Positions 1 through 64,000 of a stretch of DNA of 64,000 nt are shown one piece after another. The stretch spans positions 2,544-66,543 of the forward strand of contig JARBTQ010000006.1 of the NCBI GenBank assembly GCA_029240075.1, written 5' to 3'. Below the pieces are notes generated by a model. That model was given only the letters and a program-made list of their open reading frames with translations. It was not told the DNA's origin and did no database searches. Source of the DNA: Chlamydiales bacterium. Its GTDB lineage: Bacteria > Chlamydiota > Chlamydiia > Chlamydiales > JARBTQ01. The first letter of the stretch is position 1. Each line of letters starts with the position of its first letter. A program made the position numbers and the translations under genes.

Positions 1-1
1 A

Positions 2-1069
2 TGATGAGTAAGTAAAGGAAATATTATCTAATTCGATTTCACCATTTTGAATATCTAAAGGTTTAGCTTGATCACTATTTTTGATTTCAATAGGTTCAGA
101 AATAATTTTCAAAGAATCAGAGGCAGAACCGATCTCTTCAAAAAGCTTTGTTGCTTGATTTGCAATATGCCATGCCATACTAAGTATTGAAATAGTTGCA
201 GCCACAATAAAGCTGAAATCACCGATCGTAATCTTTCCTAGGGACCACCCATACAAGGCCAAAACTAAAATCATAATAATGAGAGCGCTGGAAAATAAAC
301 GTTGAAATGCTCGGACCTTTTCTAAGTACCAGAGAAAATCTTGATGTCTTTCAGCTTCATTATGTAAATAACTCTCTAGGTATTGTTGCTCATAATCTGC
401 CCTAGCAAAAAGTCTGCTATTGACAATGTTGCTTAATGAATCTGAAATCCTTCCTTTAACAAGAGTTGCTGCTTCAGCATGTTTTTTAGCAAACAAAACA
501 CTCTTTTTGTTAATTAAAGACACTACGAGTGTTAAGTAAGTCAGCATCCATACTAGTAAGACTGTAGCGAATATAGGATGAATCGTCCACATTAAGTAAG
601 CTGAAATAAGAAAAGAGCACAATAAAGGCATAAAGTCTTGTAATAACATGCTGCTTAGCCTCACCCCACTTCGAGCTAATTCTACAATACGACTTGAAGT
701 TCCCCCGGTGAATTGATTAAGAAAGTAGCTATAGGAGTGTTGCTGCACATAAGCAAACAATTCAGATGCAATTTTTTGTCTAAAATTAGAGTAAGTATAG
801 ATACCGATAATTCCTTGGAGTATATTACAACCTTCCATAAATAGCCTTAATCCTATAAAACTTCCTAGAGGCCATTTAATTACCTCAAATACATCTTGGG
901 GTTTCCCTTCAAATGTAGTTACTTTATCAATGATTAGTTTTATCAGATAAGGGCCTGCTGAGTCGTAAAGAGCCCAAATAATAGAGGTAAGTGCTATCCC
1001 TAAAAACTTTAACCAAAAGGGCTTTGCAAAATATAGGTAAAAAGCTGTAAGAGAACGTGTTTCGGGCAT
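2..1069 (-). CDS. ABC exporter (MsbA/MdlB-like) permease/ATP-binding protein, 5' part; runs off the window start
   Basis: Manual translation from ATG at 1069 (MPETRSLTAFYLYFAKPFWLKFLGIALTSIIWALYDSAGPYLIKLIID...) gives several TM segments, ITIGDF and GEIELDNISFTY (start of the NBD); AAGGA RBS upstream; absent from ORF track because no stop in window. Confidence 0.85.
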   Translation of the reverse strand, partial: MPETRSLTAFYLYFAKPFWLKFLGIALTSIIWALYDSAGPYLIKLIIDKVTTFEGKPQDVFEVIKWPLGSFIGLRLFMEGCNILQGIIGIYTYSNFRQKIASELFAYVQQHSYSYFLNQFTGGTSSRIVELARSGVRLSSMLLQDFMPLLCSFLISAYLMWTIHPIFATVLLVWMLTYLTLVVSLINKKSVLFAKKHAEAATLVKGRISDSLSNIVNSRLFARADYEQQYLESYLHNEAERHQDFLWYLEKVRAFQRLFSSALIIMILVLALYGWSLGKITIGDFSFIVAATISILSMAWHIANQATKLFEEIGSASDSLKIISEPIEIKNSDQAKPLDIQNGEIELDNISFTYSS

Positions 1070-1105
1070 ACGGTTAATCCTTTATTTGCAGAAGTTTGCT
1101 TAAAA

Positions 1106-2023
1106 TTAAGACCTGATATAATCGATAGCTTTTTTTATGTCTTCAGGCGGTTCAGCACATGTTAAAATTATTTGATTCTTTATGGGATGAATCCATTCCA
1201 GGCTTAAGGCGTGTAAAAGTAGCCTTCCTGTCTTATAAGGGCATCTAAAATGTTTGCTGTATTGACGATCCCCCAATATAGGGAAGCCAAGTTGACTCAT
1301 ATGGATACGGATTTGATGAGTTCTTCCTGTTTGTGGCCAACAATGCATTAGGCTTGCCCCTCCTCCGCTTTCAACTTTTTGCCATATCGTCTCAGCTAAA
1401 ACGCCTTTATTTTTAGGAACTTCTCCCCAAATGCAACAACCTTGAAAGCCCTGAATTTTGCCTAAATAATTAGTAATGGTTCCTTTTAACGTTTTTGGTG
1501 ATCCATCTACAATAGCGCAGTATTTCTTTTTAATAGTTCGTTCTCTAAATTGCTTTATAAGCAATGGCTCCAATTCTGGTTGCTTTGCAAATAAAATAGC
1601 ACCACTAGTTTCTTTGTCCAGTCGGTGGATAGGGATTATACTTTTACAGTATACCTTGATTTGATGGAAAAGCCCTTCTTCATCACAGGAAATTCCAGGG
1701 GGTTTATCATATATAAGGATAGCTTCATCTTCATACAAAATTCTATTAGAGTCATATTTTGTAGTACTATGGATTTGAGAGGGGATGGCTGATACATTTA
1801 ACTCTATGAAATCGCCAAGTTTTGTCTTAGTAGATACAAAACGTTCGAGTTGTTTGTTAATTCTACATAAATTATGCTCAATCGCCCATTTGACTTGTGA
1901 TAAGCTAAGCTCTGAACCAAGCACTAGTTTCAAATAGCGGTCTAAACGTAATCCAGATGTTTCCGAAGTTACAAAAAACTGCTTATAAATAGAAGGTATG
2001 CTTTTCTTTTGTTGATGCGTCAT
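1106..2023 (-). CDS. RluA/RluD-family pseudouridine synthase with N-terminal S4 domain
   Basis: RLDRYL S4 start, DKPPG, HRLDKETSG catalytic motif, TGRTHQIRIH, LLHA. Confidence 0.93.
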   Translation of the reverse strand: MTHQQKKSIPSIYKQFFVTSETSGLRLDRYLKLVLGSELSLSQVKWAIEHNLCRINKQLERFVSTKTKLGDFIELNVSAIPSQIHSTTKYDSNRILYEDEAILIYDKPPGISCDEEGLFHQIKVYCKSIIPIHRLDKETSGAILFAKQPELEPLLIKQFRERTIKKKYCAIVDGSPKTLKGTITNYLGKIQGFQGCCIWGEVPKNKGVLAETIWQKVESGGGASLMHCWPQTGRTHQIRIHMSQLGFPILGDRQYSKHFRCPYKTGRLLLHALSLEWIHPIKNQIILTCAEPPEDIKKAIDYIRS

Positions 2024-2147
2024 TTAAATGATACTAAATTTTAAAAGATGGATTTATTCTTGAACGTGAATAGAGCAATAGCTATGATAATTCTTTTGTT
2101 ACTGGTTTTACAAGAGATAAATTATAGGTTTTAAATGGGAGCGGTTC

Positions 2148-3065
2148 ATGCTAGCAATTGATTTAAAGGGTAAAGTTGCCTTTGTTGCGGGTGTAGGTGA
2201 TAATAATGGCTATGGTTGGGCTGTAGCAAAGATGTTAGCGGAAGCAGGGGCTACAGTTCTTGTAGGGACATGGCCACCTGTACTTAAAATTTTCACTACA
2301 AGCTTAGCTCAGGGTAAATTTGATGAGTCTCGTAAACTATCAGATGGAACCTTACTAGACTTTAAAAAAGTCTATCCATTAGATGCAGCCTACGATACGG
2401 TTTCTGATGTTCCAGTCGAAATTAGAGAGAATAAGCGCTATCAAGAACTAGAGCATTTTACCATTAAAGATGTTGCTGCTGCAATTGCTCAAGATTTCGG
2501 ACAAATTGATATTTTTGTACATGCTTTGGCAAATGGCCCTGAGGTCAAAAAGCCGTTGTTAGAGACGTCAAGGAATGGATACTTAGCTGCTATAAGTGCA
2601 TCTAGTTACTCCTGGGTTAGTTGTCTGCAATATTTTGGTCCTATCATTAAAAAAGGGGGCGCTGCTCTTACTTTATCTTACATTGCATCTGAAAAAGTAA
2701 TTCCAGGATATGGTGGAGGAATGAGTTCTGCAAAAGCAGCTTTAGAAAGTGATACGCGTGTATTAGCATGGGAAGCAGGAAGAAAATGGGGTGTTCGCAT
2801 CAATGCTATTTCTGCTGGAGCTTTGGGATCACGCGCTGCGAAAGCTATTGGATTTATTGAAAAAATGATTGATTATGGGATCACAAATGCTCCTTTAAAC
2901 AAAGATCTACAAAGTTGTGAAGTGGCTTCTGCTGCTGCATTTTTACTTTCCCCTTTAGCTTCTGCAATTGCTGGTGTCGTTTTACATGTTGACAATGGAT
3001 TACATGCTATGGGCGTAGCAGTTGATAGTAAATCACTTGCAAGTGAAGAAAGCACTTCAATTTAG
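2148..3065 (+). CDS. fabI: Enoyl-ACP reductase, chlamydial/plant type
   Basis: [37 protein letters not shown] motifs. Confidence 0.97.
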
Positions 3066-3076
3066 AAAGATTATTA

Positions 3077-3148
3077 TAGGTTTTCTTAAAAAAACTTTTT
3101 TATGAAGATCTATTAAAATAGTCGATCAAGAGTTATATAAGAGATCTA
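3077..3148. repeat. Degenerate copy of the ~70-bp palindromic element
   Basis: Right end reverse-complements to TAGATCTCTTATATAAC; left end TAGGTTTTCTTAAAAAAAC is a weak match; length similar to clearer copies. Confidence 0.3.
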
Positions 3149-3176
3149 ATAAGCATAGAACTCAACTAGGAAATGG

Positions 3177-3205
3177 GCTATAGGCTATATAATTTAGCCT
3201 ATAGC
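3177..3205 (+). terminator. Hairpin downstream of fabI
   Basis: GCTATAGGCTA-7 nt-TAGCCTATAGC perfect 11-bp stem followed by T-rich sequence. Confidence 0.55.
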
Positions 3206-3270
3206 TTACTTATTTCTTATACGAAGAGTTTTTAACCCACAGTGCTTTATATTTAATTAAGGATAAAATC

Positions 3271-4176
3271 ATGCATTTAGTATTTTTGATGTATGCTCTA
3301 TTTGCAAGTATCTTTACTGTTGCCAAAGCTACATTGCAGTATGCTCAACCCTTTTTCCTACTTGGAACTCGTATGGTTCTAGCAGGCATCATTCTTCTAG
3401 GGTATCAATTCATCTTCAAAAGAGAGCTTTTACGCTGGAATGCTCGTTATCTTAAACCTCTTTTGATGGTAATCTTTTTTACTTTCTTTTTAACAAATGT
3501 TTTTGAATTTTGGGGTTTGCAGTTTCTTTCATCTTCAAAAACTTGTTTTATATACAGTTTATCGCCGTTCATCTCAGCTCTCTTGTCTTATTTTATTTTT
3601 ACAGAAAAGTTAACATATAAAAAATGGATTGGACTACTAATAGGTTTTTGCGGAATGTTCCCTGTTTTTATAGAAGATTCTCAGGCTGAAACAGGCTTAA
3701 CTCACTTACTATTCTTTTCTGCTGCAGAGTTAGCTTTGATTGCAGCTGTTTTTTGTAGTTGCTATGGTTGGATTTCAATGCAAAAATTGTGCAAAGATGA
3801 TTATTCACCATTAACGGCCAATGGATTTGGAATGTTCTTCGGAGGTATTTTAGCCTTAATTACCTCGTTTATTTTTGAAAAATGGGAACCTGTACCTGTT
3901 ACCCAATGGACACCTGTCATAGAAGGAACCATTTATATGCTTATTATCTCCAATCTACTTGCATATAATATGTATTCATTTTTACTACGTCGTTTTACTG
4001 CAACCTTTATGTCATTTGCAGGATTTGTAACGCCTATTTTTGTGTCTATTTATGGACGTATTTTTTTAGGTGAGCTATTTAGTCCTACGTTTTTTATCTC
4101 TGCATCAATAGTTTTCATAGGTCTTTACCTATTTCACCAGGAAGAACTAAAGTTGCAGGGGTTAGAGATTAGATAA
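3271..4176 (+). CDS. DMT/EamA family transporter
   Basis: 301 aa, about 10 hydrophobic helices in two repeats; FIYSLSPF...IFTEKL and IFLGE patterns. Confidence 0.9.
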   Translation: MHLVFLMYALFASIFTVAKATLQYAQPFFLLGTRMVLAGIILLGYQFIFKRELLRWNARYLKPLLMVIFFTFFLTNVFEFWGLQFLSSSKTCFIYSLSPFISALLSYFIFTEKLTYKKWIGLLIGFCGMFPVFIEDSQAETGLTHLLFFSAAELALIAAVFCSCYGWISMQKLCKDDYSPLTANGFGMFFGGILALITSFIFEKWEPVPVTQWTPVIEGTIYMLIISNLLAYNMYSFLLRRFTATFMSFAGFVTPIFVSIYGRIFLGELFSPTFFISASIVFIGLYLFHQEELKLQGLEIR

Positions 4177-4204
4177 TCTATGTCATAGGATGTGAATTAC
4201 AGAG

Positions 4205-5356
4205 ATGCAAGACGATATTATTTATTCTCGCGAAAAGCCATTTTATGGGGCCTTAAAACAACGGCATCGTCTAAATAAGCCAGGTTCAAATAAGGAAACT
4301 ATCCATTACGTGATAGATCTACAAGGCTCTGGAATGCGGTATAATGTAGGGGACTCGATTGCTATTTTACCTGAAAATAACACTTATGTTGTGGATAGTT
4401 TATTGCACTCATTGAGAGCTAATGGCTCTCAAAAGATATATTATCAATTAGGGGAGTCAAATATATCTTTTAAGAAGTATTTAACTAACTATGCCAATAT
4501 TTGTTTGTCCTTACCACATAAGAAATTCATAAAAGAGCTTTTAGAGAGGCAATGTAATCCTCTTAAAAAAAAGGATTTAGAATTACTAATCTCAGAAAAA
4601 GATATTTTTGACGCATATTGTGCTTCATCTAGTCTTATAGATCTGTTGAATACTCACTCAGAAGTGGTATGGCATCCGCAAGAAATTGTAGATGTTTTTC
4701 CAGCTTTACTACCTCGATTCTATTCTATTGCTTCAGCGCAAGCGGTGGTTGGAGAAGAAGTTCACCTAACAGTAGTTTCAGTAAAATATAGTATTGGATT
4801 GCAAGAGCGAATAGGTGTGTGTACAGATTACTTGAAGAAAGTTCCTCTAAATTCAAAAGAGATTGCTCTTTACCTACAACCGACTAAACATTTTCATTTA
4901 CCTAAGGATCCTACAGCTCCTATTATTATGATTGGACCAGGTACAGGGGTAGCTCCTTTTCGTGCTTTTATGCAAGAGAGAGTGGTGTTAGGTGCTCCTG
5001 GGAAAAATTGGCTTTTCTTTGGTGAATGGAGTAGAGCTTATGATTTCCTCTATGAAAGTGAGTGGGAAGCTCTTGTTGCTCAGAATAAACTTAAATTGAG
5101 TTTAGCATTCTCGCGTGATCAATTACATAAAGTTTATGTTCAGCACAAAATGGAGGAGTCAGCTCACGAAATATGGAATTGGCTTAACGAAGGAGCCTAC
5201 ATATATATATGCGGCGATGCGAAATATATGGCAAAAGATGTTGAATCAGTTCTCTTTAATCTTGTGAAGAACTTTGGTCATATGGATGATACAACAGCCC
5301 ACACTTATCTTCGGCAATTACGTAAGGAAGGTCGTCTTCAAAAAGATGTCTACTAA
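4205..5356 (+). CDS. cysJ: Sulfite reductase flavoprotein-like FAD/NADPH oxidoreductase without flavodoxin domain
   Basis: PRFYSIAS, GVCT, MIGPGTGVAPFR, NWLFFG, AFSRDQ, YICGDA, C-terminal QKDVY. Confidence 0.9.
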   Translation: MQDDIIYSREKPFYGALKQRHRLNKPGSNKETIHYVIDLQGSGMRYNVGDSIAILPENNTYVVDSLLHSLRANGSQKIYYQLGESNISFKKYLTNYANICLSLPHKKFIKELLERQCNPLKKKDLELLISEKDIFDAYCASSSLIDLLNTHSEVVWHPQEIVDVFPALLPRFYSIASAQAVVGEEVHLTVVSVKYSIGLQERIGVCTDYLKKVPLNSKEIALYLQPTKHFHLPKDPTAPIIMIGPGTGVAPFRAFMQERVVLGAPGKNWLFFGEWSRAYDFLYESEWEALVAQNKLKLSLAFSRDQLHKVYVQHKMEESAHEIWNWLNEGAYIYICGDAKYMAKDVESVLFNLVKNFGHMDDTTAHTYLRQLRKEGRLQKDVY

Positions 5357-5474
5357 CATTAAGTATTGGCTAGTTTAAAATTTATTAAATAATTCAATTT
5401 TCATATCCCTAGCCTTTTTAAATATTAAATCTGATTCTTTTAAGGAAAATACTGGTAGCTTTTTGAAAGTACTA

Positions 5475-5516
5475 TATCCCCCAGCCTCAAACTAAATAGA
5501 TAGAAGATGGGGGATA
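5475..5516. terminator. Inverted repeat between convergent cysJ and npt
   Basis: TATCCCCCA...TGGGGGATA stem with long loop. Confidence 0.4.
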
Positions 5517-5560
5517 GTAGCAATAGCTAAGAAATATAGAGAGATGTTTGTACTGTTAAT

Positions 5561-7075
5561 CTATTTCTTATGGATCAAAGGTTCTACTTGCAGGCCAAGA
5601 GATTTTACACTTGTCATCCATACAAATATGAATAAACAAATAAGAGCCGCTACATAAGGTGTAGTTCCTGCGATTCCAGAAAACATAACAATTAATACTT
5701 GGTACATAATAGAACCGCCAGACTTGCCTAGTCGTGAACCGATACCATCAATTACAGATTTAGCATTAATTTTTTCATCTGAATGAAGTGGCGTAAATGA
5801 TAATTCTTTAGTTGCATCAAAAAGGGTATACTTTGAAACTCGTCCTAATACGTTTTGTGCAGAACCGAAAAGAACTGCTATATAAAGAGGCGTTGTATGT
5901 AAGAGTGCTAAAATAATATCTTCAAACTGATGTCCAAACATAAGAAATAAGAAGAAACCAAACGTCGTAATAAGCATAATGGCTGGAGGAATCATTGCAG
6001 TAAAAGTCCATCCAAAACGTCGGATAAGGTACCCTGACACAAATGCCATAAAAGCAGCCATTAAACCGGTGATACTCGTGACTTCGCTAAAATATGCTGT
6101 ATATTGATTAGGATCTGCGTGCTGCTGGCGTAGTTGATCTTTCCAAGCTACTTCCGTCAAATTAATGACAATATTATAAGATAGAACAATAAGAGCTATA
6201 TACATCACATATCGTGAACGAGCTAAAAATTTAAAGCTTTCTAGCAATGAAATATTCTTTTGTTTCTCTATAGACTCTTTTTTTGCTTCTGCTGAGTAGC
6301 TTTCAGGATCTGTAAGTACATAACTCTGCATCCAGGCAAATAGGATAACCGTACATGCTCCGGATATAAGCAACATAAGGGTATACAATATCAACGACTG
6401 TTCCCACTGATTGCTTCCAGGAAGAAACTCATTATAAGGCATACGAGCGCAATAAGCTGAAAGCTTTCCAATGATAAAACCAGCCATATTTGTTCCAAAA
6501 GCTAGCAAACCATAAAAGCGTTTAGCTTCTGATATTTTTGTAATTTCGTTGACGAAAGCCCAGAATAACACACTTAATATAATAGCACTCCACATTTCAC
6601 TCATTACGTAGAATGCAGAAATGATCCAGTTGCGGAAAATATCGATTAGGCCTCTTAAACCTTTCAATGCTTCGGGCAAGCTACTTTGGAAATGATCCGC
6701 TAGCTGATAAGGCTGTATTTGATCTCTTAAAGGAAATAATACGAATGTAAAGAGAGCAAAAAATCCCAAAAAAATTCCCATCATGACATAAAAAACGGTT
6801 TGTCTAGAGAAATGACGAGATAAAGTTGTAAACAGATAAGTCATAAAGACTGCTGTTGGCAGCATAGCCCATACTTTAAGGAAAGGGATCACTTCTGCTC
6901 CCGAAGCATTTGTAGTTACTACTAATGAATCTTTTAAAATCTTCAATAGATGGTAATTTATCGAGATAAAGAATGTCATTAATAGCATGGGAACGAATTT
7001 TTTCACTTCATTCCGATAGATCGGCCATAAAATCGACCGAACTTTAGAAAACTCTGCTGGGGTCGCTTGACTCAT
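5561..7075 (-). CDS. Nucleotide transport protein (Npt/TLC ATP-ADP translocase family)
   Basis: LWPIYRNEVKKFVPM, GAEVIPFLKVW, FYVMSEMW, LFWAFVNEIT..EAKRFY, KYTLFDATKE, IDGIGSRLGKSGGS. Confidence 0.96.
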   Translation of the reverse strand: MSQATPAEFSKVRSILWPIYRNEVKKFVPMLLMTFFISINYHLLKILKDSLVVTTNASGAEVIPFLKVWAMLPTAVFMTYLFTTLSRHFSRQTVFYVMMGIFLGFFALFTFVLFPLRDQIQPYQLADHFQSSLPEALKGLRGLIDIFRNWIISAFYVMSEMWSAIILSVLFWAFVNEITKISEAKRFYGLLAFGTNMAGFIIGKLSAYCARMPYNEFLPGSNQWEQSLILYTLMLLISGACTVILFAWMQSYVLTDPESYSAEAKKESIEKQKNISLLESFKFLARSRYVMYIALIVLSYNIVINLTEVAWKDQLRQQHADPNQYTAYFSEVTSITGLMAAFMAFVSGYLIRRFGWTFTAMIPPAIMLITTFGFFLFLMFGHQFEDIILALLHTTPLYIAVLFGSAQNVLGRVSKYTLFDATKELSFTPLHSDEKINAKSVIDGIGSRLGKSGGSIMYQVLIVMFSGIAGTTPYVAALICLFIFVWMTSVKSLGLQVEPLIHKK

Positions 7076-7322
7076 AAAATATTTAACAACTTAAACGGGT
7101 TATTTTGCATTAAACAATCATCTAATTAACTGCATCGTCCAATTAACCTTAAGCCTTTTCTGACAAAGGGCAAAAGGAATAGCTCTTAAAAAGTCCCAAT
7201 TTAAGGAAGCTGTATTTAAGTTGCAATTAAAAAACTCCGAGAACGCTAGATTATCCAAAACACCTTTCAGAAAGCTTAGGGGTAGTGAATTAAAAAAAAT
7301 AATGTATCTGATTGCTTATAAT

Positions 7323-7799
7323 TTAGCGAGATATATTTTTTAACTTATTCCATCCTAGGCCCAGTAAGGTACTCCCTAATAAAAGATACAAAAACCAGTA
7401 GCTTGTATCCCATTCAATCCTTAGAGTTCCATGCCGCGAAAATAAGAGTAGAAGAAGAGCAAAAAAAGTCAATGTAGATCCTGGTAGGAAAAACAGGAGA
7501 GGTATCAGAGTAAATTGGGATTCTTCAGACATTTCATCTACAGGAAAGTTCGAGGCTTCTTCATTTTTTTGTTCTTCTAGCAGTGAGCTATGATCAACAT
7601 CTCCAATAGAATCTATTTTGGAAGAATTAAGATGAAGAGAATCTTCCAATTGCTTCGCATAATCATATTGTTGAGTTTGATATGGGGAGGTTAACTTAAA
7701 ATTAGCCCCACAATAAGGGCATAATTCTGATTTTAAAGGGATACTGCCTTCACAGTTCCAACATAACTTTTTTTTCTGCTTATTATCAGAATGGGTCAT
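7323..7799 (-). CDS. Hypothetical membrane protein with N-terminal zinc ribbon
   Basis: CWNC...CPYC and two C-terminal TM helices. Confidence 0.75.
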   Translation of the reverse strand: MTHSDNKQKKKLCWNCEGSIPLKSELCPYCGANFKLTSPYQTQQYDYAKQLEDSLHLNSSKIDSIGDVDHSSLLEEQKNEEASNFPVDEMSEESQFTLIPLLFFLPGSTLTFFALLLLLFSRHGTLRIEWDTSYWFLYLLLGSTLLGLGWNKLKNISR

Positions 7800-7960
7800 T
7801 AGGTGCTCTGTTTAGTAAACTTTAGACTGTTTATGCATAACCTTTTCGCCCGATAATCAGCGGATTCTTACAAATCTAAATTTGGCAAAGCTCCATTGAA
7901 TATCTTGGACCAATTACATATTACCCTGTCAGCTTAACTTATTTCATTTTTAAGATGCAA

Positions 7961-8030
7961 TAGACCTCTTGCAATGCCTTCTTTGCCGCATCTATAGGAT
8001 CGATTGATAAAAGGTCATGTAAGAGATCTA
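7961..8030. repeat. ~70-bp palindromic (MITE/RPE-like) element
   Basis: Left end TAGACCTCTTGCAATGCCTT; right end reverse complement TAGATCTCTTACATGACCTT. Confidence 0.6.
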
Positions 8031-8101
8031 ATCAATCTTTCATCCTTAAATCTTTAGCAGCTGACTTTAGCTTTAGCAGGTAATTCACTTTTTTAATCGT
8101 A

Positions 8102-8118
8102 TTGGCATACGCCTTGCA
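8102..8118 (+). promoter_or_regulatory. Sigma54 (-24/-12) promoter of the flgF operon
   Basis: TTGGCATACGCCTTGCA matches YTGGCACG-N4-TTGCW with exact GG/GC spacing, 37 bp before the flgF ATG. Confidence 0.8.
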
Positions 8119-8155
8119 TATAGACCTAGTAATACAAGCATTAGGAGCGAATCGT

Positions 8156-9004
8156 ATGTTACTAGGTTTTCATGCAGGAGCATCAGGTATTAACTACAAT
8201 GAAGAAAGACAAAAGGTCATTACTCATAATTTATCTAATCAATCGACTGACAGCTTCAAAAAATCCTTGTTAATGTTACAAACCCGTCAGCAGAACCCTG
8301 ATACAAGAGGGGTGGACTCGGCTGTTCGAGCAGGGCTGTCTCCCTTCTATGGCGTGCAACGCAATGGTGTATATAAAAATTTAGCCTCTGTAGGTAGCGT
8401 ACAAACTACAAATAACCCTATGGATGTTGCAATTAATGAAAATACGCCAAATGCCTTCTTTGCTGTTAAGCATTCAGATGGTTCAGATCCTAGAACCTAC
8501 TATACACGTAATGGAAAGCTTTCAATAGGTTTACAAAATCGTTTAGACCCCAACAGTCCCAATGTTCTTTACGTAGCAGGGCATATGGCATTAGACCCTC
8601 AAAATCAGCCTATTCCTATAGATCCAGCTGCAGGCTCCATTGAAATTGGACGAGATGGGCAAGTATTCCAAGCAGGAGCACCTATAGCTGAGCTAGCTGT
8701 TTTTCGTATGAATAAGAGTGCCGATCCCTTGAAGCAAGAAAATGCTAATTTACAGCTTTTAGAAAGCAAAGAAGGGCTCCTATATTCTATTCCAGATTTT
8801 GTTAAGGAAGTTGTTCCATTCAGAATTAATCCTGATGATAACCCAAATATCCTCAGACAAGGCGCTATAGAAGGTTCAAACGTGAATGCACTGCAAGAAA
8901 TGGTTGAGATGATGAACACTACGAGAAGTGCTTCCGCTAACCAGTTGGCTATGTCTACACATGCTGGATTATTAGAGAAGCTATTTCAATACGCTAGAGC
9001 TTAA
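8156..9004 (+). CDS. flgF: Flagellar basal-body rod protein FlgF
   Basis: HNLSNQSTDSFKK, TNNPMDVAI, YTRNGKL, QGAIEGSNVNALQEMVEMM; start moved to ATG 8156 (AGGAG RBS) from ORF-track TTG. Confidence 0.88.
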   Translation: MLLGFHAGASGINYNEERQKVITHNLSNQSTDSFKKSLLMLQTRQQNPDTRGVDSAVRAGLSPFYGVQRNGVYKNLASVGSVQTTNNPMDVAINENTPNAFFAVKHSDGSDPRTYYTRNGKLSIGLQNRLDPNSPNVLYVAGHMALDPQNQPIPIDPAAGSIEIGRDGQVFQAGAPIAELAVFRMNKSADPLKQENANLQLLESKEGLLYSIPDFVKEVVPFRINPDDNPNILRQGAIEGSNVNALQEMVEMMNTTRSASANQLAMSTHAGLLEKLFQYARA

Positions 9005-9048
9005 TTCCAATTCATACACTAAAAAAATAAAATAGATAAGAGGTAAAT

Positions 9049-9840
9049 ATGTCGGAAAGAGCAATGTGGACCGCAGCAAATGGTATGAAAGCAAATATGA
9101 TCAAAATGGATGTTATTGCTAACAACCTCGCTAACGCTGGAGTCAATGGATTTAAGAAGAGTAACCCTGAGTTTCAAGATCTATTATACCAAACTTTAGT
9201 GGCTCCTGGGCAATCTACAGGTGCTGATACAAGAAATCCTGTAGGACAACAGGTCGGTGTAGGAACTAGACTTTCAGCTATTTCTAAGCAATTTACCCAA
9301 GGTGACATGATCGGTACAGGTAATGACTTGAATGTTGCAATTATGGGACAAGGATTATTTGAACTAGAAGGAGCTCAAGGTGAAAAAATCTATACACGTG
9401 ATGGAAATTTCCACCTTTCAGATCAAGGTGAAATCGTAAATGCGGATGGGTATAAATTAGCTAATATTCAAGCAGTCCCTACAAATTATCGCAAGATCAA
9501 TTTCAATAAAGAAGGGTATGTTTCATACATTGATGCTGATTCTGGCCAAGAAACAGATCTAGGGCGCCTACAGCTAGTTACTTTTGCTAATTATTCCGGG
9601 TTAGATGCTCAGGGTGGAAATATTTACAAAGAAAGTCAAGCTTCTGGAGCAGCAACTCCTGTAAATCCAGGAGAACAGGGAGCTGGTACAATTTCGCATC
9701 AATTTTTAGAAGGTTCAAACGTTGTTATCGTGGAAGAAATGGTTAAATTGATGTCTGCAGAACGTTCTTACCAAACAAACTCAAAGGCTATAAGAGCTGG
9801 AGACGAAATGCTGGAAATTGCTAATCAAATTGCTCGCTAA
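9049..9840 (+). CDS. flgG: Flagellar distal rod protein FlgG
   Basis: ANNLANA..GFKK..EFQDLLYQ, QVGVGTR, YTRDGNF, LEGSNV.IVEEMV, NSKAI...DEML. Confidence 0.96.
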   Translation: MSERAMWTAANGMKANMIKMDVIANNLANAGVNGFKKSNPEFQDLLYQTLVAPGQSTGADTRNPVGQQVGVGTRLSAISKQFTQGDMIGTGNDLNVAIMGQGLFELEGAQGEKIYTRDGNFHLSDQGEIVNADGYKLANIQAVPTNYRKINFNKEGYVSYIDADSGQETDLGRLQLVTFANYSGLDAQGGNIYKESQASGAATPVNPGEQGAGTISHQFLEGSNVVIVEEMVKLMSAERSYQTNSKAIRAGDEMLEIANQIAR

Positions 9841-9868
9841 TAGCGTTAGATAAACGGGGGATTCTATC

Positions 9869-10843
9869 ATGCTAAAACATTATGTCTGCTCACTATGGTA
9901 TATGGGTTTTTATTTACTTTTCCTGTGTGGCGCTGTTCAAGGTTTTTGCAGTATTGAGGTAGAGCTTATTGAATCAGTTGCAGTGCGCAGCACTACAATT
10001 ACTCTAGGAGACATTGCTCATATCTCGGCGGATGATTCAAGCTCCCGTCAACGCGTAGCGCAAATTATTATCGATCAATTTCCAAATGTCGATACTAGTC
10101 GAGTGATCTCTTCATTCAAAATTAAAAAGACTTTAGAGCAAGCTGGGTTTCAGGAAGTAAAGCTCACTGGCTTGAATAGTAAAGTTTATGTGGATACACA
10201 AATTGTCCCTGTGATGTCTATTGAAAAAGCTATTGAGGATTGGCTACACAGCTTACTAACTTCTGATGTGGAAGCCGTAATTCAATACGAGAAAATTCCC
10301 CACCAGTGGAAAGTTCCTGCGGGAGAGCAATTTTCCATAGAAGTTACTTCAGCAAAAAATAGAATTGGTGGTGTTGTAAGCTTAACTTTGAAAGCTGTAG
10401 ATGGCAAAAAGATGATTAGTTCAAGCCAAGCTCGAATTAACGTTGCTCTTTATAGACCAGTAGTGACTCTCGCTAGACACATGAAAAAAGGCGATCATTT
10501 GGATGAGAGTAGCTTGATGGTTCAAAGAATGGATGTTACGCAATCAAATGGTATGGAAATTGCTGATTTAAAAGAAGTTTTAGGCAAAGTGCTGAAAAAA
10601 GATTTAGGGGCAGATAGCCTACTTTATAGACAAGATTTAGATCTACCGATTTTGATTGAGAAAGGGTCCTTAAACAGAATAATTGTAGTCAATGGCGATC
10701 TAAAGATGAATATGACAGGAGCTAAAGCTTTGCAGAATGGAAAGAAGGCAGAAACTATAAATTTTACGAATCCAATTAACGAAAAAACAGTTATACAAGC
10801 AAAAGTAATTAGAGCTGGCTTAGCAGTAATGCATATAAATTAA
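9869..10843 (+). CDS. flgA: P-ring assembly chaperone FlgA
   Basis: Signal peptide, ITLGDIA N-domain, SAF-like region, GAKALQNGKK..I...NP C-terminus; between flgG and flgH. Confidence 0.85.
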   Translation: MLKHYVCSLWYMGFYLLFLCGAVQGFCSIEVELIESVAVRSTTITLGDIAHISADDSSSRQRVAQIIIDQFPNVDTSRVISSFKIKKTLEQAGFQEVKLTGLNSKVYVDTQIVPVMSIEKAIEDWLHSLLTSDVEAVIQYEKIPHQWKVPAGEQFSIEVTSAKNRIGGVVSLTLKAVDGKKMISSSQARINVALYRPVVTLARHMKKGDHLDESSLMVQRMDVTQSNGMEIADLKEVLGKVLKKDLGADSLLYRQDLDLPILIEKGSLNRIIVVNGDLKMNMTGAKALQNGKKAETINFTNPINEKTVIQAKVIRAGLAVMHIN

Positions 10844-10847
10844 AGTA

Positions 10848-10918
10848 TAGACCCCTTGCAAAACTCTTTTTACTGGAATTTAATAGACTAATTGGCAAAG
10901 GGTTCTGCAAGCAATCTA
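10848..10918. repeat. ~70-bp palindromic (MITE/RPE-like) element inside the flagellar operon
   Basis: Left end TAGACCCCTTGCAAAACTCTTT; right end reverse complement TAGATTGCTTGCAGAACCCTTT. Confidence 0.6.
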
Positions 10919-10948
10919 ATGCTAAGGATAAATGAGGAGTATAAGACA

Positions 10949-11566
10949 ATGTTTCATAATAAATGGTTATTAGCAGTTATAAGTTCTATGACTTTGATAG
11001 GAGCCCCATTATCTGCGGCCCGCCCTTCTCTTTATAGTATAAAGAATTCTCCATTTGCTGCTGATAATGCTGCTAATGTAGGCGATTTATTGACAATCAT
11101 TGTGGATGAGTTTGCTGATGCTAAAGATGAGGGTGAAAATGATAGTGAGCTCTCTAGCGATGTTCTTAGCAGTACTTTAAACAATTTTTTGCTTTCTTAC
11201 ATACATCTGGATGGAAGACTGGGGAAAGCTATAGGGAATAATAGAGCGGGCTCAGCTGATACTAATAAGATTAAAGGGAAAGCTAAAAATATCAATAAAC
11301 ATGACTTTAAAACGGAACTACAGGCACGAGTAATTGAAGTTGTGGCTCCTGACCAGCTTTTAATCAGAGGAAGTAGATCTTTAAATTTTAATGGAAAGCT
11401 CAAAGATGTTTTTATTACAGGGATTATCCGCAAGCAAGACATCTCTGTTGCTAACTCTATTGAATCTAAGAAATTAGCAGATGCCACAATAGAAATTGAT
11501 GGAGAAGTTGTTTCCAAAGATTTACAACCAGGCTTCTTTAGAAAGTTGTTAAGAAAAGTTTTTTAA
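10949..11566 (+). CDS. flgH: Flagellar L-ring protein FlgH
   Basis: A.NVGDLLTIIVDE, ARVIEV, L.I.G.R, ITGIIR.QDI...NSI.S.KLADA.I, QPGFF C-terminus; start moved to ATG 10949 (GAGGAG RBS). Confidence 0.88.
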   Translation: MFHNKWLLAVISSMTLIGAPLSAARPSLYSIKNSPFAADNAANVGDLLTIIVDEFADAKDEGENDSELSSDVLSSTLNNFLLSYIHLDGRLGKAIGNNRAGSADTNKIKGKAKNINKHDFKTELQARVIEVVAPDQLLIRGSRSLNFNGKLKDVFITGIIRKQDISVANSIESKKLADATIEIDGEVVSKDLQPGFFRKLLRKVF

Positions 11567-11591
11567 GCTAACAAACCCTACGGGAAAAATT

Positions 11592-12824
11592 ATGAAAACG
11601 AAAGCGATGATGTTAGCTTGTTTAAGCTACGCACTTCTAATGTTTAATTCCCTTCAAGCTCAAATCAGCCCTGATTGGAAGATTATTAAAGAAAAAGAAA
11701 ATTTAGATAAAGCATTAGAGCCCTATCGTGCAGGGCCAGCTCCGGGGCGTTCAATCAAAATTGGTGATTTAACCAATGTGGTCGGAGATGAAAAAGTGGT
11801 ATTAACTGGTTTCGGGATAGTTTCTGGTCTCAATGGGACAGGGGATAGTGCTGGTCCAGCTAGAGATATGCTTGTGAAGGTAGCGCAGAGACAAGGAATT
11901 CAATTCAACGCAGCCTCTTTGCAGGGAAAGAATCTTGCTTTAGTGTCTATCTCAGCAGAAGTATCCCCATATCAGAGAACTTTTGACATAGCTGTTAAAT
12001 CAATTGGAGATGCAAAATCATTGCAAAATGGTTTTTTAGAGGCTTCAACGCTTAGTCCTGTAGGTTCTGATGTGGTCTATGCCTTTGCTTCAGGAGCTCT
12101 TTCTTTGGGCGCTCGTTATTTTGCTGCTACACCTGGAAATGGAGCAGGAGCTACAGCAGGAGGAGCAACATCTGTTACAATTGGACACCCTACGGCTGCA
12201 TTCGTAATTGATGGAGGAGAAGTTGTTAAGGAGATTCCTACTGCTCGTCTAGAAGATAATAAGCTAACCTTATTTATTAAACATCCTAACGAAAGAACAT
12301 CAATTAATATATCTGATTCAATCAATCGTTACATGGGCAAGATGGGTATCGAGGCGGAAGCTACAAGTGCTTCTACAGTCACTATTTATGTGCCAAAGTA
12401 TTACCAAAATAACCAAGGTAGATTAACTCAGTTAATTGCAGACATCAATGATATGCCCGCGACAGTTTCCCGTAGAGCTATTATAACTATCGACCAAGGT
12501 TCTGGTGTCATTGCTATGACCGAAGGGGTAAAGATGGAGCCAGGTTCTATCACAATTGCAGGTATTACAGTTTCTGTATCTTCTGATGTTCAAGCTGTTA
12601 ATAAAGGTGGAATCTTAGGAGGAAACGACTTTGTAGAGCAGCCTTCTCTTGAAGTTGATGAAAAGAAAGCTAATTTTCTTTCAATACCTGCTGGTACTGA
12701 TCTCAGAATGGTTCAGGAAACATTGAATGCCATGAAACTAACGCCTACAAGTATGATTTCAGTCTTTAACGCTATGCATAAAGCAGGAATGATTCATGCT
12801 GATTTAATTATCTTGCCGAAATAA
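11592..12824 (+). CDS. flgI: Flagellar P-ring protein FlgI
   Basis: LTGFGIVSGLNGTGDS, KNLALV, SIGDAKSLQNG.L, AMHKAGMIHADL. Confidence 0.93.
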   Translation: MKTKAMMLACLSYALLMFNSLQAQISPDWKIIKEKENLDKALEPYRAGPAPGRSIKIGDLTNVVGDEKVVLTGFGIVSGLNGTGDSAGPARDMLVKVAQRQGIQFNAASLQGKNLALVSISAEVSPYQRTFDIAVKSIGDAKSLQNGFLEASTLSPVGSDVVYAFASGALSLGARYFAATPGNGAGATAGGATSVTIGHPTAAFVIDGGEVVKEIPTARLEDNKLTLFIKHPNERTSINISDSINRYMGKMGIEAEATSASTVTIYVPKYYQNNQGRLTQLIADINDMPATVSRRAIITIDQGSGVIAMTEGVKMEPGSITIAGITVSVSSDVQAVNKGGILGGNDFVEQPSLEVDEKKANFLSIPAGTDLRMVQETLNAMKLTPTSMISVFNAMHKAGMIHADLIILPK

Positions 12825-12847
12825 GCATATGGGATAGAGGAATAATC

Positions 12848-13186
12848 ATGAGTGTTATAAATAGTTCTATACCGAATACAAAAGCAAATTACAATATTGG
12901 GAACACCAACTTTCGCAATAACCATGTTAGCAAAGATCCAAAGCAAGTGGGAGCCGATTTTGAATCATTTGTATTCTACAGACCTATGTTTAAAATGATG
13001 AGAGAGGATCAATTCGCGACAAAAGAAGATCCTTTCTTTAATAGTGATGAGATGAAAAACATACAAGAAATGCGCGATGAGGTTATTGCCGATTACTTAG
13101 GAGCTCAAGGTAAACTAGGAATGATCAAGCTTTTAGAAGAGTCAGCATATATTTCAGAGCAGAAAAATACAGCTGAAGCTGTATGA
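12848..13186 (+). CDS. flgJ: Rod-capping FlgJ (rod-binding domain only)
   Basis: DFESFVF..MFKMMR...F.S...QEMRDE.IA....GKLG pattern; directly after flgI; 112 aa. Confidence 0.75.
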   Translation: MSVINSSIPNTKANYNIGNTNFRNNHVSKDPKQVGADFESFVFYRPMFKMMREDQFATKEDPFFNSDEMKNIQEMRDEVIADYLGAQGKLGMIKLLEESAYISEQKNTAEAV

Positions 13187-13232
13187 ATTATATAGTTAAG
13201 TAAAATGAAATATTTGTATAGAAGAGGCTCTT

Positions 13233-13811
13233 ATGGAAATAGATAAAGATCGCTACATAGATCCAGAAAAGGAGCAGAGTGACATTGTAAAGAGCGCTCA
13301 AAAACGATTACAAGAATTGATGCAGCGTGAGATAGCAGTTATGAGAGAAATGCTATCTAGTATGCAAAGAGAACAAGATAGCTTATTGCTAAATAATGTC
13401 AATGTATTGCAGATGATAATGAAGGATAGAGAAGCTATTTTTGAAACTTTAATGAGCATTAGAAATGAAAGAATAGAAGAAGTGAAGCTTGTCGCAACTT
13501 TACTCTACAAAGCAAAAGGATACCCGCCCAATAATGATGGTCAGGAGAAAAAATTAGAAGACTTATTAGATCCTACGAGCTCTGAGACCTGTGAAATCTT
13601 TTTACTAAGAGACCAACTACTGGCTTTATTAGAGAAAATCAATGAGCAAAATAGCCGCAATAACCGTCTTATTCAGAATCGGATCAGGAATACGAAAGAA
13701 TTAATGCGACGCTTGTATCCGAATGAATTAGGCCCAGTCTATCAAGGAGACGGGAAATATGCGCAAAAAACAAAAATTACCACAATGACTTTGATCAATC
13801 ATGAGGGATAG
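13233..13811 (+). CDS. flgN: Flagellar export chaperone FlgN
   Basis: Helical protein with N..N..LI and late Y..xG motifs, immediately before flgK. Confidence 0.7.
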   Translation: MEIDKDRYIDPEKEQSDIVKSAQKRLQELMQREIAVMREMLSSMQREQDSLLLNNVNVLQMIMKDREAIFETLMSIRNERIEEVKLVATLLYKAKGYPPNNDGQEKKLEDLLDPTSSETCEIFLLRDQLLALLEKINEQNSRNNRLIQNRIRNTKELMRRLYPNELGPVYQGDGKYAQKTKITTMTLINHEG

Positions 13812-13814
13812 CTT

Positions 13815-16139
13815 ATGTGCAGTATGAATGTTAGTAAAGATGCGATGTTAGTTTATCGTAAAGGGTTAGATGTTTTTGCGCGTAATATTTCACAGGCTGG
13901 AAATAAAAATTATTCCCGTCAAGAAGTAACTCTGGCTACAGCGGGTAGTATACAGATTGGGGGATTTCATTATGGTCAGGGAGTGGAAATTGCTAGCATA
14001 CAACGCATTCGTAATGAAATGCTTGATAAGCAAGTTCGTTCTGTTAACGCAGATCACAGTGGGAATACTTTAAAAGCTCAATGGTTAGATCGTCTGTTAA
14101 ATATACATAACAATTCTGAAGGTGTTGGATTAAATCATCATCTTGCTATGTTTTGGAATAGCTGGACAACATTGTCTTCTTCAACAGCTTCCAATGAAAC
14201 GGCATGTAGGCAAGAAGTTATTAATTCAGCTAAAGCTCTAGTTCATTCTGTCAGAACATTGGATGCGGAGCTTGACGCGCATGGAGATGTAGCTAATAGC
14301 GATTTATCAACAAAAGTTGAGAGGTTCAATCATGTTACTAAGGAAATTTCCCATTTAAATGAGCTTATTCTTTCTGCTGAAGTAGGAGCTGAATCCAAAG
14401 CAAATGATCTCAGAGATCGAAGAGATGGCTTATTAGATGAATTATCGAACTTAATGGAAATTTCTACAAAAGAAGATAGTTCGGGGAATTTTACAGTATT
14501 TGTTGGAAATCATGCAGTCGTTATGGGGCCTAATTCTGAAAAACTTGTAGAAAGAGATCCAAGCTCTAGTAGTCCCTATAGTCATTTCAAATTAGCATGG
14601 GAGTTTGGAGATTCTTTTACGCCCCCATTTACAGGGGAAATTCCTGCATTACTTGATGTTCGAGATACAATGATTGCTGAACAGCATGAAAACCTTAATA
14701 CTTTTACAAAAGACTTTATTGACGCTGTCAATACTATCTACTCTAATGGTATTGGAGCCGAGGGTGAAACCGTCATGCGTAGTCGTTTAGGAGTCTCTGC
14801 CTTAGGTGTTTCAGATTCTATGACTCCTTTAAATTTAGTGCCTAATGGCGAAACAGGGCATATTGAATTTGGATTTTACGACAGTCAACAAAACTTAGTT
14901 CGCACGGCTGGTATAGTAGTTCATTCTACAGACACCTTAGCGCAAATTATGGCTAAATTAAACAATATTAAAGGTTTAAACGCTTCTGTTATTTCAGATC
15001 CAGATGATAATTACAAACTGGAATTTTCAATAAATAGTGCTGAATGTAGTTTAGGCGAAGTTCAATTTGGCATCGTAAATAATGCTAGTGGAAGCTTTGA
15101 TGAAAATGGCATTTTCAAAGCAGATGGTAAATTTGACAATACTACTGGTCGGTCAGATCAAAAAGGGATTTTACAGCTTTTTGGATTTCCTGGTTACAAT
15201 GATAGTATAAGCTTTCATAAGTCTACGAATATAAGTTCAGTCCTCCCTATCTTAGCTAGTCAAGACATTACTAATCTATATAATGATTTAGACGTAGTAA
15301 GCGTAGCAGCTGCTAGAACTAAAAAGCTGGGTTTAAGTGGTTATTTTACAGTGGATACATTTGAAACCGCTACTAGTACAGTTTCTAATGCGGGGCATCA
15401 TGCTCAGCAATTTCGTATAGATGTTGTTCCTACTGATTGTATGGATGACATCATGAATAAAATTAATAACTTAACGACAGACTATGGCGTAAGCATGTCG
15501 TTCAACTCCTTAACAAATCAATACGAGTTGACTAGTTTAACAGTAACAGATGCTTATGGTGAAATTCTAGACGTTACGGGATCTACAACTCCTGACGGAT
15601 CAACGGCTTACGCTGTGCAGCTTTCTTTTGGTAATTTTTACCATGAAAGTATAACAGCAACTGATCGACCTCCTTTAGGCTATAATGGTCTAGGCGATAA
15701 TACAAGGTTGTTTGCTCTAATGCAAATGAATACTCTCTTTAGTGGAAGAGATGCCAATGATATCGATATGGATGATACTATCACTTCCGTTTGGCAAATT
15801 CATAAAGGATACAGTACTCATCCTGGTGATAACGGTATGGCTTTAGATATGTTCCGGCTTAAAGATCAAAAAATTGCTGCAAACAATTCTACCACTTTAG
15901 ATCAAAGCTATAGAGATCTTATTGCTAAACTTGCCCAAGAAGCTAAAGAAGCTGAAACGTATGTTGTAGATTCCGATGTTAAACTAAAAGGTATCATAGA
16001 TAAAAGACAAGGAATCTCAGGTGTTAGCTTGGATGAAGAATTAGCAGCAATGATGCAATACCAGCAATACTACGCTTTTAATGCGAGAATTTTTGAAATG
16101 ATGAATGAAATTGATAAAATGACTTTACAACTAGGCTAA
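13815..16139 (+). CDS. flgK: Hook-associated protein 1 FlgK (long form)
   Basis: NISQAG...YSRQ, GQGVEI..I.R, ANDLRDRRD.LLDELS, ISGVSLDEE...MMQYQQ.Y. Confidence 0.93.
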   Translation: MCSMNVSKDAMLVYRKGLDVFARNISQAGNKNYSRQEVTLATAGSIQIGGFHYGQGVEIASIQRIRNEMLDKQVRSVNADHSGNTLKAQWLDRLLNIHNNSEGVGLNHHLAMFWNSWTTLSSSTASNETACRQEVINSAKALVHSVRTLDAELDAHGDVANSDLSTKVERFNHVTKEISHLNELILSAEVGAESKANDLRDRRDGLLDELSNLMEISTKEDSSGNFTVFVGNHAVVMGPNSEKLVERDPSSSSPYSHFKLAWEFGDSFTPPFTGEIPALLDVRDTMIAEQHENLNTFTKDFIDAVNTIYSNGIGAEGETVMRSRLGVSALGVSDSMTPLNLVPNGETGHIEFGFYDSQQNLVRTAGIVVHSTDTLAQIMAKLNNIKGLNASVISDPDDNYKLEFSINSAECSLGEVQFGIVNNASGSFDENGIFKADGKFDNTTGRSDQKGILQLFGFPGYNDSISFHKSTNISSVLPILASQDITNLYNDLDVVSVAAARTKKLGLSGYFTVDTFETATSTVSNAGHHAQQFRIDVVPTDCMDDIMNKINNLTTDYGVSMSFNSLTNQYELTSLTVTDAYGEILDVTGSTTPDGSTAYAVQLSFGNFYHESITATDRPPLGYNGLGDNTRLFALMQMNTLFSGRDANDIDMDDTITSVWQIHKGYSTHPGDNGMALDMFRLKDQKIAANNSTTLDQSYRDLIAKLAQEAKEAETYVVDSDVKLKGIIDKRQGISGVSLDEELAAMMQYQQYYAFNARIFEMMNEIDKMTLQLG

Positions 16140-16166
16140 AATAGTTATTAAGAAAGGAATCATAGT

Positions 16167-17117
16167 ATGTCTGAATCAGAAAAAGTTTCCAATGTTCAAA
16201 CGTTTGATCGTATGGTTTCCAGTATTAGGGAGCAAACAGCAAAGACTAGCCGTCTTGTAGAGCAGACGACTAGTGAACAGCGCCTTTTAAGTCCTGCAGA
16301 TGATCCTGTTAGTTACAGTCAATCAATGCACTACCAAGCTAAAATTGCGCATAACAAAGAATTTGAAAAAACATATAAAGCAGCTAATACATGGATTACA
16401 GCTACTTCTAATTATTTGGATCAAGTAATAGGGGGAGTTTATCTGCGTGCAGGTGAAATCGCAACAGATGCAAATGATGGTTCTAAAAATAGTCATGACA
16501 GACAAAACATGGCTGATGAAGTGGATGCATTATTAAATTCACTATTACAGCTGACAAATGGACAACTAGCTGGTAATTATCTTTTTTCAGGCTCTAAGAC
16601 AGAAACTCCCCCTTTTAGGGCGGAACGCAACGCAGATCAGCAGATTATAGCTGTTTACTATGAAGGGGATTCTTTTGTTCAAAAATATCGGATGAGTAAC
16701 GATGGAATGAGCCAAATAAACTTGATAGGTGGTAATTCTGGTAACGATAAAGCATTTGGATGCTTTATTGATACGAACTCTGGTGTAAATGTATTTAGTA
16801 CTCTTATCAAACTTCGAGATCGCATTAATGACAATATTATGGATAACTCAGCAGGTGATATGATTACCGAAATTCAATCTGTTACAGATCATTTAATTAC
16901 TGCTCAGACTCGCTTGGGGGGATTTCAAAAGATTGCTCAATTAGATTTTGAAAGGGTTGAAGAGCAAGGTAGCTATATGGAAAAGGCCTTAAAAGACTTG
17001 GTTGATATGGACCCTATACAATCTTTAATAGAAATGAATAATTTGCAAGTATTGTACCAGGCTTCTTTAGCAATGGCTACCCGTATAAGTCAGACGACTT
17101 TGCTAAACTATATGTAG
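16167..17117 (+). CDS. flgL: Hook-associated protein 3 FlgL
   Basis: SPADDPV, GNYLFSGSKTETPPF, YQASL....RI.Q.TLLNY. Confidence 0.92.
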   Translation: MSESEKVSNVQTFDRMVSSIREQTAKTSRLVEQTTSEQRLLSPADDPVSYSQSMHYQAKIAHNKEFEKTYKAANTWITATSNYLDQVIGGVYLRAGEIATDANDGSKNSHDRQNMADEVDALLNSLLQLTNGQLAGNYLFSGSKTETPPFRAERNADQQIIAVYYEGDSFVQKYRMSNDGMSQINLIGGNSGNDKAFGCFIDTNSGVNVFSTLIKLRDRINDNIMDNSAGDMITEIQSVTDHLITAQTRLGGFQKIAQLDFERVEEQGSYMEKALKDLVDMDPIQSLIEMNNLQVLYQASLAMATRISQTTLLNYM

Positions 17118-17377
17118 CATTAGAAGCTTATCTAAGATTTAAAATTTTTTAGGTCAGCTAATTGATAAATAATAGCTTGTTCCTAGCATAGATGGTTTCT
17201 AGCAATTAAAGGGGTAGATCAATTATTTACATGACTCTAGATTTAGCTTTCACTAATAAATTGAGCTACGCTAGTAAAAAAATAGATAAGTTTAAAAAAT
17301 GAATTTAAAGTAGGCTGAAAAAGTTTATCCTAACATTTTTTGATATTTTTGTTTCATAGCCGAAAAGAGGTACAGGC

Positions 17378-17827
17378 ATGCAACCATTAGAGAATGATTT
17401 TTTTGATACAAATGAAGGATGTAAGAATATCCAGCAAATCCTTTTTCCAGAGGGGCTACCAGGTTTAGAAAACGTAAAAGAATTTTTACTTATTGCGGAA
17501 GAGGAGGAAACTCCTTTTGTCTGGTTGCAAGCTGCCCACAATCCTGAAACTTCATTTTTAACAGTAGATCCTTTTATCATTCATCCAAGTTATTTACCTG
17601 ATATCTCTGAAGAGGATTTGCAGGCTGTAAATATCGGAGACTTAAGTGATGTCTTTCTCACTTGTATTGTGAATATGAGGAATAACCATGAGCAGGGAGT
17701 TACGGTTAATTTAGTAAGTCCCATTTTAATTAATTGGAAGAGTAAAGTGGGGAAACAAGTTATTTTACAAAACTACCAAGATTATTCTGTAAGATATCGT
17801 ATAGATCAAGCTCCAAAAAGTGCATAA
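17378..17827 (+). CDS. fliW: Flagellar assembly factor FliW
   Basis: FPEGLPGLE, PFVWLQ, F..VDPF...P.Y, TVNL.SPILIN....GKQVIL..Y. Confidence 0.93.
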   Translation: MQPLENDFFDTNEGCKNIQQILFPEGLPGLENVKEFLLIAEEEETPFVWLQAAHNPETSFLTVDPFIIHPSYLPDISEEDLQAVNIGDLSDVFLTCIVNMRNNHEQGVTVNLVSPILINWKSKVGKQVILQNYQDYSVRYRIDQAPKSA

Positions 17828-18009
17828 GATTTTATTTTATAATTAATATTTTATATTTATGTAGTGGTACTCGATAAATTTTGCTTAGTTTGGCTTTATA
17901 TATGTTCTAATACTCTTTAAGATTAAGCCTTACAAAATAAACACTGCTATTCCTTTTTTCAAAAATCTATAGGTCAAGCATTGCGTGTCCTTAAAGGGTA
18001 CTTTAATTT

Positions 18010-18040
18010 AAAGGCAACGGGTTTAGACTAGTTGCCTTTT
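18010..18040 (+). terminator. Intrinsic terminator after fliW
   Basis: AAAGGCAAC-loop-GTTGCCTTTT. Confidence 0.5.
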
Positions 18041-18171
18041 CAAGTTTAAAAAGCTTCTTATAATCTTTAGCTAATAATATACTTGTAAGTCTCATAGATC
18101 TATCATAAAACCTGCAGTATGCTTTGTTGACCCCAATTATTAGATCTGTGTCATAGTTTTTTAAACAATCA

Positions 18172-18199
18172 TAAAGTTTCTAGAAGGATAATCCGATAG
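18172..18199 (+). promoter_or_regulatory. Sigma28-like promoter candidate
   Basis: TAAAGTTT-N12-TCCGATAG versus enteric consensus TAAAGTTT-N11-GCCGATAA (spacer one base long). Confidence 0.4.
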
Positions 18200-18493
18200 T
18201 ATATGTGGCTAGAGAAGCAGTTGATGTTAAGTTATCGGCGCAAAGTACAAGGAGGCTAAATCTCTTTCTAGATGTCTTTTCAACGAATTATTAATCTGAG
18301 GAGAGGGGAGCATAACTTATCTAAACTGGTTCTCTTTCTCTAGCCTCTTGCTTATTTACCCCTAGGTCTTTTTTTTATTTTTACTGAAAGTGCCTAATTC
18401 TTTTCCTATGTAAAATAATATTTTAGGAGATAGAATTAATCTATATTTACTCATCGATTAACTCCATACAGAATTTTAAAGGGATCAAAAGAT

Positions 18494-19339
18494 ATGCCCC
18501 CTGTGATGACTACTTTTGATTTGGATATTACCAGTCAACAAAATTTAAAAATAAAAAGAGCTATTAGCTTTAGAAATAGAAAAGAACGGGATGAAGAAGG
18601 ACTTTTTATAATAGAAGGTTACCGAGAGTTACTTAGAGCATCTGATGCAGGTTGGAATATTTTAGAGCTGTTTGTATGTCCAAAACTCTTTCTAGGTTGC
18701 AATGAACCAGAATTAATAACTGGGCTAAAGTCGAGAGGAACTAAGGTCTACAACTGTGAACAGGGTGTCTTCGAGAAGCTTTCTTATAGAGACCGGCCAG
18801 ATGGATTGGTTGCCATCGCTCGTCAAGAAAAAAGAGGGCTTGTATTTTTAGAGCAAATATTAGCAACAAACCACTCTAGTAATCCTTTGTTTATTGTCGC
18901 AGAAGCCATTGAAAAACCTGGTAATTTAGGGACTATTTTGAGATCTGCTGATGCAGCTGGAGTTACTGCTGTTATAGTTTGTGATAAATGCACAGATATA
19001 TATAATCCAAATGTCGTAAGAGCTAGTGTTGGGACTCTTTTTACAGTTCCAGTTATTGAGACTACAAGTGATGATGCCTTAAGCTGGCTTCATAAAAACA
19101 ATATCGCTATTGTCGCAGCCACCCCAGCGGCTCAATCTGAGTTTACAGAAGTTAACCTAAAAGCAGCTGTTGCAATAGCTGTTGGAACAGAGCAATTGGG
19201 CTTATCTGATAAATGGTTGAATTTAGCTTCTATTAAAGTAAAAATTCCTATGCTTGGTACAGCAGACTCTTTAAATGTCGCTACGGCAACAACATTACTT
19301 GCTTATGAAGCTGTTAGACAAAGGCGTATTAAAAATTAA
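18494..19339 (+). CDS. TrmH/SpoU family RNA 2'-O-methyltransferase
   Basis: EKPGNLGTILRSADAAG, RASVG, GTEQLGL, IPMLG.ADSLNVA. Confidence 0.93.
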   Translation: MPPVMTTFDLDITSQQNLKIKRAISFRNRKERDEEGLFIIEGYRELLRASDAGWNILELFVCPKLFLGCNEPELITGLKSRGTKVYNCEQGVFEKLSYRDRPDGLVAIARQEKRGLVFLEQILATNHSSNPLFIVAEAIEKPGNLGTILRSADAAGVTAVIVCDKCTDIYNPNVVRASVGTLFTVPVIETTSDDALSWLHKNNIAIVAATPAAQSEFTEVNLKAAVAIAVGTEQLGLSDKWLNLASIKVKIPMLGTADSLNVATATTLLAYEAVRQRRIKN

Positions 19340-19340
19340 T

Positions 19341-20027
19341 ATGGAAATTTTATTTGAAGATAACCATGTACTAGTAGTTAACAAACCAGCTGGGCTTTTA
19401 ACTCAGCCAAACAATATTGCTAAAGATAGTTTAGAGTTGCAAGCTAAGGCCTGGATCAAGACGAAATACAGTAAGCCAGGGGAAGTGTTTCTGCATGCTG
19501 TACATAGAATAGATAAAGCTGTTAGTGGAATTGTAGTGTTTGCAAGGACGTCTAAAGCTTTAAGCCGTCTACAGAGTAGTATGAGAAATCGGGAGATTCA
19601 AAAAAACTACTTAGCTTTATTAGAAGGTCACTTGAAGAATCACTCTGGAACATTAGAACATTACTTAGTGCATGATGATTTCTGTGCAAGGGTTGTAGAC
19701 AAGAATGTAGTTGATGGTAAAAAATCAAGACTTTCCTATCTAGTGAAAGGGTATATTGATAACTACACTTATGTCGAGATAGAACTTGAAACAGGGCGCT
19801 ATCATCAGATTAGAGTGCAATTTGCAGCAATAGGTTATCCTATTGTTGGAGATATCAAATACAAAGCATCTGTTTGTAATCTTTTGCCATCAGAAGAGAT
19901 TGCTTTGCACCACTATGAAATTAGCTTTCCCCATCCTACTCTAAAAAATACCGTTTCTGTACAAGCCCCTCTTCCTGACAATAATGCTTGGAGATTATTA
20001 AATTCAGGAGAAATATCTAAAGTATGA
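19341..20027 (+). CDS. RluA-family pseudouridine synthase (no S4)
   Basis: NKPAG, HRIDKAVSG, TGRYHQIR, LHH; start set at ATG 19341 (MEILFEDNH). Confidence 0.9.
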   Translation: MEILFEDNHVLVVNKPAGLLTQPNNIAKDSLELQAKAWIKTKYSKPGEVFLHAVHRIDKAVSGIVVFARTSKALSRLQSSMRNREIQKNYLALLEGHLKNHSGTLEHYLVHDDFCARVVDKNVVDGKKSRLSYLVKGYIDNYTYVEIELETGRYHQIRVQFAAIGYPIVGDIKYKASVCNLLPSEEIALHHYEISFPHPTLKNTVSVQAPLPDNNAWRLLNSGEISKV

Positions 20028-20809
20028 AAACATTAGTAATGAAATTTGGAGGCGCTGCTGTAGCTCATACCCACTGTTTTGGGCAAATAGCTGATATTAT
20101 AATAGATCGTTCTAAGTCTTATGATAACATAATAGTCGTTATAAGTGCTATGGGGGACTCCACTAACCAGCTAATAGCATTAGCTAAGCAGGTTAACCCT
20201 AATCCACCCTCAAGAGAGTACGACATGCTTATTAGTGTAGGAGAGCGTGTAAGTATGTCGTTATTAGCTATGGCCTTGCATTTGAAAAATCAGGATGCGG
20301 CAAGTTTTACAGGCAGTCAGGCAGGAATCATTACTTCAAATAGTCATACAGAAGCTCACATTATAGAAGTAAGGCCCTATAGACTGTTGAATAGGTTGGA
20401 AAAAAACCATATAGTAATCGTTGCAGGTTTCCAAGGGGTTAGTAAACATGGCGATATTACTACTTTAGGTAGGGGAGGGAGTGATACAACAGCGGTTGCT
20501 TTAGCTGCGGCTCTTAGTGCGGAAAAGGTCGAATTTTTAAAGGATGTTGAAGGGATTTATGATAAGGATCCTCATCTCTATTCAAATGCTTTTCTCTACC
20601 CCGAAATAAACTATCAAAAAGCCTTAGATCTTACTCTAAATGGAGCTAAGGTTTTGCAATCGCGTGCAGTAGTTTTAGCTCAGAAAAATAGAATCCCTTT
20701 ACATGTTCTTTCTTTTAATAAATTCTTTGATTCTAGTCATAAAGGTACTTGGGTAAGAGATAATAGTCTGTCTAGGCTTGAACAGCCTATATATGAAGAA
20801 GATATATGA
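20024..20809 (+). CDS. lysC: Aspartate kinase, catalytic domain only
   Basis: VMKFGG, VISAMG, GFQG...TTLGRGGSDTTA, DV.GIY..DP; no ACT domains. Confidence 0.88.
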   Translation: MKTLVMKFGGAAVAHTHCFGQIADIIIDRSKSYDNIIVVISAMGDSTNQLIALAKQVNPNPPSREYDMLISVGERVSMSLLAMALHLKNQDAASFTGSQAGIITSNSHTEAHIIEVRPYRLLNRLEKNHIVIVAGFQGVSKHGDITTLGRGGSDTTAVALAAALSAEKVEFLKDVEGIYDKDPHLYSNAFLYPEINYQKALDLTLNGAKVLQSRAVVLAQKNRIPLHVLSFNKFFDSSHKGTWVRDNSLSRLEQPIYEEDI

Positions 20810-20870
20810 AATATACTGCTCTGAAAATTTAAATATTAATAAGATTTTAAAGTTCTTTATAGGATGATGA

Positions 20871-22841
20871 ATGTTTAATAAATTAGAAGTTAACCTCCCT
20901 TTTGTCAATGCTATCGACTCTACAAAGTTTTATAAATTTTATCAAACTGCTATCGTAAAGATTTTAAAAAAAGTTATTAATTCAACAAATTTAGCAAAAA
21001 CTAAGGTTCTAAAAGAACAAGCTTTAACAGATTATCTACAATCTAAATTGCCTATAGTTTCCTATTTCTCACATCAGGATGGGGACGATATGGTTTTATC
21101 TTTTTATCTCTTATGTACATACAAATATAATCCTTATGCAAACAAGTTCTTCTACGATATGATACAACGTTGGTTGTCGCCAGGGGAAAAACTAACGGTT
21201 CTAGCATATTTTACGACACACTTCGCATTGCCTCAAATAAATAATGAACTGTATTCTATAGCCGAGCTTGTTGTCCTACTCAAAAATACTAACGAAGAAA
21301 ATTTGCCAAAAGACAATCTAGCTGTTTTGCAAGCTGAAATTAAATTGGGTGCTGTATCGCACTATCAGGCAAACAGAATTTTAGAAATTAAGGGGCTTTC
21401 TGTTGATGAAAAAACGGCTCTTATTCAAGAGCATATTTCAAAGTTAATCTGTCGATATCCAGAAATAGGGCACGATATATTTACTGAGATGCAACATTTC
21501 TTAGTCATGTGTAATGAGTCTTTCAAAAAAAGACGTGAATATCGGCATATGAGCCGTATTATATTTGTGCATTATCTGTTTAGAAAAGAAATTGTAAATC
21601 TTTCAAAGCAGGATGAGGAGCAGCATCACTTAAGAATTAAAATTGTCAAAACAAGCTTGAATTCTGAAAGTGTAGAGGAAAGAAAATTCATTTTAGGTAT
21701 TATTGTAGCTCTTAATCTCTCTAAAGATAATGAATTATTTGAGCAACATCATCTCTTAAAAGCTATTCAACATCTGATTCCTAATGCTTGTCTTGTAGAG
21801 GAGTCATTCTACATTAATTATAATCGTTTAGATCGAATTTGTTCCCTTTATCTAGAAGTTGAAAAAGAAGGGCAATGTGATTTTTCTTTAAATGAAATAG
21901 CATCCTTAAAAAAAGGGTTACCAGCTCAGATAAGGCTAAGGATTGAGAAAAGGCTGCAGCCATTATTTATGCCTCGTAATGAAGAGGAAATTATGCGACA
22001 TATTGTAGCATTAAGCAATCAGCTAAAGTTTACACGCGATATGCCACAAGTAGTCATTGTATTTAATAGGCAAGCTGATGGAGAACTAATATTCACTGTT
22101 ATTTTGTTAAGAATACTAAAATCTGAATCAATTCGTGTGGAAGAACTCCTACAGCCTCAGTCCCCCGTGCAAAAATGTGCGTTAGAGCAGTCTCGGACTG
22201 TTGGATTTGTGCGTCGGTCTTATCCTAAAGAGGCTAATGTCTTTCATCTCTATCTGGATTCTTCTCTATTCCTTCGTGAAGACTTATCCGTTGATTTACA
22301 TAAAGCTCGCCAATCAATAGTTCAATATTTAAAAAATGTTTTTGGTGATTTTAGAGATTATAATGGGGGGATGATTGCAAAAGAACATGAACAATTTTGT
22401 AGAGTACAAGCATTAGTTGAAGAATCTGTTAAATTCATCAGTTATGATGAGTTCTTATTAGAAAATTATTTTTATGCTTTAACACCTGTTGTTACACGTA
22501 GTGTTATTTCCCCTTATTCTTTGTATAAAGGCTTTACTGCCTTATTAAATACGATCAAGGAGTTGGAGGCTATTAATTCTTTTACAGGGCCATACTATTG
22601 TTATTTACAAAATGAAGCAGATTTTGTTGTTGCAATCATAGCCACGGCTGATAGTTCTATAAAAGATTCATTGATCCAAAAGTTACTACCTTATATTTCA
22701 CAAACAAATCTACAGTTAGTTACGAGCTGTGTTAAAGTGAATAATACATTTTATTTAATCTACTTATATCGCTCAAGCAATACTGAAGAAAGTCAAGTTT
22801 TCATAAATAACGTTCTGGATGATTTGAATAAAGCTAATTAG
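20871..22841 (+). CDS. Large hypothetical protein
   Basis: 656-aa ORF; FMPRNEEE and RDYNGGM segments look conserved; no family recognised. Confidence 0.75.
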   Translation: MFNKLEVNLPFVNAIDSTKFYKFYQTAIVKILKKVINSTNLAKTKVLKEQALTDYLQSKLPIVSYFSHQDGDDMVLSFYLLCTYKYNPYANKFFYDMIQRWLSPGEKLTVLAYFTTHFALPQINNELYSIAELVVLLKNTNEENLPKDNLAVLQAEIKLGAVSHYQANRILEIKGLSVDEKTALIQEHISKLICRYPEIGHDIFTEMQHFLVMCNESFKKRREYRHMSRIIFVHYLFRKEIVNLSKQDEEQHHLRIKIVKTSLNSESVEERKFILGIIVALNLSKDNELFEQHHLLKAIQHLIPNACLVEESFYINYNRLDRICSLYLEVEKEGQCDFSLNEIASLKKGLPAQIRLRIEKRLQPLFMPRNEEEIMRHIVALSNQLKFTRDMPQVVIVFNRQADGELIFTVILLRILKSESIRVEELLQPQSPVQKCALEQSRTVGFVRRSYPKEANVFHLYLDSSLFLREDLSVDLHKARQSIVQYLKNVFGDFRDYNGGMIAKEHEQFCRVQALVEESVKFISYDEFLLENYFYALTPVVTRSVISPYSLYKGFTALLNTIKELEAINSFTGPYYCYLQNEADFVVAIIATADSSIKDSLIQKLLPYISQTNLQLVTSCVKVNNTFYLIYLYRSSNTEESQVFINNVLDDLNKAN

Positions 22842-22889
22842 AATGTATAATGGAAAAAAAAGGATAGATTGAAACTTGAAGAAAAAGAA

Positions 22890-22961
22890 CTCCGGGTGCA
22901 AGATTCGAACTTGCGACCAATGGATTAACAGTCCACTGCTCTACCGCTGAGCTAACCCGGA
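22890..22961 (-). tRNA. tRNA-Asn (GTT)
   Basis: Reverse complement TCCGGGTTAGCTCAGCGGTAGAGCAGTGGACTGTTAATCCATTGGTCGCAAGTTCGAATCTTGCACCCGGAG forms a cloverleaf; CCA not encoded. Confidence 0.97.
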
Positions 22962-23368
22962 ATATCGTTTTGTTGTACCTTATTCTATTCATATCGATAT
23001 TTTAGTGCAAATTTTTTATGAAGAGAAAGAGATGGATTATTTGACCCTTCTACAGTAGGTTATAGGTGTTTTTTTTGTCGATATAGAAAATGTTATGCAA
23101 AAATACTAAGCTTGACTTTTTCTATTAATTAATTAAAAACTAGAAGCTTACGTTTTATTTTATTGATTCCGTCTTAAAAATACGTTCTCATTAAATTCCT
23201 GAAAATCTTAAAAGGTTTAAAGTTTATTTGGGAACGGAAGGCTAAAGGTATAGTGAATTTTTTGCAGAGAACTATGGGAGCTAGTAATAAGAAACTATGT
23301 AAGATATCTTATAGGAAATAAGTACCTATTGTTAGGTAAAATGGCCCTTAAAAAGTGAAAATAACCCT

Positions 23369-23392
23369 CCCCTTAATTTTATCCTTAAGGGG
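23369..23392 (-). terminator. Hairpin downstream of rho and its downstream gene
   Basis: CCCCTTAA-loop-TTAAGGGG. Confidence 0.4.
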
Positions 23393-23448
23393 CGGATTAA
23401 ATCAAAAGGGGGAAATTTTAACTAGAGAGTTATTGAATGACGACGCTA

Positions 23449-24291
23449 TTATTGGAGAGAAAATAACTGCATTTGTTTGCCGTTTAATGAATTCCAGTAA
23501 GTCGTGATTAGAGATCCATCTCGGGTGTTTTTTACAACAATCTTGTGGACGGGTAAAAATACTTCTTTTTCGGAACGTATAGCAAAGTCTAAACCAAATG
23601 CTGAATTTGCAATCTCTTTGATCTGTACGGAGCTATAAGCTTTAGGAATCCTAGCTCCAGATTCTGGCTGGAATTGTGTAACCAAAGGTTCGTTTATGAA
23701 TGTTTCTGGCAAAACATTCAGTCTAGGATTGTCAAAGTGTAGTCTATAATCATTGCCAGTTTGCACAATTAACTTTTTTTTCCTGCAGCTAGCTAATAAA
23801 TTATCTAGAATATCTTCATCCATGTTTAGAGCTTGAATCAATTTAGCTCGATCACATTTAGAACCACTTTTTGCTATTGTGTTAATTATTTTAAACTCTT
23901 CTCTTGTTGTATGAGCATGTAGGCAATCTTTAAAACCGTGGGTTTTCTCCCAAGTATTCGTATTGGTTACCATCTCCCCATCCGCTAATCCCCAAAGAAT
24001 AATACCCTCTCCTGTTTGGCTTTCCTTGCTATATTTTACTTCTAGCATGAGGTAAGGGTAAAATTGGATTGTAGGGGCTAAAATTTCATATTGCGTATTT
24101 TTTACAATCTGTTTGTTATAATTTTCTAGAATATTTTCTGCTGTATAACGCATTTCAAATGTATAGATAGGTGCTTGTGGCATGTGACGTTCGACAAAAT
24201 TTTCGACGCTGGGGTTATGTGTCCATAACCACCATCCTCCATATCCTAGGGCAGCAAGAAAAAATACTGAATAAATGAATCCACGAAACAT
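23449..24291 (-). CDS. Membrane-anchored hypothetical protein (position of Chlamydia CT490)
   Basis: N-terminal TM; PYLMLEVKY, WGL.DGEMV, WE.THGF..C; directly downstream of rho. Confidence 0.75.
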   Translation of the reverse strand: MFRGFIYSVFFLAALGYGGWWLWTHNPSVENFVERHMPQAPIYTFEMRYTAENILENYNKQIVKNTQYEILAPTIQFYPYLMLEVKYSKESQTGEGIILWGLADGEMVTNTNTWEKTHGFKDCLHAHTTREEFKIINTIAKSGSKCDRAKLIQALNMDEDILDNLLASCRKKKLIVQTGNDYRLHFDNPRLNVLPETFINEPLVTQFQPESGARIPKAYSSVQIKEIANSAFGLDFAIRSEKEVFLPVHKIVVKNTRDGSLITTYWNSLNGKQMQLFSLQ

Positions 24292-24396
24292 TCTGTTATC
24301 CTATTTGTTAGCAATAAAGATAAGTTATTGAACTTCTTTCGAATCTTTATTTTCGTTAGCTTGATAAACCTTTACAAAGCTAATTTTGAAAAACGT

Positions 24397-25776
24397 CTAT
24401 TCCTTCATTGATAATAGAAATTCAATATTGCTATTTGTCTTCTTTAATCGGCTTAAAAGCGAGTTCATTGCATCCCAGGAAGTAAGTCCTGCCATATGAC
24501 CCCGGAGATTATACATCTTCTCTAATTCATCGCGATGACAGAGCAAATCTTCTTTACGGGTTCCGCTCTTGACAGGGTCAATAGCTGGATACATGCGTCG
24601 ATCTGCTAGATAACGATCTAATACAAGTTCCATATTGCCTGTACCTTTAAATTCCTCAAAGATAACCTCATCCATACGGGATCCAGTATCAATTAAGGCT
24701 GTAGCAATGATTGTAAGTGATCCACCTTGTTCCACATTACGCGCAGCACCAAAAAAACGCTTGGGCTTATGTAACGCATTTGCATCAACACCGCCTGTCA
24801 AAATCTTACCAGAATGCGGTTGTACAGTGTTATATGCTCTTGCTAAACGCGTTAAGGAATCTAGTAGGATTACGACATCATAGCCGTATTCTACTAGACG
24901 ACGAGCCTTTTCTATAGCCATTTCAGCTACTTGAACGTGCCTTTCAGGAGCCTCATCAAAAGTTGAAGCAACTACTTCCCCTTTAACAACGCGAATCATG
25001 TCAGTAACTTCTTCTGGACGTTCATCGATTAATAGAACGATCAAGACGCATTCTGGATTGTTTTTGGCGATAGAATTGGCTATGCTTTGTAAAACCATGG
25101 TTTTACCAGAGCGGGGAGGAGCTACAACCAAAGCTCTTTGGCCTTTACCAATAGGGGCTACTAAGTCAATAACTCGTCCGGTTAGGTTTTCCTTTGTAGT
25201 TTCCATAACCAAGCGTTGATTAGGGTAAAGTGGTGTTAGATTTTCAAATAAAACACGATCAACAGCTTTATCTGGAGACTTCCCATTGATCCTATCAACT
25301 TTTAGTAAGGCAAAGTATTTTTCTTTCTCTTTAGGAGATCTAATTGTTCCCGAGATTGTATCCCCTTTTTTGAGGTCAAAGCGTCGAATTTGGGCAGGAG
25401 ATACATAAATATCTTCAGCTGAAGGTAAATAGTTATACATCGGAGATCTAAGAAATCCAAATCCGTCGGGTAAGACTTCTAATACTCCCTCCCCATAAAG
25501 AACTTCATCAGGTTTTTCAGACTTAATTTTTACAATTTCAAATACCGTCTGAGACTTTGACATTGAGCCAATATTTTTCAATCCCATGGATCGGGCGTAT
25601 TGGTTGAGTATCTCAATATCCATGCGCTGCAGCTCTGAAATTTTAGTGATAGCCGCTAGAGGGGAGTGCTGGCTTTCAGACTCTTCATGCCGAAGATGTA
25701 AATTTTCACTAGTTTCAGGGGTATCTAATATCTCTGTTCCTTGTGGTGATCCTTGAGAATTTTTTGGACGGGCCAT
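24397..25776 (-). CDS. rho: Transcription termination factor Rho
   Basis: [53 protein letters not shown]. Confidence 0.98.
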
Positions 25777-26381
25777 TCAATAAAGCTCCTAAATTTTTTA
25801 AGAAGGTATTCTTGTTATAATGGTTTTAGCAATGAGAAAAATGATTTTAAAAAGGAAAGGGAGGTTTTGAATTTGTAGATTGGTGAATAACTGAAGTCGA
25901 TAATATGAAAATCGGGCTTTTTATTCCTATTACAAAGGATCAGATCTGTTTTTTTATAACTCATTGCCTTACTTTAGTTAGGTACGTTTTTATTTCCTTA
26001 TTCACTTGAGAAAAGATTGTATTGTCTATTGCTAAGTTAATCCAGAGCTTCAAGGAAATCTAAGTAGAGAGTTGCTATATTTATTTTTAAAGAACTTATA
26101 ACTCTTCGAAAATAAAGCTATACTTACTCATATTGATTGATCTGGATAAACCCAACGTTTCTCATACACAAAATAGGGAACTAACAGGAGGTTTTCTGCA
26201 CAGTTTCTTTGTTTCTTAAAAAGAACAATTTAAAATTGATAAGCCCTTAATAACATCTATGAAATAAATGGATGTGAATAAAATGGCATTTTTTATGGCT
26301 ATATCAAATCTAGCAAAGAAATGGTTAAGCATAGATTGTTACAGAACTAAATCAGTAAATGTAACATAATTTAGTCCCAAT

Positions 26382-29105
26382 TTAGCATTCCTCCCAATTT
26401 TTGCCAACGGCTATATCAATAATTAATGGAACTTTTAGCTGCCATACCCCTTGCATCTCGTTCTTAACTAGTTTTTGTAAGCTTTCAAGCTCTGTTTGAT
26501 GAACCTCAAAAAGCAATTCATCATGGATTTGTAATAGCATTTTAGCTTTTAGCTCTTGTTTATCGATCTCTTGTGAAACACGTTGCATTGCAATTTTGAT
26601 TAAATCAGCAGCACTTCCCTGAATAGGGGTATTGATAGCTAAACGTTCAGATGCTTGCCTTATCATTCCATTTCTATGTAAGATATCTGGAATAGGACGC
26701 TGACGATTCATCATAGTTTTGGCTTGAAAGGTTTTGCGAGCTACCTCTTTCTGTTCTTCTAAATATTGTCTGATTCGAGGGAATTTATGAAAATATTGCT
26801 CAATAAATTCAGCAGCTTCTTTAACAGAGATGTTTAGCTGTTGTGATAGGCCATAGGCTTGTTGGCCATATACAATTCCAAAGTTAATAGCTTTAGCCTG
26901 GTACCTCTGTTCATGAGTCACTTCTTCAATAGGTATATGAAAGATCTGAGCTGCAGTTGATTTATGAATATCCAGGCCTTCATTAAAGGCATTTATTAGT
27001 AATGGATCTTCGCTTAAATGAGCTAAGATGCGCAGTTCAATCTGCGAATAGTCTGCAGCCAAAAAGTAATATTCAGAAAACTGTGGGTGAAAGGCATGTC
27101 GTATCATTCGTCCTATTTCTGTCCTGACAGGAATGTTTTGTAGATTAGGATTTTGACAAGCCAAGCGTCCTGTTGCTGCTGTAACCTGGTTAAAGTTACA
27201 ATGAATTCTATGAGTAAGGGAATTAACCGATTCTATTAGAGAATTAATATATGTAGACCGTAGTTTTTCTAGTGAGCGGTATTCTAAAATTGTAGAAACA
27301 ATTGGATGCTGCCATTTAATAGACTCTAAAATATCTGCCCCAGTTGAAAAGCTAGTCCCCCCTTTTTTAGGTAAAGATAATTGAAGCTTTTCATATAAAA
27401 TTTGACTCAGCTGTTTGGGCGAATTGAGATTAAATTGCTCTCCAGCAAGTTCATAGACATTATTCTCAAGTCTAGAAAGTTGAGTTTCAACTTCCTGGCC
27501 TAATTTCTTGAGAAATTCAGTATCAACATAAATGCCCGCTCGCTCCATTCTAAATAAAATTTTAATAAGGGGTAACTCAACTTCTTTTAATAAAGCAAAA
27601 AGGTCTCTTTGTTTTAACTCTTCCTCCAATTTGTATTTAAGGCGACAAGTCATATCCACATCTTCACAACAATAGTTAGAAATGAGGAGCAAAGGGACTT
27701 CTAACATACTAATTTGCTTTTTCCCTTTACCTATAAGAGATTCGATCGGAACTTTAATATATTGGAAATGCTCGATAGATAGATCATCTAAATTGTGGCG
27801 ATAGGTATCGGGGTGTAAAAGATAAGATGCGATCATAGTATCGAAGCTAATATTAGCAACAGCTATTCCATGATTTGCGAGGATATGTAGATCATACTTA
27901 ACATTATGTCCATAGAAATTGAGATTTCTATTTTCAAATAAGGGTTTTAAAAACTTTAGTACAATAGAAGAATCTAATGTACTATTGAAGGGAATATACC
28001 AACTTTGACCAGGTTTTACTCCTAATCCAACACCAACAATAGATGCTTGTAACTGCTCAAGGCCTGTCGTTTCTGTGTCAAAACAGATCTCTTCCGTCTG
28101 TGAATTTAAGTATTCACATAGCTCTTTAAGCTGTTCGATAGAGTTGATCGTTTGATAGTCCTTTATAAAATCTTGCTTTTGAACAGGGGAAAGGTATGTA
28201 GGAATTAAGAGATCGTTAGAGTTGTCTTGTCGAGAGATGCGTTGCTCTTGAGTTACTAATTCTTTAATTAACGATTGGAAGCCCATCTGTTGATAAAATG
28301 TCTTTAACGGGGCTAGATCTCTAGTAGGATTTAAATAGAAGAAAGATTCATCTTGGGGGAACTCTACATCTGTATGTAAGGTAGCTAGATCTTTACTTAA
28401 GCGAGCTATATCGGCCTCTTGTCGCAGTGTATCCTGTTTCTTTTGACCGGAAACTTTTTCAATACTAGCAAGGATATTTTCTAAGGAGCCAAATTGTTTC
28501 AGTAAAGTTACAGCAGTTTTAGGGCCAAAACCTGTTATACCGGGTATATTATCGGATGCATCCCCTGTAATCGCTAAATAGTCTACAATTTGATGAGGAG
28601 GAATACCATAGATTTCTTCAACCCCTTTTTCATCAATAATGAGGTTATCTTTATGCATGTGGATAACCTTGATTTTGCTGGAAACAAGCTGACAAAGATC
28701 TTTATCTGATGAGCAGATATAAACTTCGGCTCCTTGACCTGCAGCCCATAATGCTATACTCCCTATAGTATCGTCAGCCTCTACATTAGGGACGGCCAAA
28801 TGGGGAATTCCTGCTTGCTTGCAATAATCTTGGGCTAGATGGATTTGTGAAATAAGATCTGGAGGAGTTTCTTTACGATGACTTTTGTAGTCAGCATATA
28901 TCTCCGTACGCTTCTGCTTATTATTAATCCCATCGAAGATAGCAACAATATGCTGAGGCAAAAAGTCTTTTTGTAAGCGTATAAGAGCACGAGCAAAACC
29001 AAAAAGAGCTTGTGTAGGAACTCCCTGTGGATTATTCATAGGGGGAAGTGCAAAGTAAGAACGGTAAATAACACCAGATGCATCTATTAAATAAATCTTA
29101 TCCAT
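26382..29105 (-). CDS. polA: DNA polymerase I
   Basis: 5'-3' exo (YLIDA, EADD, GDASDNIPG), 3'-5' exo (FDTETT), polymerase motifs ADYSQIELR, AKAINFG, LQIHDEL; start set at ATG MDKIY. Confidence 0.98.
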   Translation of the reverse strand: MDKIYLIDASGVIYRSYFALPPMNNPQGVPTQALFGFARALIRLQKDFLPQHIVAIFDGINNKQKRTEIYADYKSHRKETPPDLISQIHLAQDYCKQAGIPHLAVPNVEADDTIGSIALWAAGQGAEVYICSSDKDLCQLVSSKIKVIHMHKDNLIIDEKGVEEIYGIPPHQIVDYLAITGDASDNIPGITGFGPKTAVTLLKQFGSLENILASIEKVSGQKKQDTLRQEADIARLSKDLATLHTDVEFPQDESFFYLNPTRDLAPLKTFYQQMGFQSLIKELVTQEQRISRQDNSNDLLIPTYLSPVQKQDFIKDYQTINSIEQLKELCEYLNSQTEEICFDTETTGLEQLQASIVGVGLGVKPGQSWYIPFNSTLDSSIVLKFLKPLFENRNLNFYGHNVKYDLHILANHGIAVANISFDTMIASYLLHPDTYRHNLDDLSIEHFQYIKVPIESLIGKGKKQISMLEVPLLLISNYCCEDVDMTCRLKYKLEEELKQRDLFALLKEVELPLIKILFRMERAGIYVDTEFLKKLGQEVETQLSRLENNVYELAGEQFNLNSPKQLSQILYEKLQLSLPKKGGTSFSTGADILESIKWQHPIVSTILEYRSLEKLRSTYINSLIESVNSLTHRIHCNFNQVTAATGRLACQNPNLQNIPVRTEIGRMIRHAFHPQFSEYYFLAADYSQIELRILAHLSEDPLLINAFNEGLDIHKSTAAQIFHIPIEEVTHEQRYQAKAINFGIVYGQQAYGLSQQLNISVKEAAEFIEQYFHKFPRIRQYLEEQKEVARKTFQAKTMMNRQRPIPDILHRNGMIRQASERLAINTPIQGSAADLIKIAMQRVSQEIDKQELKAKMLLQIHDELLFEVHQTELESLQKLVKNEMQGVWQLKVPLIIDIAVGKNWEEC

Positions 29106-29427
29106 TATGGCCAAAGTGATGGAGGGTTTTAAATCTTCGCTTTATCTTAAGATTATCTAATTTAACGAGCTTCTATACAGAATGCAATTAAATAGTAGAC
29201 TTCCTTAGCACCTCTTTTTCTTAAGAGCTTGCTATTTTCAGAACAGATAATTTTAAAAGAGCTTTACAGAGTATACACGAGAAATATGTTAAAGAGATAC
29301 ATAGAGAGAAATTTTGGTGAATAAGGGGTCACTCAATAGTTCTTAAATATAGATAGAGCTATTGTAATACCGTATTTACCAAAATTTATTAGATGCGACC
29401 GCTAAAGAATTATCTAAGAACCATGCA

Positions 29428-29454
29428 GTCCCCTCATTGGCTCGATGAGGGGAC
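29428..29454 (-). terminator. GC-rich hairpin after the 148-aa ORF
   Basis: GTCCCCTCATTG-GCT-CGATGAGGGGAC. Confidence 0.55.
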
Positions 29455-29510
29455 ATAGTTATCTTTATTACAGCAGGTCGATGTTATTTTATGCTTTCTC
29501 TTATCTTCCT

Positions 29511-29957
29511 CTAACTCTTTTCATGTGTTTTTCGATGAGCTTCCATTTCTTGTCGAAGGCTATTTACTTCCTGTATAGCTTCTTTTAAGTTCTTTTCAGC
29601 CTGTGTTGATGCCTCTGCCAATACACTGCCAGCCTGGGCCAATGATCCTTGTAATTCTCCTATATATGAATTTGTTGTACTCTTAATCATTTCAAGAATT
29701 GCTTCAATTGCCTTTTTTCTTGCTTTATTCATGTGGGCAGTATCTGAAGAAGCAGTTAGTTTTGATTGGGGTAGACTTGAGCGACTTTTCTGCTCCGTTG
29801 TATTAAGATAATCCATTAAATCGTTAGCAACCTTATTAATTAAATTATCTAAAGCTGCTTTTTCTGAATCTTTTCCTTTGGAATTAGTAATAACGTTTAC
29901 CGGTGACTGTGTGTTGTTTATGCTATTATTTGAACCAAAGCCTTTGACGGGTTCCAT
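29511..29957 (-). CDS. Hypothetical helical protein, possible type III-secreted substrate
   Basis: AAGGAGG RBS, S/N/P-rich N-terminus, coiled-coil C-terminus. Confidence 0.7.
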   Translation of the reverse strand: MEPVKGFGSNNSINNTQSPVNVITNSKGKDSEKAALDNLINKVANDLMDYLNTTEQKSRSSLPQSKLTASSDTAHMNKARKKAIEAILEMIKSTTNSYIGELQGSLAQAGSVLAEASTQAEKNLKEAIQEVNSLRQEMEAHRKTHEKS

Positions 29958-30327
29958 ATAATCCTCCTTATTTAATAAGCTTGTAATGTTTTGTTTAATA
30001 ATACGGGTATACTATTTTTTATTTTAAGTAAAACTTTCATTCCATTTTTAAAAATATGTTTATTTATTATCTTTTTAAGATTGCGCTTAAGATGTGTTAA
30101 TTCTATTTCTTTAAATTATTTTAATTTAAATCGTAGCAAGGAGTAAAGCAACTCTCTTAAGTGTTATTTATGTGGAACCAGAGCCTTCATGTACCTGATT
30201 TGATTCTCAAAAGCTGTACAAAAAAGTCTATAAATTCCCGTAAATCAACCCTTTTGTTGAAAATGTTTACTTCATTCTGCCCAAAATGCGCGAAAGCATG
30301 GACAAAAAAACCGGCATCGTTCAAATA

Positions 30328-30520
30328 GAGGAAATCAGGATGAATTAAACAAAGAACCTAAGTGGGGCTTGTTCTGCCATCTAAAGAACGCGTAGGGTGA
30401 CCAGACCTTTTGTAGTGATAGTTTTTGAAAATGGGCCGCTTGTATAACAGTATTTGTTCACTCTAATAGCACCCTCGCATCTATTCAAGGACGGAACCAG
30501 GTAATTCATCGTATTGCCTC
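30328..30520 (+). ncRNA. Candidate structured RNA (rod-like hairpin) upstream of fliF
   Basis: Nested pairings GAGG/CCTC, GATGAATTA/TAATTCATC, GTTCTGCC/GGACGGAAC, GCGTAGGGTG/CACCCTCGC, AGTGA/TCACT; GC-richer than flanks. Confidence 0.45.
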
Positions 30521-30551
30521 ATTTAAAAAAGTTAATGTAAGGGACACAACA

Positions 30552-32180
30552 ATGAGCTTGGAGTTTTTAAGAGAATTTGGTCAGCAGCTTCTGAGTATCT
30601 GGAAGGAGATTAAAACTTATCAAAAGTTTACTGTCATTATGGTCGCTTCCTTGCTAGTAGCTATGCTAGTTCTTCTTGTAGCTAATGCTGCTGCTACGCG
30701 TTATACCCCTCTTTTTCCCGTTGATAGATTGACAATTACGGATGCGGCTGAGATTAAAGGTTATCTTGATGGACTGCGTGTTCCTTATAAAATTCAAAGT
30801 GATACATCGATCATAGTGCCCGAAAATCAAGTGCACCGCTTAAGGATGGACTTGGCAGCAGTGGGGCTACCTAAATTGCATTCAGGTAAAGGGTTCGAAC
30901 TTTTTGATACAAATACTTGGATCAAAGGGGAAAAAGAGCTACAAGTTTTAGAAATGAGAGCTCTTAAAGGTCAATTAGAAAGGGATATTGCCGAATATGA
31001 AAATATTAAAACGGCCAATGTCATTTTGGACATCGCTCCTCCTCGTCCTTTTGGTGGCTCAATGTATAAAACTAAGGCTTCTGTCATTTTAAATTTAATG
31101 CCAGGTGCAAGGCTCAGTTCTTCCCAGCTAAGAGCTATTACTTATCATGTAGCCGGAGCTGTAAGAGGATTAGTTCCTAATATGGTTGCTATTTCTGACA
31201 CTACCGGTAAGCTTTATCAAGCTATTGATCCAGAAGGAGATACAGACATGTTGCGTAGCGCTGAAGCTGGATTGGAGGAAAGGATCAAGTCTAAGGTTGA
31301 TGGTATGCTAGCGATGGTCGTAGGAGCAGATAACTTCTACTCAACTGTGCAAGTAACCATGAGTCGTAAGAAAGTTAGTGAAGAACGTAAAATTTACTCT
31401 GGTGTAGTAAATGGGGTAAATTTGGGAGATGCTGTTCCCATGTCTCTTACAGAATCTGGAATGCAAATGACTGAAAAAGAAAGGTCTGAGCAAGGAGCTC
31501 CTGGTTCTAATAATGAAGCTGTTGCTGGAGCTGTTATTGGAGGATCAACTGATCTGCTCAATCGCTCGGAAAACAGAAACCAACAGTATCGACAAATGGC
31601 CGTTCCTGTAGATCATGTTAAAATGCAATCTCAGCCTGGTGTTATCGAAGCTATATCGATTGGTGTACTGATAGATAAAACAATTACAGTTGGAAATGAT
31701 TCCGATTTGCCAGTTACAGATGTTATTGATGGAAAACGTCAAACAGAAAGAATTAAGCAAGAAATCTTAAATCAACTTTCAAAAATTATCGAAGGGCACG
31801 GTGTAAAAGCTATTCCAGCTGTAGACTTTGTCGAGTTTGACAAGACGTCTTCCAATAAGAGAGCTTCGGAAGAGAGCTGGGGAAGTATCATAGATCGAGC
31901 TACTCAAGTAGGTACAGGCGCATTTATTGTAATAACAGTTATGGCCATGTTATGGACATTCAACAGTTTTTGGCGCAAGCATATGATGCAACCTCCTGTT
32001 TTAGATAAAGAGGAAGAAGAGATCTCAGCTACGTATACAGAAGAGCCTTCAATTATAGAAGTGGAAGCAATGATCGAACTAATCAAGACAAGATTGCAAA
32101 GTGATCCTACTTTAGTTATCGATTCCTTAAAGGAATGGCTTGTTGAAAGTAATGAATTTAGCATCGGTAATACTAAGTAA
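30552..32180 (+). CDS. fliF: Flagellar MS-ring protein FliF
   Basis: Two TMs, VP..QV..LRM.LAA.GLP, GFELFD, RAL.GQL.R.I, ASVILNL, VAGAV.GL. Confidence 0.93.
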   Translation: MSLEFLREFGQQLLSIWKEIKTYQKFTVIMVASLLVAMLVLLVANAAATRYTPLFPVDRLTITDAAEIKGYLDGLRVPYKIQSDTSIIVPENQVHRLRMDLAAVGLPKLHSGKGFELFDTNTWIKGEKELQVLEMRALKGQLERDIAEYENIKTANVILDIAPPRPFGGSMYKTKASVILNLMPGARLSSSQLRAITYHVAGAVRGLVPNMVAISDTTGKLYQAIDPEGDTDMLRSAEAGLEERIKSKVDGMLAMVVGADNFYSTVQVTMSRKKVSEERKIYSGVVNGVNLGDAVPMSLTESGMQMTEKERSEQGAPGSNNEAVAGAVIGGSTDLLNRSENRNQQYRQMAVPVDHVKMQSQPGVIEAISIGVLIDKTITVGNDSDLPVTDVIDGKRQTERIKQEILNQLSKIIEGHGVKAIPAVDFVEFDKTSSNKRASEESWGSIIDRATQVGTGAFIVITVMAMLWTFNSFWRKHMMQPPVLDKEEEEISATYTEEPSIIEVEAMIELIKTRLQSDPTLVIDSLKEWLVESNEFSIGNTK

Positions 32181-32225
32181 GGTGGATAAGAACATGATAA
32201 GTAGTCAACTGAAAGGGAAAGCATA

Positions 32226-33290
32226 ATGGCAACCAAAACTGATATCGATACTATTTATAAAGGGCTAAATAACTCTCAAAAAGCAGCTTTATTGCTAATT
32301 GCGCTAGGACAAAAATGGGCAACAGAAGTTATGCGTCTTCTATCTGAGGATGAGGTCCGAAAGATTTCCTTTTGGATAAACCAAATGGGCTATGTACCAC
32401 AAGAAATTACAGAGCAAGTAATTAAAGAATTTTACGATAAATTGTCTCGTAAATCTTCTCTAGCTACTATGGGTGGGAAGGACTACCTATTAGATGTTCT
32501 TGGCGGGATTATGAGTGAGCAACAGGCAAACCAAATGTTAGAAGAACTTCTATCTCAAGAAAAACATGAAGTATTCCGTATTCTGAAACAAGTAGATCCT
32601 CTTCAATTGGCAGCTCATCTAAAAAATGAGCAACCTCAAACCGTAGCTCTTATGATGTCTCATCTGCCTGCGCAAAGAGCTGCAGCAATAGTAGGTGCCC
32701 TTCCAGAAGAGATGCAGCTAGAAATAGTTGTATGTCTAGCCAAGTTGCAGCAGTCTGACCCAGAAATTGTGTCTGCTGTTGAGCAAACGCTCAATGCAAG
32801 CTTAACTGAAGCTGCTAAAGTCGCAAAACAGCACCAAGATGCAGTTAAGCAGCTAGGGGGAGTTAAAGCTGTTGCTGAAATGCTTACTAATATTGGCAAG
32901 ACGGCAGAGAAGAATATCATGACAAAATTAGCAGAAAAGGATTTTGATCTAGCTGCTGCCATTAAGGAAATGATGTTTGTATTTGACGATATTATTTTAT
33001 TAGATGATAAATCACTACAAAAAGTGCTTAAAGATGTAGAACAAAATGATCTTATTATCTCCTTGAAAGGCGCCAACGAAACTGTTAGGAACAAGGTTTT
33101 CAAAAATATTTCTAAGCGTCAAGCAGAGTCTATTAATGACGAACTAGCATTTATGGGGCCTATGAAAGGCTCTGTCGTTAAAGCTTCTCAGCAAAAAATC
33201 GTTAACTTAATACGTAAGCTAGACGAAGAAGGGCAGATTGTCATCCAAAGCAAAGGTGGTGGTGGAGGTGACGATGACGTTGTTGTCTAA
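32226..33290 (+). CDS. fliG: Flagellar motor switch protein FliG
   Basis: QKAALLLIALG, GGKDY, EQPQTVAL, GGVKAVAEML, MFVFDDI, GPMK. Confidence 0.96.
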   Translation: MATKTDIDTIYKGLNNSQKAALLLIALGQKWATEVMRLLSEDEVRKISFWINQMGYVPQEITEQVIKEFYDKLSRKSSLATMGGKDYLLDVLGGIMSEQQANQMLEELLSQEKHEVFRILKQVDPLQLAAHLKNEQPQTVALMMSHLPAQRAAAIVGALPEEMQLEIVVCLAKLQQSDPEIVSAVEQTLNASLTEAAKVAKQHQDAVKQLGGVKAVAEMLTNIGKTAEKNIMTKLAEKDFDLAAAIKEMMFVFDDIILLDDKSLQKVLKDVEQNDLIISLKGANETVRNKVFKNISKRQAESINDELAFMGPMKGSVVKASQQKIVNLIRKLDEEGQIVIQSKGGGGGDDDVVV

Positions 33291-34044
33291 AGGTATTAAA
33301 AAAATCATAAGAGGCGCTGATGTCGAGGGAATAACATTCTGCACTCCTACCGGAGAGCTTGAACAGGAACAACAGAAACAGCGCCAAGAGCAAGAGCACT
33401 TAAAGACTTTAGAAGAATTTTGGCTGGATAAGGGGTTTCAACAAGGAATCGAAAGAGGTTTTGAGGAGGGTTGGTCCAAAGGGGAAGAAGAGGGTTACCT
33501 CAGAGGGCTGACTGAAGGAAAAAAAATAGGGGAAGAGGAAAGTAAGGAAAAATATATTGAAGAAGGTCGTGTTCAAGGATACGATAAAACTATACAAGAA
33601 TTGGAAGAGCTTTTTTCCCTATTTAAAAATTTAAACCACAAGCTAGAGAGGGAAAGGTTTGAACTTACAGATAAACTTCGCCCAGATCTTATAAACCTAG
33701 CAACCTCTATTTGCGAAAAAGTTCTGAAAAGAGATTTAGCACAGGAGTCTAGTATGGTACAGTTAATAGACTCTTTATTATTGCAGCATCAAAGACTTAT
33801 CAAAGAAGCACCTTTAACAATTGTACTGCCATCAGAGGAAGCTACAACTATTCGAAATTGGCTGGAAAAACAGCATTATGATTCAAATTCTCAATTAATG
33901 GATAAAGTTCAATTTCAGCCTGATGAACGTATGATTAAGGGAAATTGTCGTATAGAATTTCCTATGGGTATTATTCACTTTGATATAGAACGGCAACTTG
34001 CAGAAATAAAAGAAAAGACTCTAGCAGCAGAGGATTTAGAATAA
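33274..34044 (+). CDS. fliH: Flagellar export protein FliH
   Basis: Tandem GxxxG repeats, C-terminal G.CRIE...G; start set at ATG 33274 (GGAGG RBS). Confidence 0.88.
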   Translation: MTLLSKGIKKIIRGADVEGITFCTPTGELEQEQQKQRQEQEHLKTLEEFWLDKGFQQGIERGFEEGWSKGEEEGYLRGLTEGKKIGEEESKEKYIEEGRVQGYDKTIQELEELFSLFKNLNHKLERERFELTDKLRPDLINLATSICEKVLKRDLAQESSMVQLIDSLLLQHQRLIKEAPLTIVLPSEEATTIRNWLEKQHYDSNSQLMDKVQFQPDERMIKGNCRIEFPMGIIHFDIERQLAEIKEKTLAAEDLE

Positions 34045-34056
34045 AAGGGGGCAGCC

Positions 34057-35364
34057 GTGACATTGAGTTTAGCACGTGAGATATCGCAAGTAAAAAGATG
34101 GGAAGGAATTAGAATTAGTGGAAGAATCACTCATATTGTAGGATTGTTGATAGAATCGATAGGTCCCAAAGCTTGCTTAGGTGAAATTTGCTATGCTTAT
34201 GGAAAAAATGGACAAGCTATACCTTGTGAAGTCGTTGGTTTTAAGGACAAAAATGTTCTTTTAATGTGTTTAGGAGAAATGACTGCTTTAACCACTGGAT
34301 CTGAAGTTTATCCAACAGGGCACGTGCACAGAGTTGCTGTTTCTAATGCTATGTGTGGTAGAGTCTTAGATGCATTAGGTCGTCCTATAGATGATAAAGG
34401 CCCCCTTATCCCCGAAAAATATTATCCGGTTATTGCAGCTCCACCAGAGCCACTACGCCGCCGTAGGATTCATGATATTTTAAGTACAGGAGTAAAATCG
34501 ATAGATGCAACTTGTACTGCTGGACAAGGGCAAAGATTTGGCATTTTTTCTGGTTCAGGTGTTGGTAAATCAACCCTTATGTCAATGATGGCTCGTATGT
34601 CCTCTGCAGATATTAACGTTATTGCTCTTGTTGGGGAACGGGGAAGAGAGGTTCGGGAGTTTATAGAAAGAGATCTAGGTCCTGAGGGATTAGCAAGATC
34701 AGTAGTAGTGGTAGCTACTTCTGACCAAGCGGCATTACTGCGCTCAAAGGGAGCTTGCGTAGCTACTGCTATCGCTGAATATTTTAGAGACATGGGGAAA
34801 AATGTTCTTCTTATTATGGATTCTGTTACGCGTTATGCTATGGCTTTACGTGAAATAGGTTTAGCTATTGGAGAACCTCCTGCTACCAAAGGGTACACTC
34901 CCTCTGTTTTTGCTGCTCTACCAAAATTATTGGAAAGAGCCGGTAACTCTGATAAGGGATCAATTACGGGCATTTACACTATTTTAGCAGAAGGGGATGA
35001 TCTTAATGATCCCATCGTTGATACGGTTCGTTCTATATTGGATGGGCACATTGTATTATCTCGTAAACTTGCATCTGCTAATCACTTTCCTCCTGTTGAT
35101 GTTTTAGAAAGTTTATCAAGGGTGATGTCCGATATCACAACATCGACTCATTATGAAAAAGCAGGTAAGTTAAGAGATCTATTACAGGTGTACAAAGAAG
35201 CAGAGGACTTGATCAATATTGGGGCTTATGTATCAGGATCTAACCCTAAAATAGATCAAGCAATTAGTTTAATAGGATCTATTAGAAGCTTTTTAAAACA
35301 AAAATCTCATGAGCAGTTTACGTTTGTTCAGACAGAAAAACTTTTAAGCACCCTTATCAAATAA
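34057..35364 (+). CDS. fliI: Flagellar export ATPase FliI
   Basis: Walker A GSGVGKST, GERGREVREF, Walker B LLIMDSVTR, ILDGHIVLSR. Confidence 0.96.
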   Translation: MTLSLAREISQVKRWEGIRISGRITHIVGLLIESIGPKACLGEICYAYGKNGQAIPCEVVGFKDKNVLLMCLGEMTALTTGSEVYPTGHVHRVAVSNAMCGRVLDALGRPIDDKGPLIPEKYYPVIAAPPEPLRRRRIHDILSTGVKSIDATCTAGQGQRFGIFSGSGVGKSTLMSMMARMSSADINVIALVGERGREVREFIERDLGPEGLARSVVVVATSDQAALLRSKGACVATAIAEYFRDMGKNVLLIMDSVTRYAMALREIGLAIGEPPATKGYTPSVFAALPKLLERAGNSDKGSITGIYTILAEGDDLNDPIVDTVRSILDGHIVLSRKLASANHFPPVDVLESLSRVMSDITTSTHYEKAGKLRDLLQVYKEAEDLINIGAYVSGSNPKIDQAISLIGSIRSFLKQKSHEQFTFVQTEKLLSTLIK

Positions 35365-35372
35365 GTTAAACT

Positions 35373-35837
35373 ATGAAAGGGCAATTCAAATTTAGAATGG
35401 AAGCTGTGTTGACCCTTCGTACGCAGCAAGAGCAGATTGTACAAAAAGAATTATCTGCTTTACAAAAAGAACTGGATGAGGCATTTAATGTTTTAAAAAG
35501 TTTAGATAAGGAAAGATTAAGCGTAGAGCAAGAATTAACGGATACTCAAAGAAAAAGTCATGTAGCTACTCGTTTAGTAGAACATTTGCAATATCTAGAT
35601 TTACTTAAAAAGAAAATAGCATATTCGCAGGACGATGTCATTAAACTGCAGAATAAAATAGCCAGTAAAAGGCAAAAATTATTCGAAGCAAAGAAAAATA
35701 AAGAAGTTCTCGAAAAGTTAAAAGAAAAGCACTATTCTGATTGGAAAAATCATATCGATAAGATTGAATCTCAATTTTTAGATGAACTCGCAACTATTCG
35801 CTTTCACAGACAGGACTCAGGTTTGAAATATGATTAA
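35373..35837 (+). CDS. fliJ: Flagellar export protein FliJ
   Basis: FKFRME.VL.LR start, coiled coil, LEKLKEK, E...LDE.A end. Confidence 0.88.
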   Translation: MKGQFKFRMEAVLTLRTQQEQIVQKELSALQKELDEAFNVLKSLDKERLSVEQELTDTQRKSHVATRLVEHLQYLDLLKKKIAYSQDDVIKLQNKIASKRQKLFEAKKNKEVLEKLKEKHYSDWKNHIDKIESQFLDELATIRFHRQDSGLKYD

Positions 35838-36537
35838 ACAAATTAGCATTCTTATTTCTATTTTTATAATAATTTTAGCCGCTATAATTGGCGCTGGAAT
35901 GTATTTTAAGCAACAGCAGGCTATAGAGTCCGTATCAGCAAGCTCTAATCCGGCAACAACAGATAGCAGTGGTAAGGGAAAGAAAAATAGCGGAATATCT
36001 GATAGCGAAGTAGAGCTATCTCAAGGCGATCAGTCAAAGATGGATGAGCTGACAAGACAGGCAATAGCAGAGATAAGAGCTGAACAGCGGCTTAATTTAA
36101 CTATGACTGCTCAATTAAGAACTTATCGTACAATGTTGAACCAGTTGCAAAGTTATGCCAAAAAAGTTGAAAATGATATAGACATGGCTAGAGAAATCTC
36201 TAAAAATGACTTTCAAGAAAATGTAGAGCTTCAGGCTGGGTTATTTACTGGTAAAAAACCAGAATTAGTAGCAAGGCATTTAGAAGAGTTTGAACCGATA
36301 CGTATAGGTGCTATCTTAGCTAAAATGAAAGAAAAAGAAGCTGCACAAGTTCTTGATGTTTGGGCTATAGCAACTCCTATACAAAAAGGTGAGAGTTTTT
36401 ATAGAGATGTTATGGGTGCTTATCTGGCAAACCGTAGGCACGATATACATCCTGAGTTATTTTCAACCATTAATACAGAAAGTATCAATCAACCGACTCA
36501 GAATCCGGTTGAACCAGAGCAACCAGTTAGACCTTAA
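35830..36537 (+). CDS. YlxF/FlbB/MotE-like flagellar protein
   Basis: N-terminal TM, coiled coil, ILAKMKEKEAAQVL MgtE_N-like motif; directly after fliJ. Confidence 0.65.
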   Translation: MIKQISILISIFIIILAAIIGAGMYFKQQQAIESVSASSNPATTDSSGKGKKNSGISDSEVELSQGDQSKMDELTRQAIAEIRAEQRLNLTMTAQLRTYRTMLNQLQSYAKKVENDIDMAREISKNDFQENVELQAGLFTGKKPELVARHLEEFEPIRIGAILAKMKEKEAAQVLDVWAIATPIQKGESFYRDVMGAYLANRRHDIHPELFSTINTESINQPTQNPVEPEQPVRP

Positions 36538-36548
36538 CGGTAATATAA

Positions 36549-37940
36549 ATGCAAGTTGATAGGTTAAGATCTTTATTACAAAATATTAGACAGGACTTTT
36601 TGCTAGATCGTTGGGATTTTTTAGACGAACTAGCAAAAGAGCAGCTAGCTCTGGAAATAGATTCTTTAAACCTATCGCAAATAGTTCAACAGCAACAAAT
36701 TCTTAGAAAGAAGGTAGCTCCTTTAGATTCTGTATTAGAGTCTTTTCAAAACTACAGATATATTACTAGTGAAGCAATTCGCAAAGAACGCATTAAGATT
36801 TCATTTGATCCCCTTAGATATAAAATCGGTTGCTTAATAGTTGCAGGAGGACAAGGTACGCGCCTTAAATGGAATGGTCCTAAAGGAACCTTTCCTGTCT
36901 CTTTAATTAAACAAAAAAGTCTGTTCCAGCTCTTATCAGAAAAGATTGTAGCAGCTAGCCATTTGCATGGTTATAAGATCCCTTTAGCTGTTATGACTTC
37001 TCCTGAAAATCATCGAATTACTATAGAATTTTTTAAGAAACATTGTTTTTTTGGTTTGGATCCAGCCTATGTGGATTTTTTTCAGCAAGAAGAATTACCG
37101 CTATTGGATCTCTCAGGTAACCTTTTTTTAGAATCTACTAGTCATATAGCAAAAGGGCCTAATGGCAACGGAGAAGCTTTAAAAAGCTTTTACAGCGCAG
37201 GGCTTTGGAAAAAGTGGAAAAGCTTAGATATTGAGTCTGTATATTTTTCTCCTATTGATAATCCACTGGCTTTGCCTTATGATGCTGTTCTGATTAAATC
37301 ACATATGGAATCTCAGGCAGATGTTACTATCAAATGTGTGCCTAGAATAGATTTAAATGAAAATGTAGGCCTAGTTGTAAAAAAGGATCACAAGATTTCC
37401 GTTGTTGAATATTCAGAATTGCCGACGTTTGAGCAAACTGCTATTGATGAACAAGGAAATCCTAAGCACATATGTGCTAATATTAGTATTTTCTGCTTTA
37501 GTATGGATTTTGTGCAAAGGGCAGCTCTTGACTACACTGATCAAATGCCCTGGCATTTAGCTAAAAAGGCTGCTAGATATCTGAATGCACAAGGGATTAC
37601 AGATATGTCGCAGCAACCTATTGCATGGAAATTTGAAAAATTCATCTTTGATCTCTTACCATTTACAAGTAAGGTAAACATCCTCTTATATCCTAGAGAA
37701 AGTTGTTTTGCTCCTTTAAAGAATGCTAGAGGCAGTGACAGTTTAGAAACAGTGCAAGCCGCTCTTTTAAAGGCTGACTGCGATGCATACCATATGCTAT
37801 CAGGAATATATCCTTCTAGTGCACGTCGATTTGAGTTAGATGCTCAATTCTATTATCCGAACCTTTCAATGCAGGAAAATTGGTTAAGCCGTGCTTTGCC
37901 CCCGTTTCCCTATATTGAGCCATTCTGCAAGAGTTGTTAG
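36549..37940 (+). CDS. UDP-N-acetylglucosamine pyrophosphorylase, eukaryote-type (CT715-like)
   Basis: AGGQGTRL...GPKG, PNGNG, IDNPL, VVEYSE, KFEKFIFD, FAPLKN. Confidence 0.92.
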   Translation: MQVDRLRSLLQNIRQDFLLDRWDFLDELAKEQLALEIDSLNLSQIVQQQQILRKKVAPLDSVLESFQNYRYITSEAIRKERIKISFDPLRYKIGCLIVAGGQGTRLKWNGPKGTFPVSLIKQKSLFQLLSEKIVAASHLHGYKIPLAVMTSPENHRITIEFFKKHCFFGLDPAYVDFFQQEELPLLDLSGNLFLESTSHIAKGPNGNGEALKSFYSAGLWKKWKSLDIESVYFSPIDNPLALPYDAVLIKSHMESQADVTIKCVPRIDLNENVGLVVKKDHKISVVEYSELPTFEQTAIDEQGNPKHICANISIFCFSMDFVQRAALDYTDQMPWHLAKKAARYLNAQGITDMSQQPIAWKFEKFIFDLLPFTSKVNILLYPRESCFAPLKNARGSDSLETVQAALLKADCDAYHMLSGIYPSSARRFELDAQFYYPNLSMQENWLSRALPPFPYIEPFCKSC

Positions 37941-38118
37941 GTTTTTTAGTCTTGTCCTATGATTATTGTCTACATATGACACTAGTGTAATTTTATAAGT
38001 TTTTTACCTAGAAGCGCTTATCATTTTTTTGTGAATGTAAAATTGTTACGACCAATTCCTTGTGCCTTGCCAGTGGAAAAAAGTAAATTCTGATAAGCAT
38101 CATATAACTAAATAAAGC

Positions 38119-39699
38119 TTAGTAGATCCAAGAAATAGCTTCTTGTCTCATCTGAGACTTTTCTAATATATAAATAGCTAGTCCGAAGCAGATAGTAATA
38201 AATATGACAATCAGAGTAAGGGGGATGCTTGATGTATACCATACAAAATCAAAATTTTGGGGAAGCTGATAAACTGTATTTAATAAATGTTCAATCCACC
38301 ATTCGTTGATAGAAAGTATTATTTGACCCAACAATGGCACTGTGGACAAGCTTAGGCTTATTAGAGTCCCAATCATTGTTAATCCGACTAAAGTGGGGAA
38401 AAAGAGGTTATAAAACAAGCTTAGAAAAGGCAATTTTTGGAAATAGTACAATGTCAAAGGAATGGTTACAAAATGTACGGCAAGCATTAAAGAACATGAG
38501 TTGCGGAAAAGTGAAAGAAGCACATACCCATGTTGTTGTAATCGATTCATTTCAATCATTCTACTTAAGTCATAGCAGGGCCAGGCCCTCTGTAAATATA
38601 GGTCTATTTGGTTATAATAGCATAGTATAGCTGCGGTTGCTATAAAGCTAAACTGAAAGCCAATTTGAAAGCAGCTCAGAGGGTTGATTACAGTAATGCA
38701 ACCAAGAGCCAATCCTAGAGAGTTGAGAGCTATACTCTGTCTTTCTAGAACATGCCCTAAAATTGATAGCTGCGCAGAGATCCAAGCTCGTATGACAGAT
38801 GGAGCAGCTCCTATAAACGCAAAGTAGAATGTCATCAATAGCGATAAAATAATATTGCTTCTTTTAAAAGGAAAAATAATTCTTAAAATCAAGCCTGCAA
38901 AATTAGCAATAATTCCAAAATGAAGTCCTGAAATAGCCATAACATGCTGCAACCCCATACGACTGAATTCACAATTCATCTGGGAACTATCAGAAACTCC
39001 TAAAAATATACCAGAAATAAAGTTATAGCTTTCAGATTCCTTAAAAAGAAAGCTTAAATGGTTCTGCCAATATTGCTTTTGTGCAAACCTCCACTCACTT
39101 AAACTAAAGTTATTTCTTTCAAGCTTTCTCCAAATATCGTGTTTATTAACTTTAAGTCTATATTGAAAAGATGAATCTGTTGCTTTTAAGACAGCAGGGA
39201 TTGCATACAAGTACCGTCCATCAGGACGTTCCCCTGTATCAGGCAAGTACAGTCTATAAGGGATATTGCGCGCCACTTCTAAGGAATTGGGCCCCTGTGA
39301 TGAGCTATGAAAAGAAAGGATTGTCCCTTGATAGATCCAACAGCTCTTAAAACTTTGGCTAGAATATCGGATAGATTCAATTTGAATAATTGCTTTTCCT
39401 TGTATCCCACTATCAGGAATCATAGGAGGGATTTTATAGTGCAAATTAAAGAAATACAGCAGTGTCGTAGTTAGGCTTAATCCAACGCAAATATTTTTGA
39501 AAAACCATGTTCTTAACTCTTGTTGACCTGCTAAGAGCGTAGGCCACCAAAGTGCTATTAATGGAATAAATAAGCTCCAATGAAAAGCAAAGAGAGCATA
39601 AGTTCCGAGTAAAAACTGTAATGCGTGGAAGAGGGCTAAATGCCTCTTCCAAAAATTTAAAAAATAACTAGCTAACTTCTGTAATTTTAATAGCATCAA
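38119..39699 (-). CDS. comEC: ComEC/Rec2 competence membrane protein (no metallo-beta-lactamase domain)
   Basis: GLQHVMAISGLH, PSVIRA, GFQFSF.AT; multi-TM. Confidence 0.88.
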   Translation of the reverse strand: MMLLKLQKLASYFLNFWKRHLALFHALQFLLGTYALFAFHWSLFIPLIALWWPTLLAGQQELRTWFFKNICVGLSLTTTLLYFFNLHYKIPPMIPDSGIQGKAIIQIESIRYSSQSFKSCWIYQGTILSFHSSSQGPNSLEVARNIPYRLYLPDTGERPDGRYLYAIPAVLKATDSSFQYRLKVNKHDIWRKLERNNFSLSEWRFAQKQYWQNHLSFLFKESESYNFISGIFLGVSDSSQMNCEFSRMGLQHVMAISGLHFGIIANFAGLILRIIFPFKRSNIILSLLMTFYFAFIGAAPSVIRAWISAQLSILGHVLERQSIALNSLGLALGCITVINPLSCFQIGFQFSFIATAAILCYYNQIDLYLQRAWPCYDLSRMIEMNRLQQHGYVLLSLFRNSCSLMLAVHFVTIPLTLYYFQKLPFLSLFYNLFFPTLVGLTMIGTLISLSLSTVPLLGQIILSINEWWIEHLLNTVYQLPQNFDFVWYTSSIPLTLIVIFITICFGLAIYILEKSQMRQEAISWIY

Positions 39700-40361
39700 C
39701 GATGATAGACTTGCCGATTTAGATTCTGTGGACTAGAATTATTTACACTTTTCTGCTGTTTAAATTGAACAAGAATATGGCTTTTAGAAATAAAATAGGT
39801 GTCAATTTGTGTTTTTAACCTTTGATAGGCAAACCTTGGAGGTGTTGTGAGGTTAAAATCATTTTTATTAAAATAACCTATATGACTTGTATTCTGAAAT
39901 GTTCCTTCTATCTTCTTTGTAGAATGAGTTGCCTGCTTTTGAGCATCTGTATATTCTACTATTTCTGAACTTAGATTTCCATCGTCTGAACGTATAATGG
40001 CAATGTAGACGTCTCCTTTTTTAACATCTAAAAAAGTTTTAAAAAACGACTCTATAATTTTATCTAAGCCTTGTACTAGCTCCTGTTTAAGATTTTCTGT
40101 AGAGTATTTATTTTTTTCTTTTGGGATATTATCTTTTTTAGAATGTGTTATCGAGTACTTGTTGGCTAAAGAAATTGATTGATAAGAGTTAAATGTCTCC
40201 TGTTTTTGCTCTTTTAGAAGTCTTTCTGCTGCGATAGATGCTTTAGCGTTAGCTGCAGTCATGGGTAAGGAAAATGATGGATTATTGTTTTGGCCTATTA
40301 AAATACCAGGTAAAGTACTTTTGATTGATAAAGCTTGAAATTTAGCTGAACTAGGATTCAC
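39696..40361 (-). CDS. Hypothetical protein
   Basis: 221-aa ORF with 4-bp overlap onto the comEC start. Confidence 0.6.
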   Translation of the reverse strand: MNPSSAKFQALSIKSTLPGILIGQNNNPSFSLPMTAANAKASIAAERLLKEQKQETFNSYQSISLANKYSITHSKKDNIPKEKNKYSTENLKQELVQGLDKIIESFFKTFLDVKKGDVYIAIIRSDDGNLSSEIVEYTDAQKQATHSTKKIEGTFQNTSHIGYFNKNDFNLTTPPRFAYQRLKTQIDTYFISKSHILVQFKQQKSVNNSSPQNLNRQVYHR

Positions 40362-40714
40362 GGCTACATCCAGGTTAAAAGATTAAAGGATAAGACAGTT
40401 AATAGCTCTCATTCGACATCTCCTTTACACAGAATTACAGGCTTTCCTCTCTAGTAAATGCTGTGGTTTTTATACATAGCTTTCGATAAGTTTTTCTAAT
40501 AAAAGGACTTCATTGTTCAAGAAATAGTGAAGCCATAAGTATAGGATTTGTTAGAACTATGTAAATTTAGATGTAGCTTTTTAAATTGATAGAGTCAAGA
40601 GAGATCTAAGCTTTAAGTAGGCGAAAAATTTGTTCAGCTTTATTGACAGAAGACCTATATAAGTGCTGCTATATATGGATCTATCAACGAGTAGTTAGTT
40701 TATAAGGTATAAAA

Positions 40715-41293
40715 TCAAAGGTGAAAAACAAACCAACGGGAATGAGCAGAAAAAACAGTATTTGCCAAACTATGTGTAGGTTGTGGAATGGGATAAACAC
40801 TATATTCATCAGTTTTCTTATAACTGTGTTCGCTAGAGGAATGAGTAGCAGAATCTACGGCAAAGGTCGCTTTTAGGCGATCAGTCTTTAATGCAAAGGA
40901 TAAGCACTTTACACCCATATAACGATCTTCAGAAGTGTTATTCTGTTCAGAAGGGTACTGACCTGGTACTAAAATTAGCAAGCAATCGTAATCAACAGTC
41001 TCACCCTCATACAAGATAACCCGCTTGTTATGATAGTTAATTTCAGCTAAAGGGCCTAATGGAATAAAAAGATGATTATGGTAGGAGGATTGAGCTTGAA
41101 TAGTACGAATGATATCCTCTATATCTTTCAAATGAGTTTGGTTTAAATCAAACTGATATACACAAGGCGGGGTTGTATTATGATCAACAAGCAAAATTTT
41201 AGTTGATGCTGAAGTTCTTCCTCTATGTTCCATTTTATCTATATAGTGAGGTGATACATAGACGGGTCCCGTTCTATCAGAATTTGATACCAT
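40715..41293 (-). CDS. Hypothetical protein with partial flavoprotein-like motif
   Basis: 192-aa ORF with CAGGA RBS; INYHNKRVILYEGETVDYDCLLILVPG. Confidence 0.65.
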   Translation of the reverse strand: MVSNSDRTGPVYVSPHYIDKMEHRGRTSASTKILLVDHNTTPPCVYQFDLNQTHLKDIEDIIRTIQAQSSYHNHLFIPLGPLAEINYHNKRVILYEGETVDYDCLLILVPGQYPSEQNNTSEDRYMGVKCLSFALKTDRLKATFAVDSATHSSSEHSYKKTDEYSVYPIPQPTHSLANTVFSAHSRWFVFHL

Positions 41294-41537
41294 AGTTTTA
41301 TCCTGAGCAAGCTGCTCTTATTCAAAAAAATTAACAAGTTCAGAGGTTCATTCATATCTTGTTTCAATGTTTTGCAATTTTAGCTAAGCCTTGTTTTTCG
41401 AGCAATTTTTTTATATTATCTCATACTCAGATCTAAATTTCGACTCTTGTAGGTGAATAGATTATAGGTGGATTGCTTGACACATAGTCCCTGATAAATC
41501 AGAGTAGAATACTAATTTTAAATCTTTTGCAAGATCT

Positions 41538-42659
41538 CTATTCTATCTCGACGTTTTGCAATCTTATTGTAGGCGTATATTCTTTTTCCCCGGGAAATAC
41601 TCGATAAAGAGGGGGAAGTATGATTGAAGGAACAACTTTTTCGAGGTAGGATTTGTTCTTTTGACTGGAATAAGTCTCTATAATAGTTAATTTGTTGATG
41701 CGACCATTAGGTAAAATAGTTATTTTGATAATTGCCTCTAATTCTTTTTCTGGGAGCTCAAGGAAGTCTTTTAAGATTTGTTGCACTTCCGCATCGTACT
41801 GTTCTTTTGCTGACTGAGCTAAAGAGGCGTCATCTTTACCTTTAACTAACCCACTTGCATAGGGATTGCCATCTAAGATTCCCGGCTTTTCAGAATTTAA
41901 TTTTCCAATAGAGGGCAAATTTAACGATCCTTTTTGAGAAGGTGCTAAATTTTTATTACCACTTTGTACCTGGTTAGACTGTAATTTGTCTTTACTTTGT
42001 TGTAGTAACGCTAAGGCTTCTTTTTTGCGTGCTAAAGCTGCTTCTTGCTCTTTTTGTTTGTCAGATTGCTTTGTTTTAGCCTTTAAATCCTTTTCCTTTG
42101 CCTTTGCCTTTGCCTTTGGAGGTTTTTGTTCTTGGTTTTTAACAGGGCTTTTTTCTTTTTTGATCTCTTTCTTAGGCTCTTTAGATTCTTTCGAGCTCTT
42201 TTTTTGTTCCTTTGCAGCTGTTACTATTTTAACGCTTTTTTCTCCCGATAGATTCGAGCTAAGATCTACTGATTTTATAGGCTTACTAGGAGGGACTAAT
42301 TCTTTAGCTTCTTCTGAGTTTTTGACTAGAGGCTGAGGAATTACTTTATCTTTTCCAGTTTCTGGTTGCAATGCAGTTGCTAGGTTTTTCAAACTACTAT
42401 TTTTAATGGTATTTTCATTATTAGCCACAGATGAATTCTTTTCTTTAGATCCCAAAGGGGAGGCAGGCACAAGTTTGACTGTTCGAACAACTATTTTTTC
42501 GTTAGATTTTTTAGAAAAAAAAGAATTCGAGTTCAGATGTAGTGATAGGATCGCAAGACTGTGTACAACCACCACGAAAAGTAAAATATGGCTAAACCTT
42601 ATTTTTTCTTGAGGGAGTTTAAGGTTGAAGGACGACATTGAGTTCTTTGAATCCTGCAT
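41538..42659 (-). CDS. TolA/TonB-like energy transducer
   Basis: TM with conserved His (VVHSL), K/E/P-rich linker, TonB-C/TolA-C-like C-terminus; follows exbD; start uncertain. Confidence 0.8.
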   Translation of the reverse strand: MQDSKNSMSSFNLKLPQEKIRFSHILLFVVVVHSLAILSLHLNSNSFFSKKSNEKIVVRTVKLVPASPLGSKEKNSSVANNENTIKNSSLKNLATALQPETGKDKVIPQPLVKNSEEAKELVPPSKPIKSVDLSSNLSGEKSVKIVTAAKEQKKSSKESKEPKKEIKKEKSPVKNQEQKPPKAKAKAKEKDLKAKTKQSDKQKEQEAALARKKEALALLQQSKDKLQSNQVQSGNKNLAPSQKGSLNLPSIGKLNSEKPGILDGNPYASGLVKGKDDASLAQSAKEQYDAEVQQILKDFLELPEKELEAIIKITILPNGRINKLTIIETYSSQKNKSYLEKVVPSIILPPLYRVFPGEKEYTPTIRLQNVEIE

Positions 42660-43044
42660 TTTCTACAAGGTCTTTGATGCTTTGATAAGTTCCAAACGTT
42701 GCGTTTTTATCGTGAAAAAGTAAAGGTTTGGCATTAGGGTAAGTGCGTTTTGCTTGGATAAGCCAGGTCTTTAGTTCAGACAAAGTAACAATCTTCTGGT
42801 TAATCCAAATAGTATTATCTTTACGAACATGAATATAAATGGGTTGTGTTTGAGGATTTACTTGAACTCCTTGCAATGAATCCCTATTGCCATTAGCCAA
42901 TTGTACCTCATCCATCTCTAGCATAGGAGCTACGACGATGAACATAATTAATACAACAAAGACCACATCGAGTAATGGAGTTAAATTAATCGTAGCTTCT
43001 TGACCATCTAAATTATTGCAGCGACATCTTTTTCTTCTACTCAT
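42619..43044 (-). CDS. exbD: ExbD/TolR
   Basis: INLTPLLDVVFVVLIMFIV signature. Confidence 0.92.
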   Translation of the reverse strand: MSRRKRCRCNNLDGQEATINLTPLLDVVFVVLIMFIVVAPMLEMDEVQLANGNRDSLQGVQVNPQTQPIYIHVRKDNTIWINQKIVTLSELKTWLIQAKRTYPNAKPLLFHDKNATFGTYQSIKDLVENAGFKELNVVLQP

Positions 43045-43799
43045 TATTTGATTGAATCAACCTTTCTGTATTGCATCTCGATTGCAGAGATCATCTGTGT
43101 GACAAAATTGTCCATCTTAACTTCTAAACTTTGGATGGCTCCTCTAAAATAGCTATACCCTATTAATGCAGGAATAGCAACCACAAGGCCAACAACTGTA
43201 GTTCCTAACGCCATAGAAATACCTGCTAAGACCGCTTCATTGCCTCCTCCGGATTTAGTCTGCAACTCTGAAAAAGTCATTAATATACCCCATACAGTTC
43301 CTAGTAAGCCTAGAAAAGGGGCCAGAGTTATAGTAATGGAAAGTGCAATAAGGTCCTTTTCTAGGTCATGCGTTTGATTTCCTATTTCAGTAGCTAGACA
43401 GGCTTCAATATAATCTATATCAGTAGGGGAAAGATAAACATGTTGAGAAGATTCTTGTAATCCAGTTTCAATCTGTAGGAAATGGTGATTTTTCTTTAAC
43501 CTTTTTAAAGATTGTTCTTTAAAAATCATGTAGAGGTACTTGAAAGGATTATACTCTTTATCCTTTTCCAAAGTTTCTGAAACCTCTAGATTAAGAGGAT
43601 GCTCTTGTAACCCTTCAAATTCTTTCTGTAGTTTATTGGCACTCTTACTGATTGAGCGAATGTAAAGCATTTTATAGATCATTAAGGTCCAGCTGATACT
43701 TGACAACAAACCTAATCCTATAAAAACTAATTTTCCTACAGTATCCGATTGAATATAAGATTCAAGCACAGGGTGTTGACTTAATAGAAGATATGGCAC
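43044..43799 (-). CDS. exbB: ExbB/TolQ
   Basis: APFLGLLGTVWGI, GIS.AL.TT..GL.VAIPA. Confidence 0.92.
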   Translation of the reverse strand: MPYLLLSQHPVLESYIQSDTVGKLVFIGLGLLSSISWTLMIYKMLYIRSISKSANKLQKEFEGLQEHPLNLEVSETLEKDKEYNPFKYLYMIFKEQSLKRLKKNHHFLQIETGLQESSQHVYLSPTDIDYIEACLATEIGNQTHDLEKDLIALSITITLAPFLGLLGTVWGILMTFSELQTKSGGGNEAVLAGISMALGTTVVGLVVAIPALIGYSYFRGAIQSLEVKMDNFVTQMISAIEMQYRKVDSIK

Positions 43800-43973
43800 A
43801 AATAACTCTCCAGAAGGGATGAGAAAAGATTAAAATTAAAGTTAGAATCAATGAATCTTATTTTATGAAATATACTTGCTACAAGCAATCTTTAAATTTA
43901 AATCTTTAAGATTGGAGGTATAGGGTAAGAAAATCAGATTTGTTTCTAGTAAATTTTGATTTAGAAATACTTT

Positions 43974-44993
43974 ATGGGGGTAATGATGGGATTAAACGAA
44001 GAAAGTAAGCATGGGTTAACATGGGAAGATTTAAATCCGATACTCTCCCCAGAGGACATTCAAAAAAAGATAGCTAATTTCTCATTAGACTTTGGATATG
44101 GCCAAAAACAATTTCTTGTAAAGCACCAATACTATAACGGCAGAAGTAGTTTTGGAATAGGCTATGTAGGGCAAATTCCCAAAGCTTTATTAAATCCAGT
44201 CAATATGACTATTCATAGAGAAACCTTAACGATGGGTTCATTCCCCATATCAGGATATTATTACTGTTCTGAGGCCTATAAGGGTAATATTCTATCCCAA
44301 ATCGTAAAAAGGCTATACGCAAGTGATAAGAGAGGCCCCGAGATTTTATTAAATTCAGCACATTCTTATAAAGAAATGTCGGTAGAGATGTGCGCTTCCT
44401 TTATCAAATGCTTTCGGGAGCAAATTGTATTTTTTACAGGAGCTGGGATCTCTGCTGCAGTAGTTCCTGACTGGCAATCGTTACAAGATATATTAGGTTA
44501 TAGCAATGATAGAGATGAGATCACTAATTTTATAGAGATAGTTAAAAAAGTAGATAGAGATCCACAAACATATCTTGAAAATGTTGATAAAGTTCATCAA
44601 GCATTTATCTTAGGCCAACCTACTGCAGCTCATTGGGCCCTCAAACAACTCACACAATTTACAAGGACTGTTTTAGTTTCTGACAATATTGATCTGTTGC
44701 AACAACATACAGGCTTAGATGTCTTAAGAGTTCATAATCTAGAGCCATTCTACGATGATTCAGACGAAAAGAAAATTACTGTTCAACCCCAGAGCATTAA
44801 AGCTGTAGTCTGTATTGGTATGGGTGGAGATCGTCGTGGATTTTTACATTGGTACAAGCAGCAGACGCAAGGTTTTGGTACTATTATTGCGATCAATCTA
44901 GAGCCTCCCTCTTTTCTAAGTGCGGAAGACTATTTTGTCCAAGGAGATGCTCAAACAAACTTGCCGGAATTAGCTAAATTAATTTATTCCTAA
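43974..44993 (+). CDS. Divergent SIR2/sirtuin-fold protein with N-terminal extension
   Basis: FFTGAGIS..VPDW, PTAAHWAL, SDNIDLL, INLEPP, VQGDA..LP.L. Confidence 0.75.
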   Translation: MGVMMGLNEESKHGLTWEDLNPILSPEDIQKKIANFSLDFGYGQKQFLVKHQYYNGRSSFGIGYVGQIPKALLNPVNMTIHRETLTMGSFPISGYYYCSEAYKGNILSQIVKRLYASDKRGPEILLNSAHSYKEMSVEMCASFIKCFREQIVFFTGAGISAAVVPDWQSLQDILGYSNDRDEITNFIEIVKKVDRDPQTYLENVDKVHQAFILGQPTAAHWALKQLTQFTRTVLVSDNIDLLQQHTGLDVLRVHNLEPFYDDSDEKKITVQPQSIKAVVCIGMGGDRRGFLHWYKQQTQGFGTIIAINLEPPSFLSAEDYFVQGDAQTNLPELAKLIYS

Positions 44994-45073
44994 AAAACTT
45001 ATAAAAATTCCTTATTTTGAAATAGATGACTTGAGCTAGAATATAATTTATTTTAATAAGAGATTTATATTCC

Positions 45074-45874
45074 ATGGAATCTTGTAAACAATCACACTTT
45101 ATTGACTCACACGCTCATTTAACCGGAGAAGATGTATTCCCTTTTGCAGAACAAATGATTGAGAGGGCCTTATTATCTGGAATATCTAAAGTTTTAAATA
45201 TCTGTACAGATTTAGCGGCTTTAGAACGGGGCGTTGTCTTAAAAGAGAAATTTCCCGATACACTATATAATGTAGCAGCGATTACTCCACATAATGTGGA
45301 TGAAAAAGGGGAGCTGGAATTTGATAAGATTGCAACCTATGCAAGGAAAGGGCAATTGGTCGCATTAGGGGAAACAGGGCTTGACTATTATAATTCAACG
45401 AGTGATTGGAATAATCAAGCTAATTATTTTAGAAAGTATTTGCAGCTGGCTTTAGAATGCAGATTACCTATAGTTATCCATTGTCGAAACGCATTTGAAG
45501 ATTTTTTCAAAATTATCGATGAAGGTTATTTAGTAGATGGAAAGCATGGACCAGGAGTCGTGCACTGTTTTACAGGAACTCTAGATGAAGCTAAAGCTGT
45601 GATAGAAAGGGGGTGGTACATATCTTTAAGCGGAATTGTCACCTTTAAAAAGAGTGAGAAGTTGCGTGAGATCGCAAAATGGCTTCCTTTAGAGCGTTTG
45701 TTGATAGAAACAGATACCCCTTATCTCGCTCCTTTATCAAAGAGAGGAAAGGTGAATGAACCAGCGTTTGTCATTGAAACGGCGCAAATTATCGCTGATG
45801 TCAAGGGGATTGCTCTCGAGGAATTAGCAGTTACTACAGCTGATAACACCTTAAAACTTTTTTCTAAAATATAG
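45074..45874 (+). CDS. tatD: TatD family DNase
   Basis: IDSHAHL, GETGLDY, IHCR, HCFTG, ETDTPYLAP. Confidence 0.95.
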   Translation: MESCKQSHFIDSHAHLTGEDVFPFAEQMIERALLSGISKVLNICTDLAALERGVVLKEKFPDTLYNVAAITPHNVDEKGELEFDKIATYARKGQLVALGETGLDYYNSTSDWNNQANYFRKYLQLALECRLPIVIHCRNAFEDFFKIIDEGYLVDGKHGPGVVHCFTGTLDEAKAVIERGWYISLSGIVTFKKSEKLREIAKWLPLERLLIETDTPYLAPLSKRGKVNEPAFVIETAQIIADVKGIALEELAVTTADNTLKLFSKI

Positions 45875-45918
45875 TTACTCATATTAGTTATTACTCCCCC
45901 TTTTTCAGATAATTAAAG

Positions 45919-45944
45919 CCCTTGCAAAGTTTGCTTGGCAAGGG
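45919..45944. terminator. Hairpin between convergent tatD and giant adhesin gene
   Basis: CCCTTGC-loop-GCAAGGG. Confidence 0.4.
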
Positions 45945-45962
45945 TAGAAACTCACTCAAAAA

Positions 45963-48900
45963 TCAACGCTTATAAAATAGACTCTGTAAGTGATCGGGAA
46001 AACGGTTTGGTTCAGCAGGTTTTTGTAACGCTAAATTGTTAGGTAAGCTAGTAGAATCAGGATTTAATGTTGCAGGCTGATTTACCGTTAAAGTGATATT
46101 CTGAATTGTTGTCATGTTGTAGCCGTTATCATACATGACCTTTAATAATCGATTCGCATTAACTGGTTTAGGTTGAGTACTGTAGTAAATAATGTTTTGA
46201 GCAATGGCTGTAACAATAGCGTCTGTGGCTTGATTGTTAAATACTATAACCAAAGCTTTTGATATTGCTGTTGATTTCGCGTAATTTCCTACTAAAGTAC
46301 TACCATAATAAACCAGGTTATTCTGAATATTAATTTCGGTAGGATCTGTGCCTTGATAGCGAATGTCTAGGCAATCACCAATTTGATACCCATTTGCAAA
46401 TTGAAAAACTAATTTAGAGCTAGCTGCAGGGATATTGCCGCTTGATATGGTCATAGTTGGGCTCACCGCAATTAAGCCAGAGCTCAAAGCATAGTTTGTT
46501 ATTGGATTAGGAATGTTTACGCTAGGTGGAGCGGGCACAGCAGTCGAGATTACAGTTGTTGTGTTTTCGGTGCTTCCATCATCACATGCAACCGTAAAAG
46601 TGGTCATTTCTGCATTTCCAATGGAAACTCGCTGAGGAGCTGGTTTGAAAACAAGCTTTCGTATTGCTGTTTGTGCATTTGCAGCTGTGCCTGTATATGT
46701 ATAAAAACCGCTACCTATATCTGAAAATCCAGAACTTATGAGTGAAGTCCCAGTGAAATTTCCTTTAGCTGCAGTATCTATAGTTACAGTGTAAGTATGT
46801 ATTTGGACTATATTAGGGTCTGTGATTGTAAATGAGGTAAAAGGGGAGCATGTAGCGTTATCATTGACGGACTGATTGGCTAGGCCTCCTCCGAATAATG
46901 TGGGTTGGTCTAGGGGGCTAGAAATTACCGTCGTTGTTGAGTCTGGTGTAGCTCCATCATCAGCACTAACAGTAAATATAGTTGTTTCTGTTGTTCCGAG
47001 AACTACTCTATTGGGAGTAGGTTGAAATATTAGCTGTCTGATTGCTGTTTCTGCATCGGAAGGCGATCCTGTAAATTCGTATATCCCTCCACCAATACTA
47101 GTAAATCCAGAAGAGTTCAGAGAAGGTGTAGTGAAAGATCCTTTACCAACAAGGTCTAGACTAACAGTATAGGTACTTATTTGCCCCAAAGCGCTTGCTG
47201 TGATTGAAACTGTACTGAACGGTGAGCAGGTAGTATTATCATTTATAGTTATTCCAGTAGATGTGTTTGTAAAAGTGCTAGGGGCTCGGGCTGCTGTGGA
47301 GGTAACACTGGTTGTGGCATCGAGAGTAGCTCCATCATCTGAAGAGATAGTAAAGGTTGTAATTTCAGTCATTCCAACTGGAACACGATATTGTGTTGGT
47401 TGGAAAACAAGTTGCTGGATAGCACTCTGCGCTTGAGATGCTGTCCCAAGATAAGTATAAGTTCCAGAGCTTGGATTCATGAATCCTGACGTACTCAAAG
47501 AGGTTGAGGTGAAAGAGCCTTTAGCTGAATCATCAAGAGTGATGGTGTAAGTATTTGTCTGTGTTGAATCAGGATCTATAATTATAAATGAAGAAAAGGG
47601 GATACATGTTTCATTATCATTTATAGGATTACTTATCCCCCCACTAAAAGTCGATGGATCATTTACTGAAGTTGAGATGACAGTCGTGGTCGCCTCACTA
47701 AGAGCCCCATCATCACTTGAAACTGTGAACTGGGTTGTTTCTGTGGATCCAACAGCAACTCTATTGGGAGTAGGGTTAAAAACTAATTGCCTAATTGCTG
47801 CCTGAGCAGCAGAGGCTGATCCTGTATAACCATAAGATCCGCCACCCATATCAACAAATCCAGACGTTGTTAAGGAAGCAGCAGTAAATGATCCTTTAGC
47901 AGCATCATCTAGAGTAATTGTATAAGTGCTGTTTTGTCCTAAACCAGTTGTAGTTATTGTAAATGAGCTAAATGGGGAGCAAGAACTTGTATCTGTTGTT
48001 GTCTGTCCTGCTTGAGCGTTATTAAACAAGCTGGGAGACGGCATTGCTGTTGTGTTAATAGTAGTTGTAGAGTTCGCAGTTGATCCATCATCACATGCTA
48101 CTGTAATTACAGTTGACTCTGTTGTTCCAACGTTTACCCGATGAGGTGTTGGTTGGAACACTAGCTGTCTAATTGCTAATTCTGCATTAGCTGCCGATCC
48201 AGTATAAGTATATATTCCAGACCCGGCATCTGTAAATCCGGAGGCAGTTAGAGAAGCTGCAGTAAACCCACCCTTTAAGGGGGAGTCTAAGGAAACTGTA
48301 TAAAGGTGAGATTGCCCTATATCAGGATCTGTTATACTAAAGGATGAAAAAGGGCTACAAGTTGCATTATCATCAATATTTGAAGTAATCCCATTTGCAA
48401 ATACATTTAAATCTTCAATCGATGTTGCTACAATAGTAGTATTGCTATCAGAAATAGAACCATCATTACAACTTAGTTTTAAGGTGGTTGTTACTGTTGA
48501 CCCTACAGCAACTTGATTTGCGGTAGGTTTGAATTCTAGAGCTCTAATAGCAGCTTGAGCTTCGGAACTAGTTCCTGTAAATGAGTAAGAGCCTCCTCCA
48601 TTATTAACAAAACCTGTGGCTGTTATAGAGGATGCTGTAAATATGCCTTTTGTACTATCGTCTAAGTTGACTGTGTAGGTATAACTTTGACTTAAGTCTG
48701 TATTAGATATAGTGACAGTGCTGAAAGGGTAACAAGTGGTATTATCATTGATAGATTGAGCATTAAGTGTATAGTTAAATCTTGTATATGGTTGTAGGTT
48801 AACCCAAACTTTGGAGGTTTTACTGCTGCTAAATGAGTCATTGAAGCTATAACTAAAAGAGGTAGACGAGTAGTCAGATCTTCCATCCATATTCGGATAA

Positions 48901-51900
48901 TAAACAACACGACCGAACTCATCAGTTACAGCCGTATTTATGGAATTAATTGCTGCCCCACAAAAATTAGTCGCAAGACTATTGTATTGGTAGAGAATTC
49001 CTTGTGTTGGCAAATCTTTAATCATGGCATAAGTAGAAGTGCTAGCAAGACTGTAACCTTGAAGAGAGATAATGACGTATTGGTTAGAAGTTAGGTAGTA
49101 TCCATCGTTTAGTTTTGCTCCTGATAAAGTAATAATAGGATCCTCTATACTAGTAGAATTACTATTACCTAAGATCCCATGTAAAGAATTTCCCGAATAG
49201 TCATACACATACTGGCTCAAATCATTATTCATTCGGTAAGAAGCGACTAAGTTAGAGCTTCTATCTATAGAACTACTGTTCATCATAGACTGAATCTGCG
49301 ATACAGTTTTAGCCTCATTCCAAACATTTAATTCATCGATGGCTCCATTAAAATAACCTATTCCTGCTTCATAAACCCCTATCAAAAGGTTTGCTGTTGA
49401 AGTTGTTGCCGCTGCAGTTCCTGTCCAACTGCAATTAGACTTCTGTTGTCCATCGACATAAATAGTCCCTCCCGAGCTGTCTACTACAAAAACAACATGA
49501 TGCCAGTAGCCATCTTTAATCGATCCGCCATTGACTCCTTCTCCAGAAATATCACGGATGTAGTTGCTGCTGTCTTTAAAATAACGGGCGTAGATATTTC
49601 CATTTTTAAGATAGATCTGGTAACCATTATTACTACCTGTTGTATATTTACTTAGGATTCCCCGGCTAATCCCGTCATTAGTGGAGGTCTTTACCCATAC
49701 GGCTATACTTAGGGGATAACTGTCTAGTACAGAATTATGACTTATAGTTACAACATCATCTATACCGTCAAAATAAAGGGTATGATTGGGAACATAGGTT
49801 AACAATGGGGCTAATTTCCAAGTAGGATCGCTAGATTCTGGGATCGCATTGCCTCCCAAGACACCAATATTGCCGACTAAAGAGGAGTCATAGACATAAT
49901 CGCCAATTCCAGTACTTAAAGGGTAATAAGCTATCAAATTTGTTTCAGAACCACTTAAGGGTTGTAACATATTAGATAAAATCTGACCTTGACTCCTTGC
50001 TGTCGACCATAGTCTTAAATCGGCAACATGTCCTTTAAAGTAGTTCGCCCTGGAAATTGTGCCTAGATACTTTTGGGGGATGGCATAGGGAGTAAGCGAT
50101 CCTACAGTGTTGCTTGCTGCTAATTGTCCGTTTACATATAATTTATAAACGCTATTGTTATAGGTAGCTGCGATGTGATTCCACTTGCCAAAATTTAAGA
50201 TATCAGGTGTAACAATACTAACTGCTGTTGAGCCCGTGCCAAAGGAGGCTTTAACCTTAAGGCCTTGGACCCATAAGCTAGGAGCTAATTGATTAGGGGT
50301 CCCAGAGTTCATATTCCCTATCAACTCATAAAAGGTATTGTCATTTGATGTATACTCTGCTGTAATCCACATCTCCTGTGTAAACTGGTTTCCTAAAGTT
50401 GGGGCTAAACTTCCAACATTAAAGTCTAAGTAGTCGTCCGAGCCATCAAAATACAAGCAGTAATTCTTAGAAAATCCATCTGCTACAATTCTTTTTGGAT
50501 CATCACTAGATGATGTTAAAGAAGAGCCTAAATAACCGTTATTTTTATTTTGTGAGATATCATAAACTCTTTGTCCAATTCTCTCGTCAAAACGGTAGTA
50601 ACCTGTAACAAAAGATCCATTAAAAATAGTGAGTTGAGTAACAAGACCTTGGAAGTAGCCTGACCCGTATCTTCCAATATACAACGGTTGTACAGTTGTA
50701 CAAGTTCCACTTGCACCTGTCCAACTTTCCATGGCTAATAAATTACCATCCACAAATAGCATTCCTCCCGAAGGATCCACGCTAAGGGCTATTTGGTGCC
50801 ATTTTCCGTCATTAATCACCCCTCCATCCATTCCGAATGCCCCAGTGCTAATATAGCTTGTGCCGTTGACATGGTAGCTTGCATAGACATGGCCATTCTT
50901 TAAATATACAAGATAGCCATTTAAGGAGCTTGAATCGTACTTAGTGACTATTCCTCTTGCAGTACTGTCGTTTGTAGTCGTTTTTACCCATACGACTAAA
51001 GTTAAAGGATAACCATTGAGATTATTATTATGAGGAATAGTTACATGGTCATTAATTCCATCAAATTGGAGGCTATATGATGTTGCACTAGGTAGATCTG
51101 GCATGTAAAGTTTAATCAAATGAAGTGACTTACCGTTATGATCGGCCACATAAAGGACATTATTACTGATTTCGACTCCATAGGGATCACTAAATGTAAT
51201 ATTTTCTAATCCATTTTTAAGTTCTTTGACAATATACGCTTCGGCAGGAGATTGGATATTTATTATCGAAACAGCGCTCTCAGTACTGCTACTGACATAC
51301 GCGTAGAAACCTTGAATTGTTATGGATGTTAGGCCTGATAGGTAGTTGCCGTTAGAAGAGTCACTCAAAGTTTTGACTAAAATAGGATTGCTGGGATTAG
51401 AAACATCGTAGATCTGTAATGAATTTCCTGAGTAACCAGCTACATATAGGTAATTATTTTTCACTGTTAAAGCACTGGGGCTAGCAGTAACACTTGTAAT
51501 TTCGGTTACGTAGCTTAAAGCTGCGGGATTAGAGATATTGATTATAGAAACTTTACTACCAGTATTAATAGTATAAAGATAGTTTCCTTCAATACTTAAG
51601 CTATTAGGACCTTGTATTGTAGTAGGAGTCCCTAAATGTGTATTATCTGTAAATTCACATCTTAAAATAGGCGATGTAGGATTTGTAATATCTATGACTG
51701 TAATTGTGTGATCAGCCCCAGCATGTGCGTATAGATAATTTTCTACAATCTTAAGGGCGTTAATTCCTCCTAATTTAGTGTAAGAGTAGGTATTAACTGT
51801 AGATCCTCCATCCGTGATGGTTGCTATAACTGTAGGCGATGTAGGCGTAGATGCATTAATGATTTTAATCCAATTTCCTGTGCTACTTGCAATATAGATA

Positions 51901-54041
51901 TAGTTATCTTTTGCTGCTATAGCACTGAGGCTGCTACCAAATCCTATTTCTGAAACGGGCGATGGATCCATGGGATTGGATATATCGAAAATTGTAAGCC
52001 CTTTTTCTGTATCAGAAATCACGTAAGCATAGTTTCCGAGTACTTTTACATCGCGCAACCCATCTAGCAAAGTTGCACTTGTTCCATCGGTTATTTTTGC
52101 AAGAAATTGGATATCTGGAGTAAAACTTTGGTTATGCTCCAGTGCAATTTGATCAGATTTAACTTTATACAATAAAGTTTCACCAGCATTAGTGCCATAA
52201 GTATCACTGCCTGAAACCCCAATAGCAGCATAAGTGTGATTGATAGCTACTGAAGCTCCTAAATAGTCATTGCTTGCTCCAGAAGATTGAGTTAAGATTT
52301 TGACTTGAGACCAACCCGCAGTCTTTTTCTCAAATAAGTAAGCTGCTCCTGAGTTAGTGGTAATAAAACTATTGTTTTTAGCTCCTACGAGTAAGGAATT
52401 TCCTTTAAGAGCCACTGAACAACCAAAATTATCAGATGCGACTGTCTCTAGAGCTTGTATTTTGGCACTTTGCTGCCAACTATCATTACCAAGCCCTTTT
52501 TCAAAGATATAAACAGCTCCTTTTCCAGAGGCATTTAGACTGCCTACTGCTATGCGACTGCCACTTAATGCAAGAGAAGCCCCAAAATTGTCATTTGCAG
52601 CAAGGTCGGCAGCTACAATTCTTTGAGATTCAACCCAATTACTTCCGTTATAATCGAAGATATAGACAGCCCCTCCTGTCCCATTATTTGGAGCGCCGAT
52701 AATAGCTCTATTCCCGTGTATTGCTACGGAGGAACCAAAGTAATTGTTGGCACCTGGGCTTCCAAATGTAGGGATAAGCTTGCTAGACCAGGAACCTGTA
52801 GCCGTATTATAAATATAGGCAGCACCACGGTTGGAAGAATCCCCTTTAACTCCTACAATTAGAAAATTTGAATCTAAGGCAAGAGCAGAACCAAAATAGC
52901 TACCAGACGAACGAGTTGGTAGTGCATTGCCAAATGATACAGCTGACCAGGTTCCCGATGATTTTTGGTATAAAGTGACATCTCCCGCATTTGAACTAGC
53001 TCCTTCATCTGAAGCTGCTGCCCAATTTCCAGATATGGCCACTTTAGTTCCAAAGGTACTGCTGGCAGAAGTGATAGTAGTAACCTTAGCCCAAGCACTA
53101 CCAGCAAAATCATGAAATTCGATAATTCCATTACCACCCGAAATAAGTTGAGTGTCATCCATTGCGTTTGCTTGACCAAAGTTAAGTTTGGTTGTGTCAG
53201 AACTGTAAATATGTTGTGGAGGATCAACGATCGGCAATAAACTTTGATCCATAAGAGCCGTACTTCCACTCGAGTCTTTAGCACCTAAATCTAATGGAGA
53301 GTAAAATGTACCCTCCCATTCATATAGTAATTTTGTATTAAAGTAGATTTCTGAAGTGTCGATCTCTTTCTGGGAAAATTTGCCTAAATGGAAAACTTTG
53401 TCTAAAGTCCAATTTTTGATTAGAGGTGTATTACCTATTTTTCCAGTTGCAAGAGCTATAGTACGACCTGTGATCCACTCTAACCGATTGAGGAATTCAA
53501 GCTTACTCGAAGCTTTTCCTAAATCGCATGCAAGAAGATCAATACGACCTTCTCTTTTTATGGACTGACCTATATAGCGCCAAAATTGTTTTAAATCTTT
53601 TTGATATAATAAAGATGAAAGTGAAACAGTATCTTTTACTGTCAGTTGAAAAGAACCTACCTCTGTTCCGTGATTTGCAAAAGCTATACTAGAAGCTTCT
53701 TTGCCATCTAATGCTAGCATAACTTTATCTTTAAGCTCGTTTAAAGTTGTAGTATCCGGGTCGTAATTTACAATAAGAGAATAACCTCGTGCCGCTGTAA
53801 TTAATTTTTCATAGTCTGTAATGTTATTCGCTATGACAAGAACACGAGGATGTAGAGAGTCAGTAACTTTGGTATTAGGCTCGGTTATTGTACGAAAACC
53901 ATCCAATGTATCGTCTAAATTAGAATCAAACTTTGTCTTATCTATGTACTCTTTTGAATTATCCTGAAATAAGAGTTCAGATAAGCCTGCTCCATCAAGT
54001 ACAATCCGCTCTTCTAGCTTTAATAAACTAAATCTACTCAT
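45963..54041 (-). CDS. Giant multidomain surface protein/adhesin (LEPR-XLL-like motif, DUF4347-like, FG-GAP propeller, LVIVD propeller, three LamG-like domains, cadherin-like repeats)
   Basis: LEERIVLDGA; HG...FQL...IDLLACDLG; repeated FGxSVAxxG...GAxYIF; repeated IxDISNPxxP with YxYV; LxFDGxDD...WHHV/WNHI; six ~125-aa tandem repeats; start set at ATG 54041 (GAAGGAG upstream). Confidence 0.88.
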   Translation of the reverse strand: MSRFSLLKLEERIVLDGAGLSELLFQDNSKEYIDKTKFDSNLDDTLDGFRTITEPNTKVTDSLHPRVLVIANNITDYEKLITAARGYSLIVNYDPDTTTLNELKDKVMLALDGKEASSIAFANHGTEVGSFQLTVKDTVSLSSLLYQKDLKQFWRYIGQSIKREGRIDLLACDLGKASSKLEFLNRLEWITGRTIALATGKIGNTPLIKNWTLDKVFHLGKFSQKEIDTSEIYFNTKLLYEWEGTFYSPLDLGAKDSSGSTALMDQSLLPIVDPPQHIYSSDTTKLNFGQANAMDDTQLISGGNGIIEFHDFAGSAWAKVTTITSASSTFGTKVAISGNWAAASDEGASSNAGDVTLYQKSSGTWSAVSFGNALPTRSSGSYFGSALALDSNFLIVGVKGDSSNRGAAYIYNTATGSWSSKLIPTFGSPGANNYFGSSVAIHGNRAIIGAPNNGTGGAVYIFDYNGSNWVESQRIVAADLAANDNFGASLALSGSRIAVGSLNASGKGAVYIFEKGLGNDSWQQSAKIQALETVASDNFGCSVALKGNSLLVGAKNNSFITTNSGAAYLFEKKTAGWSQVKILTQSSGASNDYLGASVAINHTYAAIGVSGSDTYGTNAGETLLYKVKSDQIALEHNQSFTPDIQFLAKITDGTSATLLDGLRDVKVLGNYAYVISDTEKGLTIFDISNPMDPSPVSEIGFGSSLSAIAAKDNYIYIASSTGNWIKIINASTPTSPTVIATITDGGSTVNTYSYTKLGGINALKIVENYLYAHAGADHTITVIDITNPTSPILRCEFTDNTHLGTPTTIQGPNSLSIEGNYLYTINTGSKVSIINISNPAALSYVTEITSVTASPSALTVKNNYLYVAGYSGNSLQIYDVSNPSNPILVKTLSDSSNGNYLSGLTSITIQGFYAYVSSSTESAVSIINIQSPAEAYIVKELKNGLENITFSDPYGVEISNNVLYVADHNGKSLHLIKLYMPDLPSATSYSLQFDGINDHVTIPHNNNLNGYPLTLVVWVKTTTNDSTARGIVTKYDSSSLNGYLVYLKNGHVYASYHVNGTSYISTGAFGMDGGVINDGKWHQIALSVDPSGGMLFVDGNLLAMESWTGASGTCTTVQPLYIGRYGSGYFQGLVTQLTIFNGSFVTGYYRFDERIGQRVYDISQNKNNGYLGSSLTSSSDDPKRIVADGFSKNYCLYFDGSDDYLDFNVGSLAPTLGNQFTQEMWITAEYTSNDNTFYELIGNMNSGTPNQLAPSLWVQGLKVKASFGTGSTAVSIVTPDILNFGKWNHIAATYNNSVYKLYVNGQLAASNTVGSLTPYAIPQKYLGTISRANYFKGHVADLRLWSTARSQGQILSNMLQPLSGSETNLIAYYPLSTGIGDYVYDSSLVGNIGVLGGNAIPESSDPTWKLAPLLTYVPNHTLYFDGIDDVVTISHNSVLDSYPLSIAVWVKTSTNDGISRGILSKYTTGSNNGYQIYLKNGNIYARYFKDSSNYIRDISGEGVNGGSIKDGYWHHVVFVVDSSGGTIYVDGQQKSNCSWTGTAAATTSTANLLIGVYEAGIGYFNGAIDELNVWNEAKTVSQIQSMMNSSSIDRSSNLVASYRMNNDLSQYVYDYSGNSLHGILGNSNSTSIEDPIITLSGAKLNDGYYLTSNQYVIISLQGYSLASTSTYAMIKDLPTQGILYQYNSLATNFCGAAINSINTAVTDEFGRVVYYPNMDGRSDYSSTSFSYSFNDSFSSSKTSKVWVNLQPYTRFNYTLNAQSINDNTTCYPFSTVTISNTDLSQSYTYTVNLDDSTKGIFTASSITATGFVNNGGGSYSFTGTSSEAQAAIRALEFKPTANQVAVGSTVTTTLKLSCNDGSISDSNTTIVATSIEDLNVFANGITSNIDDNATCSPFSSFSITDPDIGQSHLYTVSLDSPLKGGFTAASLTASGFTDAGSGIYTYTGSAANAELAIRQLVFQPTPHRVNVGTTESTVITVACDDGSTANSTTTINTTAMPSPSLFNNAQAGQTTTDTSSCSPFSSFTITTTGLGQNSTYTITLDDAAKGSFTAASLTTSGFVDMGGGSYGYTGSASAAQAAIRQLVFNPTPNRVAVGSTETTQFTVSSDDGALSEATTTVISTSVNDPSTFSGGISNPINDNETCIPFSSFIIIDPDSTQTNTYTITLDDSAKGSFTSTSLSTSGFMNPSSGTYTYLGTASQAQSAIQQLVFQPTQYRVPVGMTEITTFTISSDDGATLDATTSVTSTAARAPSTFTNTSTGITINDNTTCSPFSTVSITASALGQISTYTVSLDLVGKGSFTTPSLNSSGFTSIGGGIYEFTGSPSDAETAIRQLIFQPTPNRVVLGTTETTIFTVSADDGATPDSTTTVISSPLDQPTLFGGGLANQSVNDNATCSPFTSFTITDPNIVQIHTYTVTIDTAAKGNFTGTSLISSGFSDIGSGFYTYTGTAANAQTAIRKLVFKPAPQRVSIGNAEMTTFTVACDDGSTENTTTVISTAVPAPPSVNIPNPITNYALSSGLIAVSPTMTISSGNIPAASSKLVFQFANGYQIGDCLDIRYQGTDPTEINIQNNLVYYGSTLVGNYAKSTAISKALVIVFNNQATDAIVTAIAQNIIYYSTQPKPVNANRLLKVMYDNGYNMTTIQNITLTVNQPATLNPDSTSLPNNLALQKPAEPNRFPDHLQSLFYKR
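46530..48765 (-). repeat. Six tandem ~376-bp (125-126 aa) cadherin/Ig-like repeats within the adhesin
   Basis: Recurring C.PF...KG.FT...A..AIR.L.F.PT...DDG at ~375-378-bp spacing; boundaries approximate. Confidence 0.9.
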
Positions 54042-54135
54042 AGCTAACCTGACTACTCCTTCCCCTGCCAATCATGATGTTTTTGAGGTTCATCCCCCTA
54101 TACAGGAATGTAGTCGATTAGACTTTGTGGGTCAA

Positions 54136-54169
54136 TAGACCTCTTGCAAAACCTTTTTGCAATGGTCTA
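54136..54169. repeat. Collapsed palindromic element (same termini as 7961 and 10848)
   Basis: TAGACCTCTTGCAAAA-CCT-TTTTGCAATGGTCTA. Confidence 0.6.
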
Positions 54170-54383
54170 TTAAAATGGCCAATAAACAGTCCATAGGAAA
54201 GATCTAATCCATTCATCATCAGGTTATAAATTTGTAATAGATCAAAAAATAAAATTATTCCCTTTTATTTTTCTAATATGCTAGAGAGTTGTACAAGAGC
54301 TGGTATCAAAGAAATTCTCTCATTTTGCAAGATATAAAATAAAGTTGTGTATCATCGCAAATATAAAAATGTAGCTGCTTTAT

Positions 54384-54410
54384 TAGAAGATAAGCAATAT
54401 CTACCAATAA
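54384..54410 (+). promoter_or_regulatory. Weak sigma28-like promoter candidate for flagellin
   Basis: TAGA-N15-ACCAATAA versus TAAA-N15-GCCGATAA, in an AT-rich context. Confidence 0.25.
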
Positions 54411-54522
54411 AATATAAGAGTTTTCTTTGATAAATTTTCTTAAAAAAATTTCAATAGGCTATACCACTTATTGGAATTACAGCGAAAAGATTATCAAATA
54501 GTAAACATATGGAACTAGGCCT

Positions 54523-56166
54523 ATGAATATCCCTCCTGTAGCTTTGTCCCTTACCTCCCATTATCAGAAAAGCAAAAATAAATTGGCAGCTTCCATGCGA
54601 GTACTTTCTTCGGGAAATCGCCTAATAAACGTGGGAACCGATCCTGCAGGTTTGCGAATGTCTGAAAAATTACGTAGCGATATCCGGTCAAATATGGCTA
54701 ATAAGTTAAATTTAGAAGCAAATTTAGCTTATTTGAGCGTTGCTGATTCCCATATTCAAAAAGTTTATGAAGTCTTAGATAGGATGACTGAACTTACTGC
54801 TCAAGTAATGGATACAACTAAAACACCGGGTGATATAGCTGCGTTTGAAGCTGAATTTCAGGCCTATAAAGATGAGTTGTCGCGTGCGTCTAGAGAAGGT
54901 TCGTTCTACGGGCGTCAAGTAGCAAGCCGAGAAGCTTTAGTCTCTTACGATGCAAATAGTGAAACAATGAGATATTGGGGAACAAACGACATTGGAGGAG
55001 CCTTAGAGATAGAGCGTAAGTTTGGAGCTTCTGGAACAGATGCCTTTGGAACTGCTATCAATTTTGATCCTAATGAAAATTTTGGTATGAGTCGCGACGG
55101 ACGCAGCCTATTCTATCTGGATTCCAATCAGCATCTATGTAGTTACGATATGCTTAATAACAAAGTAACTAGAGGTACTGATACCTACAACTCTGGAGAT
55201 ACAATGGTAGTAGACGAGACAGGGGCTCTATATGTAAATGGAAATGGAACTCTTTACACCATAGATACAGGCTCGTTAACAAGAACTTCTACAACATTGA
55301 CAACATTGGCTGCAGGGAAGGAATTCACCGTCTATAATAACAGTGCTATTTATTGGGATGCTGCAACGACTAATATGGTCACAACAGATTTAAGTATTTT
55401 AAGTACAACGACTCTTGTGGATAGCTCTATCGGCTCCAATTTGGCAAATTTAAATAGCGTATTTGGCTCTTCAACACACGCGATTTCTGGCTCAGGCCGT
55501 TATATAGTAGGTAAGCTAAGCGCAACTAGTATAGGTCTGGTAGACTGTAAAACTGGGGCTTATTCAACTGCTAGCTTAGGAGCAAGCTGCAATTTATCAG
55601 AGCTACAAATTAGTGAGGATGGCGATCTTGTCTACTATGTAGATACGCAAAATTCTTCAGTTAATACCATTGCTATCCAAAGTGGTACTATGGCAACAGG
55701 GCAAACCGTGATGCAAGGGGTAAATGCTAATTCATTTTTAGGATTGGATGTTGGGGGCGCTGGATTTCAATCTTTACAACAATTTTATTTAGGGGGCGAT
55801 AGTAAATCTACAATTTATTATGAGTCACCAATTCTTAATTTGTATAGTTTAGGGTTAGCCAACACATCAATAGATAACCCTACAAATGCGGGGTTAACTT
55901 TACAAGATCTACAGCGCGCGACAAACCGAGTAGCATCACAACATACGGAACTGGGAGCTATCATGTCACGCTTAGAGCGCATTTTAAATGCTACAGAGAC
56001 AGTGACAGCTAATATGCAAGATAAGGAAGGGTTGATACGCAATGCTGATGTTGCAAAAGAAGCTACTGAATACAGCCAACAAGAAATTTTAAATCAATAC
56101 ACAACATCTTTATTAGCTCAATATAATGCTAGCGCATCAAGTGTCTTGAAGTTGTTATCATACTAA
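54523..56166 (+). CDS. fliC: Flagellin with beta-propeller-like central domain
   Basis: N-terminal LSSGNRL...DPAGL.MSEKLRS.I...LDRMTEL..Q; C-terminal LGAIMSRLE, IRNADVAKE..EY....IL.Q....LLAQ.N.....VLKLL. Confidence 0.88.
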   Translation: MNIPPVALSLTSHYQKSKNKLAASMRVLSSGNRLINVGTDPAGLRMSEKLRSDIRSNMANKLNLEANLAYLSVADSHIQKVYEVLDRMTELTAQVMDTTKTPGDIAAFEAEFQAYKDELSRASREGSFYGRQVASREALVSYDANSETMRYWGTNDIGGALEIERKFGASGTDAFGTAINFDPNENFGMSRDGRSLFYLDSNQHLCSYDMLNNKVTRGTDTYNSGDTMVVDETGALYVNGNGTLYTIDTGSLTRTSTTLTTLAAGKEFTVYNNSAIYWDAATTNMVTTDLSILSTTTLVDSSIGSNLANLNSVFGSSTHAISGSGRYIVGKLSATSIGLVDCKTGAYSTASLGASCNLSELQISEDGDLVYYVDTQNSSVNTIAIQSGTMATGQTVMQGVNANSFLGLDVGGAGFQSLQQFYLGGDSKSTIYYESPILNLYSLGLANTSIDNPTNAGLTLQDLQRATNRVASQHTELGAIMSRLERILNATETVTANMQDKEGLIRNADVAKEATEYSQQEILNQYTTSLLAQYNASASSVLKLLSY

Positions 56167-56188
56167 ATAATTAGAGGTATTAGAAACT

Positions 56189-56740
56189 ATGTTGAACTAT
56201 GCATTTTCTCACGATTCTTATAAAAGTTATAAAGAAACTCAAGAGCACTTACAAGTTAATTTAAAGAAATTAGAGGCTGTTAGCCTTCCTTCAGAATTTG
56301 GCTTAAGCGAAATTTTTCATAAACATTTCAATGCTCATGATACCATGGCTTTAGCATGTGAAAAGGCTATGGAACAGTTAGCTGAGGTTTATGTGCAGAA
56401 ATTAGTTGAATTAGAGCATGCTGTTAGTGCAACAGAGGCTTTATCTTTACTCAATGATGCTGAAAGTATTTGGGAAGAATCGGCCAGTGTTATACGTAAA
56501 TATGATTCTGAAGGAACAGAGAAAGCCTTTCTGCTTGAGATGAGACAACAAGCTCTAGTCTTCTTAGAAGATCAATTGGCCCAGGCTGGCAAACGTTGTG
56601 AAAGAATTCCTTCTAAGGAAAATGTTACCCTTTGCTTAGGATTGTTAGCAGTTATAGATTACATACTTGAAGAGTGTGGAGAACCTAGCAATAGTCCTAA
56701 GAGAAAACGTTACAGAGAAACAGCATTGAAATTTCGCTAA
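56189..56740 (+). CDS. Hypothetical helical protein probably co-transcribed with flagellin
   Basis: 183-aa ORF 22 bp after the flagellin stop, AGAGG RBS. Confidence 0.7.
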   Translation: MLNYAFSHDSYKSYKETQEHLQVNLKKLEAVSLPSEFGLSEIFHKHFNAHDTMALACEKAMEQLAEVYVQKLVELEHAVSATEALSLLNDAESIWEESASVIRKYDSEGTEKAFLLEMRQQALVFLEDQLAQAGKRCERIPSKENVTLCLGLLAVIDYILEECGEPSNSPKRKRYRETALKFR

Positions 56741-56777
56741 ATTATTTGGCTCATGAGATTTTTAAAGCTTTTTCCAA

Positions 56778-56813
56778 AGAGTGGAGCTCGCATAATTTGC
56801 CATACTCCGCTCT
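56778..56813. terminator. Hairpin between convergent genes
   Basis: AGAGTGGAG...CTCCGCTCT. Confidence 0.45.
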
Positions 56814-56867
56814 CAAGTCTATTCAATTACCTGTAACCGAATTTTTTAATTTTTAGGCCTTATTTTG

Positions 56868-57713
56868 CTAAAAAGGTTTGGATAATCTCGAGATAAAGGC
56901 CACCATATCCGATAGACTCCTATTAGCCAATTCGGATTGGTCGAAAATGGGGTAAAAAAGAGCCTTGGATTCTTCCTCCAAAACATCTTTCCGTTTCTTC
57001 TCTAATTCTTTAGAAATCTTAATAAATACCTTCTTTTGTTCAATAATCATTAATTTTAATAATTTGTCGAGGCCTCCTTCAGTATTGCATAATTTATCAC
57101 TATCGATCACTCCATATGTATCAAGCAAATAAAGAAAACTTTGACAATCCTTACGGTTAAAAGCTGTATCAAATAGTGAAGGGTTTTGCCTAAAGGCCTC
57201 CTTTAAAGTAGCAGCTCCTCCTAGATCCAAAAGAAAACGCAATTCTTTCAAACTGTCAGCTTGATCCCTTCCATAAGTAGTTGTAAAGTATTGTTCTAAT
57301 AATTCTAGGAGGGGTTCAGTATGCTCATTAAAAAAGCTTTGTATAGCTAAGAATTTTGCTTTTAAAGAATTTTTTTCCAGAACTTCATTTCTTAACTTGT
57401 TAATAGGGATTGATTTGAATTTGAGTGGTGCCGGGAATAAAGTTACTTGTCCGTCTATGAATGTAAAAGGAGAATTGCCTAGAAGATTATAAATATATCT
57501 TTTAAAGAATAAAGAAAGATTTTCTTTTTCTAGTATATCAAGAGCCTTTGTATTGATAAGATGCTGCCAAACGCGGTCAGAACTAGTCCTATGATTCCAG
57601 TCCTTACAAACTTGGGACGTGCGGCCTAAGCTTGTTTGATCTAGGTAGCTAAAAACCTCTTCCTTTATCTCTGCTGGTAAAGTTTGAAAGCTAGCAAAGC
57701 TTACTGTATTCAC
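56868..57713 (-). CDS. F-box domain protein (candidate effector)
   Basis: FQTLPAEIKEEVFSYLD..SL.R.SQVCKDWN....DRVW F-box consensus. Confidence 0.88.
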   Translation of the reverse strand: MNTVSFASFQTLPAEIKEEVFSYLDQTSLGRTSQVCKDWNHRTSSDRVWQHLINTKALDILEKENLSLFFKRYIYNLLGNSPFTFIDGQVTLFPAPLKFKSIPINKLRNEVLEKNSLKAKFLAIQSFFNEHTEPLLELLEQYFTTTYGRDQADSLKELRFLLDLGGAATLKEAFRQNPSLFDTAFNRKDCQSFLYLLDTYGVIDSDKLCNTEGGLDKLLKLMIIEQKKVFIKISKELEKKRKDVLEEESKALFYPIFDQSELANRSLSDMVAFISRLSKPF

Positions 57714-58067
57714 TTTCTTAACCCTATTGCTTATTCTTGGAGGAACTCATTATCTATCATCAATATCATTTTCATGATATCCAATCTTTATAATTTAATG
57801 TCATAGAGCAAAATCCTTACATTTTAGCATTAAAGGCTAGACAGATTTTTTGTTGTCATATATGGACAGGTATTAAGTCCGGTTATTTGGAATGCTCTCG
57901 CGAATGCAAAGATAGTCAACAAAACCATGGTTAATCGTAGCATCTTCAAAAAAAGTAAAAGGCTATTACAAAGGTTTTGAAAAGCATAAAAGTGATAGAA
58001 ACGCTAGATGCTAAAAAAGGACTAATTTCTGCTTATAGTAACTATCAAATCAAGGAAATGAGGTTTC

Positions 58068-59573
58068 ATGTCTTATTCAATTGGGTTACAGCTAAATCAA
58101 ACACAGAGTCTTAAGCAGACTCAGAGGCTGATTATGTCGCCCCAAATGCAACAAGCTATCAATTTACTTCAGTTGCCTGTTCAAGAGCTTGCTGTACTAA
58201 TAGAACAAGAGATTGCACGCAACCCACTTTTGGAGATAGATGTTGAAGAGACCTATCCAGAGTATGAGGAGCCTGGGGGGGTGGCTTTAGAGGAGCAAAT
58301 TAGAGAGCACGATTACGAAAGAGAATCCATAGACTCTCGGGATGTTTCATTTGATAGAGACGACTTTAGCATCCTACAAAGGTTAGACGAGGAATATCAC
58401 GATTACTTTTCAGAACAAGAATCAAGCCATAATTCCCATTCTAATCGAGATGAAGACCAATTAAAACAATTCCAGGATAGTTTAATTACAGCTCATCCTT
58501 CCTTATACGAACATTTATTATCTCAGTTCCGTTTAAGCTATAACAATGCTCCACAACAGGAATTAGAAGTCTCAGAAATGATCATCGGTAATCTAGATGA
58601 ACGCGGATTTTTAACAACAAGTCTCGAAGAATTAGCTATCTTATACGATGTGGAAATCTTTTTACTCCAAAGTGTTTTGAAAAAAGTGCAAACTTTAGAG
58701 CCTTATGGAGTGGGAGCTTCAGATGTAAGAGAATCATTTTTAATTCAGTTAAGATGCTTGAAAAAGCAAAATACCTTAGCTTATCGTATATTAGACAGAC
58801 ACTACGAAGATCTGCTAAATAATAGAATTCCTATTATACAAAAAAGTTTAGGTTGTTCTGCTTCTGAAATTACAAAAGCAATGGAAAAGGATATTGCTAA
58901 ATTAAGCTTGAGGCCTGCTACAGCTTATGTTCAGCATATTGTTCCTTATATTATACCTGATGCACATATCTTTTTAGATAGAGGAGAGCTTATTGTAGAG
59001 CTAAATGATCAAGAGTTACCTTCTTTAAAGCTCAATCATCAGTATTTTAAAATGCTTGAGGATACCACTGTACCCTCTGATACTCGGGATTATATACGTG
59101 ATAAACTTTCTTCAGGCAAATGGTTAGTTCGCAATATCTATCAAAGAAATGAAACTTTAAGACGTATACTTATTTTATTGATTATTAAACAAGCTCAGTT
59201 TTTTAAAGATCCTCAAGGTCAATTAATTCCTCTGACTATGAAAATTCTAGCGGAAGAACTTGAGCTTCATGAATCTACAATTGCACGCGCAGTTGCTAAT
59301 AAGTATATCGATACTCCGCGTGGGCTATTATCTTTGCGTTCATTTTTTACGAATGCTTATGTGACTGAAGAAGGAGATGATATCTCAGCTCAGACTGTAA
59401 AAGCAGCTTTGCAGGAGCTTGTTCATTCGGAAGATAAGAAAAAGCCCTATTCAGATGAAAACTTATCAAAATTGTTGAAAGATAAGGGAATCAATTGTGC
59501 TCGTCGCACTATAGCTAAGTATAGATTAGAACTTAATATAGGAAACACAACACAACGTAGGAAATATAGTTAA
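58068..59573 (+). CDS. rpoN: RNA polymerase sigma-54 factor
   Basis: MSPQMQQAI.LLQL, NPLLE, HESTIARAV..KY, ARRTIAKYR RpoN box. Confidence 0.97.
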   Translation: MSYSIGLQLNQTQSLKQTQRLIMSPQMQQAINLLQLPVQELAVLIEQEIARNPLLEIDVEETYPEYEEPGGVALEEQIREHDYERESIDSRDVSFDRDDFSILQRLDEEYHDYFSEQESSHNSHSNRDEDQLKQFQDSLITAHPSLYEHLLSQFRLSYNNAPQQELEVSEMIIGNLDERGFLTTSLEELAILYDVEIFLLQSVLKKVQTLEPYGVGASDVRESFLIQLRCLKKQNTLAYRILDRHYEDLLNNRIPIIQKSLGCSASEITKAMEKDIAKLSLRPATAYVQHIVPYIIPDAHIFLDRGELIVELNDQELPSLKLNHQYFKMLEDTTVPSDTRDYIRDKLSSGKWLVRNIYQRNETLRRILILLIIKQAQFFKDPQGQLIPLTMKILAEELELHESTIARAVANKYIDTPRGLLSLRSFFTNAYVTEEGDDISAQTVKAALQELVHSEDKKKPYSDENLSKLLKDKGINCARRTIAKYRLELNIGNTTQRRKYS

Positions 59574-59587
59574 AGAGGTGAAATATA

Positions 59588-59610
59588 GTATTGCATTCGT
59601 AATGCAATAC
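59588..59610. terminator. Perfect hairpin right after rpoN
   Basis: GTATTGCATT-CGT-AATGCAATAC; no clear U-tract. Confidence 0.4.
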
Positions 59611-59939
59611 CTAGTCACATTATATTCATATAGTTTTAAAGCGTATTAGTATCATAATAAGCTGTTTATGATCTTTCAAGTTTCTTTTGAGCTTTTCAGT
59701 GGGTTTTTCTATTAATTTTTAAATTTTCATAAACAATAAGATTTAAATTAATCTTTTATTACATTTTGCCTTAAGATTTATTCGGATAGTTTTTTCTGTT
59801 ATAACTTAGTTTGGCACTTGTAATACAAGCTGCTTGTCGCTCTTCTAAATCCAAGCTTCCTTAAAGTAGAGTCATATAACAGAAGCAGCTCAATCTGGAC
59901 TCTTTTCATAGTATTTGTTCGTCTATCAAACATTGTTTT

Positions 59940-60490
59940 AACCTATTCCACTAATTGTTGAATCTAAAATAAAATGAAGTAACTATTAACAAGAGCCCTC
60001 CATATCAAAGGTAACTGCTCCTATTGGACAAAGTAGCATCAAAATTTTCTTTGTAGCCAGGCATGACACCTCTTTACCATCTATCTAATTGAACGTCAAT
60101 CTTGCGATAAGCGTGCATCTTTTACGATTTTGCGATTCTTACGACAAGCAGTACAAAGTAATACATTATGATTAAGTATACTGGTCCGTAATGGCTCACT
60201 AGCATATCCCTTATTAGATTCTAAAAGAGGGAGCGCTTTATTCTCTCTTAAAGGTTTTAACCCGTCTTCAAAATAATTGTATTCCGAGTATTCTTAAATG
60301 ATGCATGTAGTATACTTTTCTCTTTTTTAGATATTTCGGCAGGTAGAAAGGCTTTTATCTTTTCCCATTTTTGATCTGTTAAATCTTTAAATTTTCCATT
60401 TCTCCTAAAGGACTTTCCCTTTTTACTCCAAAGCGTAAAAAGAGATATTTTAACAAAAAAGTCATTTTATTGTGTTTAGTGGGGTAGATT
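59940..60490 (-). mobile_element. Eroded, internally deleted IS5-family insertion sequence
   Basis: Imperfect TIRs AACCTATTCCACTAA / AATCTACCCCACTAA (reverse complement); minus-strand fragments FKDLTDQKWEKIKAFLP, SNKGYASEPLR and RCHAWLQRKF with stops and frameshifts. Confidence 0.75.
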
Positions 60491-60681
60491 CATGTCTTGT
60501 TTATAATGATGCTTGATAAAAAGGCCATAATGCAATTGTAAAAACAGAAGGCAAAATTTTTTTATTCCTCTCGCATTATCTATTATTTATCTAAATTAAT
60601 TTTAAAAATCAGGCTGAATAGGGTATTTTATACCGTATTTTTTATAAATTCAGTTATTGTATTATTCTTATGTTAAAATAA

Positions 60682-60804
60682 GAACCTATCCTAATAAAAT
60701 TTAAATAATGTATGGTTAATGACTTATGCAAAAAGCCTTCTTTTCAGAAAATAACCGATATACACGTGTTTAGGTTATTTAATGAACAATACTGGGATAG
60801 GTTC
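60682..60804. mobile_element. ~123-bp MITE with IS5-like termini
   Basis: GAACCTATCCTAATA left; right reverse complement GAACCTATCCCAGTA; no ORF. Confidence 0.6.
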
Positions 60805-60955
60805 GTCCGAAATATATCGTTTTATTTTTAATGAATATTATGTTATAGTTTGTTTATACTCAAAATTTATTTATCTTTTTGGTGTTTAACTTTGAGTTAT
60901 ATAATTGCATTAAAAACGCTCTATTTAAAATAATTAAAATGAAAAAAGGATACTT

Positions 60956-62587
60956 ATGATAGAACTTAATTCTTGTTCTAAGCCTCCTGTCAGTGTACAA
61001 GGTCTAGATAAGATGCAGGATGGGGTAACAAAGGTTGCTTCTCCCTTACAATTAGGCTTAAGTAAGATTACAGAGTTAGGTAAAAATGCTTCTAATCTTT
61101 ATACTATAGCTCGTAATGCTCCAGGAATTGGAATGGGTATAGCGACAACTATGTCGGGAATTAGCGAGCTTTCTTCTGGTAATTATTTCTCGGGATTTGC
61201 TACGACAGCCACCGGTGTAGAAAAATTAGTGTATTCTTTAAAAAACTGGAAGAGTGGAAATAATAAGGTTTCTGAACTTATCCAAGATGCTAAATCTGAG
61301 ATAAGCTTTATTATATCAGCAAGTAAAGCAAGTGAAAATTCACTGGAAATGTTATCTGCTAACCTCAAAAATATTGAGAAAATGGTAGATAAACTAAATA
61401 TTAGAATTACAGAAACTAAAGAATTGGCTCAAAATGGCCGAAAAGAGCTTTCAAAACAAAATTTGGAAATTTTACAATCCTTAGAGAATGCAAGAAATTC
61501 TTGTATGAACGTACATGATAAATTTGCTAAAGTTCAGAAAGCTATGGATACAGCTTATACAAATTTTGAGTCATCTTTAAAGCACTTAGATAAAATAGCA
61601 AAGCTAACTAAAGATTCTGAATTAGGGGAAAAAGAAGCCTTGGCACAAATTAATCAGGCCTGTGAAACCTTAAGTCAAGAATATAACAAGAGTATGCAGC
61701 TCCTTAGCGATGCTATACAGTTAAATAAAGGCGCTTTGGTTGAGCATGGGGTATCTATTGAAGAGGCAGACAGAGCTTCTGAGCTTTATGCTCGGTTCAG
61801 TGCTACTGCTCAGCATTATTTATCTGAGATAGACAAGAAAGCTGAAATCGATCGTCATATTCAAGAAAAATTAGACCATGGTCAAAAAGAGATTAAAAAG
61901 ATCCAAGGTCGCTTAGCTGATATCAAGGATCATGCTAATAGTGCATCTGACAAATTGGATGCAGCTTATCAAGCAGGGGAGGAAGCTTGGGGATGGACAA
62001 GCACAATTTCATGTGCTGCTACTGCCGTAGTCTCTGCTCCTAGCCTTGGGTTACCTGCTGCTTTAGCTGCTGGAGCTGCTGCGGGTGGCGTTGTCCATAA
62101 AAATCGTGACTTGCGGAATGAACTATATTCGAAGGCTGTGAATCAACTTGAAGATGCTGCTGGTATTGTATTCCCTAAAGCAGCGCAATTCAGTGTAAGT
62201 GATTTTATTTCTTTTAAATTTGATGATCGTTCTAGTGGGCTTTGGGGAAGATTTATAGAAAGAAGACCCTCTTTCACTTTAGGAACGCTAACGCTTAAAT
62301 TGGGAGAAGGTGTAGCTTTAGATTTAAGAGTAGACCTAAATAATAAGCAACAACCTATCCGCACATGTGACATTGCAAAGCTAATAGATGTCATGAAGCA
62401 GCAAGTTGCAAAGGGTAAATTAAGAACAGCGGATGCTCTAGCTATTGCTCAGCATTTAGAGACCATGGTCATTGATCGTGGCGATAGACATCCTCCCAAA
62501 AAAGGCCTTATTTCTGCTAATTACTTGAAGGATATAAAAGAGCCTTGTCAAGATTTAATGGACTTAGGCTGCAGTTTGATACGATAA
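60956..62587 (+). CDS. Long coiled-coil protein with Gly/Ala hydrophobic hairpin (candidate membrane-targeting effector)
   Basis: ~300 aa of heptad-like sequence flanked by GIGMGIATTMSG and TTISCAATAVVSAPSLGLPAALAAGAAAGGVV. Confidence 0.7.
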   Translation: MIELNSCSKPPVSVQGLDKMQDGVTKVASPLQLGLSKITELGKNASNLYTIARNAPGIGMGIATTMSGISELSSGNYFSGFATTATGVEKLVYSLKNWKSGNNKVSELIQDAKSEISFIISASKASENSLEMLSANLKNIEKMVDKLNIRITETKELAQNGRKELSKQNLEILQSLENARNSCMNVHDKFAKVQKAMDTAYTNFESSLKHLDKIAKLTKDSELGEKEALAQINQACETLSQEYNKSMQLLSDAIQLNKGALVEHGVSIEEADRASELYARFSATAQHYLSEIDKKAEIDRHIQEKLDHGQKEIKKIQGRLADIKDHANSASDKLDAAYQAGEEAWGWTSTISCAATAVVSAPSLGLPAALAAGAAAGGVVHKNRDLRNELYSKAVNQLEDAAGIVFPKAAQFSVSDFISFKFDDRSSGLWGRFIERRPSFTLGTLTLKLGEGVALDLRVDLNNKQQPIRTCDIAKLIDVMKQQVAKGKLRTADALAIAQHLETMVIDRGDRHPPKKGLISANYLKDIKEPCQDLMDLGCSLIR

Positions 62588-62595
62588 ACTCCCTA

Positions 62596-62628
62596 AGCCG
62601 ACACCTATATAAAATGTAGGTGTCGGTT
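62596..62628. terminator. Bidirectional terminator-like hairpin
   Basis: AGCCGACACCTATAT-AAA-ATGTAGGTGTCGGTT between convergent genes. Confidence 0.65.
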
Positions 62629-62641
62629 GATGAAATTAACG

Positions 62642-63553
62642 CTATTCAAGGCTTTCTCTTGCCATGTAATTTCTCCAAATTATTTTCCAGCGTAAATTGT
62701 TTTCTTTATGTTGCTCAATATGACCTAGAATTTTTTTTAGAGACCATTTTGCAAATAAAGTAATTTCCTCTTTTGTAAGGCGGTAAATGATGTAGGATTC
62801 CTTCCCTGCAAATAATTGCTGAAGCTTATGTAAACATTTTTTAAAACGAGTTTGATAAATAACTGTAGCTATCAAAGCATAAGCAATCAATAACACTGCT
62901 AAAGTCTCCAGTAAAATCACAAGTGGGCTATAAACGAAAATTCCTTTCAAGTTTATGTAGGAGATTATAGCTTGTGAGCCAATCAACATTCCTGCTCCCA
63001 AAAACAATTCTTGAGAGTAATAGCTAATAGGTCCTATTAGTCTACGGTACATTTTTGAAGAAGTAGAATATGCAAGAATCTCCTCATAAGGGGAGTCTAC
63101 AAAGTTCATCCTACCAATATGTACTAACTCATGCATAATTATTTCTTGTATATCATAGAAAGCAAAGTACGTTTTTTTGTCCAAAAGCCGAGAATGTAGT
63201 TGGATAATAGGAAGTGGTATTTCAAATTGTTCTGTCATAGAGTAAGAAAAAGTCCAAGTTGCTCCAGCATGCCAATAACTTAGTCCTTCTCTGCTGTAGA
63301 TAATAGTGCTCCATTCGGGGTAAATGTCGAAAGTAGTATGAAGCTTTTCTAATGTAGACTTTAGATCTAAAGTTGAGGATATATTATAGGAGTAACCCTC
63401 TTCGCTTAAAATAGCTAAAGTTAGTTGCCGATCTTGTAAAATTCTAACCCTAGCTTTAAAAATTGCTTCTTGCTCTGTAATTCCTGGGATGAATCCTTTT
63501 TTATTAAGTTCGAAAATCATACTACTATCGATTTCAGTCGTGAGTTCCAACAT
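62642..63553 (-). CDS. Hypothetical membrane protein with HExxH motif
   Basis: IMHELVH..R......EEILAY followed by two TM segments. Confidence 0.7.
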   Translation of the reverse strand: MLELTTEIDSSMIFELNKKGFIPGITEQEAIFKARVRILQDRQLTLAILSEEGYSYNISSTLDLKSTLEKLHTTFDIYPEWSTIIYSREGLSYWHAGATWTFSYSMTEQFEIPLPIIQLHSRLLDKKTYFAFYDIQEIIMHELVHIGRMNFVDSPYEEILAYSTSSKMYRRLIGPISYYSQELFLGAGMLIGSQAIISYINLKGIFVYSPLVILLETLAVLLIAYALIATVIYQTRFKKCLHKLQQLFAGKESYIIYRLTKEEITLFAKWSLKKILGHIEQHKENNLRWKIIWRNYMARESLE

Positions 63554-63831
63554 TTCATTTACCGCGAAGATTGAAAATTGAAAAAGAAAAAGTTATTTTG
63601 TTGCTAGCGCAGGGAGTGACGCAATTTCAAAGGCTATAAAGATCTGCTTTTTTTGCGAACTGTACTGAAAGAAAGTGAATCTGACAAAATATTTTTTCTG
63701 TTTTTTTGTAAGGATCTTATACAGAGGGGTGGGAAATGCTTCAGTGTGTAGAGGGGCCTTTTAGTTGATAGCATTGGACTGCTATTCAACTAAATAATAA
63801 CCCCTAATGATAGCTTTCAGCCTTATCTAAG

Positions 63832-63999
63832 CTAACGATTACTTTCTGGTATGAGTACTCTAGAATAACTTAGATTTATTATTGTAGTATTAAGAGCTGA
63901 GAAGTTGGTAGGATTCATATATATGCTTCTAAGATCATGACAAGACGCAATTACATCTTTAAAAAGCTCATTTGCTTCTTGATTTTCTTTAAATACTGC
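63832..63999 (-). CDS. Possible 3' end of a gene entering from beyond the window
   Basis: Open frame ...AVFKENQEANELFKDVIASCHDLRSIYMNP...IPESNR*. Confidence 0.35.
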   Translation of the reverse strand, partial: AVFKENQEANELFKDVIASCHDLRSIYMNPTNFSALNTTIINLSYSRVLIPESNR

Positions 64000-64000
64000 T

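Follow-up and report, generated by a model that had tools for sequence, protein, structure and literature searches.

Does an uncultured environmental member of the Chlamydiota, whose cultured relatives are all described as non-motile (Collingro et al. 2017, PMC5604735), possess a flagellum of its own, and would that flagellum rotate? The question is raised by a window (the whole 64,000-nucleotide stretch analysed, part of a single 100.6-kb contig) in a 63-contig draft assembly of 2.43 Mb, which is 97.8% complete with a contamination estimate of 0.42% and whose family is represented by no other genome in the set drawn. All runs holding its flagellin gene carry the label soil metagenome. Here, we report that this chlamydia encodes a full and intact gene set for a rotating flagellum together with a chemosensory gene set, and we consider it likely that an ancient chlamydial flagellum was retained intact and builds a rotary flagellum in this organism.

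The original prediction described uninterrupted flagellar genes in three loci, interleaved with chlamydial core genes and without an integrase. Pfam scans with near full-length domain matches confirmed intact flagellar genes in the window (Table 1; flgF to fliW form locus 1), with the exception of flgJ, for which the 112-residue candidate stayed below threshold (E 0.0026, 18.7 bits; cut-off 25.1) and matched no further Pfam domain, hydrolase included. The true start of flgH is probably an internal Met, 19 codons in, and that of FliH is likely the ATG at 33274. The C-terminal helix of FliG is charged. The 235-residue coiled-coil protein encoded after fliJ matched no Pfam family; its nearest Atlas clusters by features (score 0.93) are mostly from Planctomycetota and share no common Pfam family, and its structural TM of 0.54/0.63 to a 'MotE family' cluster provides a lead only. 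The frame behind the flagellin gene yielded neither a Pfam family nor a usable Atlas lead (best score 0.83). The three predicted core-gene neighbours, a nucleotide transporter, a FabI-type reductase and a UDPGP enzyme, were all located, and the window additionally encodes PolA, Rho, ComEC, TolQ/TolR and RpoN; its sole tRNA is tRNA-Asn (22889-22962). No integrase or transposase family was found among the scanned reading frames of the window; of its 54 frames of at least 100 residues, 53 fall at loci that the scans covered (overlapping frames counted with their locus).

Table 1. Flagellar, regulatory and neighbouring features by position in the window
Feature	Position	Strand	Basis
Sigma-54 type -24/-12 promoter element (TGGCAT-N5-TTGCA), 5' of flgF	8103..8118	+	Strict motif scan
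flgF (proximal rod)	8156..9004; maximal ORF from 8102	+	PF06429, PF22692; start re-set
flgG (distal rod)	9049..9840	+	PF00460, PF22692, PF06429
flgA (P-ring assembly chaperone), hydrophobic signal-like N-terminal segment	9869..10843	+	PF13144; N-terminus inspection
flgH (L ring)	10892..11566	+	PF02107, E 3e-30
flgI (P ring), signal-like N-terminus	11592..12824	+	PF02119, E 2e-62, full length
Small FlgJ-like rod-binding protein (tentative), 112 aa	12848..13186	+	PF10135 Rod-binding, sub-threshold
flgN (FlgK/FlgL chaperone)	13233..13811	+	PF05130
flgK (hook-filament junction 1), 774 aa	13815..16139	+	PF22638, PF06429
flgL (hook-filament junction 2), 316 aa	16167..17117	+	Flagellin_N, Flagellin_C; immediately 3' of flgK
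fliW (flagellin-binding partner of CsrA)	17378..17827	+	PF02623, E 2e-34
fliF (MS ring), locus 2	30552..32180	+	PF01514, PF08345
fliG (rotor/switch), locus 2, three domains complete, MFVF motif	32226..33290	+	PF14842, PF14841, PF01706
fliH (ATPase regulator), locus 2	33274..34044; maximal ORF from 33238	+	PF02108; start candidates
fliI (export ATPase), locus 2, P-loop GSGVGKST	34057..35364	+	PF00006, PF18269
fliJ, locus 2	35373..35837	+	PF02050
Membrane-anchored coiled-coil protein, MotE/YlxF-like (lead only), 235 aa	35830..36537	+	Atlas features/structure
Flagellin (fliC-type), locus 3, 547 aa	54523..56166	+	Flagellin_N, Flagellin_C
183-aa ORF immediately 3' of flagellin gene	56189..56740	+	ORF, no family assigned
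rpoN (sigma-54)	58068..59573	+	PF00309, PF04963, PF04552
TLC nucleotide transporter	5561-7075		Pfam scan
FabI-type reductase	2148-3065		Pfam scan
UDPGP enzyme	36549-37940		Pfam scan

The remaining flagellar, motor, export and chemosensory genes, among them the flagellar ones that the original prediction had singled out for a search of the rest of the genome, are present and intact on other contigs. They include motA, motB, fliL, fliM and fliN, flgBC-fliE and flgD-flgE-fliK, fliOPQR, flhB, flhA, flhF and fliA, fliD and fliS, and csrA (C18:10942-11097), and no stop codon interrupted any family match in the genome-wide flagellar and che searches. The set thus covers the export gate (FlhA, FlhB, FliOPQR) with its ATPase (FliHIJ), the MS and C rings (FliF, FliG, FliM, FliN), the rod (FlgBCFG, FliE), the P and L rings (FlgI, FlgH, FlgA), the hook (FlgD, FlgE, FliK), junction, filament and cap (FlgK, FlgL, flagellin, FliD), the chaperones (FlgN, FliS, FliW with CsrA), the stator (MotA/MotB with FliL), the placement GTPase FlhF and sigma-28 (FliA). 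FlgM was not found with its own Pfam model. The transmembrane helix of MotB carries an Asp (FSDMVTLL). The FlhB motif, usually NPTH, reads NPVH, and the N-terminus of FliM lacks a clear LSQxEIDxLL, the CheY-binding motif at this end of the protein. Chemosensory genes found genome-wide comprise two CheA-REC kinases, CheR, CheB, five CheW-domain and nine MCP-domain matches; one che operon terminates in a REC-cyclase protein. As chemosensing systems occur in chlamydiae generally (Köstlbacher et al. 2021, PMC8242063), the che genes may not all serve the flagellum. In addition, the genome encodes a non-flagellar type III secretion apparatus (SctJ/L/R/S/T and SctU/V) as a system of its own.

Expression of the flagellum may be partly under sigma-54 control. 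The strict sigma-54 motif matched 16 times in the genome, compared with a mean of 4.9 in ten order-2 Markov simulations, and five of these matches immediately precede flgF, flgB, the flgD-flgE-fliK operon, a cheW-cheA operon and an MCP-cheW pair. A like element occupies the same relative site 5' of flgF in all six other flagellate chlamydial genomes compared (7/7 in total), and the gene order flgF-G-A-H-I is likewise kept in 6/6 other genomes fetched. This element lies at 8103-8118 and an AGGAG box precedes the ATG at 8156; flgF most likely starts at this ATG rather than at the TTG at 8102. RpoN, encoded in the same window, is the factor that would read this promoter. Sigma-54 -24/-12 promoters are carried by the operons for rod/ring, rod/FliE and hook and by two che operons, and an NtrC-type response-regulator activator would probably fire them. 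Two REC-AAA-HTH8 (NtrC-type) activators occur in six of eight FlgI-positive family representatives, compared with one of 33 FlgI-negative ones. At fliF, eight of nine genomes have no sigma-54 element; in the ninth, G398, the best are two weak candidates, at -203 (9 of 11 positions) and at -54 (8 of 11). Sigma-54-dependent flagellar hierarchies operate in Campylobacter/Helicobacter (FlgS/FlgR) and Vibrio/Pseudomonas (FlrBC, FleQ). The chlamydial arrangement resembles them in having -24/-12 promoters on rod and hook operons, NtrC-type REC-AAA-HTH activators, FlhF and FliA, but differs in the fliF promoter region, as described above, and in the flagellin gene, 5' of which a canonical sigma-28 promoter was looked for and not found. 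In Chlamydia trachomatis, sigma-54 has been tied to late, infectious-form genes (PMC7482065).

Are these genes truly chlamydial? FliM is rare in the phylum (10 of the 401 genomes sampled, no two of them from one family), and the nearest family representative on the Rho and PolA tree, G048, has no FlgI match, as might be expected had the genes recently been acquired from a non-chlamydial, e.g., proteobacterial, donor. Several results speak against such an acquisition, which we regard as close to refuted. Eight close relatives of FlgI share 53-61% identity, seven of them from records bearing Chlamydiales, Waddliaceae or Simkania in the title, the eighth from an 'uncultured bacterium' record, and the next best reach 29-31%; among 1.84 billion representatives, a single full-length match (71%) stands out and all others, including every non-chlamydial FlgI, remain at or below 35%. 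FlgI falls into a chlamydial clade (SH-aLRT 99, stem of 1.04 substitutions per site) in a tree with a small outgroup of seven sequences chosen by shared peptide patterns. Across 21 pairs of genomes, mean identity is 59.9% for a concatenation of five flagellar proteins and 58.0% for Rho and PolA (r = 0.60). Sequence comparison places the flagellar genes in a chlamydia-specific clade with a between-family divergence about that of housekeeping proteins. GC3 (0.287 for 26 flagellar genes, 0.283 +/- 0.029 for 1136 long ORFs) and codon usage (RSCU correlation 0.989, null mean 0.990) match the genome, and the loci are spread over at least nine contigs beside chlamydial core genes. The draft state of the assembly and the shortness of some flagellar contigs (C1 10.2 kb, C36 18.9 kb) could point to binning or assembly of contigs from another organism in the metagenome. 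This is equally improbable to the point of being negligible, given the low contamination estimate, the uniform composition and the orthologous flagellar sets in eight further genomes from the same order, where fliF has orthologues of 63-67% identity with fliG adjoining in each (8/8). The 100.6-kb contig itself unites the three flagellar loci, the TLC transporter and rpoN with an adjacent polA-rho pair, an arrangement found in 37 of 39 other family representatives having both genes; C36 joins fliOPQR to a second TLC transporter, and C5 joins flgBC-fliE to a UPF0242 protein and ribosomal protein S4. Nothing suggests recent transfer or chimerism, and the original prediction of a vertically inherited chlamydial flagellum is supported.

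The patchy distribution could also stem from the passage of the entire system from one chlamydial lineage to another, as opposed to one ancient origin and many losses. The five-protein flagellar tree within chlamydiae is star-like, with four of six inner branches unresolved, and so leaves room for such transfer; G001+G144, a pair in the species tree, is absent from it, and the species-tree group {G001, G144, G235} is rejected with G403 outside (p-AU 0.006). The same group is not rejected with G403 included (p-AU 0.19), nor are G001+G144 (p 0.40) and G103+G288+G348 (p 0.13), and flagellar identity never far exceeds housekeeping identity (largest excess 5 points in 21 pairs). On the Rho and PolA tree, flagellates are clustered, with 4 changes compared with a mean of 6.6 after shuffling; 3 of 500 shuffles gave a value this low. 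A second set of FlhA-like matches was seen in three families that are non-flagellate, G002 (50-56% identity), G303 (a split match) and the sampled small-genome genus G003 (a divergent match, 37% over residues 25-311). Repeated transfer of a system dispersed over so many loci is unlikely, and a gene-tree-aware reconstruction inferred a flagellated, motile chlamydial ancestor (Dharamshi et al. 2023, PMC9816063); we therefore hold inter-lineage transfer to be improbable. About as doubtful is an ancestral, intact machine used for secretion, adhesion or host contact instead of swimming. The non-motility of cultured chlamydiae, the FlhA of Chlamydiaceae, thought to be kept for non-flagellar secretion (PMC5604735), similar proposals for the Chlamydiaceae flagellar remnants, and the unusual FlhB site and FliM N-terminus noted above speak for it. 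Yet every component required solely for rotation and propulsion is intact and has been conserved between families, i.e., MotA/MotB with the channel Asp, FliL, the FliG C-terminal domain and the P and L rings, along with flagellin, FliD, FliS and FliW/CsrA, and che genes bear sigma-54 promoters as do rod genes.

An ancient chlamydial flagellum was already proposed by Collingro et al. (2017, ISME J, PMC5604735), so the concept, as the original prediction had recognized, is not wholly new, and the present genome is a further example, not a first discovery. Support and further flagellar genes, from marine-sediment and GEM-catalogue chlamydial genomes, were provided in a 2019 preprint by Dharamshi et al. 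(10.1101/577767) and by PMC8242063, alongside PMC9816063. Like the genome studied here, the marine single-cell genomes of PMC5604735 were described with a flagellar apparatus beside the chlamydial NF-T3SS and chemotaxis genes, and their flagellar proteins as chlamydia-specific, far from those of other bacteria and lost elsewhere; our FlgI, FliF, FliG and FlhA data fit this picture. Those genomes were partial, their individual counts of flagellar genes ranging from 5 to 28, and a full set was assembled from two, whereas a single genome here holds every part; chlamydial-type FlhA in soil metagenomes had been noted there as well. The remnants in Chlamydiaceae (FlhA, FliI, FliF, FliH, sigma-28) are homologous to flagellar proteins of this genome, but Chlamydiaceae are described as lacking rod, rings, hook, filament and stator (PMC5604735), all of which are present here. 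RpoN and FliA are not mentioned in the main text of PMC5604735, and the sigma-54 promoter at flgF and the second NtrC-type activator tracking flagellates are possibly new details. Our literature search returned no report of a flagellum or of motility in any chlamydia.

The genome is therefore a new, unusually complete example of a rare trait. Its flagellar set would descend from an ancient chlamydial flagellum that most lineages have lost, and selection would maintain it. We infer a host-dependent organism with a swimming dispersal stage, in which a rotary flagellum driven by protons or ions, probably built on an extracellular stage, may serve to reach new hosts.

Textbooks present chlamydiae as non-motile bacteria with an obligate intracellular life. 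Here, we confirm the original observation of an intact flagellar gene set in a chlamydial genome and find support for its reading as the blueprint of a predicted flagellum. The window is a 64-kb part of the 100.6-kb contig C28 of a 2.43-Mb draft genome (63 contigs, ~36% GC, completeness 97.8%, contamination 0.42%). Pfam scans confirmed the unbroken reading frames of all three flagellar loci, and only the FlgJ call is weak, as its Rod-binding match exists but is sub-threshold and accompanied by no other Pfam domain. As positions 8103-8118 are taken up by a sigma-54 -24/-12 element, flgF most likely begins with the ATG at 8156. A check of the remaining genome for the parts missing from the window recovered them on other contigs, every gene being free of internal stops.

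The MS ring, C ring and ATPase complex are complete (FliF, FliG, FliM, FliN, FliH, FliI, FliJ), and so is the axial set (FliE, FlgB, FlgC, FlgF, FlgG, FlgD, FlgE, FliK, FlgK, FlgL, flagellin, FliD). FlgB and FlgC match Flg_bbr_C at 22.4 and 19.8 bits, just under the curated cut-off of 23, but their genes nevertheless stand in flgB-flgC-fliE order. The stator proteins MotA (PF01618) and MotB (PF13677 plug, OmpA) are encoded, as is a diderm-type outer-membrane bushing of FlgH and FlgI with FlgA, all with signal-like N-termini. The export gate (FlhA, FlhB, FliP, FliQ, FliR, together with FliO) is encoded apart from that of the separate type III secretion system of the non-flagellar kind (NF-T3SS), giving two FHIPEP and two FliP loci in the genome. 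No match to PF04316 (FlgM) was detected in the genome. Checked by eye, MotB retains an Asp in its transmembrane helix, the channel aspartate of the stator, and the P-loop of FliI and the MFVF of FliG are in place. Flagellar FlhB reads NPVH at the position of the autocleavage motif, which is usually NPTH, and the same by-eye check revealed no clear CheY-binding stretch at the FliM N-terminus.

Locations of flagellar genes, candidate regulatory elements and further features (C, contig of the window's own genome unless a G-number names another sampled genome; L, fetched fliF-upstream locus)
Feature	Location	Strand	Remark
flgF, flgG, flgA, flgH, flgI, flgN, flgK, flgL, fliW	window 8102-17827	+	Pfam
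FlgJ candidate	window 12848-13186
fliF, fliG, fliH, fliI, fliJ	window 30552-35837	+	Pfam
flagellin, 547 aa	window 54523-56166	+	Pfam
motA, motB, fliL, fliM, fliN	C1
flgB, flgC, fliE	C5		neighbours: ribosomal protein S4, UPF0242 protein
short FliK-like gene, flgD, flgE (931 aa), fliK	C51
fliO, fliP, fliQ, fliR	C36		neighbour: second TLC transporter
flhB, flhA, flhF, 107-aa ORF, fliA	C32		flagellar flhB at 65422-66531
fliD	C21
fliS	C35
csrA	C18
sctJ, sctL, sctR, sctS, sctT	C39		NF-T3SS
sctU, sctV	C22		NF-T3SS
polA-rho	window 24397-29114	-
sigma-54 matches	window 8103 (flgF); upstream of flgB, flgD-flgE-fliK operon, cheW-cheA operon, MCP-cheW pair
GTTTTGATTTCT motif	window ~30410-30440; L166, L168, L170, L171, L172		window copy degenerate
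dispersed repeat	window ~7959-8040, 10846-10930, 54134-54215	+	many copies on other contigs
dispersed repeat	window 24401	-
adhesin-like protein, 2702 aa	window 45963-54071	-	oriented divergently to flagellin gene
F-box protein	window 56868-57713	-	just downstream of flagellin locus
976-aa protein	C36:12229-15159		weak F-box match
ankyrin-repeat protein	C39:67428-68702		after sctT
che operon	C12:24097-31865
ParA/MinD-like ATPase	C27:40694-41689
second FlhA-like/FHIPEP match	G002 C100:1165-3057
second FHIPEP match	G303 C1:900478-902551		in split pieces
second FHIPEP copy	G334 C43:17531-19621		SctV-like, two stops
two full FliM genes	G103 C14:14563-15135, C20:20241-20813
sigma-54 activator	G103 C20:27227-27724

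Several lines of evidence place the contig within the chlamydiae. The genome shares its order with all 400 others in a 401-genome sample of the phylum, which includes a 25-species genus with genomes of 1.0-1.2 Mb, and it possesses the chlamydial hallmarks of two TLC transporters, an NF-T3SS and UPF0242. In the window, polA and rho adjoin each other. Of the 39 other family representatives (one genome per family) with both genes, 37 show the same adjacency and two have the genes on different contigs; the arrangement is useful as a synteny marker for chlamydial contigs. As originally described, the flagellar loci are interleaved with ordinary chlamydial genes, i.e., those for a TLC nucleotide transporter, a FabI-type reductase, rRNA/tRNA modification enzymes, Rho, PolA, ComEC, TolQ/TolR, a UDPGP enzyme and RpoN. 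The originally noted lack of an integrase also held, with integrase and transposase families absent among the scanned window ORFs; the sole tRNA in the window is tRNA-Asn and GC is even along its length (0.33-0.40). The GC3 of 26 flagellar genes is 0.287 as compared to 0.283 +/- 0.029 for 1136 long ORFs, and flagellar codon usage correlates with that of the genome at 0.989, within the null range (mean 0.990, minimum 0.975). No further genome of the same family or genus was among those drawn; the nearest relatives are ~58% identical in protein, so that synonymous sites are presumably saturated.

In the neighbourhood of the flagellin gene, the large adhesin-like protein combines DUF4347, FG-GAP, LVIVD and several Laminin_G/Concanavalin-like domains, and a 183-aa ORF following the flagellin gene yielded neither a Pfam family nor a usable Atlas lead. 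Eukaryote-like domains were also seen in the F-box protein of the window, in the 976-aa protein and in the ankyrin-repeat protein encoded next to the NF-T3SS genes.

The flagellar genes group with those of other chlamydiae. Searched against 1.84 billion cluster representatives, FlgI has a single full-length relative, 71% identical, besides a few fragments of 49-65%; everything else stays at or below 35%. Among named records, its only close relatives carry the titles Chlamydiales, Waddliaceae or Simkania. In the FlgI tree, chlamydial sequences form a single clade (SH-aLRT 99) on a long stem, as judged against a small and biased outgroup of seven sequences (Sericytochromatia, Polyangiaceae, Planctomycetaceae) chosen by shared peptide patterns. 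FlgI thereby falls with other chlamydiae and away from other bacteria, in a comparison set in which none of the 2017 single-cell genomes is named. Orthologues from eight other genomes of the order share 54-59% (FlgI), 55-61% (FliG), 63-67% (FliF) and 67-70% (FlhA) identity with the window genome, the last as compared to 36-39% for SctV paralogues. Across 21 non-independent genome pairs, five concatenated flagellar proteins averaged 59.9% identity and Rho plus PolA 58.0% (r = 0.60). This likeness suggests that the flagellar genes date back to the separation of these families and that their degree of conservation is about that of housekeeping genes. Gene order agrees among the other flagellate genomes (those with flagellar genes), with flgF-G-A-H-(I) kept in all six fetched and fliF adjoining fliG in eight of eight.

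The distribution of the flagellum is sparse. Ten of the 401 sampled genomes have FliM (9 of the 335 of high quality), each from a different family and two by weak matches, and FlgI is present in 8 of the 41 family representatives. We read the evidence on origin as a whole as pointing to an old, vertically inherited flagellum that was probably lost repeatedly; alternatively, flagellar genes may have been transferred within the phylum. Flagellates cluster on a Rho plus PolA FastTree of 40 representatives, seven of them flagellate, requiring four changes versus a shuffled mean of 6.6, a value as low as four being reached in 3 of 500 shuffles. On the same tree, the window genome has a non-flagellate representative as its sister (support 97). 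The five-protein flagellar tree of nine genomes is star-like. AU tests on the flagellar data did not reject the species-tree groups G001+G144 (p 0.40), G103+G288+G348 (p 0.13) and G001+G144+G235+G403 (p 0.19), and G001+G144+G235 was rejected (p 0.006) only with G403, the firm sister of G235, left out. These tests neither bear out nor contradict co-divergence. Second FHIPEP copies occur in the non-flagellates G002 (50-56% identical to flagellar FlhA), G303 and G334 and have the look of remnants that have decayed to different degrees. A divergent second FlhA-like match (37%) was found in G003, a member of the small-genome genus.

A strict sigma-54 motif, TGGCA[CT]-N5-TTGC[AT], has 16 matches in the genome, as compared to 3-7 (mean 4.9) in ten order-2 Markov simulations. 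Five of the 16 are located immediately upstream of flagellar or che operons. A related element, TGGCA[CT]-N5-..GC[AT], lies ~35-55 bases upstream of the flgF ATG in all six other flagellate genomes fetched, embedded in intergenic sequence that is not conserved among them, so that seven of seven genomes from different families have a -24/-12 element before flgF. Upstream of fliF, no sigma-54 element was found in eight of nine genomes, and the ninth has two weak candidates. At least five of the nine flagellate genomes instead have the motif GTTTTGATTTCT there, with TATACA-like bases ~15 bases later, possibly a promoter read by the housekeeping sigma factor or a site for a regulator.

Two NtrC-type activators (REC, sigma-54 AAA, HTH_8) are encoded in the window genome, one on C27 following a PAS histidine kinase and the other on C36, where it stands as an orphan at a distance of 7 kb from fliOPQR. 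A pair of such activators is present in 6 of 8 FlgI-positive versus 1 of 33 FlgI-negative family representatives, kin among these not being independent; the remaining FlgI-negative representatives have one activator (19) or none (13). Promoter and activator patterns together suggest that a rod, hook and che class is driven by sigma-54 and a candidate flagellum-linked activator. On C27, the PAS kinase/activator pair is directly followed by a ParA/MinD-like ATPase gene. In the flagellate relative G103, which carries two full FliM genes, a sigma-54 activator is encoded 6.5 kb from one of them.

The motif TAAA-N15-GCCGATAA, which we take to be the sigma-28 promoter consensus, is absent from positions 54072-54522 upstream of the flagellin gene, and none of its three strict genomic matches precedes that gene. 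FliA (sigma-28) itself is encoded. Generic sigma-70 and terminator scans of window positions 7000-19000 found sites no commoner than in shuffles. An element shared by the regions before flgF and the flagellin gene was considered as a flagellar operator and rejected, as it belongs to a genome-wide dispersed repeat. In this intergenic repeat of ~80 bases, the head is palindromic, AATAGACC...GGTCTATT, and the tail is conserved; a 16-base seed occurs at 170 genomic places with up to three mismatches, some surely by chance.

Chemosensory genes comprise nine MCP-domain and five CheW-domain matches, two of the latter CheA-REC hybrids, as well as CheR and CheB. The che operon on C12 encodes CheW, an unassigned 197-aa ORF, CheB, CheR, CheA-REC and a REC-adenylate/guanylate cyclase protein, and two MCP genes come after it. 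This pathway may have a cyclic nucleotide as its output rather than the flagellar switch.

One run labelled as soil metagenome carries the whole flagellin gene in a 63-kb contig identical to the window and may be the source of the genome. A second soil-labelled run from another study contains low-depth fragments with 1-3 differing letters each. The runs listed as carrying the flagellin gene include no RNA run, which has no bearing on its expression.

The phenomenon itself is already established and has been in print since 2017. In three single-cell genomes of marine chlamydiae, Collingro et al. (2017, PMC5604735) reported genes for flagella and chemotaxis. They described a flagellar clade particular to chlamydiae, interpreted the flagellum as an ancient trait lost elsewhere, and noted chlamydial-type FlhA in freshwater, soil and bioreactor metagenomes as well. 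Flagellar genes were further described from a sediment clade (Dharamshi et al., preprint, 10.1101/577767) and as being of wider occurrence (Köstlbacher et al. 2021, PMC8242063), and a motile chlamydial ancestor was inferred by Dharamshi et al. (2023, PMC9816063). In the literature searched, we came across no account of flagella or motility having been seen in chlamydiae. RpoN and FliA do not occur in the main text of PMC5604735, and the literature searched, by title or main text, describes neither sigma-54 promoters nor an additional activator for flagellate chlamydiae. The genome is a new and unusually complete example and adds a modest lead on regulation.

In Chlamydia trachomatis, where sigma-54 has been studied by a surrogate approach, it switches on late genes of the infectious form (PMC7482065). 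It is tempting to propose that flagellum assembly in flagellate chlamydiae is tied to sigma-54, that the second, flagellum-linked NtrC-type activator would fire the sigma-54 flagellar promoters, and that the flagellum would be made as cells convert to the extracellular stage, yielding motile, chemotactic elementary bodies in soil as well as marine chlamydiae. We consider this chain of steps as a whole tentative and rather doubtful. The conserved sigma-54 promoters and the extra activator are a concrete, testable lead that could help to show, from enrichment cultures or metatranscriptomes, when flagellar genes are expressed. With a near-complete genome from a family without another sampled member, all flagellar genes are readable, and the runs that contain the flagellin gene are labelled soil, not marine. 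The full flagellar set supports a motile chlamydial ancestor and, in combination with chemosensing, would imply an extracellular stage that actively seeks its host.

Follow-up and report, generated by a model that had tools for sequence, protein, structure and literature searches.

The window analyzed here is a stretch of 64,000 nucleotides from a Chlamydiales bacterium (contig JARBTQ010000006.1), the genome of which was labeled G000. Seven open reading frames without breaks were confirmed on its forward strand in the order fliF-fliG-fliH-fliI-fliJ-orf6-UAP, with gaps of 45, about −17, 12, 8, −8 and 11 bases from fliF to UAP, and this bears out the gene order and tight packing that had been read from the sequence alone. 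The fliF gene (30552–32180) encodes an MS-ring protein of 542 aa, which is full-length with the FliG-binding tail according to alignment and matches PF01514, PF08345 and TIGR00206 (163.8 bits, cut-off 129.75). The product of fliG (32226–33290, 354 aa) is the rotor/switch protein; it scored 294.5 against TIGR00207 (cut-off 226.7) and contains all three Pfam FliG domains, namely N, M and C (PF14842, PF14841 and PF01706). Its residues at about 110–177 correspond to the portion that is retained in the fused proteins of relatives. The gene of the ATPase tether, fliH (33274–34044; PF02108, 39.6, cut-off 24.1), most likely starts, judging from the start context, with the ATG at 33274 located behind a GGAGG motif and not with the TTG at 33238 of the longest ORF. 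The flagellar export ATPase FliI (34057–35364, 435 aa) was assigned using a tree and its top model, flagellar FliI_clade2, with a score of 629.2, just under the cut-off of 629.8. FliI is 54% identical to the injectisome ATPase SctN of the same genome (contig C33), and the two are distinct genes. The fliJ gene (35373–35837) encodes a central-stalk coiled coil of 154 aa that exceeds the cut-offs of PF02050 and TIGR02473 (68.5, cut-off 50.45).

The next gene, orf6 (35830–36537), encodes a protein of 235 aa with one N-terminal membrane segment and, among the chlamydiae examined, is conserved in those with flagellin only. It weakly matches genes at the same position in two outgroup loci (E values of 3e-4 and 1e-3), its look-alikes in the Atlas are of the MotE/MgtE_N type (TM 0.45–0.57), and a weak MgtE_N match was found for one of six orf6 members (E = 0.16). 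The position after fliJ and the membrane segment agree with YlxF/FlbB/MotE, and in this respect the earlier label "ylxF/flbB-like" fits, but no Pfam family was found for the protein at E ≤ 0.001; a YlxF/MotE-like identity is a lead. The last gene, UAP (36549–37940), is the non-flagellar anchor gene of the locus. By PF01704 and its best solved relatives, which are eukaryotic-type UDP-N-acetylglucosamine pyrophosphorylases (E = 1e-47), its product is a member of the AGX/UAP1-type family, with GlcNAc-1-phosphate as a putative substrate only; database entries name the substrate of the C. trachomatis orthologue (39% identity) both ways. The GC content of the block from fliF to UAP equals the window's. 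Counts of sigma-70 promoters and terminators were no higher than chance, and a sigma-54 consensus upstream of fliF did not exceed shuffled sequences in the window, nor did it do so consistently in relatives.

In flagella, the MS ring consists of FliF, the torque ring of FliG and the ATPase complex of FliH, FliI and FliJ, and the proteins of the window organism would play the same parts. FliF has the flagellum-specific C-terminal ring domain and is followed, in order, by a three-domain FliG, FliH, FliI and FliJ. The remaining flagellar genes of G000 are scattered over at least six contigs and encode FliO/P/Q/R, FlhA/B/F, FliE, rod, hook, FliK, FlgD, L and P rings, FliM/N, MotA/B and sigma-28, with eight flagellin-family matches. 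Note that Pfam MotA_N missed even motA of G000, so that the search for MotA relied on a chlamydial MotA protein as query. Gate, rod, hook, ring, switch, stator and flagellin genes are all present, and the organism is predicted from its genes to build a complete flagellum and swim. In addition, G000 carries a second, injectisome gene set. The assignment of the locus under study to the injectisome was rejected, since the SctN gene of this genome is located on C33 and its product clusters with the SctN proteins of chlamydiae. Flagellated chlamydiae were already known: Collingro et al. (2017, PMC5604735) described marine chlamydiae, the gene sets of which are similar to that of G000 in having flagellar and injectisome genes on scattered loci and share the flgFGAHI-N-KL-fliW cluster found in the window at 8102–17827. 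In the available text of that work, flagella were proposed to be ancestral, and neither the synteny of fliF-fliJ with Chlamydiaceae nor a FliF/FliI tree is given.

The locus was compared with those of Chlamydiaceae (f4), their sister family (f3) and other genomes. UAP follows orf6 in 7/9 genomes with intact fliG and fliI, and directly follows fliJ in 20 of the 23 sister-family loci (the rest being one insertion and two contig ends) and in 24/25 Chlamydiaceae loci. The exception, G191, has lost fliH, fliI and fliJ, and its fliF adjoins UAP. UAP was found after fliI in none of 79 non-chlamydial fliI loci, 60 of which extend at least 2.5 kb downstream. The synteny with Chlamydiaceae that had been suggested is supported by a common, chlamydia-specific anchor. 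Of 37 genomes that lack the block, 28 have a heptosyltransferase-family gene within 700 bases of UAP, marking the empty site, and such a gene precedes fliF in several carriers; in the window both outer neighbors are rearranged and UAP alone anchors the locus. Families far apart carry lone relics at the same site, namely fliG in G333, fliJ in G244 and fliF with a FliG-N piece in G277; a relic search at the 37 non-carrier sites yielded the FliJ of G244 only. A graded series of intact, long-fusion, short-fusion, lone-relic and empty states is seen at one site. In C. trachomatis (locus L070), the consecutive accessions are AAC68310 (pyrophosphorylase), AAC68311 (a 121-aa hypothetical protein) and AAC68313 (FliH-like), and the FliF of this locus falls in the cluster of AAC68314. 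The names CT717 for fliI and CT719 for fliF appear in PMC10597470, as far as its accessible text goes, and the order CT719–CT715 given in the sequence-only reading is correct. CT719–CT716 of C. trachomatis and Cpn0860–0857 have the same order, the same anchor and proteins orthologous to those of the window, which differs in having orf6 and separate full-length fliF and fliG.

In the FliI tree, all 46 chlamydial FliI proteins grouped in a single clade (SH-aLRT 100) that excluded 11 chlamydial SctN proteins; 28 of the 80 outgroup loci, near-duplicates or partial, were excluded. A single chlamydial clade was also obtained with FliF, FliH and FliI concatenated, the form in which FliF was treed, and the expected grouping with Chlamydiaceae copies was found. 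Placing Chlamydiaceae within the outgroups was rejected at each of five positions under two models (AU p ≤ 0.0009). The branches of Chlamydiaceae FliI are very long, and a basal position among chlamydiae was not rejected (p = 0.17).

The protein at the CT716 position, which the sequence-only reading proposed to be a FliJ, was then considered. A profile of sister-family FliJ proteins detects the window FliJ (2e-20). Against a background of 2,941 sequences, no other ORF scored as well with it as any of the 24 Chlamydiaceae CT716-position proteins (6.5e-13 to 0.021). The motif RKxIEKIKxxxY is shared, and the predicted model of the CT716 type is a two-helix hairpin (pLDDT 89). Other comparisons gave fainter signals: the Pfam FliJ cut-off was passed by 2/3 sister-family proteins and 0/9 Chlamydiaceae proteins (two weak matches), with six proteins from the genus Chlamydia (g4) unrecognized; direct profile comparison between the group of the window and the Chlamydia proteins was weak (58% probability, E = 1e-4, 63 columns); and whole-genome searches with these profiles found the right ORF in 2/4 Chlamydiaceae only (E 0.02–0.06). 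The Chlamydia CT716-type profile failed to find the window FliJ, and a fold search of the model gave no match at E ≤ 0.001, listing generic coiled coils with YscO at rank 4. The location after fliI, the hairpin and the sequence continuity with recognized FliJ proteins through the sister family support the proposal that CT716 is a FliJ. In the searched literature, CT716 was found in one paper, only within the range CT716–719, and the accessible text of Stone 2010 (PMC2830194) states that FliJ had not been identified. Note that one UniRef cluster with the C. muridarum protein is already named "Flagellar FliJ protein", and the C. trachomatis and C. pneumoniae entries are "hypothetical". The chlamydia-specific anchor, the single FliI clade and the FliJ at the CT716 position together support the orthology of the window operon with CT719–CT715.

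These data make it quite likely that the block is an intact rotor and export-ATPase operon and that CT719–CT716 are its vertically inherited, cut-down descendants. Against descent counts the clear separation that Collingro et al. (2017, PMC5604735, in the text available) found between Chlamydiaceae FlhA and that of a flagellated chlamydia.

The sister family retains FliF-G, FliH, FliI and FliJ together with fliOPQR, flhA, flhF and a cut FlhB, which stops before the NPxH cleavage motif in 5/5 checked proteins. A flagellar-type FliP was found in 20/22 of its genomes and a second FlhA in 21/22; FlhA has a 50-residue deletion, and a full injectisome coexists with this reduced set. Flagellin, MotA and rod/hook domains were each found in 0/23 genomes and FliM in 0/22, with the reservation that many assemblies are incomplete and diverged genes can escape such searches. 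Given that the searches for stator, rod, hook and flagellin were negative, this set likely serves protein export rather than swimming. Motility has been deduced from the flagellar genes of this family (10.1101/577767 and PMC9666466, in the portions available), and the reduced sets of both families might also be jobless, decaying remains: G140 and most families get by without any of these genes, and G191 dispenses with fliH-I-J. Against decay, all sister-family loci have open frames, the P-loop GxGKS/T is kept in 46/46 chlamydial FliI proteins and the same streamlined set recurs in 23 genomes; we therefore consider decay, or swimming in the sister family, improbable. Flagellar export parts without motility, for which secretion or another use has been proposed, are known from the Buchnera basal body (PMC3459982) and the FliO/P/Q/R-FlhB-FlhA "CORE" (PMC6456723), as described in the accessible parts of these papers. 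The sister-family set differs from both in also lacking the rod and FliM and in having a fused FliF-FliG, a cut FlhB, the FlhA deletion and a full injectisome.

The protein preceding fliH ends with about 45–70 residues of the FliG middle domain in 23/23 sister-family and 24/24 Chlamydiaceae loci, as well as in G214 and G376, and comparison of this tail with the domain using hhalign gave a probability of 96%. The FliG C domain was found at the fusion site in 0/29 Chlamydiaceae, and the one weak match in the sister family lies in an unrelated 2,746-aa frame. The FliF-FliG fusion of Chlamydiaceae was published by Bergeron 2016 (PMC4768692), where, in the text available, it was considered possibly ancestral, the polarity was left open and residues 165–235 were unassigned; our alignment maps these residues to the third FliF ring domain with the long collar insert deleted. 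A Salmonella deletion-fusion mutant (PMC6445934, available text) retains FliG C and swims, whereas both chlamydial types lack this domain. An ancestral fusion, or one origin with separate genes or the second fusion group derived from it, agrees with the start of both types near the same FliG position (about 105–115), and an SH test did not reject a single fusion clade (p 0.15–0.19). However, separate full-length fliF and fliG occur in outgroup loci and in nine chlamydial genomes of different families, and FliG N and C, missing from the fusions, could not be regained. The AU test rejected a single clade (p 0.011 and 0.006; constrained searches were short), the junctions are unlike on their FliF side, and G214 lacks the FlhA deletion that the sister family and Chlamydiaceae have in common. 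The fused G214 and G376 group with the unfused G346 (support 99.9), and an RpoB tree (unrooted, with an open backbone, and omitting G376 with its frameshifted rpoB and G235, in which rpoB was not found) places G214 far from both families. These junctions and trees suggest that the fusion is derived and likely arose twice; the ancestral or single fusion appears quite unlikely.

Late horizontal insertion of the block beside UAP and its movement among chlamydial lineages, with the empty site ancestral, seems very unlikely too. The FliF model matched just 64/400 genomes (weakly in G155; G005 was left out of the scoring), the site is empty in most families and the age of the chlamydial flagellum was questioned by Pillonel 2018 (PMC5826181, accessible text), but carriers and relics occupy one site in distant families, groups in the gene trees agree with RpoB groups, other flagellar genes lie beyond the reach of single transfers on the contigs of G000, block GC equals window GC and Dharamshi 2023 (PMC9816063, accessible text) reconstructs a flagellated ancestor. 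The notion that fliG was deleted whole and in place, leaving CT719 a shortened FliF, agrees with the absence of a separate fliG from both families and yet is already refuted, since the tail exceeds the Pfam FliG M cut-off in 7/7 tested CT719-type proteins and is matched by a FliG profile from chlamydiae at each of the 49 fusion loci examined; as judged by these matches, fliG is truncated and fused to the end of FliF, not removed. The gene that did vanish cleanly from its place is orf6.

The preferred reading, vertical descent with reduction, would proceed as follows. Lineages losing the ability to swim would undergo an in-frame deletion spanning the fliF-fliG boundary, which would remove the joint between the FliF tail and FliG-N and join the FliG middle domain to FliF, with loss of the stator-facing FliG C domain and orf6; this probably happened twice, once for the sister family and Chlamydiaceae and once for G214 and G376. 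In the sister family, the membrane gate (FliO, P, Q, R, FlhA and cut FlhB) and the ATPase complex could form a filament-less export device. Chlamydiaceae would then have lost gate genes of the fliP and flhB types and would depend on the injectisome for these parts. For C. pneumoniae, the available text of PMC2830194 reports that FliI hydrolyses ATP, that FliF residues 271–341 are required for FlhA pull-down and that FlhA binds CdsU and CdsL of the injectisome. The FliG remnant occupies residues 284–337 of this FliF, inside the pull-down region, and is likely a cytoplasmic handle holding FlhA; complex prediction for the remnant and the cytoplasmic part of FlhA of G146 scored 0.00. The chances are about even that the chlamydial flagellum was exapted at least twice into a filament-less type III exporter via the same fusion, the sister-family version being self-contained (FliF-G ring, FliOPQR-FlhA-FlhB gate, FliHIJ ATPase, FlhF and sigma-28) and non-motile, and the Chlamydia version being smaller, with CT716 as the ATPase stalk, and plugging into the injectisome gate.

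What the few flagellar genes in Chlamydia pathogens do and where they come from has long been called cryptic. The intact operon at the same site would fix their origin and direction of change, and the likely derived, twice-arisen fusion and the graded series at one site are new here. CT716 (at the Cpn0857 position) can be named as the putative missing ATPase stalk, and the known pull-down of FlhA by the FliF tail may be re-read as binding by the FliG remnant. Injectisomes are considered to have originated through such a change from flagellum to secretion device, and the living intermediates would represent a rare replay of it. Finally, a lack of swimming is predicted for the environmental chlamydiae most closely related to Chlamydiaceae.

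All seven tightly packed ORFs proposed in the sequence-only reading, fliF-fliG-fliH-fliI-fliJ-orf6-UAP (window 30552..37940, + strand), were found intact. FliF, FliG and FliJ scored above the curated NCBIfam cut-offs and FliH above the Pfam cut-off, and the top score of FliI was that of the flagellar FliI model. The last gene, the non-flagellar UAP, encodes a PF01704 member whose nearest solved structures are eukaryotic-type UDP-GlcNAc pyrophosphorylases. The orf6 product (35830–36537) matched no family at E ≤ 0.001; as a lead, it may be YlxF/MotE-like.

The genome containing the window (G000) is 98% complete and carries a full flagellar gene set spread over at least six contigs, while SctN, SctV, SctU, SctR and SctJ belong to a separate injectisome set. 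A second flagellar cluster (flgF, flgG, flgA, flgH, flgI, flgN, flgK, flgL, fliW) is located at 8102–17827; Collingro 2017 describes the same flgF-to-fliW cluster in marine chlamydiae. Long flagellins (~550–620 aa) and short flagellin-family proteins (~270–300 aa) are encoded at 54523–56166 and on contigs C16, C30 and C34, and flagellated chlamydiae have 4–12 flagellin-family matches each. The hook protein FlgE (931 aa; 926–970 aa frames in relatives) lies in the locus L312 (G000:C51:28500-36000) between two FliK-domain genes (630 and 254 aa). A 2,702-aa adhesin-like protein with DUF4347, FG-GAP, LVIVD and laminin-G domains is encoded at 45963–54071. Another flagellated chlamydia, G103, has two FliM genes (contigs C14 and C20).

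PRK05934, the NCBIfam model for Chlamydia 'FliF', gave two matches in the window, its front part to FliF and its last 50 positions to FliG. A search of 400 chlamydial genomes with this model yielded 64 matches, including 23/23 genomes of family f3, 28/29 of f4 and 2/46 of f6. By the model cut-off and public protein names, f4 is Chlamydiaceae and its genus g4 is Chlamydia. The families f3 and f4 form one clade in the RpoB tree (support 100); we infer that f3 is Ca. Sororchlamydiaceae, which is reported as the sister of Chlamydiaceae (PMC9666466).

For comparison, 60 carrier loci and 40 UAP neighbourhoods were fetched. Where fliG and fliI are both intact, UAP comes after the block in 7 of 9 genomes. 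It is immediately 3' of fliJ in 20/23 f3 and 24/25 fetched f4 loci, while it was found after fliI in none of 79 loci from many phyla outside chlamydiae. A heptosyltransferase-family gene, which is the upstream neighbour of fliF in several carriers, abuts UAP in 28 of 37 block-less genomes, so the site is empty there. The outer neighbours of the window copy are rearranged. In one Phycisphaerae locus (L170:1-1080), a UAP homologue lies upstream of fliF, on the side opposite to the chlamydial position. Lone relics were seen at the same site directly before UAP: a diverged full-length fliG in G333 (L071:9338-10276), a single fliJ in G244 (L258, ~5000–5400) and, in G277 (L041:2-1198), fliF accompanied by 80 aa of FliG-N. 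Among Chlamydiaceae, G191 (L088) has a fused fliF 88 bases from UAP and has lost fliH-I-J; in G140 (L260) the site is empty and the second FlhA is absent.

A tree of 108 ATPases, made by a quick search with 28 outgroup loci left out, placed all 46 chlamydial FliI, including those of Chlamydiaceae, in a single clade (SH-aLRT 100), with the 11 chlamydial SctN falling apart from it and f3 and f4 grouped together (support 99). With FliF, FliH and FliI of 28 taxa concatenated to 746 columns, five placements of Chlamydiaceae within the outgroups were rejected (AU p ≤ 0.0009, two models). Their exact position within chlamydiae is less certain, a basal placement not being rejected (p 0.17), and they sit on long branches. 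The shared UAP anchor, the single FliI clade and the rejected outgroup placements support the proposal that the pathogen genes are relics of this operon.

It had also been proposed that fliG was deleted in place; this did not hold, as the protein encoded ahead of fliH ends in a fused FliG piece. There, a profile built from intact chlamydial FliG proteins matched with its positions ~106–177 in 23/23 f3 and 24/24 f4 loci, and with positions ~112–230 in the genomes G214 and G376. Bergeron reported the fusion for Chlamydiaceae and in closing suggested that it is possibly ancestral (PMC4768692). Against this suggestion, the series of forms across chlamydiae shows that the fusion is derived. G000 and seven more genomes represent the intact stage, and each of these also has flagellin, MotA, rod and FliM. 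G346 is an earlier stage of reduction, unfused but stripped: flagellin, MotA and the rod domain were looked for and none was found. Its loci L036, L297, L300 and L302 contain diverged unfused fliF-G-H-I-J, plus fliOPQR, flhBA, flhF and fliM/N. The long fusion (657–659 aa, G214 and G376) keeps the entire periplasmic FliF, the first helix of the FliF tail and all of FliG M. In the short fusion of f3 (342–459 aa), FliG M comes immediately after the second membrane segment, and the third ring domain lacks its long collar insert; in the shortest one, of f4 (332–402 aa), the first ring domain is absent too. The best match of the f4 fused protein model was the FliF rings.

Two origins of the fusion are likely from these sequences, since G214 and G376 cluster with the unfused G346 (support 99.9), AU rejects the grouping of all fusions into a single clade (p 0.011, 0.006), although SH does not, the junctions differ between the G214/G376 and f3/f4 types, and the FlhA deletion common to f3 and f4 does not occur in G214. 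Both types remove the same joint as a Salmonella deletion-fusion mutant described in PMC6445934, and this would account for the recurrence of the event. In contrast to the mutant, both are without FliG C, the stator-facing domain.

The claim that CT716 is a FliJ is very probably correct. The ORF between fliI and UAP (114–135 aa) and the window FliJ have the motif RKxIEKIKxxxY in common; Pfam FliJ missed the Chlamydia proteins at this position, and direct profile matches are weak. The f3 proteins bridge this gap, because the f3 FliJ profile retrieves the window FliJ (2e-20) and places 24/24 f4 proteins above every other background ORF, the genome's own injectisome genes included. The predicted fold of the CT716-type protein is a two-helix hairpin, and a fold search with this model returned nothing informative.

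Flagellin (0/23), MotA (0/23), rod/hook domains (0/23) and FliM (0/22) were not found in f3, which has a second FlhA in 21/22 genomes, flagellar-type FliP in 20/22 (within a fliO-P-Q-R cluster where checked), flhF, sigma-28 and an FlhB cut before its cleavage motif (NPxH). The P-loop is kept in 46/46 chlamydial FliI. FlhA residues 427–476 (G000 numbering), presumably D2, the chaperone-docking domain, are missing in 6/6 f3 and 2/2 f4 genomes (L303–L306, L317–L320). In f3, flhF and sigma-28 adjoin flhA; in Chlamydiaceae, flhF is gone from between them. The flagellar genes of f3 have been read as motility genes (10.1101/577767, PMC9666466). Because ring, gate and ATPase are present and motor and filament are not, the f3 set would rather serve as an export device. 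Chlamydiaceae, which lack a second FliP (0/7) and a second FlhB (0/2), would need the gate of the injectisome. Such borrowing agrees with the report that FlhA binds CdsU and CdsL (PMC2830194); the FliF region 271–341, reported there as needed for FlhA binding, is the FliG remnant in the FliG profile alignment. We consider these functional steps of the reduced system putative.

Flagellated chlamydiae have been described before (PMC5604735), as have a flagellated ancestor (PMC9816063) and the Chlamydiaceae fusion (PMC4768692). The literature search turned up no report of UAP as a common anchor, of the intermediate forms, of a recurrent fusion or of CT716 as FliJ; closed-access papers or supplements may hold one. 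The value of the window operon is that of a reference that puts the series of forms in order.
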